64,000 nt of DNA from an uncultured Desulfospira sp. (lineage in GTDB: Bacteria; Desulfobacterota; Desulfobacteria; Desulfobacterales; Desulfobacteraceae). The stretch spans positions 3,648,001 to 3,712,000 of the forward strand of contig OY760175.1 of assembly GCA_963663165.1 (NCBI GenBank), read 5' to 3'. The notes under the pieces are model-generated. The model was not told the DNA's origin. It did no database searches and worked only from the letters and a program-made list of their open reading frames with translations. The translations under genes were made by a program, and so were the position numbers. Below are positions 1 to 64,000 of the stretch, in pieces. Numbering within the stretch: position 1 is the first letter of the stretch; every line of letters starts with the position of its first letter.

Positions 1-36
1 CTAAAGGCTAACTGCTAAAAGCTAAGGGCTAAAGGC

Positions 37-816
37 TTATTTACTCTGCCAGTCTTCGAATTTTACCCATATAACGGCACCCAGCTCCACGCCCTTTTCC
101 TGGCCGTCCTGCTTCATGGTAAAATCAGCTTCGTTAAGGGCGGCAAATCCCCACCATCCGGACTTGGGAGCGGCATAGGTAAAGATGCCGTTGGCATCGG
201 CCTTGATGGTCTGGGTGACCATATAATCGGTGGGGGCTTCGGACTTGCCGTCTTCATTATAATATTCCACTTCCACTTCGGCATAGGGAACGGCTTTGCC
301 GTCCAGTTTGACGATGCCCTGGAACACATTGCCGGTATAAAGGGCAAAGGGTTTGGAAAGAGGGACGATTTCGGTTTTCAGGCCGACCTCTTCATCCCAG
401 CCTTCATCATCGCCGAAAGCCGTGACCACGGTTTTGGTGTAATGAATAATAAAGCAGTCTTCGGCAGGTTCCCAGTAGGGGACAGGTTCCATGTGAAAGG
501 TATAAACCCCGGGCCTCTGGACTTTGTAATCGGTTTTCCAGGCGGTATGGTCCATTACCTTTGCCTGCTGTAAGGTGCCTAATAAATCTTGTGCCTTGCC
601 GTTGGCAACAACGGCAAACACTTTGGGTTTAACCAGTTCCATCCCGTGGCCTTCAAAGGGATGGGAAAAAGAGGCGGTAATATGGACGGTCTTGTCTTCA
701 TCCTGCATGACCATAGCGTCTGAAGGAATGACCATTCCGTAATGGGCCTGAACAGAGGCCAGACCAAAAATCAAACCACAAACCATAACCCCTGATGCCA
801 GAATCGCTTTTTTCAT
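37..816 (-). CDS. DUF4198 family periplasmic protein (Co/Ni uptake-associated)
   Basis: Signal peptide ending ..VQA-H; motifs SHPFE and PYWEPAEDCFIIHYTK; C-terminal GWWGFAAL; GGAG RBS upstream. Confidence 0.8.
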   Translation of the reverse strand: MKKAILASGVMVCGLIFGLASVQAHYGMVIPSDAMVMQDEDKTVHITASFSHPFEGHGMELVKPKVFAVVANGKAQDLLGTLQQAKVMDHTAWKTDYKVQRPGVYTFHMEPVPYWEPAEDCFIIHYTKTVVTAFGDDEGWDEEVGLKTEIVPLSKPFALYTGNVFQGIVKLDGKAVPYAEVEVEYYNEDGKSEAPTDYMVTQTIKADANGIFTYAAPKSGWWGFAALNEADFTMKQDGQEKGVELGAVIWVKFEDWQSK

Positions 817-1123
817 AACCTTTTTCTCCTGTGAGTCCTGTGTGTAAAAAAAATACGCAAAATTGCGTTGCCAAATTCGTTACAACCTTCGTGGTTTGAT
901 TGTTAAAAAATAGCTGACAGACAAAATAACTGGACCGCAGGCTTCGTGCCTGCATTAAAAATTACCTAACTTTGTATATTAAAATCCCGATAGAAGCAAT
1001 GAGAAAAATGGAAACCGAAGACCGTAAAACGGGAGACCGGATGTTGAGAATCCAGCAGGTTACACCCGGGGCGGTGGCCGTGGCCAGTCCGGAATGCAAG
1101 GGCCGAAGGATGTTTCAGTACCC

Positions 1124-1160
1124 AAAAAGGCCGGCATCTTTTCAGATACCGGCCTTTTTC
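1124..1160. terminator. Bidirectional intrinsic terminator
   Basis: aaaaaggccggcatc-ttttca-gataccggccttttt hairpin with A-run/T-run flanks, just downstream of the 1188..1790 stop. Confidence 0.7.
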
Positions 1161-1187
1161 AGGTTTAAGGAGGGTCGTTATGGCTGT

Positions 1188-1790
1188 TTAGCTGTGTTTT
1201 CCTCTAATGGCGCCGGTCAAAGCAAGCATTCCGGTCCCGAGCAGGGTCAAGGTGCCGGGTACGGGAACTGCGGAGGCTTTTGTAAATACGGCGTAAACCG
1301 CATCGGCTTCATCGGCAGTGCTTTTCGAGGCGCTTAGATATTTTGTAGCAATTTCATCTGAAGGGTCACTGGCATAGTTTCTGGCGTATACCAATGTAAG
1401 ATAGGTGCTGCTCCAAGAGGCTGTATCATAGGCTATATACACTTTTGCTGAAGTCGCAGAATCTTCAATCCCGAACAGTGTGGCGGGATCATTATAATCG
1501 CCTGTAAATACCTGCTCCAGCAATGCCTCGGCCGCTGCTGTCGCAGCCTCTTCCGAATCAAAGTCAAAGGTCCATGTGCCGTTTTCGTAGGTATATGCAT
1601 CATAACCTGTTCCTTCAACAAACTCCACATTGTACAGATCCCCACCAATTTCTACGTTATAGGCTTTAATTATTTCGTTATTGCTGTTAAATTCCAGTGT
1701 TACAGTTGCAGCAGATGCTGTGGAGCAAAAAAATACAGCGCAACCCAACATTACACAGAATGCGGTAAATACGGCCTTGATTTTATTCAT
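1188..1790 (-). CDS. PEP-CTERM-type sorting-domain surface protein
   Basis: Signal peptide (..STASA); acidic Ser/Thr-rich body; C-terminal VPVPGTLTLLGTGMLALTGAIRGKHS (VPxP + TM + basic tail); AGGAG RBS. Confidence 0.85.
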   Translation of the reverse strand: MNKIKAVFTAFCVMLGCAVFFCSTASAATVTLEFNSNNEIIKAYNVEIGGDLYNVEFVEGTGYDAYTYENGTWTFDFDSEEAATAAAEALLEQVFTGDYNDPATLFGIEDSATSAKVYIAYDTASWSSTYLTLVYARNYASDPSDEIATKYLSASKSTADEADAVYAVFTKASAVPVPGTLTLLGTGMLALTGAIRGKHS

Positions 1791-1924
1791 GTCAAAAACT
1801 CCTTTTTAATATTTGTTATTCCCATTGGCTGAACCCCCGATGTTTAATCGTCGAATAAATGCCGGCCTGTTTCCGGGGCAGGCCGACACAATAAAAGACC
1901 ATGTCATTGAGAATGATATCCTGG

Positions 1925-2570
1925 CTAACCAAGCTTATTTTTCCGGTTCACGCCGGCAATCAGGGCCAGGCCGGAACCCAGCAGAATCAGAGCCGAAGGA
2001 ACCGGTACCGGGGCGGCATCAACCACCACCCAGGCACCGAGGTTGGAGCCGTAAGAACTGTCTGAAACTGCTTTAGTATATTTATTTGAATAACTAATGG
2101 TCTGATTATCCAAATCAAGCTGGATATATATATGTCTGCCTATGGCCGCTGGCACTGGCTTCGTCGTACCGGGCATTATAGTATTCTGCATATCCGATAA
2201 GCGTGCCCCTGGTGTTGGTTCTGGTTGACGCCAGACAAGGCTCAAATGCCGCATAAATCTCTGCCGCACTATAAGAATACAGGTTGGCAATATCATCAGA
2301 CGTTGCCATGCGCCATTCGCCGTATGAGCCGTATTCTTCAGACTCAGACAGTGCGTCAATGGCCGCAAGCTGAGCCGCATAGTACAAGATCACGCCTTCC
2401 GAACTTCTGGAATTGAACATGGCCAGATCCTGGATCCAGTACTGGTTGTTCACATCGTCATAAATTACGCCGTCTCCCATATCTATCAAAGATGCTGAAG
2501 CCGGTCCGGCAAACCAGATCAGGCTTAAAATTAAAATACTTCCCAATTTAATCAACATATGTTTTTTCAT
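1925..2570 (-). pseudogene. PEP-CTERM-type protein split by a frameshift at an (AT)5 tract
   Basis: ORF 2115..2570 has the signal peptide and N-terminal domain; the frame of ORF 1925..2380 has the tail PVPVPSALILLGSGLALIAGVNRKNK; the frames switch at ATATATATAT 2124-2133. Confidence 0.8.
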
Positions 2571-2832
2571 TGCATTTTCCTCTTTGTTAAAAAATCGAAT
2601 TACCCATTTTTTGTACTCATCAAAAATTCATAACACGGCTGGGAATAAGGAAAACGTACCCGGAAAGTTGCTGCCCATATTTCCCGCCTTTAAATGGCCG
2701 CAGGCTTTGTTCTTTGAACCTGCCGGCGCAAGACAGGATATATCTTGGCGGCAAAAAAAATGCTGGGACTTTCTTGCTAAATGTTAGCACTTTAGGGAAA
2801 AGGTTCCCATATGAATAGTCTCTGTTTTTTCT

Positions 2833-2861
2833 TTGACTATCGGCGCAAAACGTTGTATTTT
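2833..2861 (+). promoter_or_regulatory. Sigma70-like promoter with overlapping inverted repeat
   Basis: TTGACT-17 nt-TATTTT; inverted repeat AAAACGTT-N9-AACGTTTT (2847-2871) overlaps the -10 box. Confidence 0.55.
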
Positions 2862-2902
2862 GAAACGTTTTGTAGTTTTACCGATAGACTTATGGAGCTG
2901 AG

Positions 2903-3010
2903 ATGAGAATGACAATATCACCTGCTATCCTTGTGGCGCTGGGACTTGGAGTAATCTTCACCGCTGCGATGATCGGCCTTGCTGTGGCCATCAAAAAGGA
3001 CATGATCTAA
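2903..3010 (+). CDS. Small 35-aa single-pass membrane protein (not in ORF track)
   Basis: MRMTISPAILVALGLGVIFTAAMIGLAVAIKKDMI; GGAG 5 nt before the ATG; promoter upstream and terminator directly downstream. Confidence 0.7.
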   Translation: MRMTISPAILVALGLGVIFTAAMIGLAVAIKKDMI

Positions 3011-3017
3011 TCTCTAT

Positions 3018-3054
3018 AATCCCCCGGTCTCCTGACCGGGGGATTTTTTCTTTT
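3018..3054 (+). terminator. Intrinsic terminator
   Basis: aatcccccggtc-tcct-gaccgggggatt followed by a T-rich run. Confidence 0.85.
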
Positions 3055-3063
3055 CCCTTCTTA

Positions 3064-3299
3064 TCAGCAGTGCCCCATCTTCGCTCATTCAGGCCTTCTC
3101 ACATAGCAACAGTATGCTACGAAGTCCTGACTAACGGCCACGGGCCGCCTTGGTTATCCAACCAAGCACCGCCCACAACAAATAATGAAAGTCTTCTCAA
3201 GATGTTAGTGAGACTTTCTTATAAAAACAAATATGAAGCACTGATGAACAGTTACGGACCTTGGTTTTGTTTAGTTTTCAGCATTAGCTGAATAGTTAC
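3064..3299 (+). mobile_element. MITE-like element type A, 5'-truncated copy
   Basis: Near-identical to both ends of 35387..35776; ends in GCTGAATAGTTAC; left TIR incomplete and no TSD visible. Confidence 0.75.
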
Positions 3300-3479
3300 A
3301 AATTTTTATTTAATCTTTAAAATAACCTCTCTGAATGGTGGTGAACAACATCTCGTTGTGTAAAAACGTTAAGACTAAAATCTAATATGCCGATCCCCAA
3401 ACCTTCTTACCATCTTGGAGATGGCTGCCGTCCCAAGTGGATGCGGTGAAACCACCCATGCCATCCCGAAAGGAACCCC

Positions 3480-6440
3480 ATGAGCAAAGCAGGCTATAGT
3501 ATCCGGACAAAACTGATTGCCATATTTGTACTCATCAAGGTGCTGCCCCTGATTGCCCTGGCCTGGTTTTTCTGGCTCGGGATTTCCCATCTGGCCGACA
3601 GCCTCAATACCCAGACCGCTAAAATGGCCGAAGACTCAGGCCGCCTGGTCGGCGGCATTGCCGATATGGCCACAGGTAACTCCATTGAGGCCCTGGACAA
3701 CCATTCCAGGGAAGCCATTGAACGCCTGACAACGGACACGGCCCGCAGGGTGGCCGCCTTTTTATATGACCGGGACGTGGATATCCGGCAGGCGGCACAG
3801 CTTGATCCCACCCCTGAAAATTTCACTGATTTTCTCTCCAAACGGACCCGGCCGGTTATGCTGGACAACGGCAGCTGGCAAATGGATGAAGCAGGGGAAA
3901 AATGGATACAGACCGCCCCTGAACCCCAAAACACCAAAGACGTAACCGCACGGAACAAGGACAATGAAACCCAGTTTCATTACCGGCCGCCGGAGCCCGA
4001 AGCCCGGATCGAACAGCGCCCCTTATTCCTTGAGATGACCTATGTGGATCTGTCTGGAAAGGAAAAGGTCAAAGTCATCACATCGCATCTGCTGCCCGAT
4101 ACGCTTCTGGATATTTCAAAAAAAGAAAACACCTTTTGCCGGGCGGAGACCTATTTTGAGTCTCTTAAAACCATCACCCCCGAAGACATTTATGTTTCCG
4201 AGGTGATCGGGCCCTATGTCAAGGGGTTCCTCCCCGGAGGGCCTTACAGCAAGGTCCGGGCCAAACAGCGCAACATGGCCTTTGAACCGGAAACCTCGGG
4301 CTATGCCGGAAAGGAAAACCCACTGGGAATACGGTTCCAAGGGCTTATCCGGTGGGCCGCACCGGTGGTAAGCCAGGGAGAAGTCAAAGGGTACGTCACC
4401 CTGGCCCTGGATCATACCCATATCATGGAATTCACCGACCACCTGGTTCCTACCCCGGAACGGTACTGCATTACATCCGATGCCGGCTCGGGCAACTATG
4501 CCTTTATGTGGGATTATAAAGGCCGGAATATCTCCCATCCCCGGGATTATTTTATTTACGGGTATGACCCTGAAACCGGTGAACAGGCGGTGCCGTGGCT
4601 TGAAGCCTCCCTTTATCCCCAATGGCTTGAATGCCGGGGGAGCATGACGGAATTTGAGAAAAAGGTTCCCTGGTTTGATGCCCAGTCTTTAAAGAAAAAA
4701 CCGTCTGCCGAACTCACGGGCCAGGGGTTTGTGGGCCTGGACGGCCGGTTCCTTAATTTTGCCCCCCAGTGTACCGGGTGGCACACCCTGACCCAGCACG
4801 GCGGTTCCGGGTCATTTCTGATTTTCTGGAGCAAGCTGTGGAAACTGACGACAGCGGCCGCCATTCCCTATCATACCGGCATATACAAGGCCCACCCCAG
4901 GGGGTTCGGCTACGTGACCATTGGTGCCAATGTGGACCAGTTTCATAAGCCGGCCGTGGACACTGCCGCCAAAATTGATGCGGTCAAAAAGGCGTTTGAA
5001 AACAACCTTAAACAGCAAAAGGAAGACAACCAGGCCTATATCCGGTCCATCCTCCACAATACCTCCATCAGAATGGCCGTTTATACCCTGCTGATGGTTG
5101 CCCTGGTCATTTTCATTGCCCTGTGGATGGCCGCCGCCCTTACCGGGAAAATCACCCACATGATCCATGGCATCAGAACCTTCAGAGAAGGGGACCGGAC
5201 CTTCCGCCTGACCCAGACATCAACAGATGAAATGGGGCAGCTGGTCTTCTCCTTTAACCAGATGGCCGATAAAATCCAGCAATCCCTTGAGGAAACCGAA
5301 TCGGCCAGGGAAACCGCAGAACAGGCCAATATCCGCCTTAAGACCGAAGTTGCCGACCGAAAGGCGGCCCAGGAAGAGCTTTCCCGTCATAAGGAACATC
5401 TTGAAGACATGGTGAAAGAAAGAACCGCAGAACTTGAAAAACAAATCCTGGAGCGCAAACGGGCTGAAGAAGAGCTGGTACAGTCCGAGAAAATGGCGGC
5501 CTTAGGACAGCTCATTGCCGGCATTGCCCATGAGATCAACACCCCCATGGGTGCCATCAAATCCAGCGGCAGCAATATTTCAGATTCCATCAGCCACCTT
5601 AACGAAGATTTGCCTGCTGTGGCGGCAAGCCTGGAACCCGATCAGTTCAGACTTTTCCAGGACCTGCTCAAAAAGCCTGAACAAAGGGCAACCCTGCTTA
5701 CCAGCCGGGAGGAACGAAAACTCATCCGCAAGGTCAGCGAGACCCTGGCCAATGAAGGGATTGACAACAGCCGGCAGATGGCCTTTTTACTGGTTCAGCT
5801 CAATGCCCATGAAAATGTCGATGATTTTTTCCCCCTTCTCAAGCACAAAAATTCTGAATTTATATTTGAAACCGCTTACGGGCTTTACTCGGTTACCAGC
5901 AACACCGCCAATATCAACCAGGCCGTTGACCGGATCAGCAAAATTATTTATGCCCTCAAATCCTACGTCCGGCAAGGCGATTCCAATGAAAAAACACCAA
6001 CCGATATTGTGGAAGGGATTGAAACCGTTTTGACCATTTACCACAGCCAGATCAAGCAGGATATTGAACTAATCAAAGATGTTAACCCGGTTTCCCCCAT
6101 CATGGGGTACCCCGACGAATTAAACCAGGTATGGACCAATCTGATCCACAATGCCCTCCAGGCCATGGATTATAAGGGGGTGCTGAAAATCACCGTCACG
6201 GACCAGGGCCGGGAAGTGGCCGTGAGTATCAGCGATACCGGATGCGGCATCCCCGAAGAAAACATGGATAAAATTTTTAACCCGTTTTTCACCACAAAAC
6301 CAAGGGGGGAAGGCAGCGGGTTAGGGCTTGATATCATCAAAAAAATCATTGAACGGCATGACGGGAGAATTGGCCTTGACAGTATCGTTGGAAAGGGAAC
6401 CACCTTCACGGTTTTTCTTCCCAAACAGGGAGATGCATGA
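3480..6440 (+). CDS. Membrane sensor histidine kinase (large extracytoplasmic domain, HAMP, HisKA, HATPase)
   Basis: Two TM segments; HAMP (DEMGQL); H-box AGIAHEINTP; NLIHNA, DTGCG, FFTTK, GSGLGL boxes. Confidence 0.93.
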   Translation: MSKAGYSIRTKLIAIFVLIKVLPLIALAWFFWLGISHLADSLNTQTAKMAEDSGRLVGGIADMATGNSIEALDNHSREAIERLTTDTARRVAAFLYDRDVDIRQAAQLDPTPENFTDFLSKRTRPVMLDNGSWQMDEAGEKWIQTAPEPQNTKDVTARNKDNETQFHYRPPEPEARIEQRPLFLEMTYVDLSGKEKVKVITSHLLPDTLLDISKKENTFCRAETYFESLKTITPEDIYVSEVIGPYVKGFLPGGPYSKVRAKQRNMAFEPETSGYAGKENPLGIRFQGLIRWAAPVVSQGEVKGYVTLALDHTHIMEFTDHLVPTPERYCITSDAGSGNYAFMWDYKGRNISHPRDYFIYGYDPETGEQAVPWLEASLYPQWLECRGSMTEFEKKVPWFDAQSLKKKPSAELTGQGFVGLDGRFLNFAPQCTGWHTLTQHGGSGSFLIFWSKLWKLTTAAAIPYHTGIYKAHPRGFGYVTIGANVDQFHKPAVDTAAKIDAVKKAFENNLKQQKEDNQAYIRSILHNTSIRMAVYTLLMVALVIFIALWMAAALTGKITHMIHGIRTFREGDRTFRLTQTSTDEMGQLVFSFNQMADKIQQSLEETESARETAEQANIRLKTEVADRKAAQEELSRHKEHLEDMVKERTAELEKQILERKRAEEELVQSEKMAALGQLIAGIAHEINTPMGAIKSSGSNISDSISHLNEDLPAVAASLEPDQFRLFQDLLKKPEQRATLLTSREERKLIRKVSETLANEGIDNSRQMAFLLVQLNAHENVDDFFPLLKHKNSEFIFETAYGLYSVTSNTANINQAVDRISKIIYALKSYVRQGDSNEKTPTDIVEGIETVLTIYHSQIKQDIELIKDVNPVSPIMGYPDELNQVWTNLIHNALQAMDYKGVLKITVTDQGREVAVSISDTGCGIPEENMDKIFNPFFTTKPRGEGSGLGLDIIKKIIERHDGRIGLDSIVGKGTTFTVFLPKQGDA

Positions 6441-6874
6441 TGAAGACATCTGAAAAATGTTTGATTTTGTGTGTAGATGATGAGCCCATGGTGCTGCATT
6501 CACTGCGTGACCAGCTTTACAAAGCCTATGGGAAAAGATATACTATTGAAATTGCCCAGAGTGCTGAAGAAGGCCTGGAAATTTTAGATGATCTTTACCG
6601 GGACGGGTTTGTCCCGTTGATCATTATTTCCGACTGGCTGATGCCCGGGATGAAAGGGGATGATTTTTTGATTGAGGCCCACCGACGATTTCCCCATGTG
6701 ATCAAGGTGATGCTGTCCGGCCAGGCCGATGACGCGGCCGTAACAAGGGCTAAAAATGAGGCGGATATGTTTGATTTTATCACCAAGCCATGGGACGCCG
6801 GGGAACTGATCCGGTCTATTGATGAAGGGATCGCGCAGTATGCCATGGGCCAGGACCGAAGCGGGCGGGTTTAA
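6437..6874 (+). CDS. Single-domain response regulator
   Basis: CVDDE, ISDWLMPGMKG, TKPW; ATGA overlap with the kinase. Confidence 0.9.
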   Translation: MMKTSEKCLILCVDDEPMVLHSLRDQLYKAYGKRYTIEIAQSAEEGLEILDDLYRDGFVPLIIISDWLMPGMKGDDFLIEAHRRFPHVIKVMLSGQADDAAVTRAKNEADMFDFITKPWDAGELIRSIDEGIAQYAMGQDRSGRV

Positions 6875-6908
6875 GCCCCTTTAACACGAACAAAAATGGT
6901 AAAACAAC

Positions 6909-7916
6909 ATGACCGAATCCAACATTGATGACCTTGCTATCCTGTGTGTAGACGATGAACCCATTGTCACGGAAAGCCTTCGGTCTCTGTTTTATAAAGC
7001 ACTCAAGGAAATCAAAGTGATTGAAGTGGCCCACAGCGCTGAAGAGGCCATGGAGGTGATTGAAGATTTTATTGAAGACGGCATCAGCCTTCAGGTGATC
7101 ATCTCGGACTATATCATGCCCGGCGTCAAAGGGGATGAGCTGCTGATGAATATCCACAAAAAATTCCCCAGGGCAAAAAAAATCATGCTCACCGGGCAAA
7201 GTGACATCAAAGGCGTCCAGAACGCCATCAACAAGGCCCATTTATACCGGTTTTTAGAAAAACCATGGATCAATGACGACATGATTTTAACCATTCGTTC
7301 TGCCCTGACCGCCTACCATCAGGAAATCCTCCTTGAAGAGCAGTTCAAAAAACTCCAGCAGATGAACCAGGAACTTGAACAAAAGGTATTGGAACGGACC
7401 CGCCAGCTTGAAGAAAAAAACCGGGAACTTGAACGGGCCGCCATTTCAGACCAGCTGACCGGCCTGGTGAACAGAAGAAAATTAGATGAAATCCTGGCCA
7501 CGGAAATCAAACGGTCCAAACGGTATGGTAACGCCTTTGGTGTCATCATGCTGGATATTGATCATTTCAAGGCAGTGAACGACACCCACGGCCATCAAAT
7601 TGGCGATCAGGTGTTGCAGTTGTTTGCCGAGCAGTTGAAACAGGGGGTCCGGGAAGTTGATGTGCCGGGCCGGTGGGGCGGCGAAGAATTTCTGATTGTT
7701 TGTCCTGAAACGGAAAAGGAGGGCCTGGTCTCTCTGGCTGAACAGCTCAGATCCGGGGTGCAAAGCCGGGAGGTGTCAGGGGTCGGCCCCAAGACCGCCA
7801 GCTTCGGGGTCACCCTTTTTAAAGAAGACGATACCGTTGAAACCCTGGTTGGCCGGGCGGACAAGGCCTTGTATCAGGCCAAGGCCAATGGCCGCAACCG
7901 AATCGAGTACATATAG
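6909..7916 (+). CDS. Response-regulator diguanylate cyclase (REC-GGDEF)
   Basis: N-terminal REC; DQLTGL, DIDHFKAVNDTHGH, intact GGEEF; RxxD I-site (REVD). Confidence 0.93.
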   Translation: MTESNIDDLAILCVDDEPIVTESLRSLFYKALKEIKVIEVAHSAEEAMEVIEDFIEDGISLQVIISDYIMPGVKGDELLMNIHKKFPRAKKIMLTGQSDIKGVQNAINKAHLYRFLEKPWINDDMILTIRSALTAYHQEILLEEQFKKLQQMNQELEQKVLERTRQLEEKNRELERAAISDQLTGLVNRRKLDEILATEIKRSKRYGNAFGVIMLDIDHFKAVNDTHGHQIGDQVLQLFAEQLKQGVREVDVPGRWGGEEFLIVCPETEKEGLVSLAEQLRSGVQSREVSGVGPKTASFGVTLFKEDDTVETLVGRADKALYQAKANGRNRIEYI

Positions 7917-8003
7917 TGTTTGGGCGGCTCGATAGAGGAGCTTCAGCTCACAAAGGCACCCATCTGCGGCGCGTTTGCCACCCTTCTTTTCGTTCAAACA
8001 CTA
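7914..8003. repeat. Palindromic REP/MITE-like intergenic element, family B
   Basis: Ends TAGTGTTTG...CAAACACTA; internal sequence shared with copies at 49879, 51302 and 60329. Confidence 0.75.
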
Positions 8004-8618
8004 TTCCGGGTCCGGGTTTTCTAACTTATCATACCAGGGTTCGTCGCCGTACAGTTCCTTGGTGCATTTCGGGCATATGCTGTGGCTGACCATGGCATCG
8101 GAGTGTTTTGCGATATAGGCCTCTATTTTGTTCCATATGCCGTTGTCGTCCCGGACGGCTTTGCATCTTGAGCAGATGGGAAGGAGCCCTCTCAAAGTTT
8201 TGAGTTCGACCTCCTTTTTGACCCGGGCCAGAAGTTCCGGCGGCATAAACGGCTTGGCGATATAATCTGAGCCGCCGACTTCAAACCCCTTTACGATATC
8301 GGCGGTTGTCGCCTTTGCCGTTAAAAAAATAACCGGAATATGCTTTTGGGCCATATCGGATTTTATCTGTTTACAGATATCGTATCCATCCATATCCGGC
8401 AGCATCACATCCAGAAGAATCAGGTCAAACGCCTTTTTCCTTACCCATTCAAAGGTTTCTTTGCCGTTCATGGCCGACTCGATATCGTAGCCTTTATTTT
8501 TCAGCACATTCCCCAATAGTTTAAGATTGCTATCTTCATCATCCACAATTAAAATGGAAAAATCAGATTCAATATAATCTTTAGCCATCTTGTGCCCCTT
8601 TATATGGTTGTGGCGCAA
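8001..8618 (-). CDS. Response regulator with C-terminal Cys/His (zinc-ribbon-like) tail
   Basis: REC domain (VDDE, LDVMLP, KP) followed by LPICSRCK..SHSICPKC; true start probably MAKDY. Confidence 0.88.
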   Translation of the reverse strand: MRHNHIKGHKMAKDYIESDFSILIVDDEDSNLKLLGNVLKNKGYDIESAMNGKETFEWVRKKAFDLILLDVMLPDMDGYDICKQIKSDMAQKHIPVIFLTAKATTADIVKGFEVGGSDYIAKPFMPPELLARVKKEVELKTLRGLLPICSRCKAVRDDNGIWNKIEAYIAKHSDAMVSHSICPKCTKELYGDEPWYDKLENPDPE

Positions 8619-8802
8619 ACTTGAACCTATAAATCCTTGAAATCAGCCGGTATGAAATGATAAAAGAAAACTTGAGTTTTAGCAATGGGTAAAATCAGTC
8701 CAAAACATCGCATGACGACCTGGTGCCATTGACTGCCCCGAGGAAATTCAAAAAAAGATGGTTAACAGATCGCACAATTAACAAAGGTAACCGGGACCCA
8801 AG

Positions 8803-10920
8803 ATGCTTAACCCCAAACTTTTACCGACATTAACCGGCGGGTGGATCATACTGATGGTGACCCTGGTTTCCGGGGTTTTATCCGGGCCTTTGTTTGCCCG
8901 GTCAACGGTTGAAGAGCTGGTGGAATCCATGAGTCTTGAACAGCTCATGACCCTTGAGGCCGGTTCCACCAGCTTTTTTGAAACACCGATAGAAAAGATG
9001 CCGGGCAGCCTGTATGTCATTTCCCGGGAAACCATGGATTTTTCATACGGGGCAAGCCTGGCAGATTACCTTTCCTATTACGTTCCCGGGGCCCAGATAT
9101 CCGAATTTTACGATAAAGGCCCGCTGTACACCACCCGGGGAACCTCAGGCGGCTCCAACGGCACCACCCTTTTCATGCTCAACTCAGAAAAACTGAACAC
9201 CAGCAGCGGCATGCCGTTTAACCTCAACCTTCCCCTGTTAGGGTTTGCCGACCGGATTGAAGTGCTGAACGGCCCCTGTTCCCTGATCCACGGCAGCGGC
9301 AGCATGAACGGATTTGTTAATATCATCCATAAAACCGGAAAAGACAACCCCGGCTCATTTTTATCCGTGGAAACCGGCCTTAACGACGGGATGATCCGGA
9401 TGGAAACCGGCCATGGCCTGCCCGATACCCGGATCGGGGACCTGTATCTGTATGCAGGGGCGGTAGAATCTGATTCCCTGGACCGGCCGGCAAAGCAGGC
9501 CGATGCCTTTACCGGCCCGAGTTTCAGGACCTCTTTTAACCTGCACAAAAAAAACCTTACCCTGACAGCATTTGCCGAGCAGGAAAAATTTGAGTCCAGC
9601 CTGCCCGACCTCACCAGAAATCCGGATGACGGATATTTACAGGTTGAGATGAAAAGCTATGGCGCCATTCCCAAACTCAAATTCGACATCAGCCCCTTTG
9701 AAGACATCACCATTTCCATGCCGATCACCTATTTTGAGCAGTCTGAATCGGTTCCCCAACCGGATATAACCGGCACTTCTGACGAAGAATTTCATTTCAA
9801 AACACATCTTCTTTTCCGGACCACCCGCATCAACCGACATAAGCTCGCCGTTGGCGGTACGGCGTTCATGTTAAAAAAAGAGCGGAACATTCAGCAGTAC
9901 AATTTTTTTGACTATGGGCCGGGGCAGCCGCCCGCTGCTTTGGCCGATATATCCCTTAAGCTTTTCTGCATCGGCCTTAGCGCCTATGTGGAGGATACCA
10001 TTGAGGTGACCCCCCGGCTGGATCTGTTTACCGGCTTACGGTATGACAGTGTTCATGCCAAAGATTTTACACTTGACATCAATGATGCCGGAAAAACCGA
10101 TATCGGGTTCAGTGGAAATTACGATGAAATCGTAACGCCAAGATTAGGGGTCACCTATGCGCTTTCCAGTGAAAAATTCTTAACATTTATGTACCAGCAG
10201 GGGTACAGCAACCCGGACTATGCCGACCGCATCGGGCACAACAGGCTCAGCGATATTTCAACGGAAAAACTGGAAAGCTTGGAGCTTGGATACCACCAGT
10301 CACTGGCCCGGGAAAGGGGAAAAATCAGCCTGAGCGCTTACTATAATATTTTCAGGGACACGGCGCTGCAGGGATATACCAGAAGCCAGGCCGGCGATTC
10401 CGTCGCCATTCCCATTGTCATGGACCGGTTTGACGTCTTTGGCTTTGAAGGCGCCTTCACCTATCATTTTGATCCCCGTACAAGCCTTTGGGCATCCTAT
10501 TCCTATTCACGGCCCGTCAATTTCAACACCAATGGCTTAGCCCACCCCATCACCAGCGAAGACGGGGATGAATGGCTGATTTTCCCCACACACATGATCA
10601 AGCTCAATGTCTCCCATCGTTTTTTCAACGACCGGTTAGAGGTGCTGATCGGCGGCCTGTACAACAGCAGTATTTCCACCCTTCAAAGAGAACCGGCCCC
10701 GGGTTCATCATCTGAAGATGTCTTTTCCCACCACCGGTTTGTGCTCAATGCCGCGGCCCGTTACAAGCTGTCCAAAACCCTGACCTTAACCCTGCGGGGG
10801 AAAAATATCCTGGACAACGATGTCCCGGCCACCGGGTACTACTACAACTGGGGGTATGGAAAAGATAACACGGCCTTTACCCACCCGGAGGTGTATATCG
10901 GGTTGAACTGGAAATTTTGA
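8803..10920 (+). CDS. TonB-dependent receptor
   Basis: Signal peptide; MSLEQLMTL N-terminal motif; plug motif RIEVLNGPCSLIHGSGSMNGFVNII; C-terminal aromatic ..GLNWKF. Confidence 0.85.
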   Translation: MLNPKLLPTLTGGWIILMVTLVSGVLSGPLFARSTVEELVESMSLEQLMTLEAGSTSFFETPIEKMPGSLYVISRETMDFSYGASLADYLSYYVPGAQISEFYDKGPLYTTRGTSGGSNGTTLFMLNSEKLNTSSGMPFNLNLPLLGFADRIEVLNGPCSLIHGSGSMNGFVNIIHKTGKDNPGSFLSVETGLNDGMIRMETGHGLPDTRIGDLYLYAGAVESDSLDRPAKQADAFTGPSFRTSFNLHKKNLTLTAFAEQEKFESSLPDLTRNPDDGYLQVEMKSYGAIPKLKFDISPFEDITISMPITYFEQSESVPQPDITGTSDEEFHFKTHLLFRTTRINRHKLAVGGTAFMLKKERNIQQYNFFDYGPGQPPAALADISLKLFCIGLSAYVEDTIEVTPRLDLFTGLRYDSVHAKDFTLDINDAGKTDIGFSGNYDEIVTPRLGVTYALSSEKFLTFMYQQGYSNPDYADRIGHNRLSDISTEKLESLELGYHQSLARERGKISLSAYYNIFRDTALQGYTRSQAGDSVAIPIVMDRFDVFGFEGAFTYHFDPRTSLWASYSYSRPVNFNTNGLAHPITSEDGDEWLIFPTHMIKLNVSHRFFNDRLEVLIGGLYNSSISTLQREPAPGSSSEDVFSHHRFVLNAAARYKLSKTLTLTLRGKNILDNDVPATGYYYNWGYGKDNTAFTHPEVYIGLNWKF

Positions 10921-11504
10921 TCATGAGGCCTTTCAAATTGAAATCCGCCTGCATGGCCGCCGCTTTTCTGGTCCTGCTGTTTCCCTTCACCGGGACCGGT
11001 TCCGGCCTCAAGTCGGGGCCGGTCTCGGAGCAGGAAATCCAGGCGGCCATGGTCATGAAGTTCACCGATTTCATCTCGTGGCCGGAACATTCCTTTGCCC
11101 ATAAAAAAGCCCCTTTTATCCTCGGAATTTTAGGGGGGCCCGGTTTGGGGACATTATTTTCCCCTTTTATCGGCCACCTGATCCAGGGACGGCCCCTTGC
11201 GGTTCAAACCTATGACCATATCACCCAGATCACCCAGCCTCAGATCCTGATCATCAGCCAGTCCAAAAAGGATCTGGCAGACCAGGTTATCGGGCAGATG
11301 AAGGCCAGACCCGTGCTGACCATAGGAAATTTCCCTGAATTTGCCGACATGGGCGGGCTGATCGCCTTTTGCAAAAAGCCCGGGGGCAGGATCGGATTTA
11401 AAATCAATCTGACCGCCAAAACAGACTCCGGGCTTGAAATCAGCTCGTTTCTCATGAAACTGGGAGAAATTGTCCAGCCTGGGAAAAAGGGGGATACGCC
11501 GTGA
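10917..11504 (+). CDS. YfiR family (DUF4154) periplasmic protein
   Basis: EQEIQAAMVMKFTDFISWP, PVLTIG, GGLIAF, FKINL, GLEISSFLMKL. Confidence 0.85.
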   Translation: MIMRPFKLKSACMAAAFLVLLFPFTGTGSGLKSGPVSEQEIQAAMVMKFTDFISWPEHSFAHKKAPFILGILGGPGLGTLFSPFIGHLIQGRPLAVQTYDHITQITQPQILIISQSKKDLADQVIGQMKARPVLTIGNFPEFADMGGLIAFCKKPGGRIGFKINLTAKTDSGLEISSFLMKLGEIVQPGKKGDTP

Positions 11505-14257
11505 ACATTTTAAAATCCTTTTCTTTCCTGCTTCGAAAACAGAAATCCATTCAGTCCAAAATCCTGACCATTGTTCTGTTCAGCAATGCATTGGGCCTGG
11601 CCATCGGCAGTCTTTTCTTCATCGTCAACGATATCATGCTGGTCAAAAAAAGCCTGGTATACGGGTTTACGGCCCTGGCCGATGTCACATCCAAGAACCT
11701 GGAAGCCCCCCTTTATTTTGGAGATGCCAAGGCCGGCAAAGACACCCTTCTGGCCCTGATGGCCAATGAAGACATCCTTGGGGCCTGTGTTTATGACAAA
11801 ACCGGAAAAATCTTTACCACTTACACCAGCCCGGGATCAGATCTCAACCTTGAATCCTTTTCCGGGTTAAAGATGATGCCCGACGGCATCCACCTGAAAA
11901 AGTCCCGGTTTCTAACCTACAAAACGGTAAACTTTAAAGGGAACATCCTGGGAAGGATTCTGATCATGGCCGATACCGCCCATATGCTCAACCTGGTGGG
12001 CCAGCACATTTTATACAACATCTGTCTGTTTACCGGGATCTGTGCCCTGATTTATCTGCTTTCTACCCGGGCCATGAAAATCATCACGGGTCCCCTCAAC
12101 CGGCTGTACCGGGCAGTGGAATCCATCACCAGAGAAAAGAACTATTCGTTGAGGGTGACATACAGCGACGATGACGAATTTGGCCGGATGATCAAGGCCT
12201 TTAACCAGATGATCAGTGAAATCCAGATCAGGGACAGCCAGCTTGAAAACAATATGGACATTCTCGAAGAAAAAGTCCAGGAAAGGACCCGGACCCTCAA
12301 TGAATTAAACCGGGAACTGTTAAAAGAAAAGGAAAAGGCCGAGGTGGCCAGCCAGGCAAAAACTGATTTTCTGGCCAACATGAGCCATGAAATCCGGACC
12401 CCCATGAACGCCATTTTAGGATTAAGCCACCTGTCTTTAAAAGCCGGCCTGGACAGAAAACAGAACAATTACATCCTGAAAATAAAACGGGCCGCCGAAT
12501 CGCTGCTTCAAATTATTGACGATATCCTTGATTTCTCCAAAATTGAGGCCGGCAAACTGGTCATGGAAGTCCGGGACCTGGACCTGAAGGAAATCGTGCA
12601 GGACATCTCCACCCTGCTGTCCATAAAAGCCCATGACAGGGGGCTGAACCTTGTGTTTAACATTGATCCTAAGACCCCGGTGCATCTTAAAGGCGACGGG
12701 TTACGGCTGAGCCAGATCCTGATGAACCTGATCGGAAATGCCATCAAGTTTACCGAAAAAGGAGATATCTTTGTATTCATCTATCCGGTTCAGGTTGAAA
12801 ATGATCAGGTTATTTTAAAATTTGAAGTGGCCGATACCGGTATCGGCCTGACCCGGGAGCAGCAAGGCAAGCTTTTTCAGTCTTTCCAGCAGGCAGACAC
12901 ATCCACCACCCGTAAATTCGGCGGCACCGGGTTAGGGCTTGCCATCTGCAAGAACCTGGTGGATTTAATGGGCGGCACCATCGGGGTTGAAAGCGAAATA
13001 GACAACGGCAGTACTTTTTATTTTACAGCGAAATTCGGATGCTGCAAAGACGGCACTCAACCCGAAAACCAGGCAGGTTTTCCGCCCAATGGCGCGCAAT
13101 TCCCGGACCATTCCTCTGGAGATCACATGCTGGAAAAAAATCAGACAACCGTTCATATCTGCGATGTTCCCGAAGGCTTTGATGCCTTTCGGGGGGCACG
13201 TATCCTGCTGGTGGAAGACAATGAAATCAACCAGGAAGTGGCCGTGGACATGCTTGAAGGGGAAGGCTTTTTCACTGATGTGGCCGGCAACGGCAAAGAC
13301 GCCCTGAACCGGTTAAAAGACCCTAAATTTGCCGCATCCCTTGACCTGATCCTCATGGATTTGCAGATGCCGGTTATGGACGGCTATGACGCGTCAAGGC
13401 AAATCAGAAAAATAGACGCCCTCAAGGCGCTGCCCATCATTGCCATGACCGCCGATGTCATGAACGGGGTCCACGAAAAGGCCGAGCAAAGCGGCATGAG
13501 CGACTACATCTCCAAACCCATTGATCCGGCCCTATTGTTCAGCACCCTGGCAAAGTGGATCAAACCCGGCGACAGGCCCCTTCCGGACGGCTTTGAGCCC
13601 AGACCCGTTTGTTCGCCCCTTCAGGCACCTGCTTTTAAAATTCCAGGAATTAATGTTTCCTTAGGGATATACAGGGTGAGCGGGAATGTGGACGCCTATA
13701 AAAAAATGCTTAAAAAATTTGTGCTTCACCACCGGGATGCGGGACAGAAGATTGTCCATGAAGTGGAAAACCAAAACTTAAAAGAAGCTTCCGCCCTGGC
13801 CCATATGCTCAAAGGGGTGGCCGGCAATATCGGCGCATCAGACCTGTATAATTCCCTGTTGGATCTTGAAAAGGCCTTAACATCCCATGGGGATAAAGAC
13901 ATTCCCTCCGCCGCAGACAAGGCCAACACCATTCTGCTTCGTACGGTGTCGCTCATTGAACCGGTTTTAGAACAACCGGACTTACCGGACCAAAGCGCAT
14001 CCCCCCCGGACCGGAAACCGGAAAAAGAGATCCTCAGCGACATGGCCCCAATGCTGGACAGGCTGTCACAGCTTTTGGAGACCTTTAATGTGGATGCGGA
14101 AAATGTTCTGGAAACCCTGATGGAAAAGGCCAGAGGATCGGCCATGGAAGAAGGCCTGATGCCCATCCAGAAAAAACTGGACGGGTATGACTTTGAAGGG
14201 GCGGCCCAGGAACTGTCCCGCTTTAGAGAAACCGTTAACACAAAAATGGACCCGTAA
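11501..14257 (+). CDS. Hybrid sensor histidine kinase (periplasmic sensor, HAMP, HisKA, HATPase, REC, HPt)
   Basis: [31 protein letters not shown]; HPt [12 protein letters not shown]. Confidence 0.93.
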
Positions 14258-14262
14258 AAATC

Positions 14263-15402
14263 ATGGAAAACAAACCAGGCCCGGAACAAAAAATTCTGAT
14301 CGTGGACGACATCCCCACCAATCTGGATCTTTTAAAAGGGATTTTACAGCCTTCCTACACGGTGTTTGTGGCCATCAACGGCAGTATTGCACTGCAAATC
14401 GCACAAACCCAGGAACCGGATTTGATTTTGCTGGATATCATGATGCCTGAAATGGACGGATATGAAGTATGCAAAAGGCTTAAAGCCCATGAGGCAACAT
14501 CAAAAATCCCGGTGATTTTTGTTACGGCCAAAGGGGCCCCGGTTGACGAATCCAAAGGATTTAAAGTGGGATGTGTTGATTACATTAAAAAACCCATCAG
14601 CCCCCTCATTGTTTCCGCAAGGGTAAAGACCCACCTGATGCTCCGCCGTGCCCTTCACACCCTGGAACAGCAGAATGAAGAACTGAAAAAAGCGGCAAAG
14701 CTCCGGGAGGATGTGGAACGGATCTCCCGGCATGATCTGAAAAATCCCATGTCGGCCATCTTTTCAGGGCTATACTTTCTCGGGGTGGACCCGGACCTGG
14801 GCAAAGAGGCCAAAGAGCATCTTGAAACCATCAATGAGGCGGCCCAGGACATGCTCAACATGATCAACTCATCCCTTGACCTGTTTAAAATGGAGCAGGA
14901 TATCTACCGGCCCAACCTTGAAGATGTGGATATCATGGACATCCTTACACGGATCAAAAGGGATTTAAGGGCCCTTTCCAGTGCAAAGGACAGCCGCATA
15001 GAGGTAAAGGGCCCATACGGCACACCCCCGGAGGGAATTTCGAATTTTACGGTAAGGGGAGAACCCCTGCTCATTTATTCCATGCTGGTGAACCTGTTAA
15101 AAAATGCCCTGGAGGCAACCCCGGCCGATGAACCCGTGACCGTTGCCCTGGCCTCACGCCGGGACCAGGCGCAAATTGCCATTCACAACAGGGGGGCCAT
15201 CCCCAAAGACATCCGGGATACGGTGTTTGACAAATTCGTAACCTGCGGAAAACAAAAAGGAACCGGACTTGGGACATACAGTGCCCGGCTGATTGCACAC
15301 ACCCTGGGAGGCGATATTGCCATGGAAACCTATGAGCAGAGGGGAACGACATTCACAGTATTGCTGGCAAAAGGAAATGACTTCGGGTATAAAGAAACAT
15401 AA
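14263..15402 (+). CDS. REC-histidine kinase hybrid
   Basis: N-terminal REC (LDIMMP); H-box RHDLKNP; GTGLG. Confidence 0.9.
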   Translation: MENKPGPEQKILIVDDIPTNLDLLKGILQPSYTVFVAINGSIALQIAQTQEPDLILLDIMMPEMDGYEVCKRLKAHEATSKIPVIFVTAKGAPVDESKGFKVGCVDYIKKPISPLIVSARVKTHLMLRRALHTLEQQNEELKKAAKLREDVERISRHDLKNPMSAIFSGLYFLGVDPDLGKEAKEHLETINEAAQDMLNMINSSLDLFKMEQDIYRPNLEDVDIMDILTRIKRDLRALSSAKDSRIEVKGPYGTPPEGISNFTVRGEPLLIYSMLVNLLKNALEATPADEPVTVALASRRDQAQIAIHNRGAIPKDIRDTVFDKFVTCGKQKGTGLGTYSARLIAHTLGGDIAMETYEQRGTTFTVLLAKGNDFGYKET

Positions 15403-15423
15403 CCGCCACACTTTCGAAAATAA

Positions 15424-15891
15424 TTGATGACAACCAGCCGGCAAAAAAACAATAGGAAAGACACCGTGTACGATAAGGCAATGAGTCCCAATCTCAATTT
15501 TCTTCTGGTGGATGATGACCCCAGAATCTTGAAGACCCTCCGGAAAACCTTAGAGGCTGCCGGATTCAAAAACCTGCATACGGCTGAAAACGGAAAGGCG
15601 GCCCTTAACTGCCTTCGGGAATACGGCATAGACCTGGTTTTCATGGACTGGGACATGCCGGAAATGAACGGCGGCGAAGTCCTTGAAGAAATGCAGACCC
15701 AAAACATGCTCACCCACACCAAAGTGGTGATGCTCACCGCCCACTCTGAAAAAGACTATGTGGTGGTATCCAAACAGCTGGGCGCAGCCAATTATATCAT
15801 AAAGCCCTTCACCCCCATTGCCATCTATGAAAAACTCGAATCGATTTTTCATGCCAACCTCCCCTATAAAAACGACATTGTTTTTTTGTAA
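15424..15891 (+). CDS. CheY-like single-domain response regulator
   Basis: LVDDD, MDWDMPEMNG, KPF; start may be ATG 15481. Confidence 0.88.
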   Translation: MMTTSRQKNNRKDTVYDKAMSPNLNFLLVDDDPRILKTLRKTLEAAGFKNLHTAENGKAALNCLREYGIDLVFMDWDMPEMNGGEVLEEMQTQNMLTHTKVVMLTAHSEKDYVVVSKQLGAANYIIKPFTPIAIYEKLESIFHANLPYKNDIVFL

Positions 15892-15942
15892 GCATTCATC
15901 GGAACAGCCGACAGACGGACCGTTTCTTTAAAAACTCCGGTT

Positions 15943-18900
15943 TTATTTCCCATGGATCACTATTCCAAACCCCGAAACCAGCCGGGCAAGGTCGCAGGCA
16001 TCGATCCTGCCGTCCCCGTTAAAATCACCTTCCGGAAAAAAAGCCGTATCCTGTGCGGTACTTCCCAGGGCCGGCAGCAACAGGGCCAGATCTTTTCCAT
16101 CCACATCAAAATCTTTGTCCAGGTCTATTTGGGGTGCGATTTCCTGGAGATCTACCCGGCCCAGGCCTGAGGCCATGACGCAAAGGTCCTTTTGGTCAAT
16201 GACATTGTCCCGGTTAAAATCCGCCCGGGCCAGAAACCCGGGCTGACCTGAGACACTGCCCAGTGCCGCGGCAAAAAGGGCCAGGTCCTCTCCATCCACA
16301 TCCAGATCAAGGTCGAAGTCGGCTGCCATGGGGTTGCCCGGATGAATGTCAGCATTCTTTGGATCCGTTCCAAGCCCTGTTTCTTCCCCGTCCCCGTATC
16401 CGTCATTGTCCGAATCCCAGTCAAAAGGATCGGTTCCAAGGGCAATTTCATCGGCGTTTAACAGGCCGTCCTGGTCGGCATCCCCGGCCCGGGTCATGGT
16501 GGTAAAGGTCCACAACGGCCCCTCGGTTTCCCCGCCATGGGAATCCAGGCAGACGATTTTCCAGAAATACTGAACCCCATAGTCAAGGCCGGCAAGTTCA
16601 AACTCCGGCACCAGAAGGCCCTGCCCTGACGGGGCCATTTCATCGGGGTCCGTGCCCAGGTACAGGTTGAAACTCAGGCTGTCCAGGGGATCAGGATCCG
16701 TTCCTGTCCAGGATAAAACAAGATCCGGGAAAGTCTGGATTTTCCCGTTCTCAGGGTCAGGCGAACAGGGAATATCAGGGTCTTGATTATGGGTGACCGT
16801 CACGGGGACAGGACTGTATACCCCCATGGAACTGTCACTGTCACTGATTTCAAGATAAATGTAATAGGTCCCTTCCGGCACCAGTGCCACGTTCCAGGCA
16901 AATTCATCATCTTCTAAATCAGGATCTTCAAGAATCCCGTCCTGGATCAGGGTTCCGTCAAATCCCTGGTCGTCGGTATCGTAAAAAATGGAAATCCATG
17001 CGTTGGAATCCGGGTCCTCATCGGTCCATTGAATTAAAATATCCCCGCTGTTTTCAACCACACTTGTCACAGGCTGTACCAGGGTAATCTGAGGGGGAAC
17101 GTTTTCTTCCACATATTTAAGAAAAAACCGGGTAACCACACTCCAGGGCCCGGGAAGGCCATGTCCGTCAACGGCCCGGCACCGGAAATAGTAAGTTGAA
17201 AAATTTTCAAGCTCAGGTTCCACCTGCCAGGAATTAGCGGCGGTTTCAGTCTCGCGGACCACCTGGCTGAGCCCGGCATCGGCATATACTTCAAACTCAA
17301 AGGTTAAATCATCCCTGTCCGGTTCCAAGACCGGGTTAACTTCCAGCACAGGGGTAAGGGTGGTGACCCAGGCCCCCGTGTCCGGATTGTTGATGGAGGG
17401 TGTAGCCGGGGTCTGGTTCGCCGAATTGGTAAAAAAAGAGCCAGACGCCCACTCACTGCACCCACTGCCGCTAAAGGCCCGGACCCGCCAGAAATACAAG
17501 GTGTTGTCCATTAAATTTCCCGGTTCCCAGGACACGGATTTCTGGGCGATGCCTGTTTTTTCCGAAACCATAAGGTTTGAGCTGTCAAAGGCCGGGGACA
17601 GATCCAGCTCAAAAGAGTAGTTCATGGACCCGGAAACCGGATCAACGCTGCCCGAAGCGGTGAGAACCGGGGCAAGGCTTTGTATCTCTTCCCCCTGGGC
17701 CGGACTAGAAATCAGCGGTGTTCCGGGAGGCGAATGGGTAACGTCCACGGTAAAGGATGCCACAGGGGAAAATGTGCTGTTGCCCTCATTGTCGGTCAGT
17801 TTACACCGCCAGTAATAGGTCGTGCCGTCTTCCAGATCCGTATCCGCCTGCCAGGACAGGGTGGTTTCTTCTCCGGGATCCAGGTCAGGAGAGCCCGCCA
17901 CAAAAAGGGTTAAAGCGTCATCGGAAAAGATTTGAAATTCAGCGGTTAATTGATCCTGGTCCGGATTTTCTTTGCAGGTTACGCTGAGGACCGGATTAAG
18001 GGTGGCCGAAAGGCCCTGGTCACAGGGGCCGGCAATTAAGGGCGGGCCCGGCGGTTCATCCACCGCATTGACAAAGAATGTTCCATAGGTCCACAGGCTG
18101 TATGCAATGCCGTCACAGGCCCTGACCCGCCAGTAAACCGTCTGATTTTCCAGGAAGGCGTCAACCGGACTGAACGAGGTTGAGGGTTCTGCCTCGGGCA
18201 CCTGGTACCGGCTTTCCAAAAGGTCCGTATATTCCGGATCACTGTAAATCTCAACATCATAAAACAGGGCATCGCCGTCCTTGTCCGTACTGTTGGCGAT
18301 CTCCAGAACCGGAGAAAGTGTATCAACCGGTGATCCGTCAAGGGGCTGTATAATCCCCGGGGCAGACGGCCCGTATTCGCCGTCCAGGGGATCCAGGCCG
18401 GTTAAATATTCGTCCAGGTCGCAGATCCCGTCATGATCAAAGTCTTCTGAACCGTCCCGGTCCAGGGAGTCGAAATGGCTGATCTCCCACTGATCCGCCA
18501 TCCCGTCGCAGTCAGCGTCCGACCCGGGACAAATTTTAATGGCCCCGGAGGTTGATGTTTCAAGAACGCCGTCAGAGGCGGTAAAAATAATTGAATAGGA
18601 ACCGGCCTGGCCGCTCAAGGGGACCCAGTCAAATATGGCCTGGCCGTTTTCCTGGTCTGTAAAAACCGCCCCGGCCGGCAGGGATACGGCCGTCAGGCTC
18701 GGGATGGTGCCGTCCGGGTCACTGGCAATCACCATAAATGAAACCGGGTCCCCTTCGACACGGACCATATCCGGTACCGGCTGGATAACCGGGGCCTGGG
18801 GTGAATCTGCCGGTTCGGTTAAGACCAGCGTATAGGACCCGGTGGAATTCACGTCAAAAATATTAAAATAATAAGACCATTGGCTGGTCCCTTCCCGTTC

Positions 18901-20145
18901 TTTGGAAAACCAGGCGTTCTGAAGGGAGATCTGCTTTCCGTCAGACCGAGTCAGGCGCTTTATCTCCATTGCACCGCCTTCAGGGTCCGTCAGTTTGGCA
19001 AAGGAAAACCCGGTGCCCTGGGGAAGGGTTAAGCCATAGGTCTTTTCATCTGCCGTGCCGGTCTTAAACGTAAGGCCGGCCTGGGAGGAGACATCGCTTA
19101 CCTGGGATTCGGTGTTTTCCGACTCATAGATCACCAGTCCCTGGTCCGACTGTCCCAAAAAGTCATTGATGTCGTCCCGGCCCGGCAGGTCCACCCGGAC
19201 CTCTCCCACAAGGGTGTGGGTCTGCACGTCCGTGATCAGCGAGGTCAGGTCCCCGCCCAGCTCATCGGAGTGAGTGAAATTGGCTGAAAAATTTTCAAAC
19301 CGTCCGGACAATGAACTGGTCATGGTCCAGGCCGCCGTCTTGCATGTCCCGGGATCAATATCCCCGAATTGCGCTAAAAGGGAGGCGGATGTCTCCTGTC
19401 CCTGGATGCGTGTCCCGGTAATTACAAAATGGACCAGCAGGTTCTGGTCATTTTCCGTAATCTCGGGCTGGGCCGACTGGATGGAAAGGTCCACGGCCTT
19501 CCCGTATCCTGAATTTTTCACCCGGGCCCCGAACACAAAGGGGACCGGTGCTTCGATTTGAGTCGTAAAGGCATCATCGCCATACACATACTCCGGTAAA
19601 AAATAATCCAGGGTCAGTTCCGGCATGGGTTTGACATGGATATAATCCGGGGACACCCGGGTGAGCTGCTCTTCCCCGTTAAGGGTATAGGTCAGCTGTG
19701 CCCCCACATAGTAAAGCCGGCCTGCGGCAGACTGCCCCCCGGACCCCGGCGCCGGGATGATGAGCCAGTGAATATCGGCATAGGAAGCAGGATTAACACT
19801 CCCGGAACCGTCCACATCCGCAATATTTTCCAGGGTGTCCACCCGGATGAAAAAGGCGGCCTCGGTGTCACTGGAATCAGAGGATGCCGTAACCGCGTTC
19901 TCCAGTTCATCGGTAAACAGCACCTTGACGGCCACATTTTCAAGACTGGTTTCGGGCAGGCTGTTCAATATGCGCATGTGGGCATCAAAGGCCTGGCGTT
20001 CAAGGGAAAGCTCCTGCTCGATCGAAAGCTTGACTTCGGCGCATACGGATTCTTCGGCATAAGCCCTGCAGCAGCAGAGAGAAAATACAATGAAAATCAG
20101 CAGGAAACACGGTTTTGTCTTTGAATTATTCATTTTCATGATCAA
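15943..20145 (-). CDS. Large secreted modular protein (N-terminal domain of unknown function, Ig/FN3-like repeats, TSP3-like Ca-binding repeats, C-terminal dockerin/EF-hand-like pairs)
   Basis: Signal peptide (..RAYA-EE); repeated YYWRVRA; DADCDGMADQWE; DSDNDGYGDGEE; C-terminal ADFDLDLDVDGEDL and GDFNGDGRIDACDL. Confidence 0.8.
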   Translation of the reverse strand: MIMKMNNSKTKPCFLLIFIVFSLCCCRAYAEESVCAEVKLSIEQELSLERQAFDAHMRILNSLPETSLENVAVKVLFTDELENAVTASSDSSDTEAAFFIRVDTLENIADVDGSGSVNPASYADIHWLIIPAPGSGGQSAAGRLYYVGAQLTYTLNGEEQLTRVSPDYIHVKPMPELTLDYFLPEYVYGDDAFTTQIEAPVPFVFGARVKNSGYGKAVDLSIQSAQPEITENDQNLLVHFVITGTRIQGQETSASLLAQFGDIDPGTCKTAAWTMTSSLSGRFENFSANFTHSDELGGDLTSLITDVQTHTLVGEVRVDLPGRDDINDFLGQSDQGLVIYESENTESQVSDVSSQAGLTFKTGTADEKTYGLTLPQGTGFSFAKLTDPEGGAMEIKRLTRSDGKQISLQNAWFSKEREGTSQWSYYFNIFDVNSTGSYTLVLTEPADSPQAPVIQPVPDMVRVEGDPVSFMVIASDPDGTIPSLTAVSLPAGAVFTDQENGQAIFDWVPLSGQAGSYSIIFTASDGVLETSTSGAIKICPGSDADCDGMADQWEISHFDSLDRDGSEDFDHDGICDLDEYLTGLDPLDGEYGPSAPGIIQPLDGSPVDTLSPVLEIANSTDKDGDALFYDVEIYSDPEYTDLLESRYQVPEAEPSTSFSPVDAFLENQTVYWRVRACDGIAYSLWTYGTFFVNAVDEPPGPPLIAGPCDQGLSATLNPVLSVTCKENPDQDQLTAEFQIFSDDALTLFVAGSPDLDPGEETTLSWQADTDLEDGTTYYWRCKLTDNEGNSTFSPVASFTVDVTHSPPGTPLISSPAQGEEIQSLAPVLTASGSVDPVSGSMNYSFELDLSPAFDSSNLMVSEKTGIAQKSVSWEPGNLMDNTLYFWRVRAFSGSGCSEWASGSFFTNSANQTPATPSINNPDTGAWVTTLTPVLEVNPVLEPDRDDLTFEFEVYADAGLSQVVRETETAANSWQVEPELENFSTYYFRCRAVDGHGLPGPWSVVTRFFLKYVEENVPPQITLVQPVTSVVENSGDILIQWTDEDPDSNAWISIFYDTDDQGFDGTLIQDGILEDPDLEDDEFAWNVALVPEGTYYIYLEISDSDSSMGVYSPVPVTVTHNQDPDIPCSPDPENGKIQTFPDLVLSWTGTDPDPLDSLSFNLYLGTDPDEMAPSGQGLLVPEFELAGLDYGVQYFWKIVCLDSHGGETEGPLWTFTTMTRAGDADQDGLLNADEIALGTDPFDWDSDNDGYGDGEETGLGTDPKNADIHPGNPMAADFDLDLDVDGEDLALFAAALGSVSGQPGFLARADFNRDNVIDQKDLCVMASGLGRVDLQEIAPQIDLDKDFDVDGKDLALLLPALGSTAQDTAFFPEGDFNGDGRIDACDLARLVSGFGIVIHGK

Positions 20146-20176
20146 TATTTTTTTCCTGTATATATTGGACTGCCGC

Positions 20177-23100
20177 TTAAATTCCGTCGTAAGCCTCTTG
20201 CCAGTTTTTGCTGTGTTTTTTTAACATCTTCCCACCATTATTAATGGATTTTGCCCCTGCAATTATCAAATCCCCAGCGCCCGGCACCTGTGTCCACCCG
20301 ACCGTACCCTCAACCATGGTTTCAATAACGCAGGCATCAGATGTCGGATCTTTTCCCTTTAAGTGCTGTTCATAGGCCTTTGCCGCCATGGGCCCCAAAA
20401 CGATGCCGACCACGGGAACAGCGCCGATTACCGCTCCGGCAATACCGGGCAGAATGCCGTGCTGCCCCCCCATCAAGGCACCGATGGCAGCCCCAAGAAC
20501 CATGGAGCCCATAATAAAGAATTCCCCTTCCGGATCAACCAGGGTCATGGGATTATTTGAAGCATATCCGTAAAACATAACACTTCCCCCCTCAAATCCC
20601 AGGGGATCGACCCTGGTATACCGGCCTGTCTCAGGGTCATAATAACGGTTCCAGTTATAGTGCAGGCCGGTTTCAGCATCATAATACTGGCCCGGGAACC
20701 TCAGGTTGTTTACCACTTGTTCGACCATGACGTCGGTTTTTCCAAAGGCCCGGGCAGTTGCTTTCCATACGACAGTTCCATAAATATCGGTCAGCGCCAG
20801 GGGCGTTCCAAGGTGGTTGTTGTGATAAAAATAGATGTTGCCGCCCTGCTGCATGAATACCGGGTCCGTGGTCCAGCCGCTGCCGGGTTTATAGTCATAT
20901 GTCCTGATTTCATTGCCGGCTGCGTCATATTCCCCTGCCAGGCCTTCATCGGAATAGTAAAACCAGGTCCTGACGCCTTCAACCTCTTTCCACAGCCGTT
21001 TCCCAAACGGGTCATAGCCGTATTCGGCTGTCAGGGTGCCGGTATTAATATCCCCGGCCCATACCTGCACCAGTCGTCCGGTAACGTTATAAACATAGCT
21101 GATGGTATTTCCGTTTTCCGTTTTCCGGATCAGGTTGCCGTTGGCGTCGAACGCCTGGGAGATACCGCCGTAACTTACCAGTTCATTGTTGGCGTTAACC
21201 GTTATCTCACCGGTTACACCGTCAGCATGGGTCCGGTTACCCACCAGATCATAGGCAAAATCTTCTTCAACCGTCCCGTTCTTTGCCACGCCCAGAAGCT
21301 GGTATGCCCTGTCATATGTATAGGAAAAGGAGTCTGTCCCGCTTGTTTGGCCAATGATATTTCCCATGTTATCCAGGGTGACGGCGGCATCTGTCACCGG
21401 GTTTCCTCCGGGATCAGATACCTTGATGCTCAGAGGCCTCATCAACGGATCATGGGTAAATGTCTGCCGGGTTCCACCGGGCAGTGTCGCACCTGTGGGC
21501 GTCATCCATAAGAATCCATTATAGGAAATAGTCCCGACACCGGGTATGGTGATGCCGGAAAGCTGGTTGGCCCCGTCATACTGATAGGTTCTGGTTACCT
21601 GATCCGGGCCGGTATAGGATACTTTCAGCCCGTTTGCGTCATAGGTGTAAGCATGGGATTTGGAAAATGAACCATAGTTAACGGTCTGGGATATTTTCCT
21701 GCCCCCGGCATCATACCAATAGGTCCCGGATATGCTTCCATCTGAATAGGCGGTTAGTTTCCCGGATTTATCATAATCAAACAAGATCTCCTTTACCGGT
21801 TCTGAATAATCGTCTGCCGAATAATACCGGACAGTCACCAGGTTGTTGGCATCCGAGTAAACAAACCGGGTCTTTTGATTTTCAGCATCAATTTTTTCAA
21901 CCAGATTTCCGGCCCCGTCATAATCATAGGACGTGACCTGTCCCATGGGCCGGATCTCTTTTTTCAAGCGGTTGTTCAAGTCATATTCAAACCGGGTGAT
22001 CTGTCCTTTTGCATCCTCCAGGCCGATTAAATTGTCCCTGTTGTCATATAAATACGCGGTTTCCTCTCCATTGGCATTGATCACCTTTTTTATCCTGCCA
22101 AGGCTGTCATATTCAAAGGTGCTTGGATTGCCCTGCCGGTCCTCACGGAAGATAAGGTTTCCGGCCGGGTCATAGGCAAAGCTGCTTTCATGGGACAGCG
22201 CATCACTCAACAGATCGGTCTGTTTAACAATCATCCCCCTTGAATCATACTCAAAGGACCGTGAAAAAGTGGGAAAATCAATTTTTTCAATCTGGTTGGA
22301 ACCGGCCACATTACAGGACGGGCAGGCCTGAGAGAGGCCGGGAACCCCGTAATTGAGAACCGTGTTTATGTTATCGCCGTTTGTAATCTGACTTAATCGT
22401 CCCTGATCGTCGTATCCGAGTCGGTTGGTTTTCCCTTCAGCATCAACCATCCGGACAAGGTTGCCGCCGTCATCATACACCAGGTTGAATTCATGATGAT
22501 CCGGGAATTGAATTCTAACAAGGTTCTCAGACCCATCATATTCGTAAAGTGTCTGCCTGTCCTCTTCATCAAAAAAGGATTGAGTTCTGCCGGCATCATC
22601 ATACACAAACCGCTGTGCATGACCTGCGGGATCGGTTCTTGAAGTGAGCCTGCCTTGATCGTCATATTCAAACTGCCAGGTTTTTCCCCGGCCATCAGTC
22701 ACTGTTTCCGGATTGCCAAGGGAATCATACCCGGTAGCGCTGATTTCATTTCCTTCAGGGTCCTTGATATAGTTGAGGTTCCCTTTGGTATCATACCCGA
22801 ATGTGGTCACTGCATCCTGGGTGCCGTCTTCTCCGGGCACCTTATGGGTGAGGATATTGCCATACGCATCATGGGTATACTCAATGGTCCGTGCCACATC
22901 GGTCCCGGGGGCCTGGACCATGTTTAACAGATTCCCCTTTTCGTCATATTCATAGGTGGTGACCATTCCGCGCTCATCCGTTTTTTTCACCACCTTTGAA
23001 AGAAGCGTATCGTACTCATAGGTCACCGAGGTGCCGTCGGGGTGGGTGACGGATGTCAGATTTTCCCACTCATCATAGGCATAGGTGGTCACATTGCCCA

Positions 23101-26100
23101 GGGCATCGGATACCACCCGGGTTCTGTCGTCATAGGCGCCTTCCGTGACCGGTTCGCCGTTGACCATCTGTTTTTTAAGATACCCGTAAACATCAAACCA
23201 CTTTTCAGTGATCTTCCCGGTCTCGGTGGTGACCCGGGCATAGTACTCGGTCTTTCCCTTGGGCCGTTTGCGGCTGGTCCCGATACCGCTTGAGTATGCC
23301 ATAGCCGAAGTGGTCGTATCCGAATTCTGGGTATATTCAAATTCAGGCCCGTTGCCCTCGGCATCCTTGATGGAAGAGATATAGCTGTTCGCGTTATAGG
23401 AGATAAGAACCGTTTTTCCACTGGGAAGCTCTTTTTTGATGATCCGTTTGAGATCATCGTATTCATACCGGGTTTCCCGGCCCAGAAGATCCGTTACCCC
23501 GGCCATTTTTCCCTGGGAATTATATTCATAGGAGACCTGTCTGCCGTCATAATCGCGTATCCGGACCACCTGGCCGTCTGAATTGTAGTCATACCAGATC
23601 ACCTGGTCACCGAAGTGGTCCTTGATCCCGGTGAGCCGCTCTTCATCGTCGTATACATAATGGATGGTGACATCATTGGCATTGCCGAAGGTGTCCAGGC
23701 GGTCGCCTGTAAATTTGGCCCAGTTGCCCCTTTCATCCTTCCAGACCATGGTCTGGTCAGGGTCCACGGCCACACACCCGGCCCGGGTCCCGGGCGAAGA
23801 TGACGGCGCGGAATATGTCACTGTCCCGTCGGATTCCAAGGTGTCGGTCACCGGTTCGAACCGGAGCCCGTCTATGTAAAGATACCGGATGGTACCGCCG
23901 GACGTCCGGACCACCTGGGCCTTTCCTCCCAGGCTGTTGATATGCCAGTTGCGTTTGCTGTAAGAATCAACGGCATATGCCGCCCCTTTGGATGCCGGCG
24001 CTTTGGCCTGCAGGGATGCGGCGGCCACGGTATAGTGCTTGACCTCGTTGTAATACCGGGTGATGTCAATGGTATGCCCCATAACCTTTACGCTCATATC
24101 GTTTACGTAATCGAGGTATTTGCCCCGCATCAGGTCTACATAACTGCTGACGGTCTGGCTGGTTTTGCTGTTACAGCACTCGTCACAGGCCCGGCAGTTG
24201 GGCTCCGGCTCGCAAAGGATGCCTTCCATGTCATCCGGGGCCTGGGCCGGGGTGGGAATACTGCTGCCGGTCCCGCTCCCGGAGCCCCCGCTAAGATAGG
24301 TGGTATCAACGGTAAATCCGCTGCTGAACCCGGTGCTGCCCCCGCTGCCGGCGTCACATTCGCCGTTGTCATAGATAATGCAGTGAAGTGCGCCGCTCAG
24401 GCTTTCGGTGCCGTTGGCACACTCCCAGCCATAGGTAATTTCCGTGCATTGGTTTAATACCCGGCATCCACCGGCACCGGTATCTTCGGACCCGTCCGGG
24501 GCTGAAAGGCAGGTGACCCTGAAAGGAACGGTAACCCGCCCATTGGGGGCGATGGCTTCGGGAAGGGCGGACAACAGCTCATATTGAAACACATCGTTTC
24601 CCTGGGGCAGGGTAAAGGAAAGGTCATCCGCCTGGATCAGGCCGTAATTGACCAGGGTAAACTCCCCGTTGTACACATCTCCGGCAGACATTTTTGGCAG
24701 GTAGACCGATGCCGGCTCCACCACCACAACCGGGGCCGGGACATCGGTCACAAATGTGGTGGTCAATACAATTTCATATTTGTCCGTAATGGTGGTGGGA
24801 ACCACCTCCCACTGGACACTGACCAGCTGGTAATCCAGAAAGATATCCTGGCTGGCGGTGATCCCGGGCCTGATCCAGAAGCGGCCGGTATATTCCAGGT
24901 GTTCATCGGCACTGATCCGGCACTGGTAACTGCCTGCGGGAAGATCCTGGAAAAGGGCTTCGCCTAAATCATCCGTGGTCAGGGTCTGGTCAATATCGGG
25001 AAGGGCATCGTTTATCAGGCGGATTCGGGCGTTTTCCAGGCCCTGCCTTAGTTCATTGGCTTCATCAAAGGTGCCCGTATAGATATCGGAAACCTTAAAA
25101 AGGATATTGCCCTGGCCGGAATTGGTGACCGCGGCCAGCAGTCCCACATCGGTCTGGGCATAATTATCGCTTTGGATCCTCAGATAAAAGGTATAGTACC
25201 CCTGGGTAACAGAGGATGTGGGGGCAAAGGAGATATCCACCTGTTTTTCTTGTCCCACCTCAATTTGGTCATATGCCGCAGGGGTGTTGAGCCGGACCCA
25301 TTCCGGTGCCGGGGTCCCGTCCTCAAGCACCAGGGAAAGGGACGGGTTCTTCAGTATTTCAAGTCCGGTATTCTTGAGCATCAGGCTTTCCACCCGGGTC
25401 TCTTCCTGGGCCACCCCCGTTTCAATGACTCCCGGCGAGACGGTCAGGACGGGGCTGGCCTGGGATAAATTGATATTCAGATCTATGGTCTGCCATCCGT
25501 CATCTCCTGATTCATCACTCACCACTTTCAGGACGGCCTGGATCTGTGAATCCGCCGTATTATCGGCCCAGAGCGTAAAATCAAGGGCTTTGGTTGTGCC
25601 CGGGCAAAGAGAGGAGAGCCCATCACCCGGATCCAGGTGCAGCCCTGTGGCAAGCTCCCCTGAGGGCTGGTCCTGTGCCTGGTATAAAAGTTTGACATTG
25701 GTCAGACTGGTTCCGCCCCCGGTTAAGAGGGTGACGGTGCCCGTTGCCGTATAATTTCTGGAAATCCGAATATTAAAATTTAAAGGCGACACGGCCAGGC
25801 TGTGGATGGTAAATTCGCCCTGGGGGCTGCGGTCCGTCAAATCCGGGTGGACCGCAAAAACCTGGTAAAGCCCGGATTCCTTTTCAAGGGGAACAAAAGA
25901 ATAGGCAAAAGAGCCGTCTTCACCGGTGAGCACCCGAAAGGTTCGTTCAAACCCGTTGACCTTGATCACCAGGTTCAGGGAAGCATCAGGTTTGGGCAGT
26001 CCGGTTGCCCGGTCAACGGCACGGCCGGAAATCAGGATCTCCTCATCCCCGAAAGAGACTTCCGGGCTGATGGACAGGACCTGGCCGTAATAGGACGTAT

Positions 26101-29100
26101 CCACCAGGGTCAGTTCCCGGATCTGGGTTAAGCCGGACATGGAGACTTCAGAATCTGATCCCGTGCCATAGTGAATCCGGTCAATGGCCAGTTCAACCTG
26201 GGCCGTGTCGGATATGGCGGCGGGTACCTGGATCTGAACCGCATCAGACGTAAAAATATCCCCGGGGTCTATTTTGGCCACGGTATCGCCGTTGGGCAGG
26301 GTGGTGACGGCAAGGCCGGTTTTCTGGACAAAGGCGGCCGTGGAAGAGACATTGCCGTCCTCATCCAGGAGTCTGAACCGGATCTCATCGGAAGAGCCGC
26401 CACTCTTTGCAGTCATAATTTCAATGGACTCCTGGCCGGTATTCTCCAGGGTGAACCGGACCTCTCCCGTGCCGCCCCGGGTAAATTCCTCATTAAGGAT
26501 CCCGGCAATGAGCATCCCGTCCCGGACCTGGACCTCACGGTTTTGGATAATCCGGACCTGGTCCGAGGTTGTGGGGCTGATGTCAATGGTGACGGCCATG
26601 GCTTCGAGATCTTCCAGCTGCGCATATCCGCCCATAACCACAGGGACGACCCGGTATTCACCGGCTTCAAGGGCAAACGGATCGCTTATATGAGAGTTGC
26701 CGCCGATATCCACCATCACCTGTACCGGATCAAGGGGGGTTTCAGAAAAATTGCCCACCAGGAACTCCAGACGGTTCATCAATCCCCGCCTTATGGGGGA
26801 GAGCCCGGCGATCCGGGTCTCAAGGTCCGGAACATACACCAGGATCTCATCCAGCCGGTCCTGGAAATCCGTTATATCTGCTTTGTTGAGCAGATCAATA
26901 CCGGTTTCGGGAAGCCAGAGGCTTCTGGCAAGGCTTACGGCGCTGTTAACCTCATCAACGGCCACCACCGCATACTGGATGCTGTCCGAGGTATAACCGG
27001 TATCCTCATAGGAAAATTGGGTAATCAAGGCGTCATTGAGTTGGGTTCCGGTCGGGTCCGGGCCCGAATAGATATCAAATCCCGAGACACCGGCATTGCC
27101 GTGGGTCCAGGAAATCACCGGGAACTTTTCATCTTCCTGGACAACGGCCATTCCGGAAACCGGCAGCAGGGCCGCATTCAAATATGCCGTGGCGGGTTCG
27201 GATTCGTTCTGGGCCTCATCCACAGCCGTTATCCCGTAATGGGGGGCGGTATGGATTGGAGACGGATCCAGGACCTCAAGGGCTGCGATCCCCTGGATCA
27301 GGGCGGTCATTCCCAGAACGGATGTGACGGGCTGGGCATCCCTGTAAAGGGTATACAAAAGGCTTTCCCCTTCTTCAACCCCATCCCAGGATGCCCGGAT
27401 TCCCTGTCCGGTCAACTCCAGGGTGAAATTGGCCGGCATGTCCGGGGCAGTGGCATCGGACAGGGCGCTTACCGGATCACTTAAGGGGCTCAAGCTCTCA
27501 AGCTCGCCGATCTGCCGGATGCTGGCCAAAGCGTAGGTATAAAGGCCTTCGGGTTCGGCATTGGCAACAGGGTCATCGGTAAATGTATCTGTATCCAGTG
27601 TTCTGGCAAAGAGGGTAAGGGCCTCTTCACCAGGGGCTTTTCGATAAATCTGATATCCGGCACTCTCCTCAATTTCAGTCCATGACAGCCTGATTTTTCC
27701 GCCGGCAAGAGATTGCGCCGTAAAGTCATCGGGTGCGCTTAAGGGGGGCAGATCCCCCTGGAAGATTTCAAAACGGTTTTCCCCTGTAATGCGGCGGCTT
27801 TCATTGTCCAGATCATCCATGGCTGAAAAGGTAAACACCATAAACTCAGCCGCCTCAAGCCCGGCATCGGCCGGCAGGTCAAACATTACCTGGAAGGTCT
27901 GGGCATCCCCGGATTCAGCCGGAATTTCTGTCAGGGCCCCGCAGCCGGTTTCAGCCCGGTCCGCTCCGGACAGAAGGTATGAGAGTGCGGGGACGGTGCC
28001 GGATTTCACCGCTTCGTCCAGGCCCAGGGTAACGGTCAGGGACGCCGGCTCGTCCGGGTCATTTTGAACCGGGGCCGGGGGATCAACGGCAATTCTGGTC
28101 AGAACGGGTCCCTGGGTATCAATCAGAACGGATTTTCCCGATTGAATTTCAGTTCCCCGGTTTCCCACAAGGTCCCGCCCGGAAAATATCGCCCAGGCCT
28201 GCCCCGAAGGCGTGGCCGTGTCAATGGAGAATCCCCCTTCGTATTGGGTATCGTCTGTTTTTGTCAAAGAAATGATAATGGGGTTGCCGCCGGTCGGGGT
28301 CAGGCTGAAAAACGGGGTTGTCAAAAGGGGCTCGCTCAGTGTCAGGACGACATTGACCACGCCGGTTCCCATTCTTTGGGACACGGCATCATAAAACCCC
28401 GAATGAACGAACTCAACTTGTTCCACAAAGGGCATGACCCTGTCGGATACTGCCTGGGCCTTTTCCGACAGCAGGCTTTCATTTCCGGCCGTGTCCACTG
28501 CGGCAATCCGGTATATCCAGGTACCGTCCTCAGGGGGAAGGTCATTGAAAAGGCAGGATAAAGCCAGGGAGGAATTGACCGCCACGGCATCTGCGGGCAG
28601 GCTGAAATCCGCATTAGACCGGTAAATGTTATACCCTTTGACACCGGTATCTTCCGGGGACTGCCAGGAGAGCCGGATCACCCCGGCCTGGCCGGCCGTT
28701 GCCGACAGATGGGTGGGGGGCATGGGAATGGCTGTGTCCAGTGTCACGGAAACGGCCGTGGTCAGGGCACTGTCTCCTTTCCGGTTCCGGGCACAGGCCT
28801 GAATACGGTTAAGCCCTTCGGTCAGGCCCACTTTAACGGAAAAATTGCCGTCGTCTCCAACATCGGTTTGGGCCGATTCCTGTCCATTGACAAAAATCAC
28901 CAGAATGCTGCCTGCCGGGGCCGTCCCTGTGGCCGTAATGACGGGCACACCGGTGACGCAGGCTTCAGGTGAGACCAGGACCGGCGGATCAGGAAGATCC
29001 AGATCAATGGTAAAGGCAATATCTTTGGACGAAACATTGCCCAGGGAATCCATTGCCGTAATGGTCAGGATATGGGCACCGTCTGAGAAATCTTCCAAAG

Positions 29101-32100
29101 AGAGCCGGCAGCTGTAGGTGGTTGATCCGTTATTGTCCGTATAGACCAGATTCCCGTCCACCAGAAACGAGACCTGGCTGATGCCGGCTGGATCAGATCC
29201 GGTCAGGGTAATCCAGCCGGTTTTTCCAAGGGTCATATTTTCCTGGAAAGTGTCTGAATCCCATTGGGTATCTGTTATGGAAGGCCCCTGGGTGTCCGGG
29301 ACCGGTACGGCGCAAATTGTTGCAACCCCGGTATTTTCCCCTCCGGACAGGTTGACGGTTGTCACGGCCATATAATAGGTGGTGTTGTTGGTCAGCCCGG
29401 CTATTCCGGCTGAAAGGCCGGTGGCGGTAACTGCCGGGGAAAGGCCGGTGACATCTGAGAAATCAGAATCACTGATATAGATACGGTACTGTTTGACCAG
29501 CTCTGACGGTTCTGCCCCGTCCCAGGTCAGATTCACGTATCCGCTGTGGGGATCAGATATAAGATTGACGGGGTTGGGAAGCCACGTAATACCGGAAAGC
29601 TGTACCCCCGCACTTTCGTTCCCGGAAAAATCAAGGGCCGTAATCCTGAACCATACCCGGGTGGCCGGGGCAAGGCCGGTGAGCTCATAACCGGCCTGGG
29701 AGGCGGGAATATCCGTCCCTTCAGTTTGGCCGTCAATATAGACCCTGTAACCGGACAGATCCCCATAGGTGTTGGCCGAATGGGTCCAGGAAAACAGCAG
29801 CCGGTCATTAAAACATTGGACCGCAAGTCCGGTGGCATCCTCGGGCGGGGTGGTATCGGCAATCAGGGGAAGGGCTTGGGAAAGCGCATTGTTGAGCTCA
29901 TCAGACTCTTCGACCTCACCGCTGCTGTCGGCATTGACCGTTATGGTGTGGTAGCCGGGAGTGCTTTTCCAGGTCCAGGTGACATCAAGGAGATCCCCGG
30001 GCATCATGACCTGGTTAAGCCGTGAGGTCCTGACCGGATTTTCATCAATTAGAAAGGCAATATTCACGGGCACGGCCAGGGGGCCTTCACCGGTATTTTC
30101 GATCTTTGCCGTAAAGACAAGGGGAGTGCCGGACTGGATATCCTGGGCCGGTTCCCAGGATATGGCCGAAACCGTAAGATCCGGGGGCGGCCCCTGGGTC
30201 AGGAACCGGAAGACTTTACTTGCGGTCGCTTCTCCTGCTGCATCTTTTGCAACCACCTGCCAGTAATACCAGGTTCCCAGGGCAAGGTCCGACACCGTAT
30301 AGCCCGGTGAAGACAGATCCTGGGCAAGTAGGACCAGGCTGTCAGGCCCTGTTCCGAAGTAAAGATCATAGGTCAGCACATCCCAGGGGTTGGGGTCGCT
30401 GCACTGCCAGGACAGGGCAAGGGTGCCGTCGGTTAAGGCAACCTGAGTCCCCTGGTCTGCCGGAACCGGGCTGACCGGGGCAAACGGGGCGGTATTGGGC
30501 GGCGGAAGGGTAACACAGTCGCTGGGCTCAATCAGCCAGGGGGCGGTTTCCACTTCCCCGTAGACCGCATCCCCGGCATAACCGGGTCCCTGGACATCAT
30601 TCCACCAGTTGTTGGCCGCGGTTACGGCCAGGGTATTATTGTATATGCCAAACTGGCTGTTTCCCACAAAATTATTCTGTTCAATATAGGGGGCGGCTGA
30701 ATTTTCAAGTCTGATGCCGGTCTGGTTTTCCGTTAGGTTGTTGCAGTGCAGCACGGCATTGTTGCACCCGGTTCCGGACAGATAAATCCCTGCCGCGGAA
30801 CTTGCCCGGACAGTGGTATTGACAATGGTCGGAGACGCGTTGCCGCACAAAATAGCCCCATTAACGTCTTGTCCGGCAAATTCCACCACGCAATGGTCCA
30901 GCATCGTGTCAGCGTCAACCGTCAGGTCCTGAAAATTGATTCCCCGCCAGTCACCGGGAGCCGGGGCCTCGCTGGCCGAGGTGAACAATACCGGGGCGTC
31001 CGCCGTGCCGTTGACCTTTAATGTGCCCAAATCGTAACCATAACCGATCTTAAGCCAGGAATAGCCTTCAAATTTTACAATTGATCCGGCCTCTACGGTT
31101 AATATGGCCGGGGTGCTGCTGTCTTTGAAAACATACAGGTCCCCGTTTACCACATAGGGCAGGCCCTCATTGGCATGCCAGGTGGATTTCCAGTTGAGCG
31201 TTCCGGCATCCATCCGGATTCCCCTGGACGCTACTCCCGCATTGCCCGTCATATGTTCCAGGTTTACATCCGGGTAAAATCGCAGCCCGTATTCGTCATT
31301 TTGGGTAAAGGTGTTGTCCTGGATTACCGGCGAGGCGTTGCCTTTAAAATAAATCCCGGACCCGGCATTGGCCGTGAAGGTCGAATTTTTAATGACAGCG
31401 CTGCTGCCGCTGCCCTGGCCGGACAGCCCAAAACCGAGGTTCTCCTGAAACCGGGCGTTTTCTATTGTCGGGGCTGCGTTTCCCAGATAAATCCCCGCAT
31501 TGGTTCCACAGCCTGCGTATTCAACGGTAAAATGCCTCAGGACCGTCTGATCATCCACGGTCTTGTCATGAAAACTGATCCCCTGCCAGTCTCCGGGGGC
31601 CGGGTTCTCACTGGCCGAGGTGAACAATACCGGGGCATCTGCCGTGCCATTGACCTTTAATGTGCCCAAATCGTAGCCGTAACCGATCTGCAGCCGAATA
31701 TTGTCTTTAAATTTTACAATTGATCCCGCCTCTATGGTTAAAACGGCCGGGGTGCTGCTGTTTTTGCAGACAGTCACGTTTCCGGCCACCACATAGGGCA
31801 GGCCGTCATTGGCATGCCAGGTGGATTTCCAGTTGACCGTTCCGCCATCTATTCTGATCCCGTTGGACGTAACCCCCGCATTGCCCGTCATATTTTCCAG
31901 GTTTACACCCGGGTGGAACTGCAGGCCGTATTCGTCATTGCCGATAAAGGTGTTGTCCCGGATTACCGGGGAGGCATTATCCTGAAAATAGATCCCGGAC
32001 CCGGCATTGGCCGTGAAGGTTGAATTTTCAATCACGGCGCTGCTGGTGCTGCCCTGGCCGGCCAGCCCAAAACCGAGGTTCTCCTGAAACCGGGCGTTTT

Positions 32101-33871
32101 CTATTGTCGGGGCTGCATTTCCCAGATAAATCCCCGCATTGGTTCCACAGCCTGCGTATTCAACGGTAAAATGCCTCAGGACCGTCTGATCATCCACGGT
32201 CTTGTCATGAAAACTGATCCCCTGCCAGTCTCCGGGGGCCGGGTTCTCACTGGCCGAGGTGAACAATACCGGGGCATCTGCCGTGCCATTGACCTTTAAT
32301 GTGCCCAAATCGTAGCCGTAACCGATCTGCAGCCGAATATTGTCTTTAAATTTTACAATTGATCCCGCCTCTATGGTTAAAACGGCCGGGGTGCTGCTGT
32401 TTTTGCAGACAGTCACGTTTCCGGCCACCACATAGGGCAGGCCGTCATTGGCATGCCAGGTGGATTTCCAGTTGACCGTCCCGGCATCTATCCGGATCCC
32501 GTTGGACCCTTCTCCCGCATTGCCCGTCATATTTTCCAGGTTCACACCCGGGTGAAACCGCAGGCCGTATTCATCATTGCCGATAAAGGTGTTGTCCCGG
32601 ATTACCGGGGAGGCATTATCCTGAAAATAGATCCCGGACCCGGCATTGGCCGTGAAGGTTGAATTTTCAATCACGGCGCTGCTGGTGCTGCCGTAGCCGG
32701 ACAGTCCAAAACCGCGGTTCATCTGAAACAGACCATTTTTCAGTGTCGGGGCCGCGTTTTCCAGGTAAATACCCGCCTTTGTTTCAAAACCGGCGTATTC
32801 AACGGTGAAGTGGCTCAGGACCGTATCCGCATCTACCGTCTTGTTCTGGAAATAAATCCCCCGCCAGTCTCCGGGGGCTGGGGTGTCACCGGCCGAGGTG
32901 AACAACACCGGCGCTGCTGCCGTGCCATTGACCTTTAATGTACCCAAATCGTAACCGTAACCGATCTGAAGCCGGGTATTGCCTTCAAATTTTACAATTG
33001 ATCCGGCCTCTATGGTTAACACGGCCGGGGTGCTGCTGTCTTTGCAGACCGTCACGTTTCCGGTCACCACATAGGGCAGGCCGTCATTGGCATGCCAGGT
33101 GGATTTCCAGTTGACCGTTCCGGCATCTATCCGGATCCCGTTGGACCCTTCTCCCGCATTGCCCGTCATATTTTCCAGGTTCACACCCGGGTGAAACCGC
33201 AGGCCGTATTCATCATTGCCGATAAAGGTGTTGTCCCGGATTACCGGGGAGGAATTATCCTGAAAATAGATCCCGGACCCGGCATTATTCGTGAAGGTTG
33301 AATTTTCAATCACGGCGCTGCTGTTGCTGCCGTAGCCGTACAACCCAACGCCGCTGTTCTCCTGAAACAGACCATTGTTCAGTGTCGGGGCGGCATTTTC
33401 CAGGTAAATACCGGCATTTGTCCCGGAACCTGCGTATTCAACGGTGAAATGGTTCAGGACCGTCTTGGCATCTACGGTCTTGTCCTGGAAATAGACCCCC
33501 CCCCAGTCACCGGGGGCCGGGCTCTCACCGGCCGAAGTGAACAATACCGGGGCGTCTGCCGTGCCGTTGACTATCAGTATTCCCAAATTGTAACCGTGGC
33601 CGATCTGCAGGCGGACATTGCTGTTGAATTTTACGGTTACACCGGCCTCTATGGTCAGGGTCGCCGCATTGGAACTGTCTTTGTAAACATATACATTACC
33701 GGTGACAACATAGGGACTGTTGGCCGCGGTCCAGGTAGTGTCTCCGGCGATGTTCCCGGAAACCAGGGTGTCGGCGGCCAGGAACCCTGCCGATGCGATC
33801 AAAATCGTGGAAATCAGCCAAATTTTTATAAACAGCTCATAGATCCTGCGCGGTCCGTATTGGTCGGTCAT
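20177..33871 (-). CDS. Giant 4564-aa secreted RHS/YD-repeat protein with parallel beta-helix repeats, CARDB and FN3/Ig domains
   Basis: Hydrophobic signal peptide; 213-aa repeats; CARDB (PDLTVS..ESDELNN); FN3 (YxxxAVD.AGNES); YD repeats; RHS core RFPGQYYDAETGLHYNWNRYYDP..NNPMTLVDPEG. Confidence 0.92.
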   Translation of the reverse strand: MTDQYGPRRIYELFIKIWLISTILIASAGFLAADTLVSGNIAGDTTWTAANSPYVVTGNVYVYKDSSNAATLTIEAGVTVKFNSNVRLQIGHGYNLGILIVNGTADAPVLFTSAGESPAPGDWGGVYFQDKTVDAKTVLNHFTVEYAGSGTNAGIYLENAAPTLNNGLFQENSGVGLYGYGSNSSAVIENSTFTNNAGSGIYFQDNSSPVIRDNTFIGNDEYGLRFHPGVNLENMTGNAGEGSNGIRIDAGTVNWKSTWHANDGLPYVVTGNVTVCKDSSTPAVLTIEAGSIVKFEGNTRLQIGYGYDLGTLKVNGTAAAPVLFTSAGDTPAPGDWRGIYFQNKTVDADTVLSHFTVEYAGFETKAGIYLENAAPTLKNGLFQMNRGFGLSGYGSTSSAVIENSTFTANAGSGIYFQDNASPVIRDNTFIGNDEYGLRFHPGVNLENMTGNAGEGSNGIRIDAGTVNWKSTWHANDGLPYVVAGNVTVCKNSSTPAVLTIEAGSIVKFKDNIRLQIGYGYDLGTLKVNGTADAPVLFTSASENPAPGDWQGISFHDKTVDDQTVLRHFTVEYAGCGTNAGIYLGNAAPTIENARFQENLGFGLAGQGSTSSAVIENSTFTANAGSGIYFQDNASPVIRDNTFIGNDEYGLQFHPGVNLENMTGNAGVTSNGIRIDGGTVNWKSTWHANDGLPYVVAGNVTVCKNSSTPAVLTIEAGSIVKFKDNIRLQIGYGYDLGTLKVNGTADAPVLFTSASENPAPGDWQGISFHDKTVDDQTVLRHFTVEYAGCGTNAGIYLGNAAPTIENARFQENLGFGLSGQGSGSSAVIKNSTFTANAGSGIYFKGNASPVIQDNTFTQNDEYGLRFYPDVNLEHMTGNAGVASRGIRMDAGTLNWKSTWHANEGLPYVVNGDLYVFKDSSTPAILTVEAGSIVKFEGYSWLKIGYGYDLGTLKVNGTADAPVLFTSASEAPAPGDWRGINFQDLTVDADTMLDHCVVEFAGQDVNGAILCGNASPTIVNTTVRASSAAGIYLSGTGCNNAVLHCNNLTENQTGIRLENSAAPYIEQNNFVGNSQFGIYNNTLAVTAANNWWNDVQGPGYAGDAVYGEVETAPWLIEPSDCVTLPPPNTAPFAPVSPVPADQGTQVALTDGTLALSWQCSDPNPWDVLTYDLYFGTGPDSLVLLAQDLSSPGYTVSDLALGTWYYWQVVAKDAAGEATASKVFRFLTQGPPPDLTVSAISWEPAQDIQSGTPLVFTAKIENTGEGPLAVPVNIAFLIDENPVRTSRLNQVMMPGDLLDVTWTWKSTPGYHTITVNADSSGEVEESDELNNALSQALPLIADTTPPEDATGLAVQCFNDRLLFSWTHSANTYGDLSGYRVYIDGQTEGTDIPASQAGYELTGLAPATRVWFRITALDFSGNESAGVQLSGITWLPNPVNLISDPHSGYVNLTWDGAEPSELVKQYRIYISDSDFSDVTGLSPAVTATGLSAGIAGLTNNTTYYMAVTTVNLSGGENTGVATICAVPVPDTQGPSITDTQWDSDTFQENMTLGKTGWITLTGSDPAGISQVSFLVDGNLVYTDNNGSTTYSCRLSLEDFSDGAHILTITAMDSLGNVSSKDIAFTIDLDLPDPPVLVSPEACVTGVPVITATGTAPAGSILVIFVNGQESAQTDVGDDGNFSVKVGLTEGLNRIQACARNRKGDSALTTAVSVTLDTAIPMPPTHLSATAGQAGVIRLSWQSPEDTGVKGYNIYRSNADFSLPADAVAVNSSLALSCLFNDLPPEDGTWIYRIAAVDTAGNESLLSEKAQAVSDRVMPFVEQVEFVHSGFYDAVSQRMGTGVVNVVLTLSEPLLTTPFFSLTPTGGNPIIISLTKTDDTQYEGGFSIDTATPSGQAWAIFSGRDLVGNRGTEIQSGKSVLIDTQGPVLTRIAVDPPAPVQNDPDEPASLTVTLGLDEAVKSGTVPALSYLLSGADRAETGCGALTEIPAESGDAQTFQVMFDLPADAGLEAAEFMVFTFSAMDDLDNESRRITGENRFEIFQGDLPPLSAPDDFTAQSLAGGKIRLSWTEIEESAGYQIYRKAPGEEALTLFARTLDTDTFTDDPVANAEPEGLYTYALASIRQIGELESLSPLSDPVSALSDATAPDMPANFTLELTGQGIRASWDGVEEGESLLYTLYRDAQPVTSVLGMTALIQGIAALEVLDPSPIHTAPHYGITAVDEAQNESEPATAYLNAALLPVSGMAVVQEDEKFPVISWTHGNAGVSGFDIYSGPDPTGTQLNDALITQFSYEDTGYTSDSIQYAVVAVDEVNSAVSLARSLWLPETGIDLLNKADITDFQDRLDEILVYVPDLETRIAGLSPIRRGLMNRLEFLVGNFSETPLDPVQVMVDIGGNSHISDPFALEAGEYRVVPVVMGGYAQLEDLEAMAVTIDISPTTSDQVRIIQNREVQVRDGMLIAGILNEEFTRGGTGEVRFTLENTGQESIEIMTAKSGGSSDEIRFRLLDEDGNVSSTAAFVQKTGLAVTTLPNGDTVAKIDPGDIFTSDAVQIQVPAAISDTAQVELAIDRIHYGTGSDSEVSMSGLTQIRELTLVDTSYYGQVLSISPEVSFGDEEILISGRAVDRATGLPKPDASLNLVIKVNGFERTFRVLTGEDGSFAYSFVPLEKESGLYQVFAVHPDLTDRSPQGEFTIHSLAVSPLNFNIRISRNYTATGTVTLLTGGGTSLTNVKLLYQAQDQPSGELATGLHLDPGDGLSSLCPGTTKALDFTLWADNTADSQIQAVLKVVSDESGDDGWQTIDLNINLSQASPVLTVSPGVIETGVAQEETRVESLMLKNTGLEILKNPSLSLVLEDGTPAPEWVRLNTPAAYDQIEVGQEKQVDISFAPTSSVTQGYYTFYLRIQSDNYAQTDVGLLAAVTNSGQGNILFKVSDIYTGTFDEANELRQGLENARIRLINDALPDIDQTLTTDDLGEALFQDLPAGSYQCRISADEHLEYTGRFWIRPGITASQDIFLDYQLVSVQWEVVPTTITDKYEIVLTTTFVTDVPAPVVVVEPASVYLPKMSAGDVYNGEFTLVNYGLIQADDLSFTLPQGNDVFQYELLSALPEAIAPNGRVTVPFRVTCLSAPDGSEDTGAGGCRVLNQCTEITYGWECANGTESLSGALHCIIYDNGECDAGSGGSTGFSSGFTVDTTYLSGGSGSGTGSSIPTPAQAPDDMEGILCEPEPNCRACDECCNSKTSQTVSSYVDLMRGKYLDYVNDMSVKVMGHTIDITRYYNEVKHYTVAAASLQAKAPASKGAAYAVDSYSKRNWHINSLGGKAQVVRTSGGTIRYLYIDGLRFEPVTDTLESDGTVTYSAPSSSPGTRAGCVAVDPDQTMVWKDERGNWAKFTGDRLDTFGNANDVTIHYVYDDEERLTGIKDHFGDQVIWYDYNSDGQVVRIRDYDGRQVSYEYNSQGKMAGVTDLLGRETRYEYDDLKRIIKKELPSGKTVLISYNANSYISSIKDAEGNGPEFEYTQNSDTTTSAMAYSSGIGTSRKRPKGKTEYYARVTTETGKITEKWFDVYGYLKKQMVNGEPVTEGAYDDRTRVVSDALGNVTTYAYDEWENLTSVTHPDGTSVTYEYDTLLSKVVKKTDERGMVTTYEYDEKGNLLNMVQAPGTDVARTIEYTHDAYGNILTHKVPGEDGTQDAVTTFGYDTKGNLNYIKDPEGNEISATGYDSLGNPETVTDGRGKTWQFEYDDQGRLTSRTDPAGHAQRFVYDDAGRTQSFFDEEDRQTLYEYDGSENLVRIQFPDHHEFNLVYDDGGNLVRMVDAEGKTNRLGYDDQGRLSQITNGDNINTVLNYGVPGLSQACPSCNVAGSNQIEKIDFPTFSRSFEYDSRGMIVKQTDLLSDALSHESSFAYDPAGNLIFREDRQGNPSTFEYDSLGRIKKVINANGEETAYLYDNRDNLIGLEDAKGQITRFEYDLNNRLKKEIRPMGQVTSYDYDGAGNLVEKIDAENQKTRFVYSDANNLVTVRYYSADDYSEPVKEILFDYDKSGKLTAYSDGSISGTYWYDAGGRKISQTVNYGSFSKSHAYTYDANGLKVSYTGPDQVTRTYQYDGANQLSGITIPGVGTISYNGFLWMTPTGATLPGGTRQTFTHDPLMRPLSIKVSDPGGNPVTDAAVTLDNMGNIIGQTSGTDSFSYTYDRAYQLLGVAKNGTVEEDFAYDLVGNRTHADGVTGEITVNANNELVSYGGISQAFDANGNLIRKTENGNTISYVYNVTGRLVQVWAGDINTGTLTAEYGYDPFGKRLWKEVEGVRTWFYYSDEGLAGEYDAAGNEIRTYDYKPGSGWTTDPVFMQQGGNIYFYHNNHLGTPLALTDIYGTVVWKATARAFGKTDVMVEQVVNNLRFPGQYYDAETGLHYNWNRYYDPETGRYTRVDPLGFEGGSVMFYGYASNNPMTLVDPEGEFFIMGSMVLGAAIGALMGGQHGILPGIAGAVIGAVPVVGIVLGPMAAKAYEQHLKGKDPTSDACVIETMVEGTVGWTQVPGAGDLIIAGAKSINNGGKMLKKHSKNWQEAYDGI
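30870..33730 (-). repeat. Intragenic tandem repeat, 639-bp (213-aa) unit, ~4.5 copies
   Basis: Landmark CATAGGG at 31153, 31792, 32431, 33070 and 33709; antisense shadow ORFs also recur every 639 bp. Confidence 0.92.
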
Positions 33872-33940
33872 GTCTGGTTAGCTCCCGTTGCTTTCATTTG
33901 CCCGGTTCCCGGAAGGGGCTTTTGTTGTTGTTTTGAGTTT

Positions 33941-34831
33941 TCAAATCATCTTGACCTTTAAACCTGGCGGATAAATTTCAAACCGGGGATGATCATCAGA
34001 ATTTCCCGCAATTATCCTGAACGTGACATAATGGTTCGTACTTTCTAAAAACACCTTGTTGGCGGGATCCGCAGTCTGCCAGGTTCCGTTAAGGTAAACT
34101 TCCGCCCAGTTGTGATATCCGGCCGGTTTGAGCAATGCATTGTTTTGGATGATATATCCGGCCATGCACCGGGCAGGAATCCCATCCGCCCGGCACAGGG
34201 CCGAGAACAGATACATAAATTCCGTACAGTCACCCTTCTTTTGATCCAGCGCATAGAGTGCGCCCTGTTCTTTGCCGTCATATCCATCGTACCTGAGGCT
34301 GCTGCTTACCCATTCATAGATTCTTTTGGCTGTCCCGGACCTGTTGTCTGCGACAAACTCTGCCGCCTTTCTTTGAATCCGGTCATTATCGGATTCAAGA
34401 TATTTTTGGGCAGATAAAAATGGTGCGGGATCGGGAAGGCGGCATGAATTGGGGATTTCGGCCAGCTTCATATGGACCGTAACCGTGATGATCCGGGTAT
34501 CGTAAGGGGCGATCACCCCAAGGGGGAACTCAAGGACCTGGTTGTGAAGGGAATCTTCTACAGAAACAAATTCATGGGATGATTCTATCAGGGTACAGCT
34601 TTGGGACGGGGTCCTTTTTACCGGGGCATGGGCCTTGAGGAGCGCACCGGTAACCACGGTCCCTCTTGGATTTTCAATGGAAAACCGGTACTGAATCTGC
34701 CTTGAGACAGGATAAACCGCCGTCCCTTCTCTATGGGAAACAGCGGCCGGGCCGCGGCTGAAATAAAAGAAAGCGGCACCCGCTACAACCATACCACATA
34801 TGATAAAGACAAGAACACGTTTAAGGTCCAT
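33941..34831 (-). CDS. Membrane-anchored transglutaminase-like domain protein
   Basis: N-terminal TM; catalytic triad motifs GDCTEF (Cys), YHNWAEV (His), WQTADP (Asp). Confidence 0.88.
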   Translation of the reverse strand: MDLKRVLVFIICGMVVAGAAFFYFSRGPAAVSHREGTAVYPVSRQIQYRFSIENPRGTVVTGALLKAHAPVKRTPSQSCTLIESSHEFVSVEDSLHNQVLEFPLGVIAPYDTRIITVTVHMKLAEIPNSCRLPDPAPFLSAQKYLESDNDRIQRKAAEFVADNRSGTAKRIYEWVSSSLRYDGYDGKEQGALYALDQKKGDCTEFMYLFSALCRADGIPARCMAGYIIQNNALLKPAGYHNWAEVYLNGTWQTADPANKVFLESTNHYVTFRIIAGNSDDHPRFEIYPPGLKVKMI

Positions 34832-35182
34832 AAACCGCTCAGTTCATCGCTCCGGCAGAGGCATCAGGGCACAATGGATCCGCTCCGGTCAAATTCAGCC
34901 GATTATGTTTAATTCACAAATGCTTTCGATTATTATGCATTTTTCAGACCGTTTTAAACGAACCAACAAATTTTATTAAAAAAATATTAAAACATATTGA
35001 ATTTCAAAACAATTATCATCTCTACGGCACATCCGGCTTTCAGGACAAAACGCATTCTTGATTCTGAATTGTGAAAAAAAATTTACAAATTAGGTAAAAC
35101 TTTTCACAAAATACAGAACCCGGGAGCCACGAAACGGCATATACGGTATTGCCGGCAAGGGCAACATTAATCAGGACCCCTG

Positions 35183-35386
35183 TTGGCGGTCCAGACGGTT
35201 CGAAAAATATCCAGCGGAAACAGCGATGATGATTTCCCTTTGCAGGCGTCTTCCCCATACATCGATGCCGGGGACAACAACGCTGTGCCGCTGGATGAAA
35301 ACGACATAGACGATAATGGCGATACGGATGAGCCCGTCCCCTTTGACCTGAGTGGCGGTGTCCGGTTCTTAAAGGAAATTGAAAAT
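35183..35386 (+). pseudogene. Remnant of a secreted protein C-terminus (choice-of-anchor Q-like)
   Basis: DFPLQASSPYIDAGDNNAVP..DTDEPVPFDLSGGVRF; no N-terminal part; ends at the MITE insertion. Confidence 0.6.
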
Positions 35387-35776
35387 GTAACTGTTCAGCA
35401 GTGCCCCACCTTCGCTCATTCAGGCCTTCTCACATAGCAACAGTATGCTACGAAGCCCTGACTAACGGCCACGGGCCGATTGGATTGTTAATCCGATTCG
35501 GCCCACAACAAATAATGAAACTGAAGATACCGGCAACGGCAGGCTATAAATTGGGCGCCGCAGGTGCTTCGCCCTCTTGTCTCTTGTTTCTTGTCTCCAG
35601 TTTCTTATAAACAGCCACGGGCTGATTTGGTTATCCAACCAAGATCCGCCCACAACAAATATTGAAAGTCTTTACGGGTAGTTAGTCAGACTTTCATATA
35701 AAAACAAATATGAAGCACTGATGAACAGTTACGGACCCTGGTTTTGCTTAGTTTTCAGCATTAGCTGAAGAGTTAC
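35387..35776 (+). mobile_element. MITE type A, complete (390 bp) with 8-bp TSD
   Basis: TIRs GTAACTGTTCAGC / GCTGAAGAGTTAC; direct repeat TTGAAAAT at 35379-35386 and 35777-35784; no transposase. Confidence 0.88.
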
Positions 35777-35784
35777 TTGAAAAT

Positions 35785-36336
35785 TTAGTATTTCCCCTGG
35801 CTGAATGTTACCGTGGCTTTTTCCCCGTTTTCCAATTCAAAGGTAATGTCCGTGAAATACATATGGCCGCCGCCGGCGAAACAAGAGGAGGGCGCCAGAT
35901 AAGCCCCCCGGGAAAAGCTTTTAGCGGTATGCGTGCAGATGACTTTCACACCTTCAGGCAGATCCATGGTTTCACTTGGTATTTCCGGTGAAATGAAAAC
36001 TTCCTTTTCAGGATCAAACAGATATTTCCATTTGCCGTGATGCCCTGAAGGCCAGTCTACATCATAGGCTGACATTTTAATACCGACCACTTTGCTTTGA
36101 AAATGCCTGCCCAATCCGGCAAGATCAAAGGTAAATGAGGGGAAATGCGGATCTTTCCCCCCGCATTTTTTGCCCTGCTCCCCGTCAGGCACTTTTTTGC
36201 CGTCCCACCGGGCATCATTGACCTTCACAAGCGGACCTGCACTGTTCAAATCTGCCATTTCCACCTTTTTGGCCGATACGCATCCCATCGTAAAAACAAC
36301 CAGACAGGCAATGGCCGCAAATGTCATTTTTTTCAT
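35785..36336 (-). CDS. Predicted lipoprotein, function unknown
   Basis: Lipobox FTMG-C; AGGAGG RBS; weak resemblance to PEBP/YbhB-like motifs (GAYLAP..C..GHMY). Confidence 0.7.
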   Translation of the reverse strand: MKKMTFAAIACLVVFTMGCVSAKKVEMADLNSAGPLVKVNDARWDGKKVPDGEQGKKCGGKDPHFPSFTFDLAGLGRHFQSKVVGIKMSAYDVDWPSGHHGKWKYLFDPEKEVFISPEIPSETMDLPEGVKVICTHTAKSFSRGAYLAPSSCFAGGGHMYFTDITFELENGEKATVTFSQGKY

Positions 36337-36544
36337 GATTCAATGCCTCCTTTTCATCAGATTAAAAATTTCATACCAGCAATTCCCGGCGAAAGACAAC
36401 ACGCTAATTTTTTACAGATATTACCCTGAAACACACTTTTATTTCAACGGCTCCCGTTGAATTTAAGCAGAATTTCCTATGAATACTTAATTTTATAAAT
36501 TCGTGTTAGATTACTGCATTCAAGCCGGGCTGACAACCGGACGA

Positions 36545-37261
36545 TTACCCCCAGGGCCGTTTCAGAATAGACCAGGCATAGCCCACAAGGGTGGTGATAT
36601 CAAACACGGGCAGGCCGCCGGCGGCACGTCTGACCGCATTGGCATAGGGGGGAAGGTTGGTACATTCCAGGACAATGGCCCCCACATCGGGATGGTCCTG
36701 CATCAGCCTGGCGGTCACCGCCGCCACTTCTTTTTTGCATTGCGCCTGGTCCAGGTGTTGTTTTCCATGGATAAATACTGAGCTAAATTCTCTGGAATCG
36801 TCCATACCGGCAATGGCCAGGGGATAATGTTCAATGCCCACGGCCGCCAGGTGATGGGCTGTCAGACTGGCTTTACGGGCCGTGATAATTCCCACCTTGC
36901 GGTCTTTGCCAATCACCGACGCGGCCATGGGAACCTGGAGCAGGCTTGATGAGAACACCGGCACATCAAGGGAGTGGGAAAGTTCTCTTTGGAACAGGGC
37001 CAGAAAGCCGCAGGAGGTTGAAATGGCCCCGGCCCCTTCCCTGACCAGTTCCTGGCCGGCCCGGATAAACGGCTTGATCAGGGTCCGGTCCGGGTTGAGA
37101 ACAATACGGTCCACACCGGCGCCCGCCACGGTTTTGTACCGAACCGGGAACCCAAAGGTGTCCGGGTTGCCCACGTCCCCGGGAATCCGGGGAAACACCG
37201 TGTCCAGCATGATAATCCCGACAAACGGTGAACCAGGGAGGGGGGCATCATTTTTCACCAT
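36545..37261 (-). CDS. Asp/Glu/hydantoin racemase family protein
   Basis: FPRIPGDVGN; two-Cys motifs STSCGF and LECTNLP. Confidence 0.85.
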   Translation of the reverse strand: MVKNDAPLPGSPFVGIIMLDTVFPRIPGDVGNPDTFGFPVRYKTVAGAGVDRIVLNPDRTLIKPFIRAGQELVREGAGAISTSCGFLALFQRELSHSLDVPVFSSSLLQVPMAASVIGKDRKVGIITARKASLTAHHLAAVGIEHYPLAIAGMDDSREFSSVFIHGKQHLDQAQCKKEVAAVTARLMQDHPDVGAIVLECTNLPPYANAVRRAAGGLPVFDITTLVGYAWSILKRPWG

Positions 37262-37264
37262 GTT

Positions 37265-38704
37265 CTACCCCCTGCCGTCACTTGCCTCAGGTTCCAGAAA
37301 AGCCGCTACACTCAAATTCTTCACCGGAATACGGCAACGGGCCATTCCTATATCTGCCGGCGCACGGCCGGTCAACGCGCAGACAATATCCTGAATGATC
37401 CGGCCGCAGGTTCTGCCCTGGCAGGCCCCCATACCGGCCCGGGTAAGCTTTTTAATGCCGTCCGGGGTGTTAAAGCCCTGGGCCACGGCCCGGCGGATCT
37501 CTCCCATGGAGATGTTTTCACAACGGCAGATCAGGACATCGTCCTCAATTTGTGTCCAGGCGGTTTCCGGCACCCGGCACAGCCGGTTGAAAAATACGGC
37601 ATACTCCCGTTGTGCCCGGATACCAGCCTGTAGCTGTTCTATCCTTTGTGTAAAGCCCTTGATCTTTAGTTTTGAGCCGGAAAGCCGCTGGAGAACCGCC
37701 AGGGCTGAAAGTTCCCCTTCAAGCAGAGATTTTTTGGCCCCGGCAATGCCGGTCAACTCCCCGGCAGCAAACACCGTGGCAAGGGAGGACTCGCACCGGT
37801 CGTCAACATCGACCTTCCAGCCGCCCTGTCCGGCATCATAGCAGATCCGGCAGCCGGCCTGGGCGGCCAGTTCCAGGTTGGGAACAAAGCCGTACCCGCA
37901 GGCCATGGCATCGGCAGCCACGGTTTTCGCTGTGCCCGGAATCACCCGGCCCGCCCGGTCGGTCCTGGCAATCACCGCGGTATCAACCCCCGTGCCGCCC
38001 CGGGCCTCTATTACCCGCCATCCCCGGTAAACCGGGACACCATGGCGAATCAGGCTGGCCAGATAGGCCCCGCCTTCAACCAGTTTGGGCCAATGTTTAA
38101 ACGCCAGGGGAAAAAATGCGGCCTGGTCTGCCAGCCGGTTTTCATCGGCCAGGCCGGCCACCTGTCCGCCATTTTTGAGAAGTCCCCAGGACAGGGCCAT
38201 CATCAAAGGGCTGGTTCCGGCAACAACGGTTCTGGCGCCGGGCAGCACACCATGGCTTTTCATGAGGATCTGGGCCGCCCCCAGGGACATGACACCGGGC
38301 AGGGTCCAGCCCCTGAAGGGCAGAAAGGTCTCCCGGGCACCGGTGGCCAGGATCAGGGCCTGGGCCCGGACTTCGGCCAGATGGGAAATCCCCGGACGGT
38401 CCGGGTCCGTTACATTGAGCAGGAGGCAGTTGTCCGGATAGATGCCCGCTACCTGGGTATGAAATGACCAGTCAATGTCCCGGTGACGGTCCAGGCTGTC
38501 CACCAAGCCAAACCCTGTTGATTTTAACAGGTCAGGTTCCCTTCCGGGTTTTTGCGCCGCGGGCATCCGCCGGAGCAGCTGCCCGCCCCGGTGCCTGTTT
38601 TCCTCGACCACAAGAATGGAAAGCCCCTGGCCGGCCAGGGTCCGGGCCGCAGAAAGGCCGGCCAGGCCGGCCCCCGCAATCACCACATGGTATGCCGGTT
38701 TCAT
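37265..38704 (-). CDS. FAD/NAD(P)-binding oxidoreductase with BFD-like [2Fe-2S] domain (HcnB/OoxA-like)
   Basis: GAGLAG, LATGARE, ICRCE..GMGACQGRTC; start placed at MKPAYH (ATGA overlap with the upstream gene). Confidence 0.87.
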   Translation of the reverse strand: MKPAYHVVIAGAGLAGLSAARTLAGQGLSILVVEENRHRGGQLLRRMPAAQKPGREPDLLKSTGFGLVDSLDRHRDIDWSFHTQVAGIYPDNCLLLNVTDPDRPGISHLAEVRAQALILATGARETFLPFRGWTLPGVMSLGAAQILMKSHGVLPGARTVVAGTSPLMMALSWGLLKNGGQVAGLADENRLADQAAFFPLAFKHWPKLVEGGAYLASLIRHGVPVYRGWRVIEARGGTGVDTAVIARTDRAGRVIPGTAKTVAADAMACGYGFVPNLELAAQAGCRICYDAGQGGWKVDVDDRCESSLATVFAAGELTGIAGAKKSLLEGELSALAVLQRLSGSKLKIKGFTQRIEQLQAGIRAQREYAVFFNRLCRVPETAWTQIEDDVLICRCENISMGEIRRAVAQGFNTPDGIKKLTRAGMGACQGRTCGRIIQDIVCALTGRAPADIGMARCRIPVKNLSVAAFLEPEASDGRG

Positions 38705-39015
38705 GGGCGCGTCTCCTTTGGCCCTTTTGAAAATGAAACCGCCATACCGTCTTTGACACGGGTCATGCAGGCGCGCTGGTCCGGGACCCCGTCCACGGTG
38801 ACCAGGCACTCGTAGCAGACCCCCATGCCGCAAAAAATCCCCCGCCCGGGATTTTCGCCGTCCTGCCTGAATACCCGGATGCCTGCGGCGGTCAGGGCTG
38901 CATGGATGGTTTCGCCCTCAAAGGCATCCACGGGCTGTCCGTTAAACGTGATGGTGACCGGTTTTCCCCTGTGTACCCCCGGGATTCTCAAATCTGTTTT
39001 GCCCTGGTCTGTCAT
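38701..39015 (-). CDS. [2Fe-2S] subunit (HcnA/sarcosine-oxidase-alpha N-terminal-like)
   Basis: GETIHAAL; CGMGVCYECLV..RAC. Confidence 0.88.
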   Translation of the reverse strand: MTDQGKTDLRIPGVHRGKPVTITFNGQPVDAFEGETIHAALTAAGIRVFRQDGENPGRGIFCGMGVCYECLVTVDGVPDQRACMTRVKDGMAVSFSKGPKETRP

Positions 39016-40223
39016 GCCTGGTTTTCTCCTGGTTCCATAGATGGTTCCATAGATGGTTCCATAAATGGTTCCATAAAACGGCCGGGTGAAAACGCCGACA
39101 GGTCCACATCCAGATCCCGGCCCAGAATCATGCGGGCCATCAGGTGGCCGGTGACCGGGGCCAGGGCAATGCCGTCACCTTCATGGCCGGCAGCCATATA
39201 AAAATTATTCAGTCCCCTGACAGGTCCCAGGATGGGCAGCCCGTCCGGGGTATAGGGCCTCAGTCCCGCAAAGGTCCGGATCACCTGGAACTGCCCAAGC
39301 ACCGGAACCAGGGCTGCGGTCTGCCGTAAAATTTTTTTCATCCCGTCCATGGTGGTGGTCTTGTCAAAGCCTGCAAACTCCCGGGTGGAGCCCAGCAGCA
39401 AATTGCCGTTTTCCGTCTGCTCCATGGAAATTCCCTGGCCTGCGGAAGCCGCCAGGGCCGGATCAAACTTGGCGGCGATATAGCTGGCTGACAGCAGGCA
39501 ATGGTTCAGCACCCGCCGGTCTGCCCGGGTCACCACAATCTGGCCCCGCCGGGGCGTGACGGGCATAGACACCCCGGCAAGTTCCCCTGTCCGGCCGGCC
39601 AGGGCGCCGCAGGCATTGACCGTTACATCCGCATAAACAGGCCCCTTATTGGTCTCAACCCCGGTCACGGTGGAATGTTTCCGGCAAAACCCGGTCACCC
39701 GGGTCTGGGTTAAAATGGTGGCACCAAGCTGTTTTGCCCCCAGGACAAGGCTCAAGGTCAGGCGGATGGGATTGACCTGGGCGTCCAGGGGGGAAAAGGC
39801 CGCCCCGGTGATACCAGGGGACAGAAACGGCTCTTTTTCCAGGGTCTGTTCCCGGTCCAGAAGACAGACATCCAGTCCGATCTGTTTCTGGGCCTTTACA
39901 TACTTTTCCATGGCCTGGTACTGGGCCTTAGTTTCAATAATCACCAGACCGCCGGTCTGTCTGAACTCTATGTCAATGGGCAGCTGTTCTTTAAGCGTCT
40001 TGTAAAGGGCCAGGCTTTTGAGCCCCAAAGACAGATGGACCCCCGGCTTTTTGGATTGCATGAACACCAGCCCGTCACAGGCGCCGGAGCTGCCTGAGGC
40101 CAGATCCCCCTGCTCAATTAAGGTGACCGCCGCCCCTTTTTGGGAAAGGTGAAAGGCAATGGACGCACCAATCACACCGCCGCCCACCACAGCGACACTG
40201 GGCATGGCGTTTGTCATGGTCAT
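39012..40223 (-). CDS. FAD-dependent amino-acid oxidoreductase, DAO family (HcnC/OoxB-like)
   Basis: GGGVIG, ASGSSGAC, AGLRPYTPDGLP, GHEGDG; start placed at MTMTNA overlapping the TRAP stop. Confidence 0.88.
   Translation of the reverse strand: MTMTNAMPSVAVVGGGVIGASIAFHLSQKGAAVTLIEQGDLASGSSGACDGLVFMQSKKPGVHLSLGLKSLALYKTLKEQLPIDIEFRQTGGLVIIETKAQYQAMEKYVKAQKQIGLDVCLLDREQTLEKEPFLSPGITGAAFSPLDAQVNPIRLTLSLVLGAKQLGATILTQTRVTGFCRKHSTVTGVETNKGPVYADVTVNACGALAGRTGELAGVSMPVTPRRGQIVVTRADRRVLNHCLLSASYIAAKFDPALAASAGQGISMEQTENGNLLLGSTREFAGFDKTTTMDGMKKILRQTAALVPVLGQFQVIRTFAGLRPYTPDGLPILGPVRGLNNFYMAAGHEGDGIALAPVTGHLMARMILGRDLDVDLSAFSPGRFMEPFMEPSMEPSMEPGENQA
39030..39077. repeat. 12-bp tandem repeat x4 in the 3' end of the oxidase gene
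   Basis: TGGTTCCATA(G/A)A x4, encoding MEPFMEPSMEPSMEP. Confidence 0.9.
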
Positions 40224-42148
40224 CCCTTTTCCTCTGCCGGGATGGCACTGCCCCCGGATAAGGCCCTTTTTTTCTGCCGGACAGCCATGGCAGGGATGGC
40301 CACCAGGGTCGCCACCAGCAGTACCCGGGCCGGCAGGCTGTTGATCAGTTCCGGTTTTGCGCTCACCCAGGTGACGGCCAATGCAATGCCCAGCAGGCCC
40401 CATTTAGATATCAGTCCCAGCGGCTTTAAGAAATACCCGCTTAAGGCAGCGGCCAGCAGCGTGACCCCCAGGACCAGGGCAAGGAATACCGTTATAATTT
40501 CCGGAAGTGAGCCCTGCATCAAAAGGGCCGGGTTGAAAACAAACACATAGGGAATGATAAACCCGGCCATGGCCAGCTTAAAGGCTTCAAACCCGGTCTG
40601 AAGGGGCTTGGAACCGGCAATGGAGGCCGCGCAGAACGCCGGCACGCACACCGGCGGGGTCACCCCGGCCAGGACCGCGAAATAGTAGACAAACAGATGG
40701 GCCGGCAGCATGGCTGTGCCCATGGCCAGCAATGCGGGCCCCCCAATGGTGACGGCAATAATGTAGGCAGGGGTACAGGGAAGCCCCATGCCCATGACCA
40801 GGGAAGTGACCATGATCAACAGCAATGCCGGCAGCATCTGGCCGCCGGACCAGTTGGTGATGACCGTGGCAATGCCAAGGGCCAGGCCGGTATGTGTCAC
40901 AATAGCCACCACCATGCCGGCGCCGGCACAGGCCAGGGCAATCATGACCATGTTCTGGCCGGCCGCCTGAAGGGTCTGCCACACCCGTGCTGGTGTCATC
41001 CGGGTTTCCTTTTTCACAAAACTGACCAGAAAGGTGACAATAATGGCGGCGTTGGCGGCCAGAAAGGGCGAATACCCCTTAAGGAGCATGGCCACCAGAA
41101 GGATCATGGGCAGCAGCAGATAGGAATCCCTTAAAATCTGTTTAAACGGGACAAAGGTCTCCTCGCTGACCCCGGCAAGATTATGTTTTAAGGCCATAAA
41201 ATGAACCCGGACCACCATGCTCGCGTAAAGCAGCAAAGAGCCCAGTATGGCCGCAATGACAATCTTGATATAAGATACGCCCGTAATCTCCGCCATCACA
41301 AAGGCACCGGCCCCCATAACCGGCGGCATGAGCATGCCGCCGGTGGAGGCAGCCGCCTCAACCGCACCGGCAAACCGGGCCCGGTACCCGAGTTTTTTCA
41401 TCAAAGGAATGGTGAACACCCCTGTGGAATAAACATTGGCCGCAGCCACGCCGGAAATGGAACCGAACAGCCCGGAGGAGATCACCGCAATTTTGGCCGG
41501 CCCCCCATTGCTTTTTCCGGCAATCCGGCAGGCAAGATCCGTAAAGAACTGGCCGGTTTTGGTGGCCTCCATAAAGGCCCCGAAAATCACAAACAATGCC
41601 ACAAACGTGGCCGACACCCCGGTGATGGCCCCAAAAATACCGGCATCCGTAATCAGGTACTGCATTTCAATGATTTCGGCAAAACTGATGGGCTTGGCGT
41701 AAAATACCCCGGATAAATGGGGGGCCAGATAAAGGTAAACAAAAAACCCGGCGATCAGATATGCCATGGCCGGTACCACCGCCCGCCTTACCGCCTCTAA
41801 GAGCAGCACAATCATGATGCTGCCCAGAATCAGTTCCACGGTAGTGACCTCATCCACAAATTCCAGCCGCTCGGAAAGCCGGTCCTGGAACCAGACGACA
41901 TAAAGCGGCGGGATCACGGCTATCCCGGCCAGGATCCAGTCAATCCATCCCCAGAAGGAACGCTTTTTTCCCGCGAACGTGGGGAACAGTACAAAGGCGG
42001 CCGGCAAAAGGAACAGCAGATGGATTCCCCGCTGAATCCGGGGCATATAAATCCCCACAAATGCGGTATACAACTGAAAGGTCGCCGCCGCCACCAGCCA
42101 GCCGGCCATAAGTTTATCCAGCCAGGTATTTTTTTGTATCATTATCAT
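40220..42148 (-). CDS. TRAP transporter fused permease (4TM/12TM)
   Basis: GGPAKIAVISS, EAAASTGG..PPVMGAGAF, GMGLP, TPPV. Confidence 0.92.
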   Translation of the reverse strand: MIMIQKNTWLDKLMAGWLVAAATFQLYTAFVGIYMPRIQRGIHLLFLLPAAFVLFPTFAGKKRSFWGWIDWILAGIAVIPPLYVVWFQDRLSERLEFVDEVTTVELILGSIMIVLLLEAVRRAVVPAMAYLIAGFFVYLYLAPHLSGVFYAKPISFAEIIEMQYLITDAGIFGAITGVSATFVALFVIFGAFMEATKTGQFFTDLACRIAGKSNGGPAKIAVISSGLFGSISGVAAANVYSTGVFTIPLMKKLGYRARFAGAVEAAASTGGMLMPPVMGAGAFVMAEITGVSYIKIVIAAILGSLLLYASMVVRVHFMALKHNLAGVSEETFVPFKQILRDSYLLLPMILLVAMLLKGYSPFLAANAAIIVTFLVSFVKKETRMTPARVWQTLQAAGQNMVMIALACAGAGMVVAIVTHTGLALGIATVITNWSGGQMLPALLLIMVTSLVMGMGLPCTPAYIIAVTIGGPALLAMGTAMLPAHLFVYYFAVLAGVTPPVCVPAFCAASIAGSKPLQTGFEAFKLAMAGFIIPYVFVFNPALLMQGSLPEIITVFLALVLGVTLLAAALSGYFLKPLGLISKWGLLGIALAVTWVSAKPELINSLPARVLLVATLVAIPAMAVRQKKRALSGGSAIPAEEKG

Positions 42149-42190
42149 GCCTTTGAAGGGGGCAAGGCCCGGCCTTTGCCCCTAGGGTCA

Positions 42191-43216
42191 TTAATTCATA
42201 AACCCTGCATCTTTATAATATTTTTCAGCACCGCTGTGCAGGGGAACCGCCACATTTTTCCAACCGGTTTCGGGAACAAACAGCTTGTTGGCCGGATTGA
42301 TCTTGTACAATTCATCTTTGTTTTCGCAGATGGTTTTGATGATGGTGTAGGCCACGTTTTCAGGCACGTCTTTGTTAACCAGCAGTTCGCCGGCGCTGAC
42401 CACGGTGGACACATCCGCCTCCTGCCCGCTGTAAGTGCCTTTGGGAATGACGGTTTTGCCCGTATCCTTTCCCAGGGTGCCCAGGTCGGTGTGCAGCTTT
42501 TCAATGCATTCATCGGACAGTGAGACCAGTGTGGAATCCCGGCTTACGGTCATTTCCGTAATGGCCGCCCCGGGAAGTGCCAGATGGGTAAAGACAAAGT
42601 CTACATGCGTGTCCTTGTAAAGGTTGACCATATCCGAGTAAACCGCATTAAACACCTTTCCGCCGGCATCCTTTATCTGATCAAAGGAAATGCCGTAAAA
42701 TCCCAGGATGGCTTCCATGAGCGGCAGGTCCGAGGTCCCTTTCATGGGAGCTGCCACCTTGATGGCCTTGCCGGCCTTGATCATATCGGCCAGCTGGCCC
42801 ATGGTGGAAACCCCCATTTTCTGTGAGGCCAGTACGTGAATGTGATAAATACCAAAAATCCCCCCTAAAGAGCGCACATCGGGATTGGGGCTTTTATAAA
42901 CCGGTGCCAGGCCTTTGAGCGCCATTTTATCCACAAAGGTGATGCCCCAGCCAATATCATCCTTGTGGCGGGACACCCGGACCGGGTTGACCACGCCGCC
43001 GCCGGGCACGACCTTGAGAATGACGTTGGGTTCAGCCTCGGCAATCATTCTGGCAATACCGCCGGCCTGGACATACCATCCGCCGCCGACCCCTCCGGCT
43101 GCCCAGGTCATGGTTACCGGTTCGGTAACCTTCAGATCTGAAGCGACGGAAATGCCTGTAAAAGTAAAAAGGCAGACCGCCAGAAGACACCGGATGTAAG
43201 TTAGTACGCTTTTCAT
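42191..43216 (-). CDS. TAXI-family TRAP solute-binding protein
   Basis: GGVGGGWY, IPKGTY, VPLHSGAEKYY; start at MKSVLT after GGAGG. Confidence 0.9.
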   Translation of the reverse strand: MKSVLTYIRCLLAVCLFTFTGISVASDLKVTEPVTMTWAAGGVGGGWYVQAGGIARMIAEAEPNVILKVVPGGGVVNPVRVSRHKDDIGWGITFVDKMALKGLAPVYKSPNPDVRSLGGIFGIYHIHVLASQKMGVSTMGQLADMIKAGKAIKVAAPMKGTSDLPLMEAILGFYGISFDQIKDAGGKVFNAVYSDMVNLYKDTHVDFVFTHLALPGAAITEMTVSRDSTLVSLSDECIEKLHTDLGTLGKDTGKTVIPKGTYSGQEADVSTVVSAGELLVNKDVPENVAYTIIKTICENKDELYKINPANKLFVPETGWKNVAVPLHSGAEKYYKDAGFMN

Positions 43217-43372
43217 AAAACCTCCTTTAATGATGTTATTTAATACTCGCATCACCGGCCGCACCGAAAAAAAATGCCCGGCCTGATAACCCTTAACTGA
43301 CTTGACAACCATCCGGGCACCGTTCATGATGTCTGACCCGTATGGAGGTGAAACAAAATTGTGCTGTATATT

Positions 43373-43406
43373 TGTTATTAATTATGTAATAACATTTTTA
43401 ATAACA
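43373..43406. promoter_or_regulatory. Putative operator of the divergent GntR regulator
   Basis: TGTTATTA-N6-TAATAACA plus an extra TAATAACA half-site in the divergent intergenic region. Confidence 0.5.
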
Positions 43407-43536
43407 AAACATTTCACACAAAATAACCGGATTGTCAAGGAAACGATGTTGTTTTATAGGAAAGCCTCCCCAACGACTTGAGATGACTTTCAATACTTGT
43501 TATGGGCGGTTCCCGCCTGGATAGCCGGGGCAGTCC

Positions 43537-44301
43537 ATGGCGGTTATGTGTAATAAACGAGGGAATATGAAACCAAACACCAGGCGGCCGGACAGGCAGG
43601 ACCATTCGGATCTGACCAGCAAGGCATACCAGGCCATACGCCACATGCTTTTTTGCAATCAGATCATGCCCGGCCAGAAAATTAAATACAGGGATCTGGC
43701 CGCCTTAATCGGCGTGAGCATGACCCCGGTGATCCAGGCCCTCAAATGGCTTGAATTCCGCAACATTGTCCGCCATGAGCCCAATAAGGGATATTATGTC
43801 AATGAAGTCAGTTCGACGGAGATCAGGGAGATTTATGATACACGGCTTCTCATTGAGGTTTCCCTGGTGCCGGATATCATGACACATATGGATGAGAAAG
43901 GCATTGAAACCCTTAAACACGCCCACACATCCTATGCCCGGGCGGTAGACGAAAACAAGCACACCAGCCGCATGATCACGGACATGAATTTTCACATGGC
44001 CCTGGCATCCCTGTCCGGATGCCGGATACAGCTGAAGATGCTGGATGAGCTTTTTGACGTACTCTTGCTCAGGTACAACCGGGATCTGTTTTTTTTAAGC
44101 CTGATGGAAACGTCTTTGGAAGAGCATGCCACTATTTTAAAAGGATTAGAGGAAAAAGATGAGCAGCAGGTGACAAACACCCTTCACCATCACATCAAAG
44201 TGGTCCGGGACCACATCATTGAGGGCATGGAGCGACTGTCTGCGGATGAGACTGAGCGGCTTTCTGTAAGTATGGTAAACATGGGCTCATCGGTCAAATA
44301 G
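43537..44301 (+). CDS. GntR (FadR/FCD) family transcriptional regulator
   Basis: wHTH GVSMTPVIQAL; FCD motifs DMNFH and EEH. Confidence 0.9.
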   Translation: MAVMCNKRGNMKPNTRRPDRQDHSDLTSKAYQAIRHMLFCNQIMPGQKIKYRDLAALIGVSMTPVIQALKWLEFRNIVRHEPNKGYYVNEVSSTEIREIYDTRLLIEVSLVPDIMTHMDEKGIETLKHAHTSYARAVDENKHTSRMITDMNFHMALASLSGCRIQLKMLDELFDVLLLRYNRDLFFLSLMETSLEEHATILKGLEEKDEQQVTNTLHHHIKVVRDHIIEGMERLSADETERLSVSMVNMGSSVK

Positions 44302-44435
44302 GAAAAGTACAAAAGGGCTGCTCTTGTTCCTGTTCCGCCCTGGCCTTTATATGATTATCAAATCTACTATTGACCCTTGCTACATAAATGGAGACAAAAT
44401 CACGATTAAGGGTCAAAGGCAGACCCCTTTTCAAA

Positions 44436-44831
44436 TCACTGCCATGGGATCAAGTCGGTTTTGGAAAAATCCTCCCCTTTATACAGCAGGGGCAGATTCC
44501 GAGCTTTGGCCAAAGCGTAGGAAAAAAGGTCGCCATAATTGAGCCTGGCAGGATGCCTGCCTTTTCCGAAACGCTCATAGGCCAGAGAAGCTATCATCAT
44601 CTGTTGTTTGTTAACCGGAACAACCTCGAATAATGGCAGGGCCAGCAACCGGTTCAGGCGAAGAATCCCCTCTGTTCCAAATTTTGCAGTAACAACGATA
44701 TGCAGCTCAACACCGGTAGCCGCGCTGATAAACACTTTACCGGCATTTATAAGGGCATTTTGAAACCAACCGGCATCCGGCTCCCTTAAAAATATAGCCA
44801 AAAACGCCGAGGTGTCTGCAACCATACTCAT
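44436..44831 (-). CDS. vapC: VapC PIN-domain toxin
   Basis: VADTSA..GKGRHPARLNYGDLFSYALA..LLYKGEDF. Confidence 0.92.
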   Translation of the reverse strand: MSMVADTSAFLAIFLREPDAGWFQNALINAGKVFISAATGVELHIVVTAKFGTEGILRLNRLLALPLFEVVPVNKQQMMIASLAYERFGKGRHPARLNYGDLFSYALAKARNLPLLYKGEDFSKTDLIPWQ

Positions 44832-45079
44832 GCCAGGCCATCCCCATCATAGCCGAGTATTTCGTCAGGTTCCCGTGTATCCAGTTCCGGAAGTTGTGAA
44901 AATTCATCAAACAGACGCAGGGCTTCTTGAATGGCGCCGTCACTGCTTTGGTCCGTGCCATGATTTTTAAGGTAATAATCCAGAGCCTTTTCAACGGCAG
45001 CGGTTTTATTGATTCCAAGAATACGGCCAGCCTGAATGGCTTTTTGTTCCACTCTTTGATTTGCAATATTAAGGGCCAT
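44828..45079 (-). CDS. vapB: VapB antitoxin
   Basis: MALNI..KTAAV..AL N-terminus; DEILGYD tail; ATGA overlap with vapC. Confidence 0.88.
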   Translation of the reverse strand: MALNIANQRVEQKAIQAGRILGINKTAAVEKALDYYLKNHGTDQSSDGAIQEALRLFDEFSQLPELDTREPDEILGYDGDGLA

Positions 45080-45099
45080 AGGGTATCTCCATTTTTATG

Positions 45100-45139
45100 T
45101 ATGATATGTATATCATATACATACATTTTTTTCTGTCAA
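45100..45139 (-). promoter_or_regulatory. vapBC promoter with palindromic operator
   Basis: Minus-strand TTGACA-16 nt-TATGAT; palindrome TATGATAT-gt-ATATCATA at 45100-45117. Confidence 0.6.
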
Positions 45140-45183
45140 GATGCTTCGAATCTTTACAGTTAATTTTTTAATAAAGGCTGTTT

Positions 45184-45705
45184 CAATGTCATTAACTTAA
45201 GCGTTTTCATCACTATAAATTGGGACGGCTCCTATTAACGGCAGCCGCCTTGGTTATCCAACCAAGAGCCGCCCACAACAAATATTGAAAGTCTTCTCAG
45301 GCCGTTTATATGAAAGAATCTGCAAGCTGCTGTAATTCTTTCATGCTTTGTTGTGGGCCGAACCGGATTAACAATCCAATCGGCCCCGGTTTCTGCCCTT
45401 TAGGGTATGGCCGTTAGTGAAACTTTCTTATAAAAAACATCATGAAGAGCACACCTCCCAATGCCTGACCCTGTCCGTTGCTCTCTGTGAAGTTTGGCGC
45501 AGCCAAACCTCGGTGTCCTCTGTGGTTTAAAAACATGAAATCCCAAAGGGATTTCATGTTTTTCTTGAAATTCCTGGTTTGTGAAATCAGCGGGCTTCGC
45601 CCGCATTTTCTATTTAACCACAGAGAGAATAGAGGTTTGGCTTGCGCCAAACTACACAGAGGAGACCTGCAAATAACATACGCGATGCTTAAGTTAATGA
45701 CATTG
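45184..45705. mobile_element. MITE type C (522 bp) with IS4-like TIRs and 10-bp TSD
   Basis: Perfect 19-bp TIR CAATGTCATTAACTTAAGC / GCTTAAGTTAATGACATTG; AAGGCTGTTT at 45174-45183 and 45706-45715. Confidence 0.9.
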
Positions 45706-45795
45706 AAGGCTGTTTAATTGTGGCGTAAAACCGATTCCCGGCCAGGGCTATGTAAAGGGGTCAAAGGCAGACTTGACCTCTTTTCCTTTTCCTCA

Positions 45796-46656
45796 TCAGA
45801 TGGCAACAACCCCTTCAAAGACCAGGCGGGCCGGGCCGGTCTTATAAACATGACCGGTGTCTTTGTCCCAGGAAATATCAAGGTCCCCGCCGTCCAGATG
45901 GACCCGGGCATGATCATGGATTCTGCCCGTGAGAATGGCCGCCACAACACTTGCACAGGCCCCGGTGCCGCAGGCCAGTGTCACCCCGGCACCCCGCTCC
46001 CAGACCTTCATCCTTAATTCCTCTTTTCCCATGACCTCAATAAATTCCACGTTGGTTTTTTCGGGAAACCGGGGATGGGTTTCAATTTTCCGGCCAATGG
46101 TGCTGATATCCACCCCGGACAGATCGTCCACAAAAAGGACCGCGTGGGGGTTTCCCATGGACACGGCCGTGATCTGAACATGGTGGCCGCTGCCAAGGTC
46201 AAGGTTTTCTTCCAGGGCCGTTTCATGGCCACCGTCCCGTATAAACGGAATGTTTTCCGGTGTTAAAACGGGCTTTCCCATATCCACCTGAACGGAAACC
46301 ACCTGGTTGTTGTCATCGGCCAGGATTTTCGGGACAATGGTGCCGGCCTGTGTGGCCACCCGCATTTGAGTCTTTTGGATCACCTTTGTTTCATACAGGT
46401 GCTTTGCAAAGCAGCGCATGCCGTTGCCGCACATCTGGGCCTGGGAGCCGTCGCAGTTATAAATGATAAACTCAATGTCATGGTCCGGGCTGTCCCCGGC
46501 CAGAATAATGCCGTCGGCCCCGATGCCAAAATGCCGGTCGCACAATTTCAAAGCCAGGTCAGCACAGGATATCTGCTGCCGGATCTCACCGCTTCGATCG
46601 TCCATGATAACAAAATCGTTGCCAAGGCCTTCCATTTTTACAAAAGAGATATTCAC
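45796..46656 (-). CDS. dapF: Diaminopimelate epimerase
   Basis: GLGNDF, MCGNGMRC, SMGNPH, ERGAGVTLACGTG. Confidence 0.97.
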   Translation of the reverse strand: MNISFVKMEGLGNDFVIMDDRSGEIRQQISCADLALKLCDRHFGIGADGIILAGDSPDHDIEFIIYNCDGSQAQMCGNGMRCFAKHLYETKVIQKTQMRVATQAGTIVPKILADDNNQVVSVQVDMGKPVLTPENIPFIRDGGHETALEENLDLGSGHHVQITAVSMGNPHAVLFVDDLSGVDISTIGRKIETHPRFPEKTNVEFIEVMGKEELRMKVWERGAGVTLACGTGACASVVAAILTGRIHDHARVHLDGGDLDISWDKDTGHVYKTGPARLVFEGVVAI

Positions 46657-46670
46657 GGGTTTATCTGCCT

Positions 46671-47792
46671 TTAATTAATTGCGTTTAGGATCTCCTGGCC
46701 CAGGGCATGCTTCTGCCAGTTCCTGAGACCGGATACGGCATCCAGGCTTTCCAGGCTGCCGGGCGGGTCAAAGGCCAGCCGGGTAATGAGTGCATTGTTA
46801 ATTAAAAACCCCGGCTCCATCCCCAAAGAGGTGCTCTGTTTTTCCCTCATGGTCTTCAACTTGCCAATGCGCTGCTGGACCGCCGGGGTTTTCCGCTTTG
46901 ACACGGTTTTGGGATAAGCGGGCAGTTCCCGGTGGGCTAGGGCCAACGCTCTGGATACGGCCTTGCGGCACTGGTCTCCGTACATGGATGCCTGTTTTTT
47001 GCTCAAGACTTTTTGGGCCACCATCTGTTCGACATTTTGGGGTTTTAAATGGGTCAATGCCAGAATAGACTGGTTGGACATGATTTTAAACGGGGGAACA
47101 TCTTTTTTTTCCGCCACTTTGAGCCTGAGTTCCAATAAATTTTCAAGGATGGCCAGGCTCCGGTTGTCCAGTTTTCCGGCCCCTTTAAATTTTTTAAAAA
47201 AGGGTGGCTGGTGGTTGCATTCATATCTGACCTGGGCCTGGAGTTCAAACTCTTCCCGGGCCCAGGAGAGCCGGCCGATCTTTTCTAATTTTGTTTTTAA
47301 TATATCATATAAGGCAATGAGATGGGCCACATCCCCCACGGAATAGGCAATCATCTCTGGGGACAGCGGCCGTCTGGACCAGTCCTGCCGCTGGAAGCGC
47401 TTGTCCACATGAATATTAAAATGGGCTTTTAACAAAGGGGCCAGCCCCCGTTCTTTCACATTCAAAAACCGGCAGGCAATTTCCGTGTCAAACAAATTTT
47501 TCATCTGAACCCCCAATTCCCGGTCCAGGCTTCTGACATCAAAATCCGACCCGTGAAAGACCTTGACCACCGAAGGGGATTCTAAAACTTTCACAAAAGG
47601 GTCCCACGCAGTTATGACAAAGGGATCAATCAGATAAGCCTGATCAAGAGAAGCGATCTGAACCAGGCAGATCTTTTCTTTGAAACTGTGGAGCGAATCC
47701 GCCTCAAGGTCCACAGCAATAATATTTTCCAGCGCCAAACCTGCACAGACCTGGGACAGTTCCTGATCAGACTCAATAAACTTAAAATTCAA
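46671..47792 (-). CDS. rnd: Ribonuclease D (3'-5' exonuclease + HRDC)
   Basis: VDLEAD, FHGSDFD, FDTEIA, DWSRRPL..Y..D; HRDC region. Confidence 0.88.
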   Translation of the reverse strand: MNFKFIESDQELSQVCAGLALENIIAVDLEADSLHSFKEKICLVQIASLDQAYLIDPFVITAWDPFVKVLESPSVVKVFHGSDFDVRSLDRELGVQMKNLFDTEIACRFLNVKERGLAPLLKAHFNIHVDKRFQRQDWSRRPLSPEMIAYSVGDVAHLIALYDILKTKLEKIGRLSWAREEFELQAQVRYECNHQPPFFKKFKGAGKLDNRSLAILENLLELRLKVAEKKDVPPFKIMSNQSILALTHLKPQNVEQMVAQKVLSKKQASMYGDQCRKAVSRALALAHRELPAYPKTVSKRKTPAVQQRIGKLKTMREKQSTSLGMEPGFLINNALITRLAFDPPGSLESLDAVSGLRNWQKHALGQEILNAIN

Positions 47793-47956
47793 TCTTTTTA
47801 TTTTCCCTTGATTGTTTATACCACATCTTTTAGAATTTTCTTTTTTAAACCGTCAACCCCTAAAGAGAAGAAGCCGGACGGACCCGGGGATTATTACCCC
47901 CTTTTTTTTCCGCCCACAACATATATAAATATCACATCAAACAATGGAAGTTTAAG

Positions 47957-49867
47957 ATGATTAGCATAACATTTCCGGACAAGACGATAAAGGAATTTGA
48001 AAATATCCCCACCGGCATGGATGTGGCCAAAAGCATTTCCGAAGGATTTGCCAGAAACTGCGTGGCCATGAGAATTGACGGGAACCTTCTGGACCTGAGC
48101 CGGGAAATCCAACAGGATTCATCAATTGAATTTATAACTGTCAACGATGAGGAAGGTCTTGATATCCTGCGTCATTCCACAGCCCATGTCATGGCCGAGG
48201 CGGTTTTAAATATCTACCCGGATGCCAAACTGACCATCGGCCCGGTGGTGGAAGACGGATTCTACTACGACATTAAAATGGAACCGGTTTCCGAAGAGGC
48301 CTTTCCCGCCATTGAGTCGGAGATGCAAAAAATCATCAAGGCCAAGGCCGGCTTTGAACGGCAGGTGGTGTCTAAGGATCAGGCCCTTGAGATTTTCAAG
48401 GACAATCCGTTCAAACTCGAACTCATCAACGAGCTGGCCGACCAGGAGATTTCCCTTTACCAAAACGGCAAATTCATTGACCTTTGCCGGGGACCCCATA
48501 TCCCCCATACCGGTATGATCAAGGGCGTTAAGCTGCTGAAAATCTCCGGGGCATACTGGCGGGCGGACCAGGAAAGGGAACAGCTTCAGCGGCTTTACGG
48601 CATCTCCTTTTTTGACAAAAAAGAACTCAATAAGTACCTGCACATGATTGAAGAGGCCCAGAAACGGGACCACAGAAAACTGGGCACCAAACTGGACCTT
48701 TACTCCTTTCATGACGAGGCCGCCGGCATGCCCTTCTTCCACGCCAATGGCATTGAGATCTGGAATGCTCTTTTGGCATACTGGAGGGAAGAACATAAAA
48801 AAGACGGGTATGTGGAAACCAAAACCCCCATCATGCTCAACCGGAAATTGTGGGAACAATCCGGCCACTGGGAAAATTACCGGGAAAACATGTACACATC
48901 GGTCATTGATGATGAAGAGTACGCCATCAAACCCATGAACTGCCCCGGGGGCATGCTGCTCTACAAGACCAAAGCCTACTCTTACCGGGATCTGCCCCTG
49001 CGGGCCGGGGAGATCGGGCTGGTTCACCGGCATGAACTGTCCGGTGCCCTGTCCGGGCTGTTCAGGGTCAGGGCCTTTCACCAGGACGATGCCCATATTT
49101 TCATGACCGCAGACCATATCAGAAAAGAGGTTATGGGCGTTCTTAAACTGGCCAAACGGATTTACAGCCGGTTCGGCCTGACCTTTCATCTGGAACTGTC
49201 CACCCGGCCCAAAAAATCAATCGGCACGGACGAACAATGGGAAGAGGCCACCAACGGCCTTCGCGGTGCCCTGGACGAATACGGCCAGGAATACTTCATC
49301 AATGAAGGGGACGGTGCGTTTTACGGGCCCAAAATTGATGTCCACATCAAGGATGCCCTGGGCAGAACCTGGCAGTGCGGCACCATTCAGCTGGACATGG
49401 CGCTGCCCGAACGGTTTGACTTAACCTACAAGGGCCAGGACAATGAAAAGCACCGGCCCATCATGGTTCACCGGACCATATTCGGTTCTCTGGAGCGGTT
49501 TTTCGGTATTCTTGTGGAACATTTTGCCGGAAAGTTCCCCTTATGGATGGCCCCTGTCCAGGCGATTTTACTGCCCATCAACCAGGATCTGGCCGGGTAT
49601 GCCGAATCCGTAAGAGAAAAACTGGATGAGGCCGGGATCCGGTGTGAGGTGGATAAAAGAAGTGAAACCTTAAAGAAAAAAATCCGGGAAGCCCAGCTGA
49701 ACTATGTGCCCCTGATCATTACCATCGGGGACAAGGAAAAAGAAAGCGGGACCCTGTCTGTCCGGACCCTGGACGGCAAGGTCCGCATGGGGCTTTCCAT
49801 GGATGAATTCACCACCCCGGTTCTGAAACATATCAAGAACAGGACCCTGGATGAATCAATTTTTTAG
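47957..49867 (+). CDS. thrS: Threonine--tRNA ligase
   Basis: RHSTAHV, DLCRGPH, RDHRKLG, KPMNCP, AFYGPKID. Confidence 0.98.
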   Translation: MISITFPDKTIKEFENIPTGMDVAKSISEGFARNCVAMRIDGNLLDLSREIQQDSSIEFITVNDEEGLDILRHSTAHVMAEAVLNIYPDAKLTIGPVVEDGFYYDIKMEPVSEEAFPAIESEMQKIIKAKAGFERQVVSKDQALEIFKDNPFKLELINELADQEISLYQNGKFIDLCRGPHIPHTGMIKGVKLLKISGAYWRADQEREQLQRLYGISFFDKKELNKYLHMIEEAQKRDHRKLGTKLDLYSFHDEAAGMPFFHANGIEIWNALLAYWREEHKKDGYVETKTPIMLNRKLWEQSGHWENYRENMYTSVIDDEEYAIKPMNCPGGMLLYKTKAYSYRDLPLRAGEIGLVHRHELSGALSGLFRVRAFHQDDAHIFMTADHIRKEVMGVLKLAKRIYSRFGLTFHLELSTRPKKSIGTDEQWEEATNGLRGALDEYGQEYFINEGDGAFYGPKIDVHIKDALGRTWQCGTIQLDMALPERFDLTYKGQDNEKHRPIMVHRTIFGSLERFFGILVEHFAGKFPLWMAPVQAILLPINQDLAGYAESVREKLDEAGIRCEVDKRSETLKKKIREAQLNYVPLIITIGDKEKESGTLSVRTLDGKVRMGLSMDEFTTPVLKHIKNRTLDESIF

Positions 49868-49878
49868 ACGGTGCGGCC

Positions 49879-49929
49879 GGGCAGCTCGTTAGAGAAGCTT
49901 CAGCTCACAAATTCACCCATCTGCTGCCT
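49879..49929. repeat. Family B repeat, partial copy
   Basis: gggcagctcgttagagaagcttcagctcacaaattcacccatctgc aligns with 7922-7968. Confidence 0.65.
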
Positions 49930-49949
49930 TACGTCTCCAGGTATTTTAA

Positions 49950-50384
49950 ATGAAGCTATTGTCTAAAACAGACATTATCGGGCCGGCCAAAAGGGGCGGC
50001 CCGGTTGACCCTTTCCGGCTCAACCTGTATTACAGGCTTCCTGTAATTCTGCTGTGCGGGTTTATCTTTTTGCAGTCCTGTTTCTCTTTTTCTTATACCC
50101 CGCCCCTGTTTGAACATGAAGACAAGGTCAAGCATTTCCTGGCCTATGGGGTGCTGGCCTTTCTGGCGGCCCGCTGGATCATGCAGGGAAAAATAAAATT
50201 AACCCTTTTAAAAATCCAGGTTCTGGCCTTTGCCTTCACTGTGCTTTACGGCCTGTCCGATGAATTCCACCAGTCTTTTGTTCCCGGCCGGTATGCGTCA
50301 GGCCTGGACCTTGTGGCCGATGCCGTTGGTGCCCTATTCGGGGCATGGATTTTCGGATGGCTGCGAAGAAAATTGAACCCATAA
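49950..50384 (+). CDS. VanZ family membrane protein
   Basis: DKVKHFLAY..YGLSDEFHQSFVPGR..DLVAD. Confidence 0.88.
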   Translation: MKLLSKTDIIGPAKRGGPVDPFRLNLYYRLPVILLCGFIFLQSCFSFSYTPPLFEHEDKVKHFLAYGVLAFLAARWIMQGKIKLTLLKIQVLAFAFTVLYGLSDEFHQSFVPGRYASGLDLVADAVGALFGAWIFGWLRRKLNP

Positions 50385-50511
50385 CGAAACAGAAAACAAA
50401 TTATACAATCACCCCAAAAAAATGTATGATGACCTATTTTAGACTTTAGACTTGGGACTTTAGAAAAGTGATCCTAGGGCTGTCTCAAGTTTTTAAAAAA
50501 GGAGGGAAAAA

Positions 50512-51300
50512 ATGAGATGCCATGAAGTCGATTATGAAATTTTCGGAGACGACATGCAGACCGTAGAGGTCGAGCTGGATCCCGGAGAGACTGTTATCGC
50601 CGAAGCCGGTGCCATGAACTGGATGGAAGACGGCATTGCCTTTGAAGCCAAAATGGGAGACGGGTCCGAACCGGACAAAGGGTTCATGGGCAAACTGTTT
50701 GACGCCGGGAAAAGGGCAGTCACCGGAGAATCTCTCTTCCTTACCCATTTTACCAACCAGGGTGCCGGCAAAAAGCGGGTGGCCTTTTCCGCCCCGTATC
50801 CGGGCAAAATCATCCCCGTGGACATGAACATCATGGGCGGGGAACTGATCTGCCAGAAAGACGCTTTTCTGTGTGCGGCGTTAGGGACAAAGGTCAGCAT
50901 TGCATTTAACCGGAAACTCGGGGCCGGATTTTTCGGCGGCGAGGGGTTTATCCTCCAGAAACTGCAAGGGGACGGCATGGCCTTTATCCATGCCGGCGGC
51001 ACCATCGTTAAAAAAGAACTCAACCATGAAACCATCCGGGTAGATACCGGCTGTATTGTGGGGTTCAGCCCGGGCATTGATTATGATATCCAGCGGGCCG
51101 GCAGCCTCAAATCCATGTTTTTCGGCGGAGAAGGCCTGTTCCTGGCCACCCTGTCCGGCCATGGATCGGTTTACCTGCAAAGCCTGCCCTTTTCCCGGCT
51201 GGCCGACCGGGTCATTGCCCATGCGCCCTCTGCCGGCGGATCGGCCAAAGGGGAGGGGTCTCTTCTCGGCGGTATCGGAAGGATGCTGGACGGAGACTAG
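50512..51300 (+). CDS. TIGR00266/AIM24 family protein
   Basis: [27 protein letters not shown]. Confidence 0.88.
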
Positions 51301-51301
51301 C

Positions 51302-51456
51302 CCGTTGTTTGAACGGAAAGCCGCCCATCTGCTGCGTGACAGAAAAATTTGCAACCCTCACAACCTTTCAGGTTGCTCCGGTTGCAAATTTTTCTGCACC
51401 TTGCGTATGGGCAACTTTGTGAGCTAAAGCTCCTCTGGCGAGCCGCCCAAACACGG
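51302..51456. repeat. Family B repeat, longest copy
   Basis: ccgttgtttg...caaacacgg ends; internal stem cagaaaaatttgcaacc/ggttgcaaatttttctg; its right arm is the reverse complement of the left arm of the 7914 copy. Confidence 0.78.
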
Positions 51457-51489
51457 AATCCATCACCACCAAATCAAAGGTTATACGAC

Positions 51490-51978
51490 ATGTGCAATTT
51501 TAAACGCGGGGCGACGGCTCTTTTAACTATAAAACCGGCCATTATCGCGATACTGATTTTTGGATTTCTGGCCGCCCCGGCCTCAGGGGAGCAGATCAAC
51601 TGGAAAAGCTATGCGGCCGGCATCCAGCAGGCCAGGACCCAGCACAAAAAAATATTTCTCCACTTCACGGCAGACTGGTGCGGGTATTGTAGAAAAATGG
51701 ATGCCCTCACGTTTAAAGATGCCGCCGTGATTGATTATTTAAACAAAAACTTTATCAGCATCAAGGTGAACGGGGATAAGGAAAAACAAGTTACCCAAAA
51801 TCATAAAGTCTCCGGGTTCCCGGACAACCGTTTTTATGATGCCAAACTGAACCAGGCCTTCCGTGTGCCCGGTTTTGTGGATCCCATGGCATTTAAATTC
51901 TATATGGAATATGTCAGCACGGACAGTTATAAGGATATGAGCCCCCAGGAATATTACCGGACCAAAACCGGGAAATAA
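51490..51978 (+). CDS. Periplasmic thioredoxin-fold protein
   Basis: Signal peptide; WCGYC; start moved to ATG 51490 because the upstream extension in the ORF track translates a repeat. Confidence 0.82.
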   Translation: MCNFKRGATALLTIKPAIIAILIFGFLAAPASGEQINWKSYAAGIQQARTQHKKIFLHFTADWCGYCRKMDALTFKDAAVIDYLNKNFISIKVNGDKEKQVTQNHKVSGFPDNRFYDAKLNQAFRVPGFVDPMAFKFYMEYVSTDSYKDMSPQEYYRTKTGK

Positions 51979-52019
51979 GGATGGGGGGGGTTTTTTCGGA
52001 TTCTATCCCTTGTATCGTA

Positions 52020-52535
52020 CATGAGGATTAGCCCAAGCGCTTCCACCCGTTTCGGTTTTTTCAGAAAGATGGCATTCACAATGGCCGGATCTTTCAGGAA
52101 CCCAAAATTTTTTTCGATTCCATCCTGTTCTTTATAGAGCCTGAGGAGTTCGCCCCCCGACCACTCATGCTCGTTAGCCTGGGCCGGAACGTTGGTTATG
52201 AGTACAAAACAGCCCGCTTCAAGTCTGATCTTTTCTGTTTTTTCAGGATTTTCTTCGACAGTTGCCTTCAGTTCATATTCAATGGCTTTCGGCTTCCTGG
52301 CCTCCCCTTTTTTGGGACGTCCTTTACCGTATTTTGGCACGTCAATGATCTCTGTCCGCACGTTGTAAAGACTTTTTTCTGCTGCTTTGACCAAAATGCC
52401 AGCTGCCACCTCAGCATCCGGGCAACATTTGAAGGGGTTATGAGTCGCCTCTTTGATTTTCTTTTCCAGCTGGCCTTTGTTGGTTTTTAATATTGTTTCT
52501 GACGCCTTTTATCATGGGCACTGGAGTGATATACG
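52020..52535 (-). pseudogene. IS1634-family transposase fragment
   Basis: HSSAHDKRRQK / frame break / KGRPKK..GCFVLITN..YKEQDGIEKNFGFLKDP..KKPKRVEAL; truncated at both ends. Confidence 0.8.
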
Positions 52536-52539
52536 GTTC

Positions 52540-52885
52540 ATTTCTCAGGGTATTCGAACAATATAGTACGGTATCTGTCACCGCCCAGGAAACCTATGGG
52601 GACCACTATTTTGAAAGGTGGGCCGGTCCCTCTGGAAATGATCTGGAAGATCCGCCGGTTACATGGCCGCAAAGATCCCTTAACGTTGAGGATGACCGGA
52701 CCATATGCCCGGTTTTCCGCGCTTTTTACAAAGGCGACTTTGACCGGGACAAAGATGTGGATGCCAAAGATTTAAATACGTTTATTCTGCATTATGAAAC
52801 CGTGCGCGCGGACCTTGACGCAAACGGCATCATAGACGATATGGACATAAAAAAACTTGCTGAGAGCTTTGGGAGTGTGCCGTAA
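52540..52885 (+). pseudogene. 3' remnant of a secreted protein with C-terminal dockerin/EF-hand-like motif
   Basis: VSVTAQE..YFERWAG, then KGDFDRDKDVDAKDL..ADLDANGIIDDMDI..FG; 5' end replaced by the IS fragment. Confidence 0.6.
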
Positions 52886-52982
52886 ATTTTTAAGCATCTG
52901 TCATGACAAAAGAAGCTTTATCCATTGAAAACAAAGGATATATGATGAAAACGCGATATTTTTCAAGACCCCCTTATGGCAC

Positions 52983-53597
52983 TTATTGGCGGGCCATGGC
53001 AAGCCTTGCGCCAAGCAAGGCAAATACGGCGGCAAATGAGCGCTGCATCCGCTGAACCATTTTCGGGGAGCCTGCGATAAACCGGCGGGCATAGTTGGCC
53101 AGCAGACCGTAAAGGATAAACACCACCAGGGTCATTCCCATGAACACTGCGCTCAGGCTGACAAACTGAAACATGGGGGCACCATTGCCGGGGACCACAA
53201 AATGGGGCAGAAAGGCCAGAAAAAAGATAGACAGTTTGGGGTTAAGGATGTTGATTAAAAATCCCCTGACCACTATTTTCCTCAGCCCGCTTGTCTTTCC
53301 AGGAGATTCAAGACGGATCAGGCCCGTATCCTTCCACATGCACCAGGCCAGATAAAACAGGTAAACCGCTCCCGCATATTTAACCGCCTGAAACATGAGA
53401 GCGCTGGTGTGAAGAATGGCGGACAACCCCAAAATGGAGGCCGTCAGGTGGGGAATAATGCCGGTGGTGCAGCCAAAGGCTGCGGCAATGCCGGCCCGCC
53501 GTCCCACAAAGAGTCCGTTTGAAACCGTGTAGATCACACCCGTACCCGGCACCAGAACAACAACCAGTGAAGTGATTAAAAATTCAAGGTTGATCAT
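52983..53597 (-). CDS. LysE/RhtB family exporter
   Basis: PGTG motif; GAVYLFYLA; LNPKLSIFFLAFLP. Confidence 0.9.
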   Translation of the reverse strand: MINLEFLITSLVVVLVPGTGVIYTVSNGLFVGRRAGIAAAFGCTTGIIPHLTASILGLSAILHTSALMFQAVKYAGAVYLFYLAWCMWKDTGLIRLESPGKTSGLRKIVVRGFLINILNPKLSIFFLAFLPHFVVPGNGAPMFQFVSLSAVFMGMTLVVFILYGLLANYARRFIAGSPKMVQRMQRSFAAVFALLGARLAMARQ

Positions 53598-53717
53598 AAA
53601 TTTTCCTATATCAATAAGGGCAACAAGGTTTATAATAATCTTAAGAGCAAAATATTATCACAGCAGCTAAAAGAATGATATCCCCCACCGAATTTTGATA
53701 CCGAAAGGAAGAACCCC

Positions 53718-54734
53718 ATGAAAAGCCATTTGAAATTAAAGATAAAAACAAACGGCCTCATTGTTCTATGCCTGTTTTCTGCTTTTCTTTTTCCGGCGGC
53801 CGGTTTGGCCGGCAGCGATCCCCTGCCATCCTGGAATGGCGGGGCGGCAAAGCAGCGTATTCTTGGCTTTGTCAAAAATGTTACGGATAAACAAAGTAAA
53901 TCCTATGTTGTACCTGAAGAACGAATCGCCACTTTTGACAATGACGGAACCCTATGGTCAGAGCAGCCCCTTTATTTTCAATTTGCCTTTGCCCTTGACC
54001 GGGTAAAAGAAATGGCACCGGAACACCCGGAATGGAATGCGCAGCCGCCGTTCAAAACCGTACTTGAAGGTGATATGAAATCCGTTCTGGCCGGAGGAGA
54101 AAAAGGTATCTTTGAAATTTTGACCGCCACCCATACCGGCATGACCACCGCCGAATTTGACCAGCAGGTCAAAACCTGGATCGCCGTGGCAAAACATCCC
54201 CGCTTCAATAAGCTTTATACAGACTGTATCTTTGTTCCCATGCTGGAGTTGATCAACTACCTTAAGGCCAGCGGGTTTAAAACCTGGATCGTTTCCGGGG
54301 GCAGTATCGGGTTTATGAGGCCATGGACCGAAGATGTATACGGCATTCCCCCGGAGCAGGTGGTGGGCAGCCGGTTTGAAACCAAGCTTGAAACGAAGGG
54401 CCAGACCCCGGTACTGATGCGCCAGCCCAAACTGGAGTTTATCGACGACAAAGAAGGGAAACCGGTTGGGATCCATCAGCACATCGGCCGCCGGCCCATT
54501 GCCGCCTTCGGTAATTCCGACGGAGACCTGCAGATGCTGCAATGGGCGGCCGCAGGGGGCGGGGACCGGCTGATGCTCTATGTTCACCACACCGATGAAA
54601 TCCGGGAATGGGCCTATGACCGAAACTCTTCCATCGGCAGGCTGGATAAAGGCCTGGATGAAGCCGCCGCCAATGGGTGGGTGGTCGTGGACATGAAAAA
54701 AGACTGGAACCGGATATATAAGTTTGAACCGTAA
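53718..54734 (+). CDS. Secreted HAD-family hydrolase (acid phosphatase-like)
   Basis: Signal peptide; DPLPSWN, FDNDGTLW, GNSDGD. Confidence 0.88.
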   Translation: MKSHLKLKIKTNGLIVLCLFSAFLFPAAGLAGSDPLPSWNGGAAKQRILGFVKNVTDKQSKSYVVPEERIATFDNDGTLWSEQPLYFQFAFALDRVKEMAPEHPEWNAQPPFKTVLEGDMKSVLAGGEKGIFEILTATHTGMTTAEFDQQVKTWIAVAKHPRFNKLYTDCIFVPMLELINYLKASGFKTWIVSGGSIGFMRPWTEDVYGIPPEQVVGSRFETKLETKGQTPVLMRQPKLEFIDDKEGKPVGIHQHIGRRPIAAFGNSDGDLQMLQWAAAGGGDRLMLYVHHTDEIREWAYDRNSSIGRLDKGLDEAAANGWVVVDMKKDWNRIYKFEP

Positions 54735-54794
54735 CCGTGTTTTGCCGCCGGCCGGCTGCAGCCGGTATAGAAAGCCTGCTGCCGGCTCATAGCA

Positions 54795-55565
54795 TCAGGG
54801 AAAAATCAGCAGCTTCAGCGCAAAGGCCAGCACCGTCACATTCACCACTTTCTTAATCCAGTCATGGCCCTTGTCAATGGCCAGTTTGGGTCCGATCATT
54901 CCGCCGATGGAATTGCCCGCCGCAAGGCTGATCCCTAAAGAATAGTTGACCTCGCCGTGAAAGATAAACACGCACAGGGCAACAAAGGTATACACAAACA
55001 CCACAAACACCTTCACTGCGTTAATCCGGACCAGGTCCATCCCATGGGCCAGCAGCGCGGCAATGATAATAAAGCCGACACCAGCCTGGACAAAACCGCC
55101 GTATACACCCACAAAAAAGAAGGAAACCGAAAGGACCACTTTGCGCCAGACCCCGAATTGGACATTCTCCTGCCGCATCCGTTTCATGGGATCAACGGCC
55201 GTAAAAATCAGCACGCAGATCATGATACCGGCCAGGACCCGGTTGAACACCGCATCCTCAATACTGATGGCAAGGCTGGCCCCAACCCAGGAGCCCAACA
55301 GCGCCGTAGGGGTGCATAATATCACCAGATCCCCGGGGAAAACCCCGTGTTTGCGGAACCCCCTGATGGCAAACAGGTTCTGAAAGAAAATGGCAATCCG
55401 GTTGGTGCCGTTGGCAACCGCACTGGGCAGCCCCATAAAAATAAGCAGCGGCAGCGTCAGCAATGACCCGCCCCCGGCCAGGACATTCAAAACCCCGGCA
55501 ATGATTCCAACAAAAAAAAGAAGCGGCAGCTGCCAGTACAGCAGCAGGGTTGAGGTTTCCAGCAT
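54795..55565 (-). CDS. TauE/SafE (TSUP) family transporter
   Basis: AGGGSLLTLP, ANGTNR, GVYGGFVQAGVG; start at MLETST after GGAG. Confidence 0.88.
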   Translation of the reverse strand: MLETSTLLLYWQLPLLFFVGIIAGVLNVLAGGGSLLTLPLLIFMGLPSAVANGTNRIAIFFQNLFAIRGFRKHGVFPGDLVILCTPTALLGSWVGASLAISIEDAVFNRVLAGIMICVLIFTAVDPMKRMRQENVQFGVWRKVVLSVSFFFVGVYGGFVQAGVGFIIIAALLAHGMDLVRINAVKVFVVFVYTFVALCVFIFHGEVNYSLGISLAAGNSIGGMIGPKLAIDKGHDWIKKVVNVTVLAFALKLLIFP

Positions 55566-55849
55566 GATTCTTTTCTCCAAATTCTTAAGGGGGCCCGGCC
55601 CCAATGGCTACAGCAGCCAGGCATTCTATTATCCAATGCAGGCGCCAGCATACTTGAATTTACGGAAGAGCTCAATATTCAGCGGTAGATTTGGGCTGGA
55701 CAGCTGCGGTAAAACCCTTTAAACAGAAAGGCCGAAGGTGTTTAGGCTGAAGGCTGTTAGGGTGGCCTTAACGGCTTTCATGGTTTGCTGCGGGCGTTTG
55801 GCCCGGCTGTGTTATGAGAATCAAAGGGATACAATAGGAAGAAACATAT

Positions 55850-56392
55850 ATGGCAGAAGAAATTTTTGATGTGGTTGATGAAGATGACCGGATTATCGGC
55901 GAGGCCGCCCGGGAGCAGGTCCACGGCAACCCTGAGCTGATTCACAGGGTGGTCCATGTCCTTGTTTTTAACTCAAATAAAGAACTCTACCTTCAAAAAC
56001 GGGACATGAACAAAGATGTCCAGCCGGGGAAATGGGATACCTCCGTGGGCGGCCATGTGGACAAAGGGGAGTCTTACCAGGATGCGGCCGTCCGTGAAAT
56101 GGAAGAAGAGCTTGGAATCAAAGGGGCACAGCTGAACTACCTGTACAAGTACCGGATGTGCAATGATTATGAATCCGAATTTGTGTCAAGTTACCATTGT
56201 CTATGGGACGGGGCCATTGAAACCAACCCGGAAGAAATTGAAGCAGGGCGCTTCTGGTGCCTTAGTGATATTGCCGCGCAAACGGACTCCGGGATATTTA
56301 CACCCAATTTTTTAGATGAGATTGCCCGTTACCGGGAATGTTCCGGGATGATTGACTTTGGGCAGCCCCTCGGGGTATTAGGGGAGACATGA
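55850..56392 (+). CDS. NUDIX hydrolase (IPP-isomerase/YfcD-like)
   Basis: Nudix box GGHVDKGESYQDAAVREMEEELG. Confidence 0.9.
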   Translation: MAEEIFDVVDEDDRIIGEAAREQVHGNPELIHRVVHVLVFNSNKELYLQKRDMNKDVQPGKWDTSVGGHVDKGESYQDAAVREMEEELGIKGAQLNYLYKYRMCNDYESEFVSSYHCLWDGAIETNPEEIEAGRFWCLSDIAAQTDSGIFTPNFLDEIARYRECSGMIDFGQPLGVLGET

Positions 56393-58524
56393 ATATTGAA
56401 CCCATCATCAGCCGGGAGACCGGCTTGGCAGAACCCCGCATCTCAGCTGTTTTAAGTCTGCTGGAGGAGGGGGGAACGGTTCCCTTTATTGCCCGGTACA
56501 GAAAAGAGCTCACCGGTGCCATGGACGAAGTGGCCATCTCCGGGATCCGGGACAGGGCCAAAGCCTTAAAAGAACTGGACGCCAGAAAACAGGCCATTGT
56601 CAAATCCCTTGAGCAAAGAGAGCTTTATACCCGGGACTTAAGCCTTCAGATTGAAGGGGCCCTTTCCATGGCCGAGCTGGAAGATATTTACGAAAAATAC
56701 CGGCCCAAGAAACGGACCCGGGCCGCAATAGCCCGGGAAAAGGGGCTGGAGCCCCTGGCCCGGATGCTTTTAGACCCCAAAGGCATCCCGGACTCTCAAA
56801 AAGCGGTCAAAAAATTCATTACTTCTGAAGTTCCCACAGAAACAGACGCATGGGCCGGGGCCCGGGATATCATTGCCGAACAGATCAATGAAGATGCCGG
56901 CATCCGGTCAGGGATAAGGGATGTTTTCATTAAAACCGCCATGTTTCAGTCCAAGGTGATCAAGGCAAACCAGGAACAGGGGGCCAAATTCAAGGATTAT
57001 TTTGACTGGGAAGAATTGGCATTCAAAGCCCCGTCCCACAGGGTTCTGGCCATGCTCCGGGGCGCGGGCGAAAAAATCCTGCGAATTCACGTCCTGCCCG
57101 ATGAGCAACGGGCCCTGGGCCTGATTTATGCGGTTTACCCGGGCAGAAAAAACCAATGCCGGTTCAGTTCGGACCAGGTTCGCCTGGCTGCTGAAGACGC
57201 CTACAAACGGCTGCTGTCCAAATCCATTGAAAATGAGGCCATAGGACTTCTCAAGCAGAAAGCCGATGAAACCGCCGTGGCGGTTTTCAGCGAGAACTTA
57301 AGGCAGGTGCTGCTGTCTCCGCCATTGGGAGGCCAACCGGTTCTGGCCGTTGACCCGGGGTTCAGAACCGGCTGCAAACTGGCCTGCCTGGACGCGACGG
57401 GACGGCTGGTCCACCATGATGTGATCTATCCCCATACTGAAAAAGGAAAGGCTGCTGCCGGAAAACTGATCCCCGGCCTGATCAGCCGTTACCATATCAT
57501 CGCCGTGGCGGTGGGAAACGGCACGGCAGGAAGGGAAACCGAGGCCTTTTTCAGAGGACTTGGCCTGCCAAAGCATGTGGATGTGATCATGGTGGATGAA
57601 AGCGGGGCCTCGATATATTCAGCCTCTGAAACGGCCAGAGAGGAATTCCCGGACCATGACATCACCGTAAGGGGAGCGGTCTCCATCGGCCGGCGGCTCA
57701 TGGACCCCCTGGCCGAACTGGTCAAAGTGGAGCCCAAATCCATTGGCGTGGGGCAGTACCAGCACGATGTGGATCAGACCCTTCTTAAAACCGCCCTGGA
57801 TGATGTGGTGGTCTCCTGTGTCAACCAGGTCGGGGTGGAGGCCAACACGGCCTCAAAACAGCTTCTGGCCCGGGTATCCGGCCTGAACACTGCCATTGCC
57901 GCCAACATGGTCACATACAGGGATGAAAACGGCCCCTTCAAAACCCGGAAAGAATTCTTAAAGGTGCCCCGCCTAGGCCCCAAAGCCTTTGAGCAGGCCG
58001 CCGGATTCTTAAGAATTCAAGACGGGGAAAACCCTTTGGACAAAAGCGGGATCCATCCCGAGTCCTATTCAATCGTCAGCCGGATGGCCAAGACGGTGAA
58101 CGCCAGCGTGGCCCAGGTCATGAAAAACCCGGAAATGATCCGGCATATCGACCTTAAGCCTTTTATTACAGAGACCACCGGCCTGCCCACTCTCAAAGAC
58201 ATCCTCTCAGAGCTGGCCAATCCGGGCCGGGACCCCAGACAACCCTTCCAGGCATTTTCCTTTGATAAAACCATCCATGCCATCCAGGACCTGGTTCCGG
58301 GCATGGAAGTCCCGGGGCTGGTGACCAATGTTACCGCCTTTGGCGCCTTTGTGGATATCGGGGTTCACCAGGACGGCCTGGTCCACATCAGCCAGCTGGC
58401 AGACCGGTTTGTCAAAGATCCCAATGAAATCGTGAAGGTCCGCCAGCATGTCAAGGTCCGCATCCTTGAGGTGGATATCGCTCGAAAACGGATCTCCCTT
58501 TCCATGAAAGGATTGGGAACCTGA
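56389..58524 (+). CDS. tex: Tex family RNA-binding transcription accessory protein
   Basis: TVPFIARYRKE, DPGFRTGCK, KSIGVGQYQHDV; C-terminal S1 domain. Confidence 0.96.
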   Translation: MNIEPIISRETGLAEPRISAVLSLLEEGGTVPFIARYRKELTGAMDEVAISGIRDRAKALKELDARKQAIVKSLEQRELYTRDLSLQIEGALSMAELEDIYEKYRPKKRTRAAIAREKGLEPLARMLLDPKGIPDSQKAVKKFITSEVPTETDAWAGARDIIAEQINEDAGIRSGIRDVFIKTAMFQSKVIKANQEQGAKFKDYFDWEELAFKAPSHRVLAMLRGAGEKILRIHVLPDEQRALGLIYAVYPGRKNQCRFSSDQVRLAAEDAYKRLLSKSIENEAIGLLKQKADETAVAVFSENLRQVLLSPPLGGQPVLAVDPGFRTGCKLACLDATGRLVHHDVIYPHTEKGKAAAGKLIPGLISRYHIIAVAVGNGTAGRETEAFFRGLGLPKHVDVIMVDESGASIYSASETAREEFPDHDITVRGAVSIGRRLMDPLAELVKVEPKSIGVGQYQHDVDQTLLKTALDDVVVSCVNQVGVEANTASKQLLARVSGLNTAIAANMVTYRDENGPFKTRKEFLKVPRLGPKAFEQAAGFLRIQDGENPLDKSGIHPESYSIVSRMAKTVNASVAQVMKNPEMIRHIDLKPFITETTGLPTLKDILSELANPGRDPRQPFQAFSFDKTIHAIQDLVPGMEVPGLVTNVTAFGAFVDIGVHQDGLVHISQLADRFVKDPNEIVKVRQHVKVRILEVDIARKRISLSMKGLGT

Positions 58525-58566
58525 CGATCGGGTGTCCCCTTCTTTAACCCCGGGGGGTTTTTGGCG

Positions 58567-58595
58567 TTGACGCGCAGGCAGGACTTCACTACTAT
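58567..58595 (+). promoter_or_regulatory. Sigma70-like promoter of sixA
   Basis: TTGACG-17 nt-TACTAT; AGGAGG RBS downstream. Confidence 0.6.
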
Positions 58596-58628
58596 AGCGT
58601 CATGAACATAACTTAAACAGGAGGCTGA

Positions 58629-59084
58629 ATGTCTATATTTCTCGTGCAGCATGGACTCAGTCTGCCCAAAACGGAAGATCCTGAAAAAGGCCTGTCTGAC
58701 AGGGGGCGGGAGGAGACCTTGAAAATTGCCGGGGTGGCAGCCGGTTATGGCGTTAAAATTTCCAAAATTTTTCACTCCGGGAAAAACCGCTCAGAACAGA
58801 CCGCCCTGATCATGGCAGAAACCCTTAGCCCCGGCCTTGATATAGAGTTTCTATCGGGAATATCGCCCATGGATGATGTAAAGATTCTCGGCAACCGGCT
58901 TGACCCTGGTTCCGGCCATATGGTGGTAGGCCATCTCCCCTATATGGAAAAGCTGGTCACATATTTGACTTCAGGCCGGGAGGAACCCAAGGTGTTAAAA
59001 TTCCAGAATTCCGGAATTGTCTGCCTGGACCGGGATGAATCCGGCTGGTTCATCCGCTGGACCCTGAATCCGAACATTTCCTAG
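58629..59084 (+). CDS. sixA: Phosphohistidine phosphatase SixA
   Basis: LVQHG, HSGKNRSEQTA, VGHLP. Confidence 0.82.
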   Translation: MSIFLVQHGLSLPKTEDPEKGLSDRGREETLKIAGVAAGYGVKISKIFHSGKNRSEQTALIMAETLSPGLDIEFLSGISPMDDVKILGNRLDPGSGHMVVGHLPYMEKLVTYLTSGREEPKVLKFQNSGIVCLDRDESGWFIRWTLNPNIS

Positions 59085-59182
59085 TAGAACAAAAAAGCCC
59101 TGGCCAAAAATAATTTGATCAGGATTTTTAGAAAAACAACCCGGCAGGGTTCTACTCTCCCAAGTGAGACACCCTTATAGCC

Positions 59183-59325
59183 CACACCAGCCAATTGGTC
59201 GACCGGTTTGTCACAGATATCCCAATCAAATCGTGCAGGTTCGCCGGCAAGTAAAAGTCCGCGTCCTTGAGCTAAAGGTCTTACAAAAACGGATCTCACT
59301 TTTTATTAAAGCGTTGGGATACTGG
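59183..59325 (+). pseudogene. Degenerate duplicate of the tex 3' end (S1 domain)
   Basis: Aligns colinearly with 58384-58524, with substitutions and a 2-nt insertion. Confidence 0.8.
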
Positions 59326-59561
59326 TGCTTAAATTATTGGGGATATACACGCTAAACAAGTGATGGCGTATTTGCCTGCCTAAATATTTTTCCATATAAT
59401 CTTTTTCTATACAAACCCTAGTCCTTCTCTCATAAATTCTCCCTATACTCTGTTCCCGTTGGCCAACAAGCCTGTAGGATGGACAGGCTGTAAGGGTCTT
59501 CAAACGGTTGATCGATTTTTAGGGAAATTTTTTGCTGAATTTTTAATAAAAGGACAAGACA

Positions 59562-60305
59562 TTGAAAACCATAAAGTTTGTATTAACACCTCTGTTAGGC
59601 CTGTTCTTTGTGTTTCTAACAGCCTCTTTCACATTTGCTTCATCCAGTTATTTGTATGGAGAGGCTGCCGCTGGAATTGATTATGATTACATTTCCATCT
59701 CTTATACCGGCAGCTACGACCTGACCAACACGTCTCTTTTGGCTACAGCCGGGATTACCGGGCAGGATGAAATCCAGGATTCCGAGAACGCTGAACTGGA
59801 ATCCGCTGCCGGCACCTATTATGCCTGGGGGGATGCGGATATCAATGACGATACCATGGATTACCAGGATATTTACACTTTTGTCCAGGTTTCCGGAGAT
59901 GACGTTTATGGGTACAGCCAGGCCAGTGCCGGTTATTTTGGAACCTTTAAGGCCCTGACCGATGGGACACTGAAGATTTCCATTGATTATTATCTTTACT
60001 ATAATGTTCAGGCCGGTACGGCTCAGACAGTCACCTCCACAGCATCCGTTATTATCAGCATTAATGGGGAGCAGTCCGTTGAGTCCCTGTCCTTTACGGC
60101 AGTTGACGGTGATTCAGGTGCATGGGAAACCGAATGGGAAACTTTAAGTTTCTCTTATGACCTGACTAAAGGACAGATCGTTGATTTTTACATCATGAGT
60201 CTTTCTGAAACAACCGCAAGCCCGGTACCGGTTCCTAATGCCGCCCTGCTCATGGGCGCCGGCCTTGCCGGTCTCCTGGGGATCAGGAGAGCTACCAGGG
60301 CTTAA
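59562..60305 (+). CDS. PEP-CTERM-type sorting-domain surface protein
   Basis: TTG start; signal peptide; acidic Ser/Thr-rich body; PVPVPNAALLMGAGLAGLLGIRRATRA. Confidence 0.85.
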   Translation: MKTIKFVLTPLLGLFFVFLTASFTFASSSYLYGEAAAGIDYDYISISYTGSYDLTNTSLLATAGITGQDEIQDSENAELESAAGTYYAWGDADINDDTMDYQDIYTFVQVSGDDVYGYSQASAGYFGTFKALTDGTLKISIDYYLYYNVQAGTAQTVTSTASVIISINGEQSVESLSFTAVDGDSGAWETEWETLSFSYDLTKGQIVDFYIMSLSETTASPVPVPNAALLMGAGLAGLLGIRRATRA

Positions 60306-60328
60306 CTCTTTTAATTCATCCGTATAAT

Positions 60329-60412
60329 TAGTGTTTGAACGAAAAGTTACCCATCTGTGCCTCGCATCCGGGCAACTTTTCGTCCAGACACGAGTTTTCA
60401 GTCAGACACGAG
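60329..60412. repeat. Family B repeat, internally deleted copy
   Basis: tagtgtttgaacgaaaagttacccatctg...gggcaacttttcgtccagacacgag, with a duplicated cagacacgag end. Confidence 0.7.
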
Positions 60413-60644
60413 TTATGGGGCAGGCTTTGGGCCGCCCCTGTTTTTGCTAACATTTCAACTGAATTTATCAAAAAACTAACCTTATTTTTATGAGAAAATA
60501 GAACTTTTCATCCAATTTTCTTTATAAGCTAACATAATAGATTATTATCATAGAACTATTTTTTATACCAACCAAAATTTTGCTTGTCTGGACAAATCTC
60601 ATTGTGCGCTAATTCCTTACTAATAAGCTAGTGATAAAAGCACA

Positions 60645-60730
60645 AATAAGCAAGAAAAAGCCACACCCGGGGAAACCCGGGGTCGGAAAGCCAGGGGCCC
60701 TGCTCTTGTCAGATAGTCAGAACTGCCCGC
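60645..60730 (+). ncRNA. Probable c-di-GMP-I (GEMM-I) riboswitch
   Basis: gccacacc-cgggGAAAcccg-gggtcggaaagcc...gatagtcagaactgcc matches the GEMM-I layout (GNRA P2, CGGAAAGCC junction, GATAG..TGCC end); P3 pairing is imperfect. Confidence 0.62.
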
Positions 60731-60917
60731 GAACCATGGACCTGGACGTTTATAACGTATCCATCCCCAGGGACCGGTGTTGCGGTGTTCTGTGCATCTG
60801 ACAGACATGGCCGCCGGCTGCCTGCTTTGTCCGGCCCACCGGATAAAGATCGTTCCACCTTTGAAATCATCAAGCTAACTATTTTAAATTAAAGGAAAAG
60901 AGAGAAGGATTAAGATT

Positions 60918-63900
60918 ATGTTGACTCAGTGTATGTTGTCTGGAAAATTTCGGCGGACAGCCGTTTTTTTCTTCATGGCGCTGGTTGCTCTGTGTTCAGG
61001 ATTCTGTTCTTTGCCGGTCCAGGCTCAAATCGACCTGGGCTGGGAGCAGCTGGACACACCGGAACTGCCCCCCTCTATTAAAGCCTATAAAAGCACCGCA
61101 ACCCTTCCGGACGGATCAGCGGTTCAAGCCTGGTATACCATTATCGATCTCAACGACCCCAATGTCGAGATTGATGTGGCATATCCGGGACTGGAAAACA
61201 CAAACCTCACACCGGTCGAGGAGATGAACAACTCCGAAGAACCCGTATATGTGGCCACCAACGGTACCTTTTATAATACCACCACCTATGCATCTGTATG
61301 CCCGATTGTGGATGACGGCAAGATCCTGATACTGCCTCTTCAGACCGCCACTTCCGATGGGGTTACCTACTACCCCACAAGAGGGCTATGGGGGATGAAC
61401 TCGGACCGGGAAAGTCAGGTGGTCTGGGCATTTGGATCCACCGATGACAATCAGATCTTCGCATATGAGGAACCATACCCCAACAGCCTGCTGGAAGATC
61501 CCCTTCCCATGCCGACCCTGGATCCGGCCCAGGATTATGCCCCTGACGGACGGGCCATTCCCACCGGTTATGTTTATGAGCCTGCCGAAGCCATGGGAAG
61601 CTACGGCGTCCTGATCAAAAACGGTGAGGTCCTGGACTATGATTCAACCGATACGGATAATTGTGCACAGGATCTTAACTGCCACTACTGCAACGAACTG
61701 CTGGGCACCAATTTGTCATTTACCCGCCATCCCCGTACGGCCATTGGAACAACCATGGACCGCAAACATATCATCCTCCTGGTGGTTGATGGCCGGTCTG
61801 TGAATTCCGTGGGTGCAACACTGGAAGAACTGGCTGAAATCATGGAAGGAATCGGCGCCTATGACGCACTGAACCTTGACGGCGGCGGCTCCACATCCAT
61901 TACTGTGAACAACTTTGACGGGGTTCTTGAAGCGCCTTCCACCGGTAACGGGGACAACAGCTCCGACGTTCTGAACACGCCCAGCGACGGGTATATGAGA
62001 TCGGTTTCCAATTCCATTTTGATCAAACGCCGGCCCCTATATTTTGATGCCGACACAGACCAGTCCTACTATACGGAAGAAGGAGACGGCTGGTTCCCCA
62101 CCGGGAATTCCGGATCTTATCCCGATGATGACAGCCCCACGCGGCTTGTTGCTACCGTGGGTACAGATGCTCAAGGAACTGCCACGGCGTCCTTTGCCCT
62201 TGAAGGAATCGTGCCTGCTGAATACGAATTGAGCGCATATTGGGTCGGCGCGCCTAACCGGGCCGACAACGCCCCCTTTACCATTGAAAGAAACGGGTTT
62301 GATTCGACGATAGTCCGCATGGACCAGACCGATGCCGATACCCAGTTCAACAAGATCGGTACGTACCACTTAAGCGCCGATGACATCGTGAAGATCACCA
62401 ACAACGCAGACAACGATTATGTTGCCATCGACGCCTTGCGCCTGCGTTATGTTGGGGAAAGTACCCCAACGGTTACGTTAGGGTCTTCTTCCACCATGGC
62501 TGCCATTCAGAGCCAGAAGATTCAGCAGAGCGTCACTATCAGCTCGCCCAACAGCGCGGTTTTTCCCACAAAGATCAATGTGTATAAATCTGTCGATGAA
62601 GGGGAAGAAACACTTTTTGACAGCGTTGATTTTTCCGGTACCAGCCTGACCGAAACCTACACCCTTGACTATGAGGTGACCGAAACCCAGAATTCAACGG
62701 TGACATTCCGGTTTGAGGTAAAGGACAACCATCGCCATACGGTGATGACCAGCATGGATATCAATGTCATGGCCTTCAGCCTGACCTTTGATCCTGAGGA
62801 TCTGGATTCAAGCATGGAATCCGGGGATTCCCTGGCGTTCAACATCAACCTGGATACCGGCAGCCCTGAGGTCACCATGACCCGTCTTACGGTCTATGTA
62901 TCCAGAAACGGCGGGGATCAAGAAATTTATCAGTCCTATGACCTTTCCGCTTCCAGTGAAACCATTGCCTTCAGCTATCTTGCAGAAGACGAGGCCGGAA
63001 ATGAACTGACCTTTACCTTTGTGGGAACCTCCTCGGACGGCAGCCAGTCTGAAACCACCTACACGGTTGCCATTGAGCCGGCAAAGGGGGATTTTACCAT
63101 CGGGTTTATCTCAGACATGAACGGATCCTTTGGCTCCACCACCTATGATTCCTACGTACAGGAAGCCGTGGCCCTGTTTGTCAGCCAGGGTGTGGATCTG
63201 GTGATCAGTGCCGGTGACATGGTGGCAGGGCAATGCTCGACTGCTTCAACCTGTGATGAAGCCGCCATGTGGGAAGGGTTTGACACCGCGATTTACAGTC
63301 AACTCAAGGATGCCGGCATTCCCTTTTTGTTCACCCTGCAGAACCATGATGCCGGGAACAGCTGGGACCTTTCCGCAGCCATTGAATTCTGGACCGATAC
63401 GGACAATGTCCCCCAGGGCACGACCCTGACCATGGTAGATGATACGGATTACCCGAAAAACTACTCTGCTGTGCTGGATTTTGACGGAGACGGAACATAT
63501 GACATCTTTTTTGTTTCCGTATTCAACCCGGGAGACGACCTTGATGAGGATGAGCTGGCCTTCCTGGATGCTACGCTGCAATCAGAAGAAGCCAAGTCCG
63601 CCCGCCTGCGGATCGTGGATACCGGGCAGCCCCTGTACGCTGTAAGCAACCCTAGAAACTCAGCAGGCTATGTCACCGGCCCCAGGGATGAAATTACCCA
63701 AATCCTGCGCGACCGTAACGTGGACCTGTTTGTTTCAGGGGACAGTGCCGCATATTTTCCGGGCAAACGGTTTGATATCAAGATGCTGAGCCTGGCTGAA
63801 ATGGGCGGAACGGGCAAGGCATACATCGGCGAAGACCAGGTGCCGCCCACGGCTGTTACCTGTGCGAACATCTTTAAAAATGACGACTATTACGGTGAAA

Positions 63901-64000
63901 ATGCCATTGTTTTAACCACCTACGACATCTTAAATGATTTTGACATTGTCAGAAAAGAGACCCTGCCCAAAACCCTGATCGGTTTTGATGATGAATTTAT
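60918..64000 (+). CDS. Large secreted protein: phosphodiester glycosidase (NAGPA/DUF2233) domain, golvesin/CBM-like domain, Ig-like linkers, metallophosphoesterase-fold domain; continues past the window
   Basis: Frame from ATG 60918 is in frame at every point checked through to 64000 (its absence from the track fits having no stop); signal peptide ..PVQA; TNGTFY, RHPRTAIG, VVDGR, ALNLDGGGS; ISDMNG..AGDMVAGQ. Confidence 0.88.
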   Translation, partial: MLTQCMLSGKFRRTAVFFFMALVALCSGFCSLPVQAQIDLGWEQLDTPELPPSIKAYKSTATLPDGSAVQAWYTIIDLNDPNVEIDVAYPGLENTNLTPVEEMNNSEEPVYVATNGTFYNTTTYASVCPIVDDGKILILPLQTATSDGVTYYPTRGLWGMNSDRESQVVWAFGSTDDNQIFAYEEPYPNSLLEDPLPMPTLDPAQDYAPDGRAIPTGYVYEPAEAMGSYGVLIKNGEVLDYDSTDTDNCAQDLNCHYCNELLGTNLSFTRHPRTAIGTTMDRKHIILLVVDGRSVNSVGATLEELAEIMEGIGAYDALNLDGGGSTSITVNNFDGVLEAPSTGNGDNSSDVLNTPSDGYMRSVSNSILIKRRPLYFDADTDQSYYTEEGDGWFPTGNSGSYPDDDSPTRLVATVGTDAQGTATASFALEGIVPAEYELSAYWVGAPNRADNAPFTIERNGFDSTIVRMDQTDADTQFNKIGTYHLSADDIVKITNNADNDYVAIDALRLRYVGESTPTVTLGSSSTMAAIQSQKIQQSVTISSPNSAVFPTKINVYKSVDEGEETLFDSVDFSGTSLTETYTLDYEVTETQNSTVTFRFEVKDNHRHTVMTSMDINVMAFSLTFDPEDLDSSMESGDSLAFNINLDTGSPEVTMTRLTVYVSRNGGDQEIYQSYDLSASSETIAFSYLAEDEAGNELTFTFVGTSSDGSQSETTYTVAIEPAKGDFTIGFISDMNGSFGSTTYDSYVQEAVALFVSQGVDLVISAGDMVAGQCSTASTCDEAAMWEGFDTAIYSQLKDAGIPFLFTLQNHDAGNSWDLSAAIEFWTDTDNVPQGTTLTMVDDTDYPKNYSAVLDFDGDGTYDIFFVSVFNPGDDLDEDELAFLDATLQSEEAKSARLRIVDTGQPLYAVSNPRNSAGYVTGPRDEITQILRDRNVDLFVSGDSAAYFPGKRFDIKMLSLAEMGGTGKAYIGEDQVPPTAVTCANIFKNDDYYGENAIVLTTYDILNDFDIVRKETLPKTLIGFDDEF

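Follow-up and report, generated by a model that had tools for sequence, protein, structure and literature searches.

Three adjacent genes of an uncultured Desulfospira sp. encode a transglutaminase-like enzyme, a giant RHS protein and a large exported partner, which raises the question of whether their products form one extracellular apparatus and what would hold it together. The initial annotation of the 64,000-nucleotide stretch of DNA analysed here (the window) had proposed a three-gene system centred on its own enzyme and had rated it as the best candidate for an undescribed system. Our analysis upheld a conserved, T6SS-independent, exported RHS apparatus, the co-occurrence of its genes and a predicted binding of giant and partner, but not the enzyme-centred unit. 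We consider it probable, though well short of certain, that giant and partner are two halves of a split connector that displays an RHS cargo cage, is Y-shaped and leaves the cell through a type II secretion system (T2SS).

Gene layout of the locus

The three open reading frames (ORFs) were confirmed, all on the minus strand and with the gaps of 69 nt and 31 nt reported before:

33941..34831, minus strand: transglutaminase-like (papain-fold) enzyme, 296 aa, putative accessory component (PF01841, E=3e-23)
20177..33871, minus strand: giant protein, 4564 aa, with export signal, variable adhesin arm, conserved stalk, junction half 1, RHS cage and tip
15943..20145, minus strand: partner protein, 1400 aa, with its own export signal

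Alignment of contigs to the locus confirmed the assembly, and comparison with an orthologous locus revealed purifying selection on all parts (dN/dS 0.11-0.35). The partner ORF starts with TTG, with an ATG two codons further in. Since the enzyme, giant and partner genes were found together again in paralogous loci of the same genome and in other genomes, their grouping is not due to chance; gene order differs among the loci. Promoter and terminator scans of the locus stayed at chance level (19 versus 14.9 and 30 versus 25.3, respectively).

Each protein carries one hydrophobic stretch at its N-terminus, as previously noted, which may be a cleavable signal or an anchor and is most ambiguous in the enzyme. 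Pfam matches agreed with the modules first read from the letters, that is, Transglut_core in the enzyme, Beta_helix, fn3, CARDB, Big, CarboxypepD_reg, RHS_repeat and RHS in the giant, and Ig-like, Dockerin_1 and TSP3_bac in the partner. Among the 35 other, longer and non-nested ORFs of the window that were scanned, none matched VgrG, PAAR, Hcp, EagR or Tc families, in line with the absence stated at the outset. The giant and the partner were divided into the following parts:

33773..33871, minus strand: giant, probable Sec signal peptide (aa 1-33; hydrophobic window aa 10-41, cleavage site predicted from sequence)
30512..33772, minus strand: giant, variable N-terminal arm of right-handed beta-helix repeats (aa 34-1120; PF13229, PF05048)
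25115..30511, minus strand: giant, FN3/CARDB/Ig domains, then conserved Ig-like stalk (aa 1121-2919)
24827..25114, minus strand: giant, transthyretin-like (TTR; CarboxypepD_reg) domain (aa 2920-3015; PF13620)
24731..24826, minus strand: giant, donor beta-hairpin (aa 3016-3047), with the first Ig domain of the partner as its predicted acceptor
24356..24730, minus strand: giant, Ig domain (aa 3048-3122), flexible acidic/Gly loop and Cys hairpin (structure model)
20522..24166, minus strand: giant, RHS/YD cage and associated core (aa about 3236-4450; TIGR01643, TIGR03696, PF03527)
20180..20521, minus strand: giant, C-terminal tip (the 114 aa behind the predicted cut), Gly-rich, hydrophobic, family-less
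18796..20058, minus strand: partner, junction half 2, an unnamed three-domain all-beta region (aa 30-450) without Pfam match
15946..18795, minus strand: partner, variable C-terminal arm with Ig/FN3-like repeats, Ca-binding DxDxDG motifs and a dockerin-like end

The beta-helix repeats of the giant's arm have a period of about 213 aa. This arm differs among paralogs, the region of aa 1121-2919 is kept in paralogs and relatives, and the content of the partner's C-terminal arm differs from homolog to homolog. Junction half 2 was modelled with a pLDDT of 89, is under strong constraint (dN/dS 0.11) and belongs to a family of 2766 clusters at 50% identity. Anchoring by dockerin and cohesin was not adopted because the dockerin is missing from some partners, and it is kept as a lead; cohesin genes flank some loci, and the Desulfospira genome holds one cohesin match over the cut-off.

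The predicted junction between giant and partner

In the multimer modelling of domain pairs that the initial annotation had suggested, giant and partner were predicted to bind. The giant hairpin (aa 3016-3047) and the partner's first Ig domain reached a score of 0.88 (three runs) versus 0.00 for the best of three controls. Solved complexes attained the mark in 116 of 157 cases and mismatched pairs in 2 of 215, with the caveats that halves of split genes tend to pass and that fused homologs were possibly in the training data. The runs share at least 93% of contacts, with a partner pLDDT of at least 87 and strands paired in antiparallel register, and aa 3149-3153 of the giant also contact the partner. 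According to this model, the giant contributes its hairpin to make the first Ig domain of the partner complete. In the giant model, the 220 residues from the TTR domain to the shell comprise this hairpin, which is kept in both split and fused homologs, one Ig domain, the Cys hairpin and a disordered linker. Fold searches matched the TTR domain to that of carboxypeptidase D (Z 12.0, rmsd 1.7, 81 aligned). Structure-database sequence searches with the partner and giant pre-shell profiles gave nothing specific, and fold searches returned generic Ig/TTR matches only, which is evidence neither for a new nor for a known fold.

Both junction halves occur in one chain, in the same order, in 70 of the 117 proteins examined. 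Such fusions were found in cyanobacteria and planctomycetes (Nostoc PCC 7120 has one, WP_044523664) and in animals, namely molluscs, a crustacean and a hemichordate; 20 of the 70 are named animal proteins, most of which have a furin-like site in their linker, and in an alignment to a Saccoglossus protein this site falls into the giant's loop after the Ig domain. One fused protein (P0398) carries RHS between the two halves and is the only RHS-bearing member of the 70. Homology between the two halves themselves was rejected (hhalign probability 4.5%).

Cysteines follow the same pairing. On the giant side, C3151 (codon 24421-24419) forms the tip of the Cys hairpin and is present in 51 of 53 alignment rows; on the partner side, C35 (codon 20043-20041) is present in 110 of 111 homologs, the sole exception being an orphan of the Desulfospira genome with no giant beside it. 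The two residues are found in 32 of 32 and 31 of 32 paired loci. Among 69 fused proteins (P0338 excluded, and related sequences not being independent), 59 have both, four neither, six the partner-side and none the giant-side Cys only. Since one Cys on each side is conserved and both are lost together, an interchain disulfide C3151-C35 is suggested. A second pair (partner 277, giant 3121; among 32 paired loci 18 with both, 10 with neither, three one-sided, one gap) covaries as well but was not used, because the Desulfospira partner has Ser277 and giant 3121 lies outside the confident contacts.

The giant core was detected in 9 of the 301 genomes searched, with the partner alongside in 8 of the 9. 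Cultured non-pathogens that have the family include Methylomonas koyamae, Eleftheria terrae, Desulfosarcina and Desulfonema. Would a plain Sec-exported toxin of the RHS or teneurin-like kind, with surface-protein genes loosely associated and no special complex, account for the locus? The available part of PMC3482391 describes RHS toxins that have Ig domains and are exported via Sec/T2SS, the cage fold matches solved Rhs and TLP (teneurin-like protein) shells (9ifo/9pt5 over the shell only), and the variable gene order fits as well. However, the frequent fusion, the phyletic match of giant and partner, the contrast in complex scores, the joint loss of the cysteines and the giant's lack of an NHL domain argue against this reading, which we regard as very improbable.

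In the split-connector arrangement, giant and partner would cross the inner membrane via Sec, meet in the periplasm and lock there by the predicted hairpin complementation and the putative C3151-C35 disulfide. The result would be a Y whose two arms are the N-terminal adhesin region of the giant and the C-terminal adhesin or anchor region of the partner, with the RHS cage suspended at the junction, and the folded complex would probably exit via the T2SS. It is possible, as a more tentative proposal, that a hitherto unrecognised split-and-rejoin connector is common to bacteria and marine invertebrates, locked by hairpin and disulfide after a furin cut in animals or gene fission in bacteria and loaded with interchangeable, self-cleaving RHS or Hint payloads. 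If so, its halves would be TTR-hairpin-Ig and three-Ig, and the bacterial cut might also be made by the transglutaminase-like enzyme. It would then offer a redox-releasable, two-armed delivery platform with partly dedicated type II export, and mixing of paralogous halves in one cell could allow combinatorial targeting.

Cage, tip, helper genes and export

The giant has YD repeats and a core with PxxxxDPxG, and the autoprotease residues R4417, D4422 and D4446 are intact, in a spacing that matches the BiTLP autoprotease (-5/+24, from the available part of 10.1101/2025.11.11.687626). By homology, the aspartyl protease of the cage would cut after E4450 and enclose the exchangeable tip, which it could do because the split frees the giant's C-terminus. 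Tips of the giant and its relatives (19 scored, 50-233 aa; L050, L097 and L099, whose core motif is absent or spurious, were excluded, as was a partner protein matched in error) are mostly unrelated and also differ among paralogs, so that variable tips sit on a conserved carrier as in polymorphic toxins. A small candidate immunity gene lies downstream in 9 of the 19 loci and is missing in 8, among them the Desulfospira locus, where no immunity gene directly follows and the partner comes next. The Desulfospira tip has no Pfam family, its atlas matches are all under 0.9, and it is conserved rather than swapped (82% identical to its ortholog, dN/dS 0.27). It may be a non-toxic or membrane-acting cargo. 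RHS ORFs are encoded separately in L224, L182 and L093.

Part of these data would fit a purely structural two-chain adhesin, or a biofilm or sheath component, in which cage and tip are carried along passively or as a relic. RHS-less forms exist (Hint replaces the cage in four loci, and L036 has neither), RHS is absent from most fused forms of bacteria and animals (present in 1 of 70), the Desulfospira tip is conserved without an immunity gene, and a Cys-rich tip type without immunity genes recurs (L052, L066, L090, L109). On the other hand, the autoprotease residues are intact, the tips are polymorphic and in part followed by small genes, purifying selection acts on the cage (dN/dS 0.18), and the Desulfospira genome holds an IS-interrupted array of further RHS tails and small genes. 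We consider a structural role without cargo delivery unlikely. The split connector would, across the family as a whole, serve polymorphic toxin display for contact with other cells, with toxicity presumed.

The triad C202/H240/D255 of the enzyme does not vary in any of 104 distinct full-length homologs, which bears out the intact Cys-His-Asp triad noted initially and places the residues in the core domain as expected for PF01841; we take the enzyme to belong to this family and not to that of LapG. Its nearest solved relative is 3isr. Of 80 enzyme-anchored loci, 64 have one or more other components. Of 80 partner-anchored loci, 52 contain the enzyme, and only 9 show enzyme, partner and giant core together, a figure limited by the 10-kb flank and short contigs. 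Among the nine giant-core genomes, the enzyme subfamily was detected in four and not found with the query used in the other five, versus nine of nine for a gene encoding an exported, rhodanese-like CxxC protein without the usual catalytic Cys. In the Desulfospira genome this gene is unlinked to the locus. Judged by its linkage elsewhere, the protein may be a folding or redox helper.

Neighbourhoods also point to type II secretion as the export route of giant and partner. In Eleftheria terrae, giant parts, RHS, an ankyrin gene, the partner, a whole gsp operon, the rhodanese and the enzyme are co-oriented, and in L189, L190, L197, L198 and L206 the rhodanese and enzyme genes follow secretin genes. 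GspD is present in eight of eight partner-bearing genomes, versus 167 of 301 overall (55%; it is common in the phylum). The Desulfospira genome contains a gsp operon, besides T6SS, PilQ, Tad and MSHA-like genes; its two Hcp and one VgrG lie at least 0.4 Mb from the locus, PAAR was not found in this genome, and VgrG exceeded the cut-off in one of five other carrier genomes tested.

These counts bear on the original idea of a three-gene unit, in which an essential enzyme covalently cross-links or releases giant and partner. The invariant triad, the frequent linkage and two invariant Gln in the partner region speak for it. However, the enzyme escaped detection in five of nine giant-bearing genomes, the predicted interface needs no enzyme, the first Gln (Q44) lies in a strand predicted to be paired and persists in the animal proteins, and enzyme and rhodanese also close T2SS operons with no giant within 10 kb. 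With the rhodanese-like gene the more constant companion and RHS exchangeable for Hint, a unit built round the enzyme did not hold up, and we judge it improbable. The enzyme would rather be accessory to the giant-partner core. It might be a protease that nicks the giant loop at aa 3123-3135, where the furin-like site lies in animal homologs, with the cage kept tethered by the disulfide; isopeptide cross-linking and a general role in secretion are each somewhat more doubtful.

The available part of the TLP preprint (10.1101/2025.11.11.687626) reports no obvious delivery machinery. The family described here gives a testable design for RHS cage display and delivery without a T6SS or Tc partner, in which two chains meet at a junction with a candidate disulfide, two helper genes are dedicated to the apparatus and a link to the T2SS exists. 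The partner region defines a large domain family without a Pfam model, which is found fused in cyanobacteria and planctomycetes and also in animal cell-surface proteins that are as yet uncharacterised; beside teneurin, it is a second surface module shared by bacteria and animals. A stable hairpin-complementation pair could become a connector for protein engineering.

Comparison with known systems

In chaperone-usher and type V pili, Ig folds are completed by strands from another chain (donor-strand complementation), and in LapA/LapG a papain-fold enzyme stands beside a giant surface protein. In contrast to the pili, the giant is predicted to donate a hairpin from mid-chain, and no polymer is implied. 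A literature search revealed no paper describing the giant-partner system, in keeping with the initial view of an undescribed, T6SS-independent apparatus, although TLP supplementary tables could list some of the proteins.

Among polymorphic toxins, the S8-PTS (PMC9424270, as far as its available part goes) is likewise defined by a linked processing peptidase, but it is Gram-positive, with a subtilase and a small BetaH carrier and without RHS or second chain. T6SS Rhs effectors such as TseI (available part of PMC7170923) share the RHS core, two catalytic Asp and C-terminal self-cleavage; the giant locus has no PAAR, VgrG or chaperone link and bears an export signal instead. Neither the giant nor the 35 other window ORFs gave TcB, TcC or TcA Pfam matches of the kind expected for a Tc toxin BC shell. 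The Sec/T2SS-exported toxins in the available part of PMC3482391 resemble the locus in RHS array, Ig domains, Sec export and transglutaminase fold. Their transglutaminase domain is fused, N-terminal and has lost its triad, whereas the Desulfospira locus encodes it in a gene of its own, with the triad invariant, and a partner chain is present.

Closest in build are the TLPs, which, according to the available part of 10.1101/2025.11.11.687626, have a signal peptide, variable N-terminal adhesion modules, a TTR-like domain ahead of the YD shell, an intact RHS autoprotease, small polymorphic tips and a patchy spread (<3% of species; the giant core in 9 of 301 genomes). The giant has the YD shell, and its TTR domain matches that of fly teneurin (Z 10.8, rmsd 2.0, 84 aligned). 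However, it has no match to the NHL beta-propeller that stands between plug and shell in TLPs and is thus not a member of the bacterial teneurin-like proteins; fold searches with its pre-shell region gave a generic TTR domain only, with no TLP entry among the matches listed. TLPs are described there as single chains whose defining parts are the FN-plug, NHL and YD shell, and nearly all of them are followed by an immunity gene, whereas in the giant family a second chain would complete the junction, 8 of 19 tips have no immunity candidate, and rhodanese-like and enzyme genes accompany the giant.

Gene content and conservation of the locus

All three minus-strand open reading frames of the initial annotation were reproduced, including the 69-nt and 31-nt gaps between them and their hydrophobic N-termini. 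Family searches assigned the 296-aa transglutaminase-like enzyme to PF01841, and its Cys-His-Asp triad, annotated as intact, was invariant (C202/H240/D255) in 104 of 104 distinct homologues. In the 4564-aa giant, beta-helix, FN3, CARDB, Ig and transthyretin-like domains were found along with an RHS cage and its associated core. The 1400-aa partner comprised Ig/FN3-like, TSP3-like and dockerin-like parts, and its residues 30-450 matched no family in this search. In line with the annotation, 0 of the 35 other window ORFs scanned matched a T6SS or Tc family; Hcp and VgrG are encoded elsewhere in the source genome. Compared with the orthologous locus, dN/dS was 0.11-0.35 for every segment, with the lowest values at 0.11 for partner aa 30-450 and 0.12 for giant aa 2921-3125. 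Further features of the window were:

8803-15891, plus strand, convergent with the partner gene: TonB receptor, YfiR/HmsC-like protein, CHASE8 hybrid kinase and two receiver proteins; a receiver-GGDEF gene lies immediately upstream
35387-35732, upstream of the enzyme gene: small element with 18-nt inverted arms around two imperfect copies spaced by about 147 nt
36545-44301: cluster of higher GC content (about 0.60) with FAD oxidoreductase, 2Fe-2S, TRAP transporter, racemase-like and GntR genes
60650-60710, plus strand: c-di-GMP-I riboswitch match barely above the Rfam cut-off (39.1 versus 35 bits), in a region poor in long ORFs

Paralogous loci of the source genome are arranged as enzyme-giant-partner-giant-partner, partner-enzyme-giant plus an array of RHS tails, giant-partner, a lone giant and a lone partner. 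In the locus with the array (G000 C1:1204104-1269208), the array is IS-interrupted and its tails have differing tips, each with a small gene downstream.

The partner N-terminal region defines a large family, with 1478 members among 8000 proteins scored and, in another search, 2766 clusters at 50% identity. Its model was all-beta with three domains (pLDDT 89), for which fold searches returned generic Ig matches only. A search with this region located 242 genome loci, with Desulfobacterales, Thiotrichaceae, Nitrospirae, Verrucomicrobia, Elusimicrobia and Myxococcota among the titles. In the best 80 of them, the enzyme lay within 10 kb in 52, a rhodanese-like gene in 33 and the giant core in 26; enzyme, partner and giant core occurred jointly in 9, the flanks being shorter than the giant gene. 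At 80 loci located through the enzyme we detected the rhodanese-like gene 53 times, the partner 28 times, the giant core 8 times and at least one of them 64 times. The rhodanese-like product is exported, about 290 aa long, has rhodanese-like domains that lack a cysteine at the usual catalytic position, and ends in a C-terminal CxxC. In the source genome this gene (L121, G000 C1:2442632-2443564) is unlinked.

Across a sample of 301 genomes of the phylum, related genomes not being independent and genes being liable to be missed in draft assemblies, 8 had the partner region. The giant core occurred in these 8 and in one further, fragmented assembly (9 in all), and the enzyme subfamily in 4. The rhodanese-like gene was found in 5 at a strict cut-off, and the other 4 had divergent copies adjoining the partner. 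By these co-occurrence counts, giant, partner and rhodanese-like gene form the core of the system and the enzyme is an accessory. The annotated three genes do recur together elsewhere, but as a unit they include an accessory and omit a core component.

The predicted giant-partner junction

At four loci (L037, L039, L124 and L125) the same giant core carries a C-terminal Hint domain in place of the RHS cage; the conserved unit therefore lies upstream of the cage. These giants end in a hydrophobic helical segment and the Hint domain, with almost no C-terminal cargo and with Gln or Glu in the Hint C-terminal motif. By analogy with Hedgehog, where Hint activates a protein end for ligation, this domain could do so for the giant's end.

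Structure modelling of domain pairs, proposed as a check in the initial annotation, was applied to giant aa 2800-3235 and partner aa 30-450. The pair scored 0.88 in three runs, and the best of 3 controls scored 0.00. Of 157 solved complexes 116 reach this mark, as do 2 of 215 mismatched pairs, although it is a model score that halves of split genes tend to pass. Contact agreement was at least 93% and partner pLDDT at least 87. The most confident pairs placed giant aa 3016-3047 antiparallel to partner aa 42-46 and 54-58 and also against aa 283-286, with further contacts from giant aa 3149-3153. The giant hairpin is thus predicted to donate strands that complete the partner's first Ig domain. 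Sequence and fold searches of solved structures returned no complex resembling the junction.

Cysteine conservation points to an interchain disulfide between partner C35 and giant C3151. C35 was present in 110 of 111 N-termini, the sole exception being the source genome's orphan partner, which has no adjoining giant (L029, G000 C1:1394819-1399492) and whose acceptor strand has diverged as well. C3151 occurred in 51 of 53 rows; in our reading of the model it occupies the tip of a small hairpin, and the hairpin's second cysteine can pair across strands. At 32 paired loci C35 was found in all and C3151 in 31, the remaining one being truncated. Among 69 fused proteins, 59 had both cysteines, 4 neither, 6 C35 alone and none C3151 alone. 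We consider a giant-partner heterodimer very likely.

Fused forms in bacteria and animals

Independently of the complex model, the junction is supported by the fusion of both parts in one chain, as in a 5297-aa protein of Nostoc PCC 7120 and, three times over, in a 7485-aa Saccoglossus protein, for whose gene a literature search found no paper. The Nostoc protein is plasmid-borne (L222:11919-27812) and also has a subtilase and an RTX tail, through which the module is probably present on a type I substrate too. With the Saccoglossus protein as query (116 matches, 117 proteins), the giant-side part was followed by the partner-side part in 70, a set that the query enriches for fusions and that gives no frequency. 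Twenty are animal-named (molluscs, a crustacean, the hemichordate), and the other 50 include Anabaenopsis, planctomycetes and a Desulfosarcina; RHS lies between the halves in 1 of the 70. In uncharacterised invertebrate surface proteins (P0253, P0301-P0341) the fused module is accompanied by EGF, SRCR, beta-helix, TIG or cadherin domains. P0216 and P0205 are single chains of permuted order: in both the RHS shell precedes the partner region, and in P0216 the giant core comes last; a protein of this kind could chain head to tail.

In a midpoint-rooted FastTree of 79 partner regions, one group (support 1.0) united the split forms, 22 with RHS and 3 with Hint, with the orphan and a single fused protein; the animal regions grouped together (0.999) and a second split pair fell among fused forms. 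Since deep nodes are weak, the tree does not show direction.

Proposed mechanism and relation to known systems

In Eleftheria terrae a single co-oriented locus encodes giant parts, an RHS gene, an ankyrin gene, the partner, a complete gsp operon, the rhodanese-like gene and the enzyme. The rhodanese-enzyme pair also lies downstream of secretin genes in five metagenome loci, and a Methylomonas koyamae plasmid carries cohesin gene, giant, rhodanese, enzyme and partner. L189, L190, L197, L198, L206 and L224 represent an operon type in which T2SS genes precede the pair; the secretin ends in a cohesin domain in L198 and L224, and a literature search found no paper on this arrangement. GspD occurred in 8 of 8 partner-bearing genomes (versus 167 of 301 overall), VgrG exceeded the cut-off in 1 of 5 tested carriers, and a gsp operon is present in the source genome. 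Export of a folded heterodimer joined by a disulfide is in keeping with the way T2SS works, and we infer this route for giant and partner.

On balance we favour the following mechanism as probable. Giant and partner would each be exported by Sec; in the periplasm, hairpin complementation and disulfide formation would be aided by the CxxC rhodanese-like protein; the complex would leave via T2SS and be displayed as a two-armed adhesin with the cage at the branch point, inside which the tip would cleave itself. The spacing of R4417, D4422 and D4446 matches that of the BiTLP autoprotease, described among bacterial teneurin-like proteins (TLPs) in 10.1101/2025.11.11.687626 (for the T6SS Rhs effector TseI, compare PMC7170923), and predicts a cut after E4450, yielding a 114-aa tip.

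As to the enzyme, an RxK/RR motif stands in the linker of 19 of 20 animal-named versus 5 of 50 other fused proteins, and in Saccoglossus it aligns with an acidic/Gly loop of the giant (aa 3123-3135). Tentatively, the enzyme most plausibly nicks this loop, where animals use furin, the cage then being held by the disulfide; cross-linking and a general helper role are close rivals.

Tips were scored at 19 loci, after 3 of 22 rows had been dropped; they were 50-233 aa long and mostly unrelated to one another. The next gene is a small immunity candidate in 9, the partner, directly after the tip, in 7, the rhodanese-like gene in 1 and another gene in 2. The family as a whole bears the hallmarks of a polymorphic toxin system. 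Toxicity of the window copy is not supported, because its Gly-rich, hydrophobic tip matched no family in family and atlas searches, has no immunity gene at the locus and is retained in the ortholog.

In line with the annotated view of an undescribed system, full-text searches of the literature outside subscription journals and preprint supplements found no account of the gene set or the junction. The transglutaminase domains that PMC3482391 describes on RHS toxins are fused and inactive. TLPs and other Sec-exported RHS polymorphic toxins work in a similar mode; however, the giant is not a TLP, since it lacks NHL and resembles solved TLPs in the shell only. We regard the system as a variant among RHS polymorphic systems; the split connector at its base is undescribed and extends into animals.
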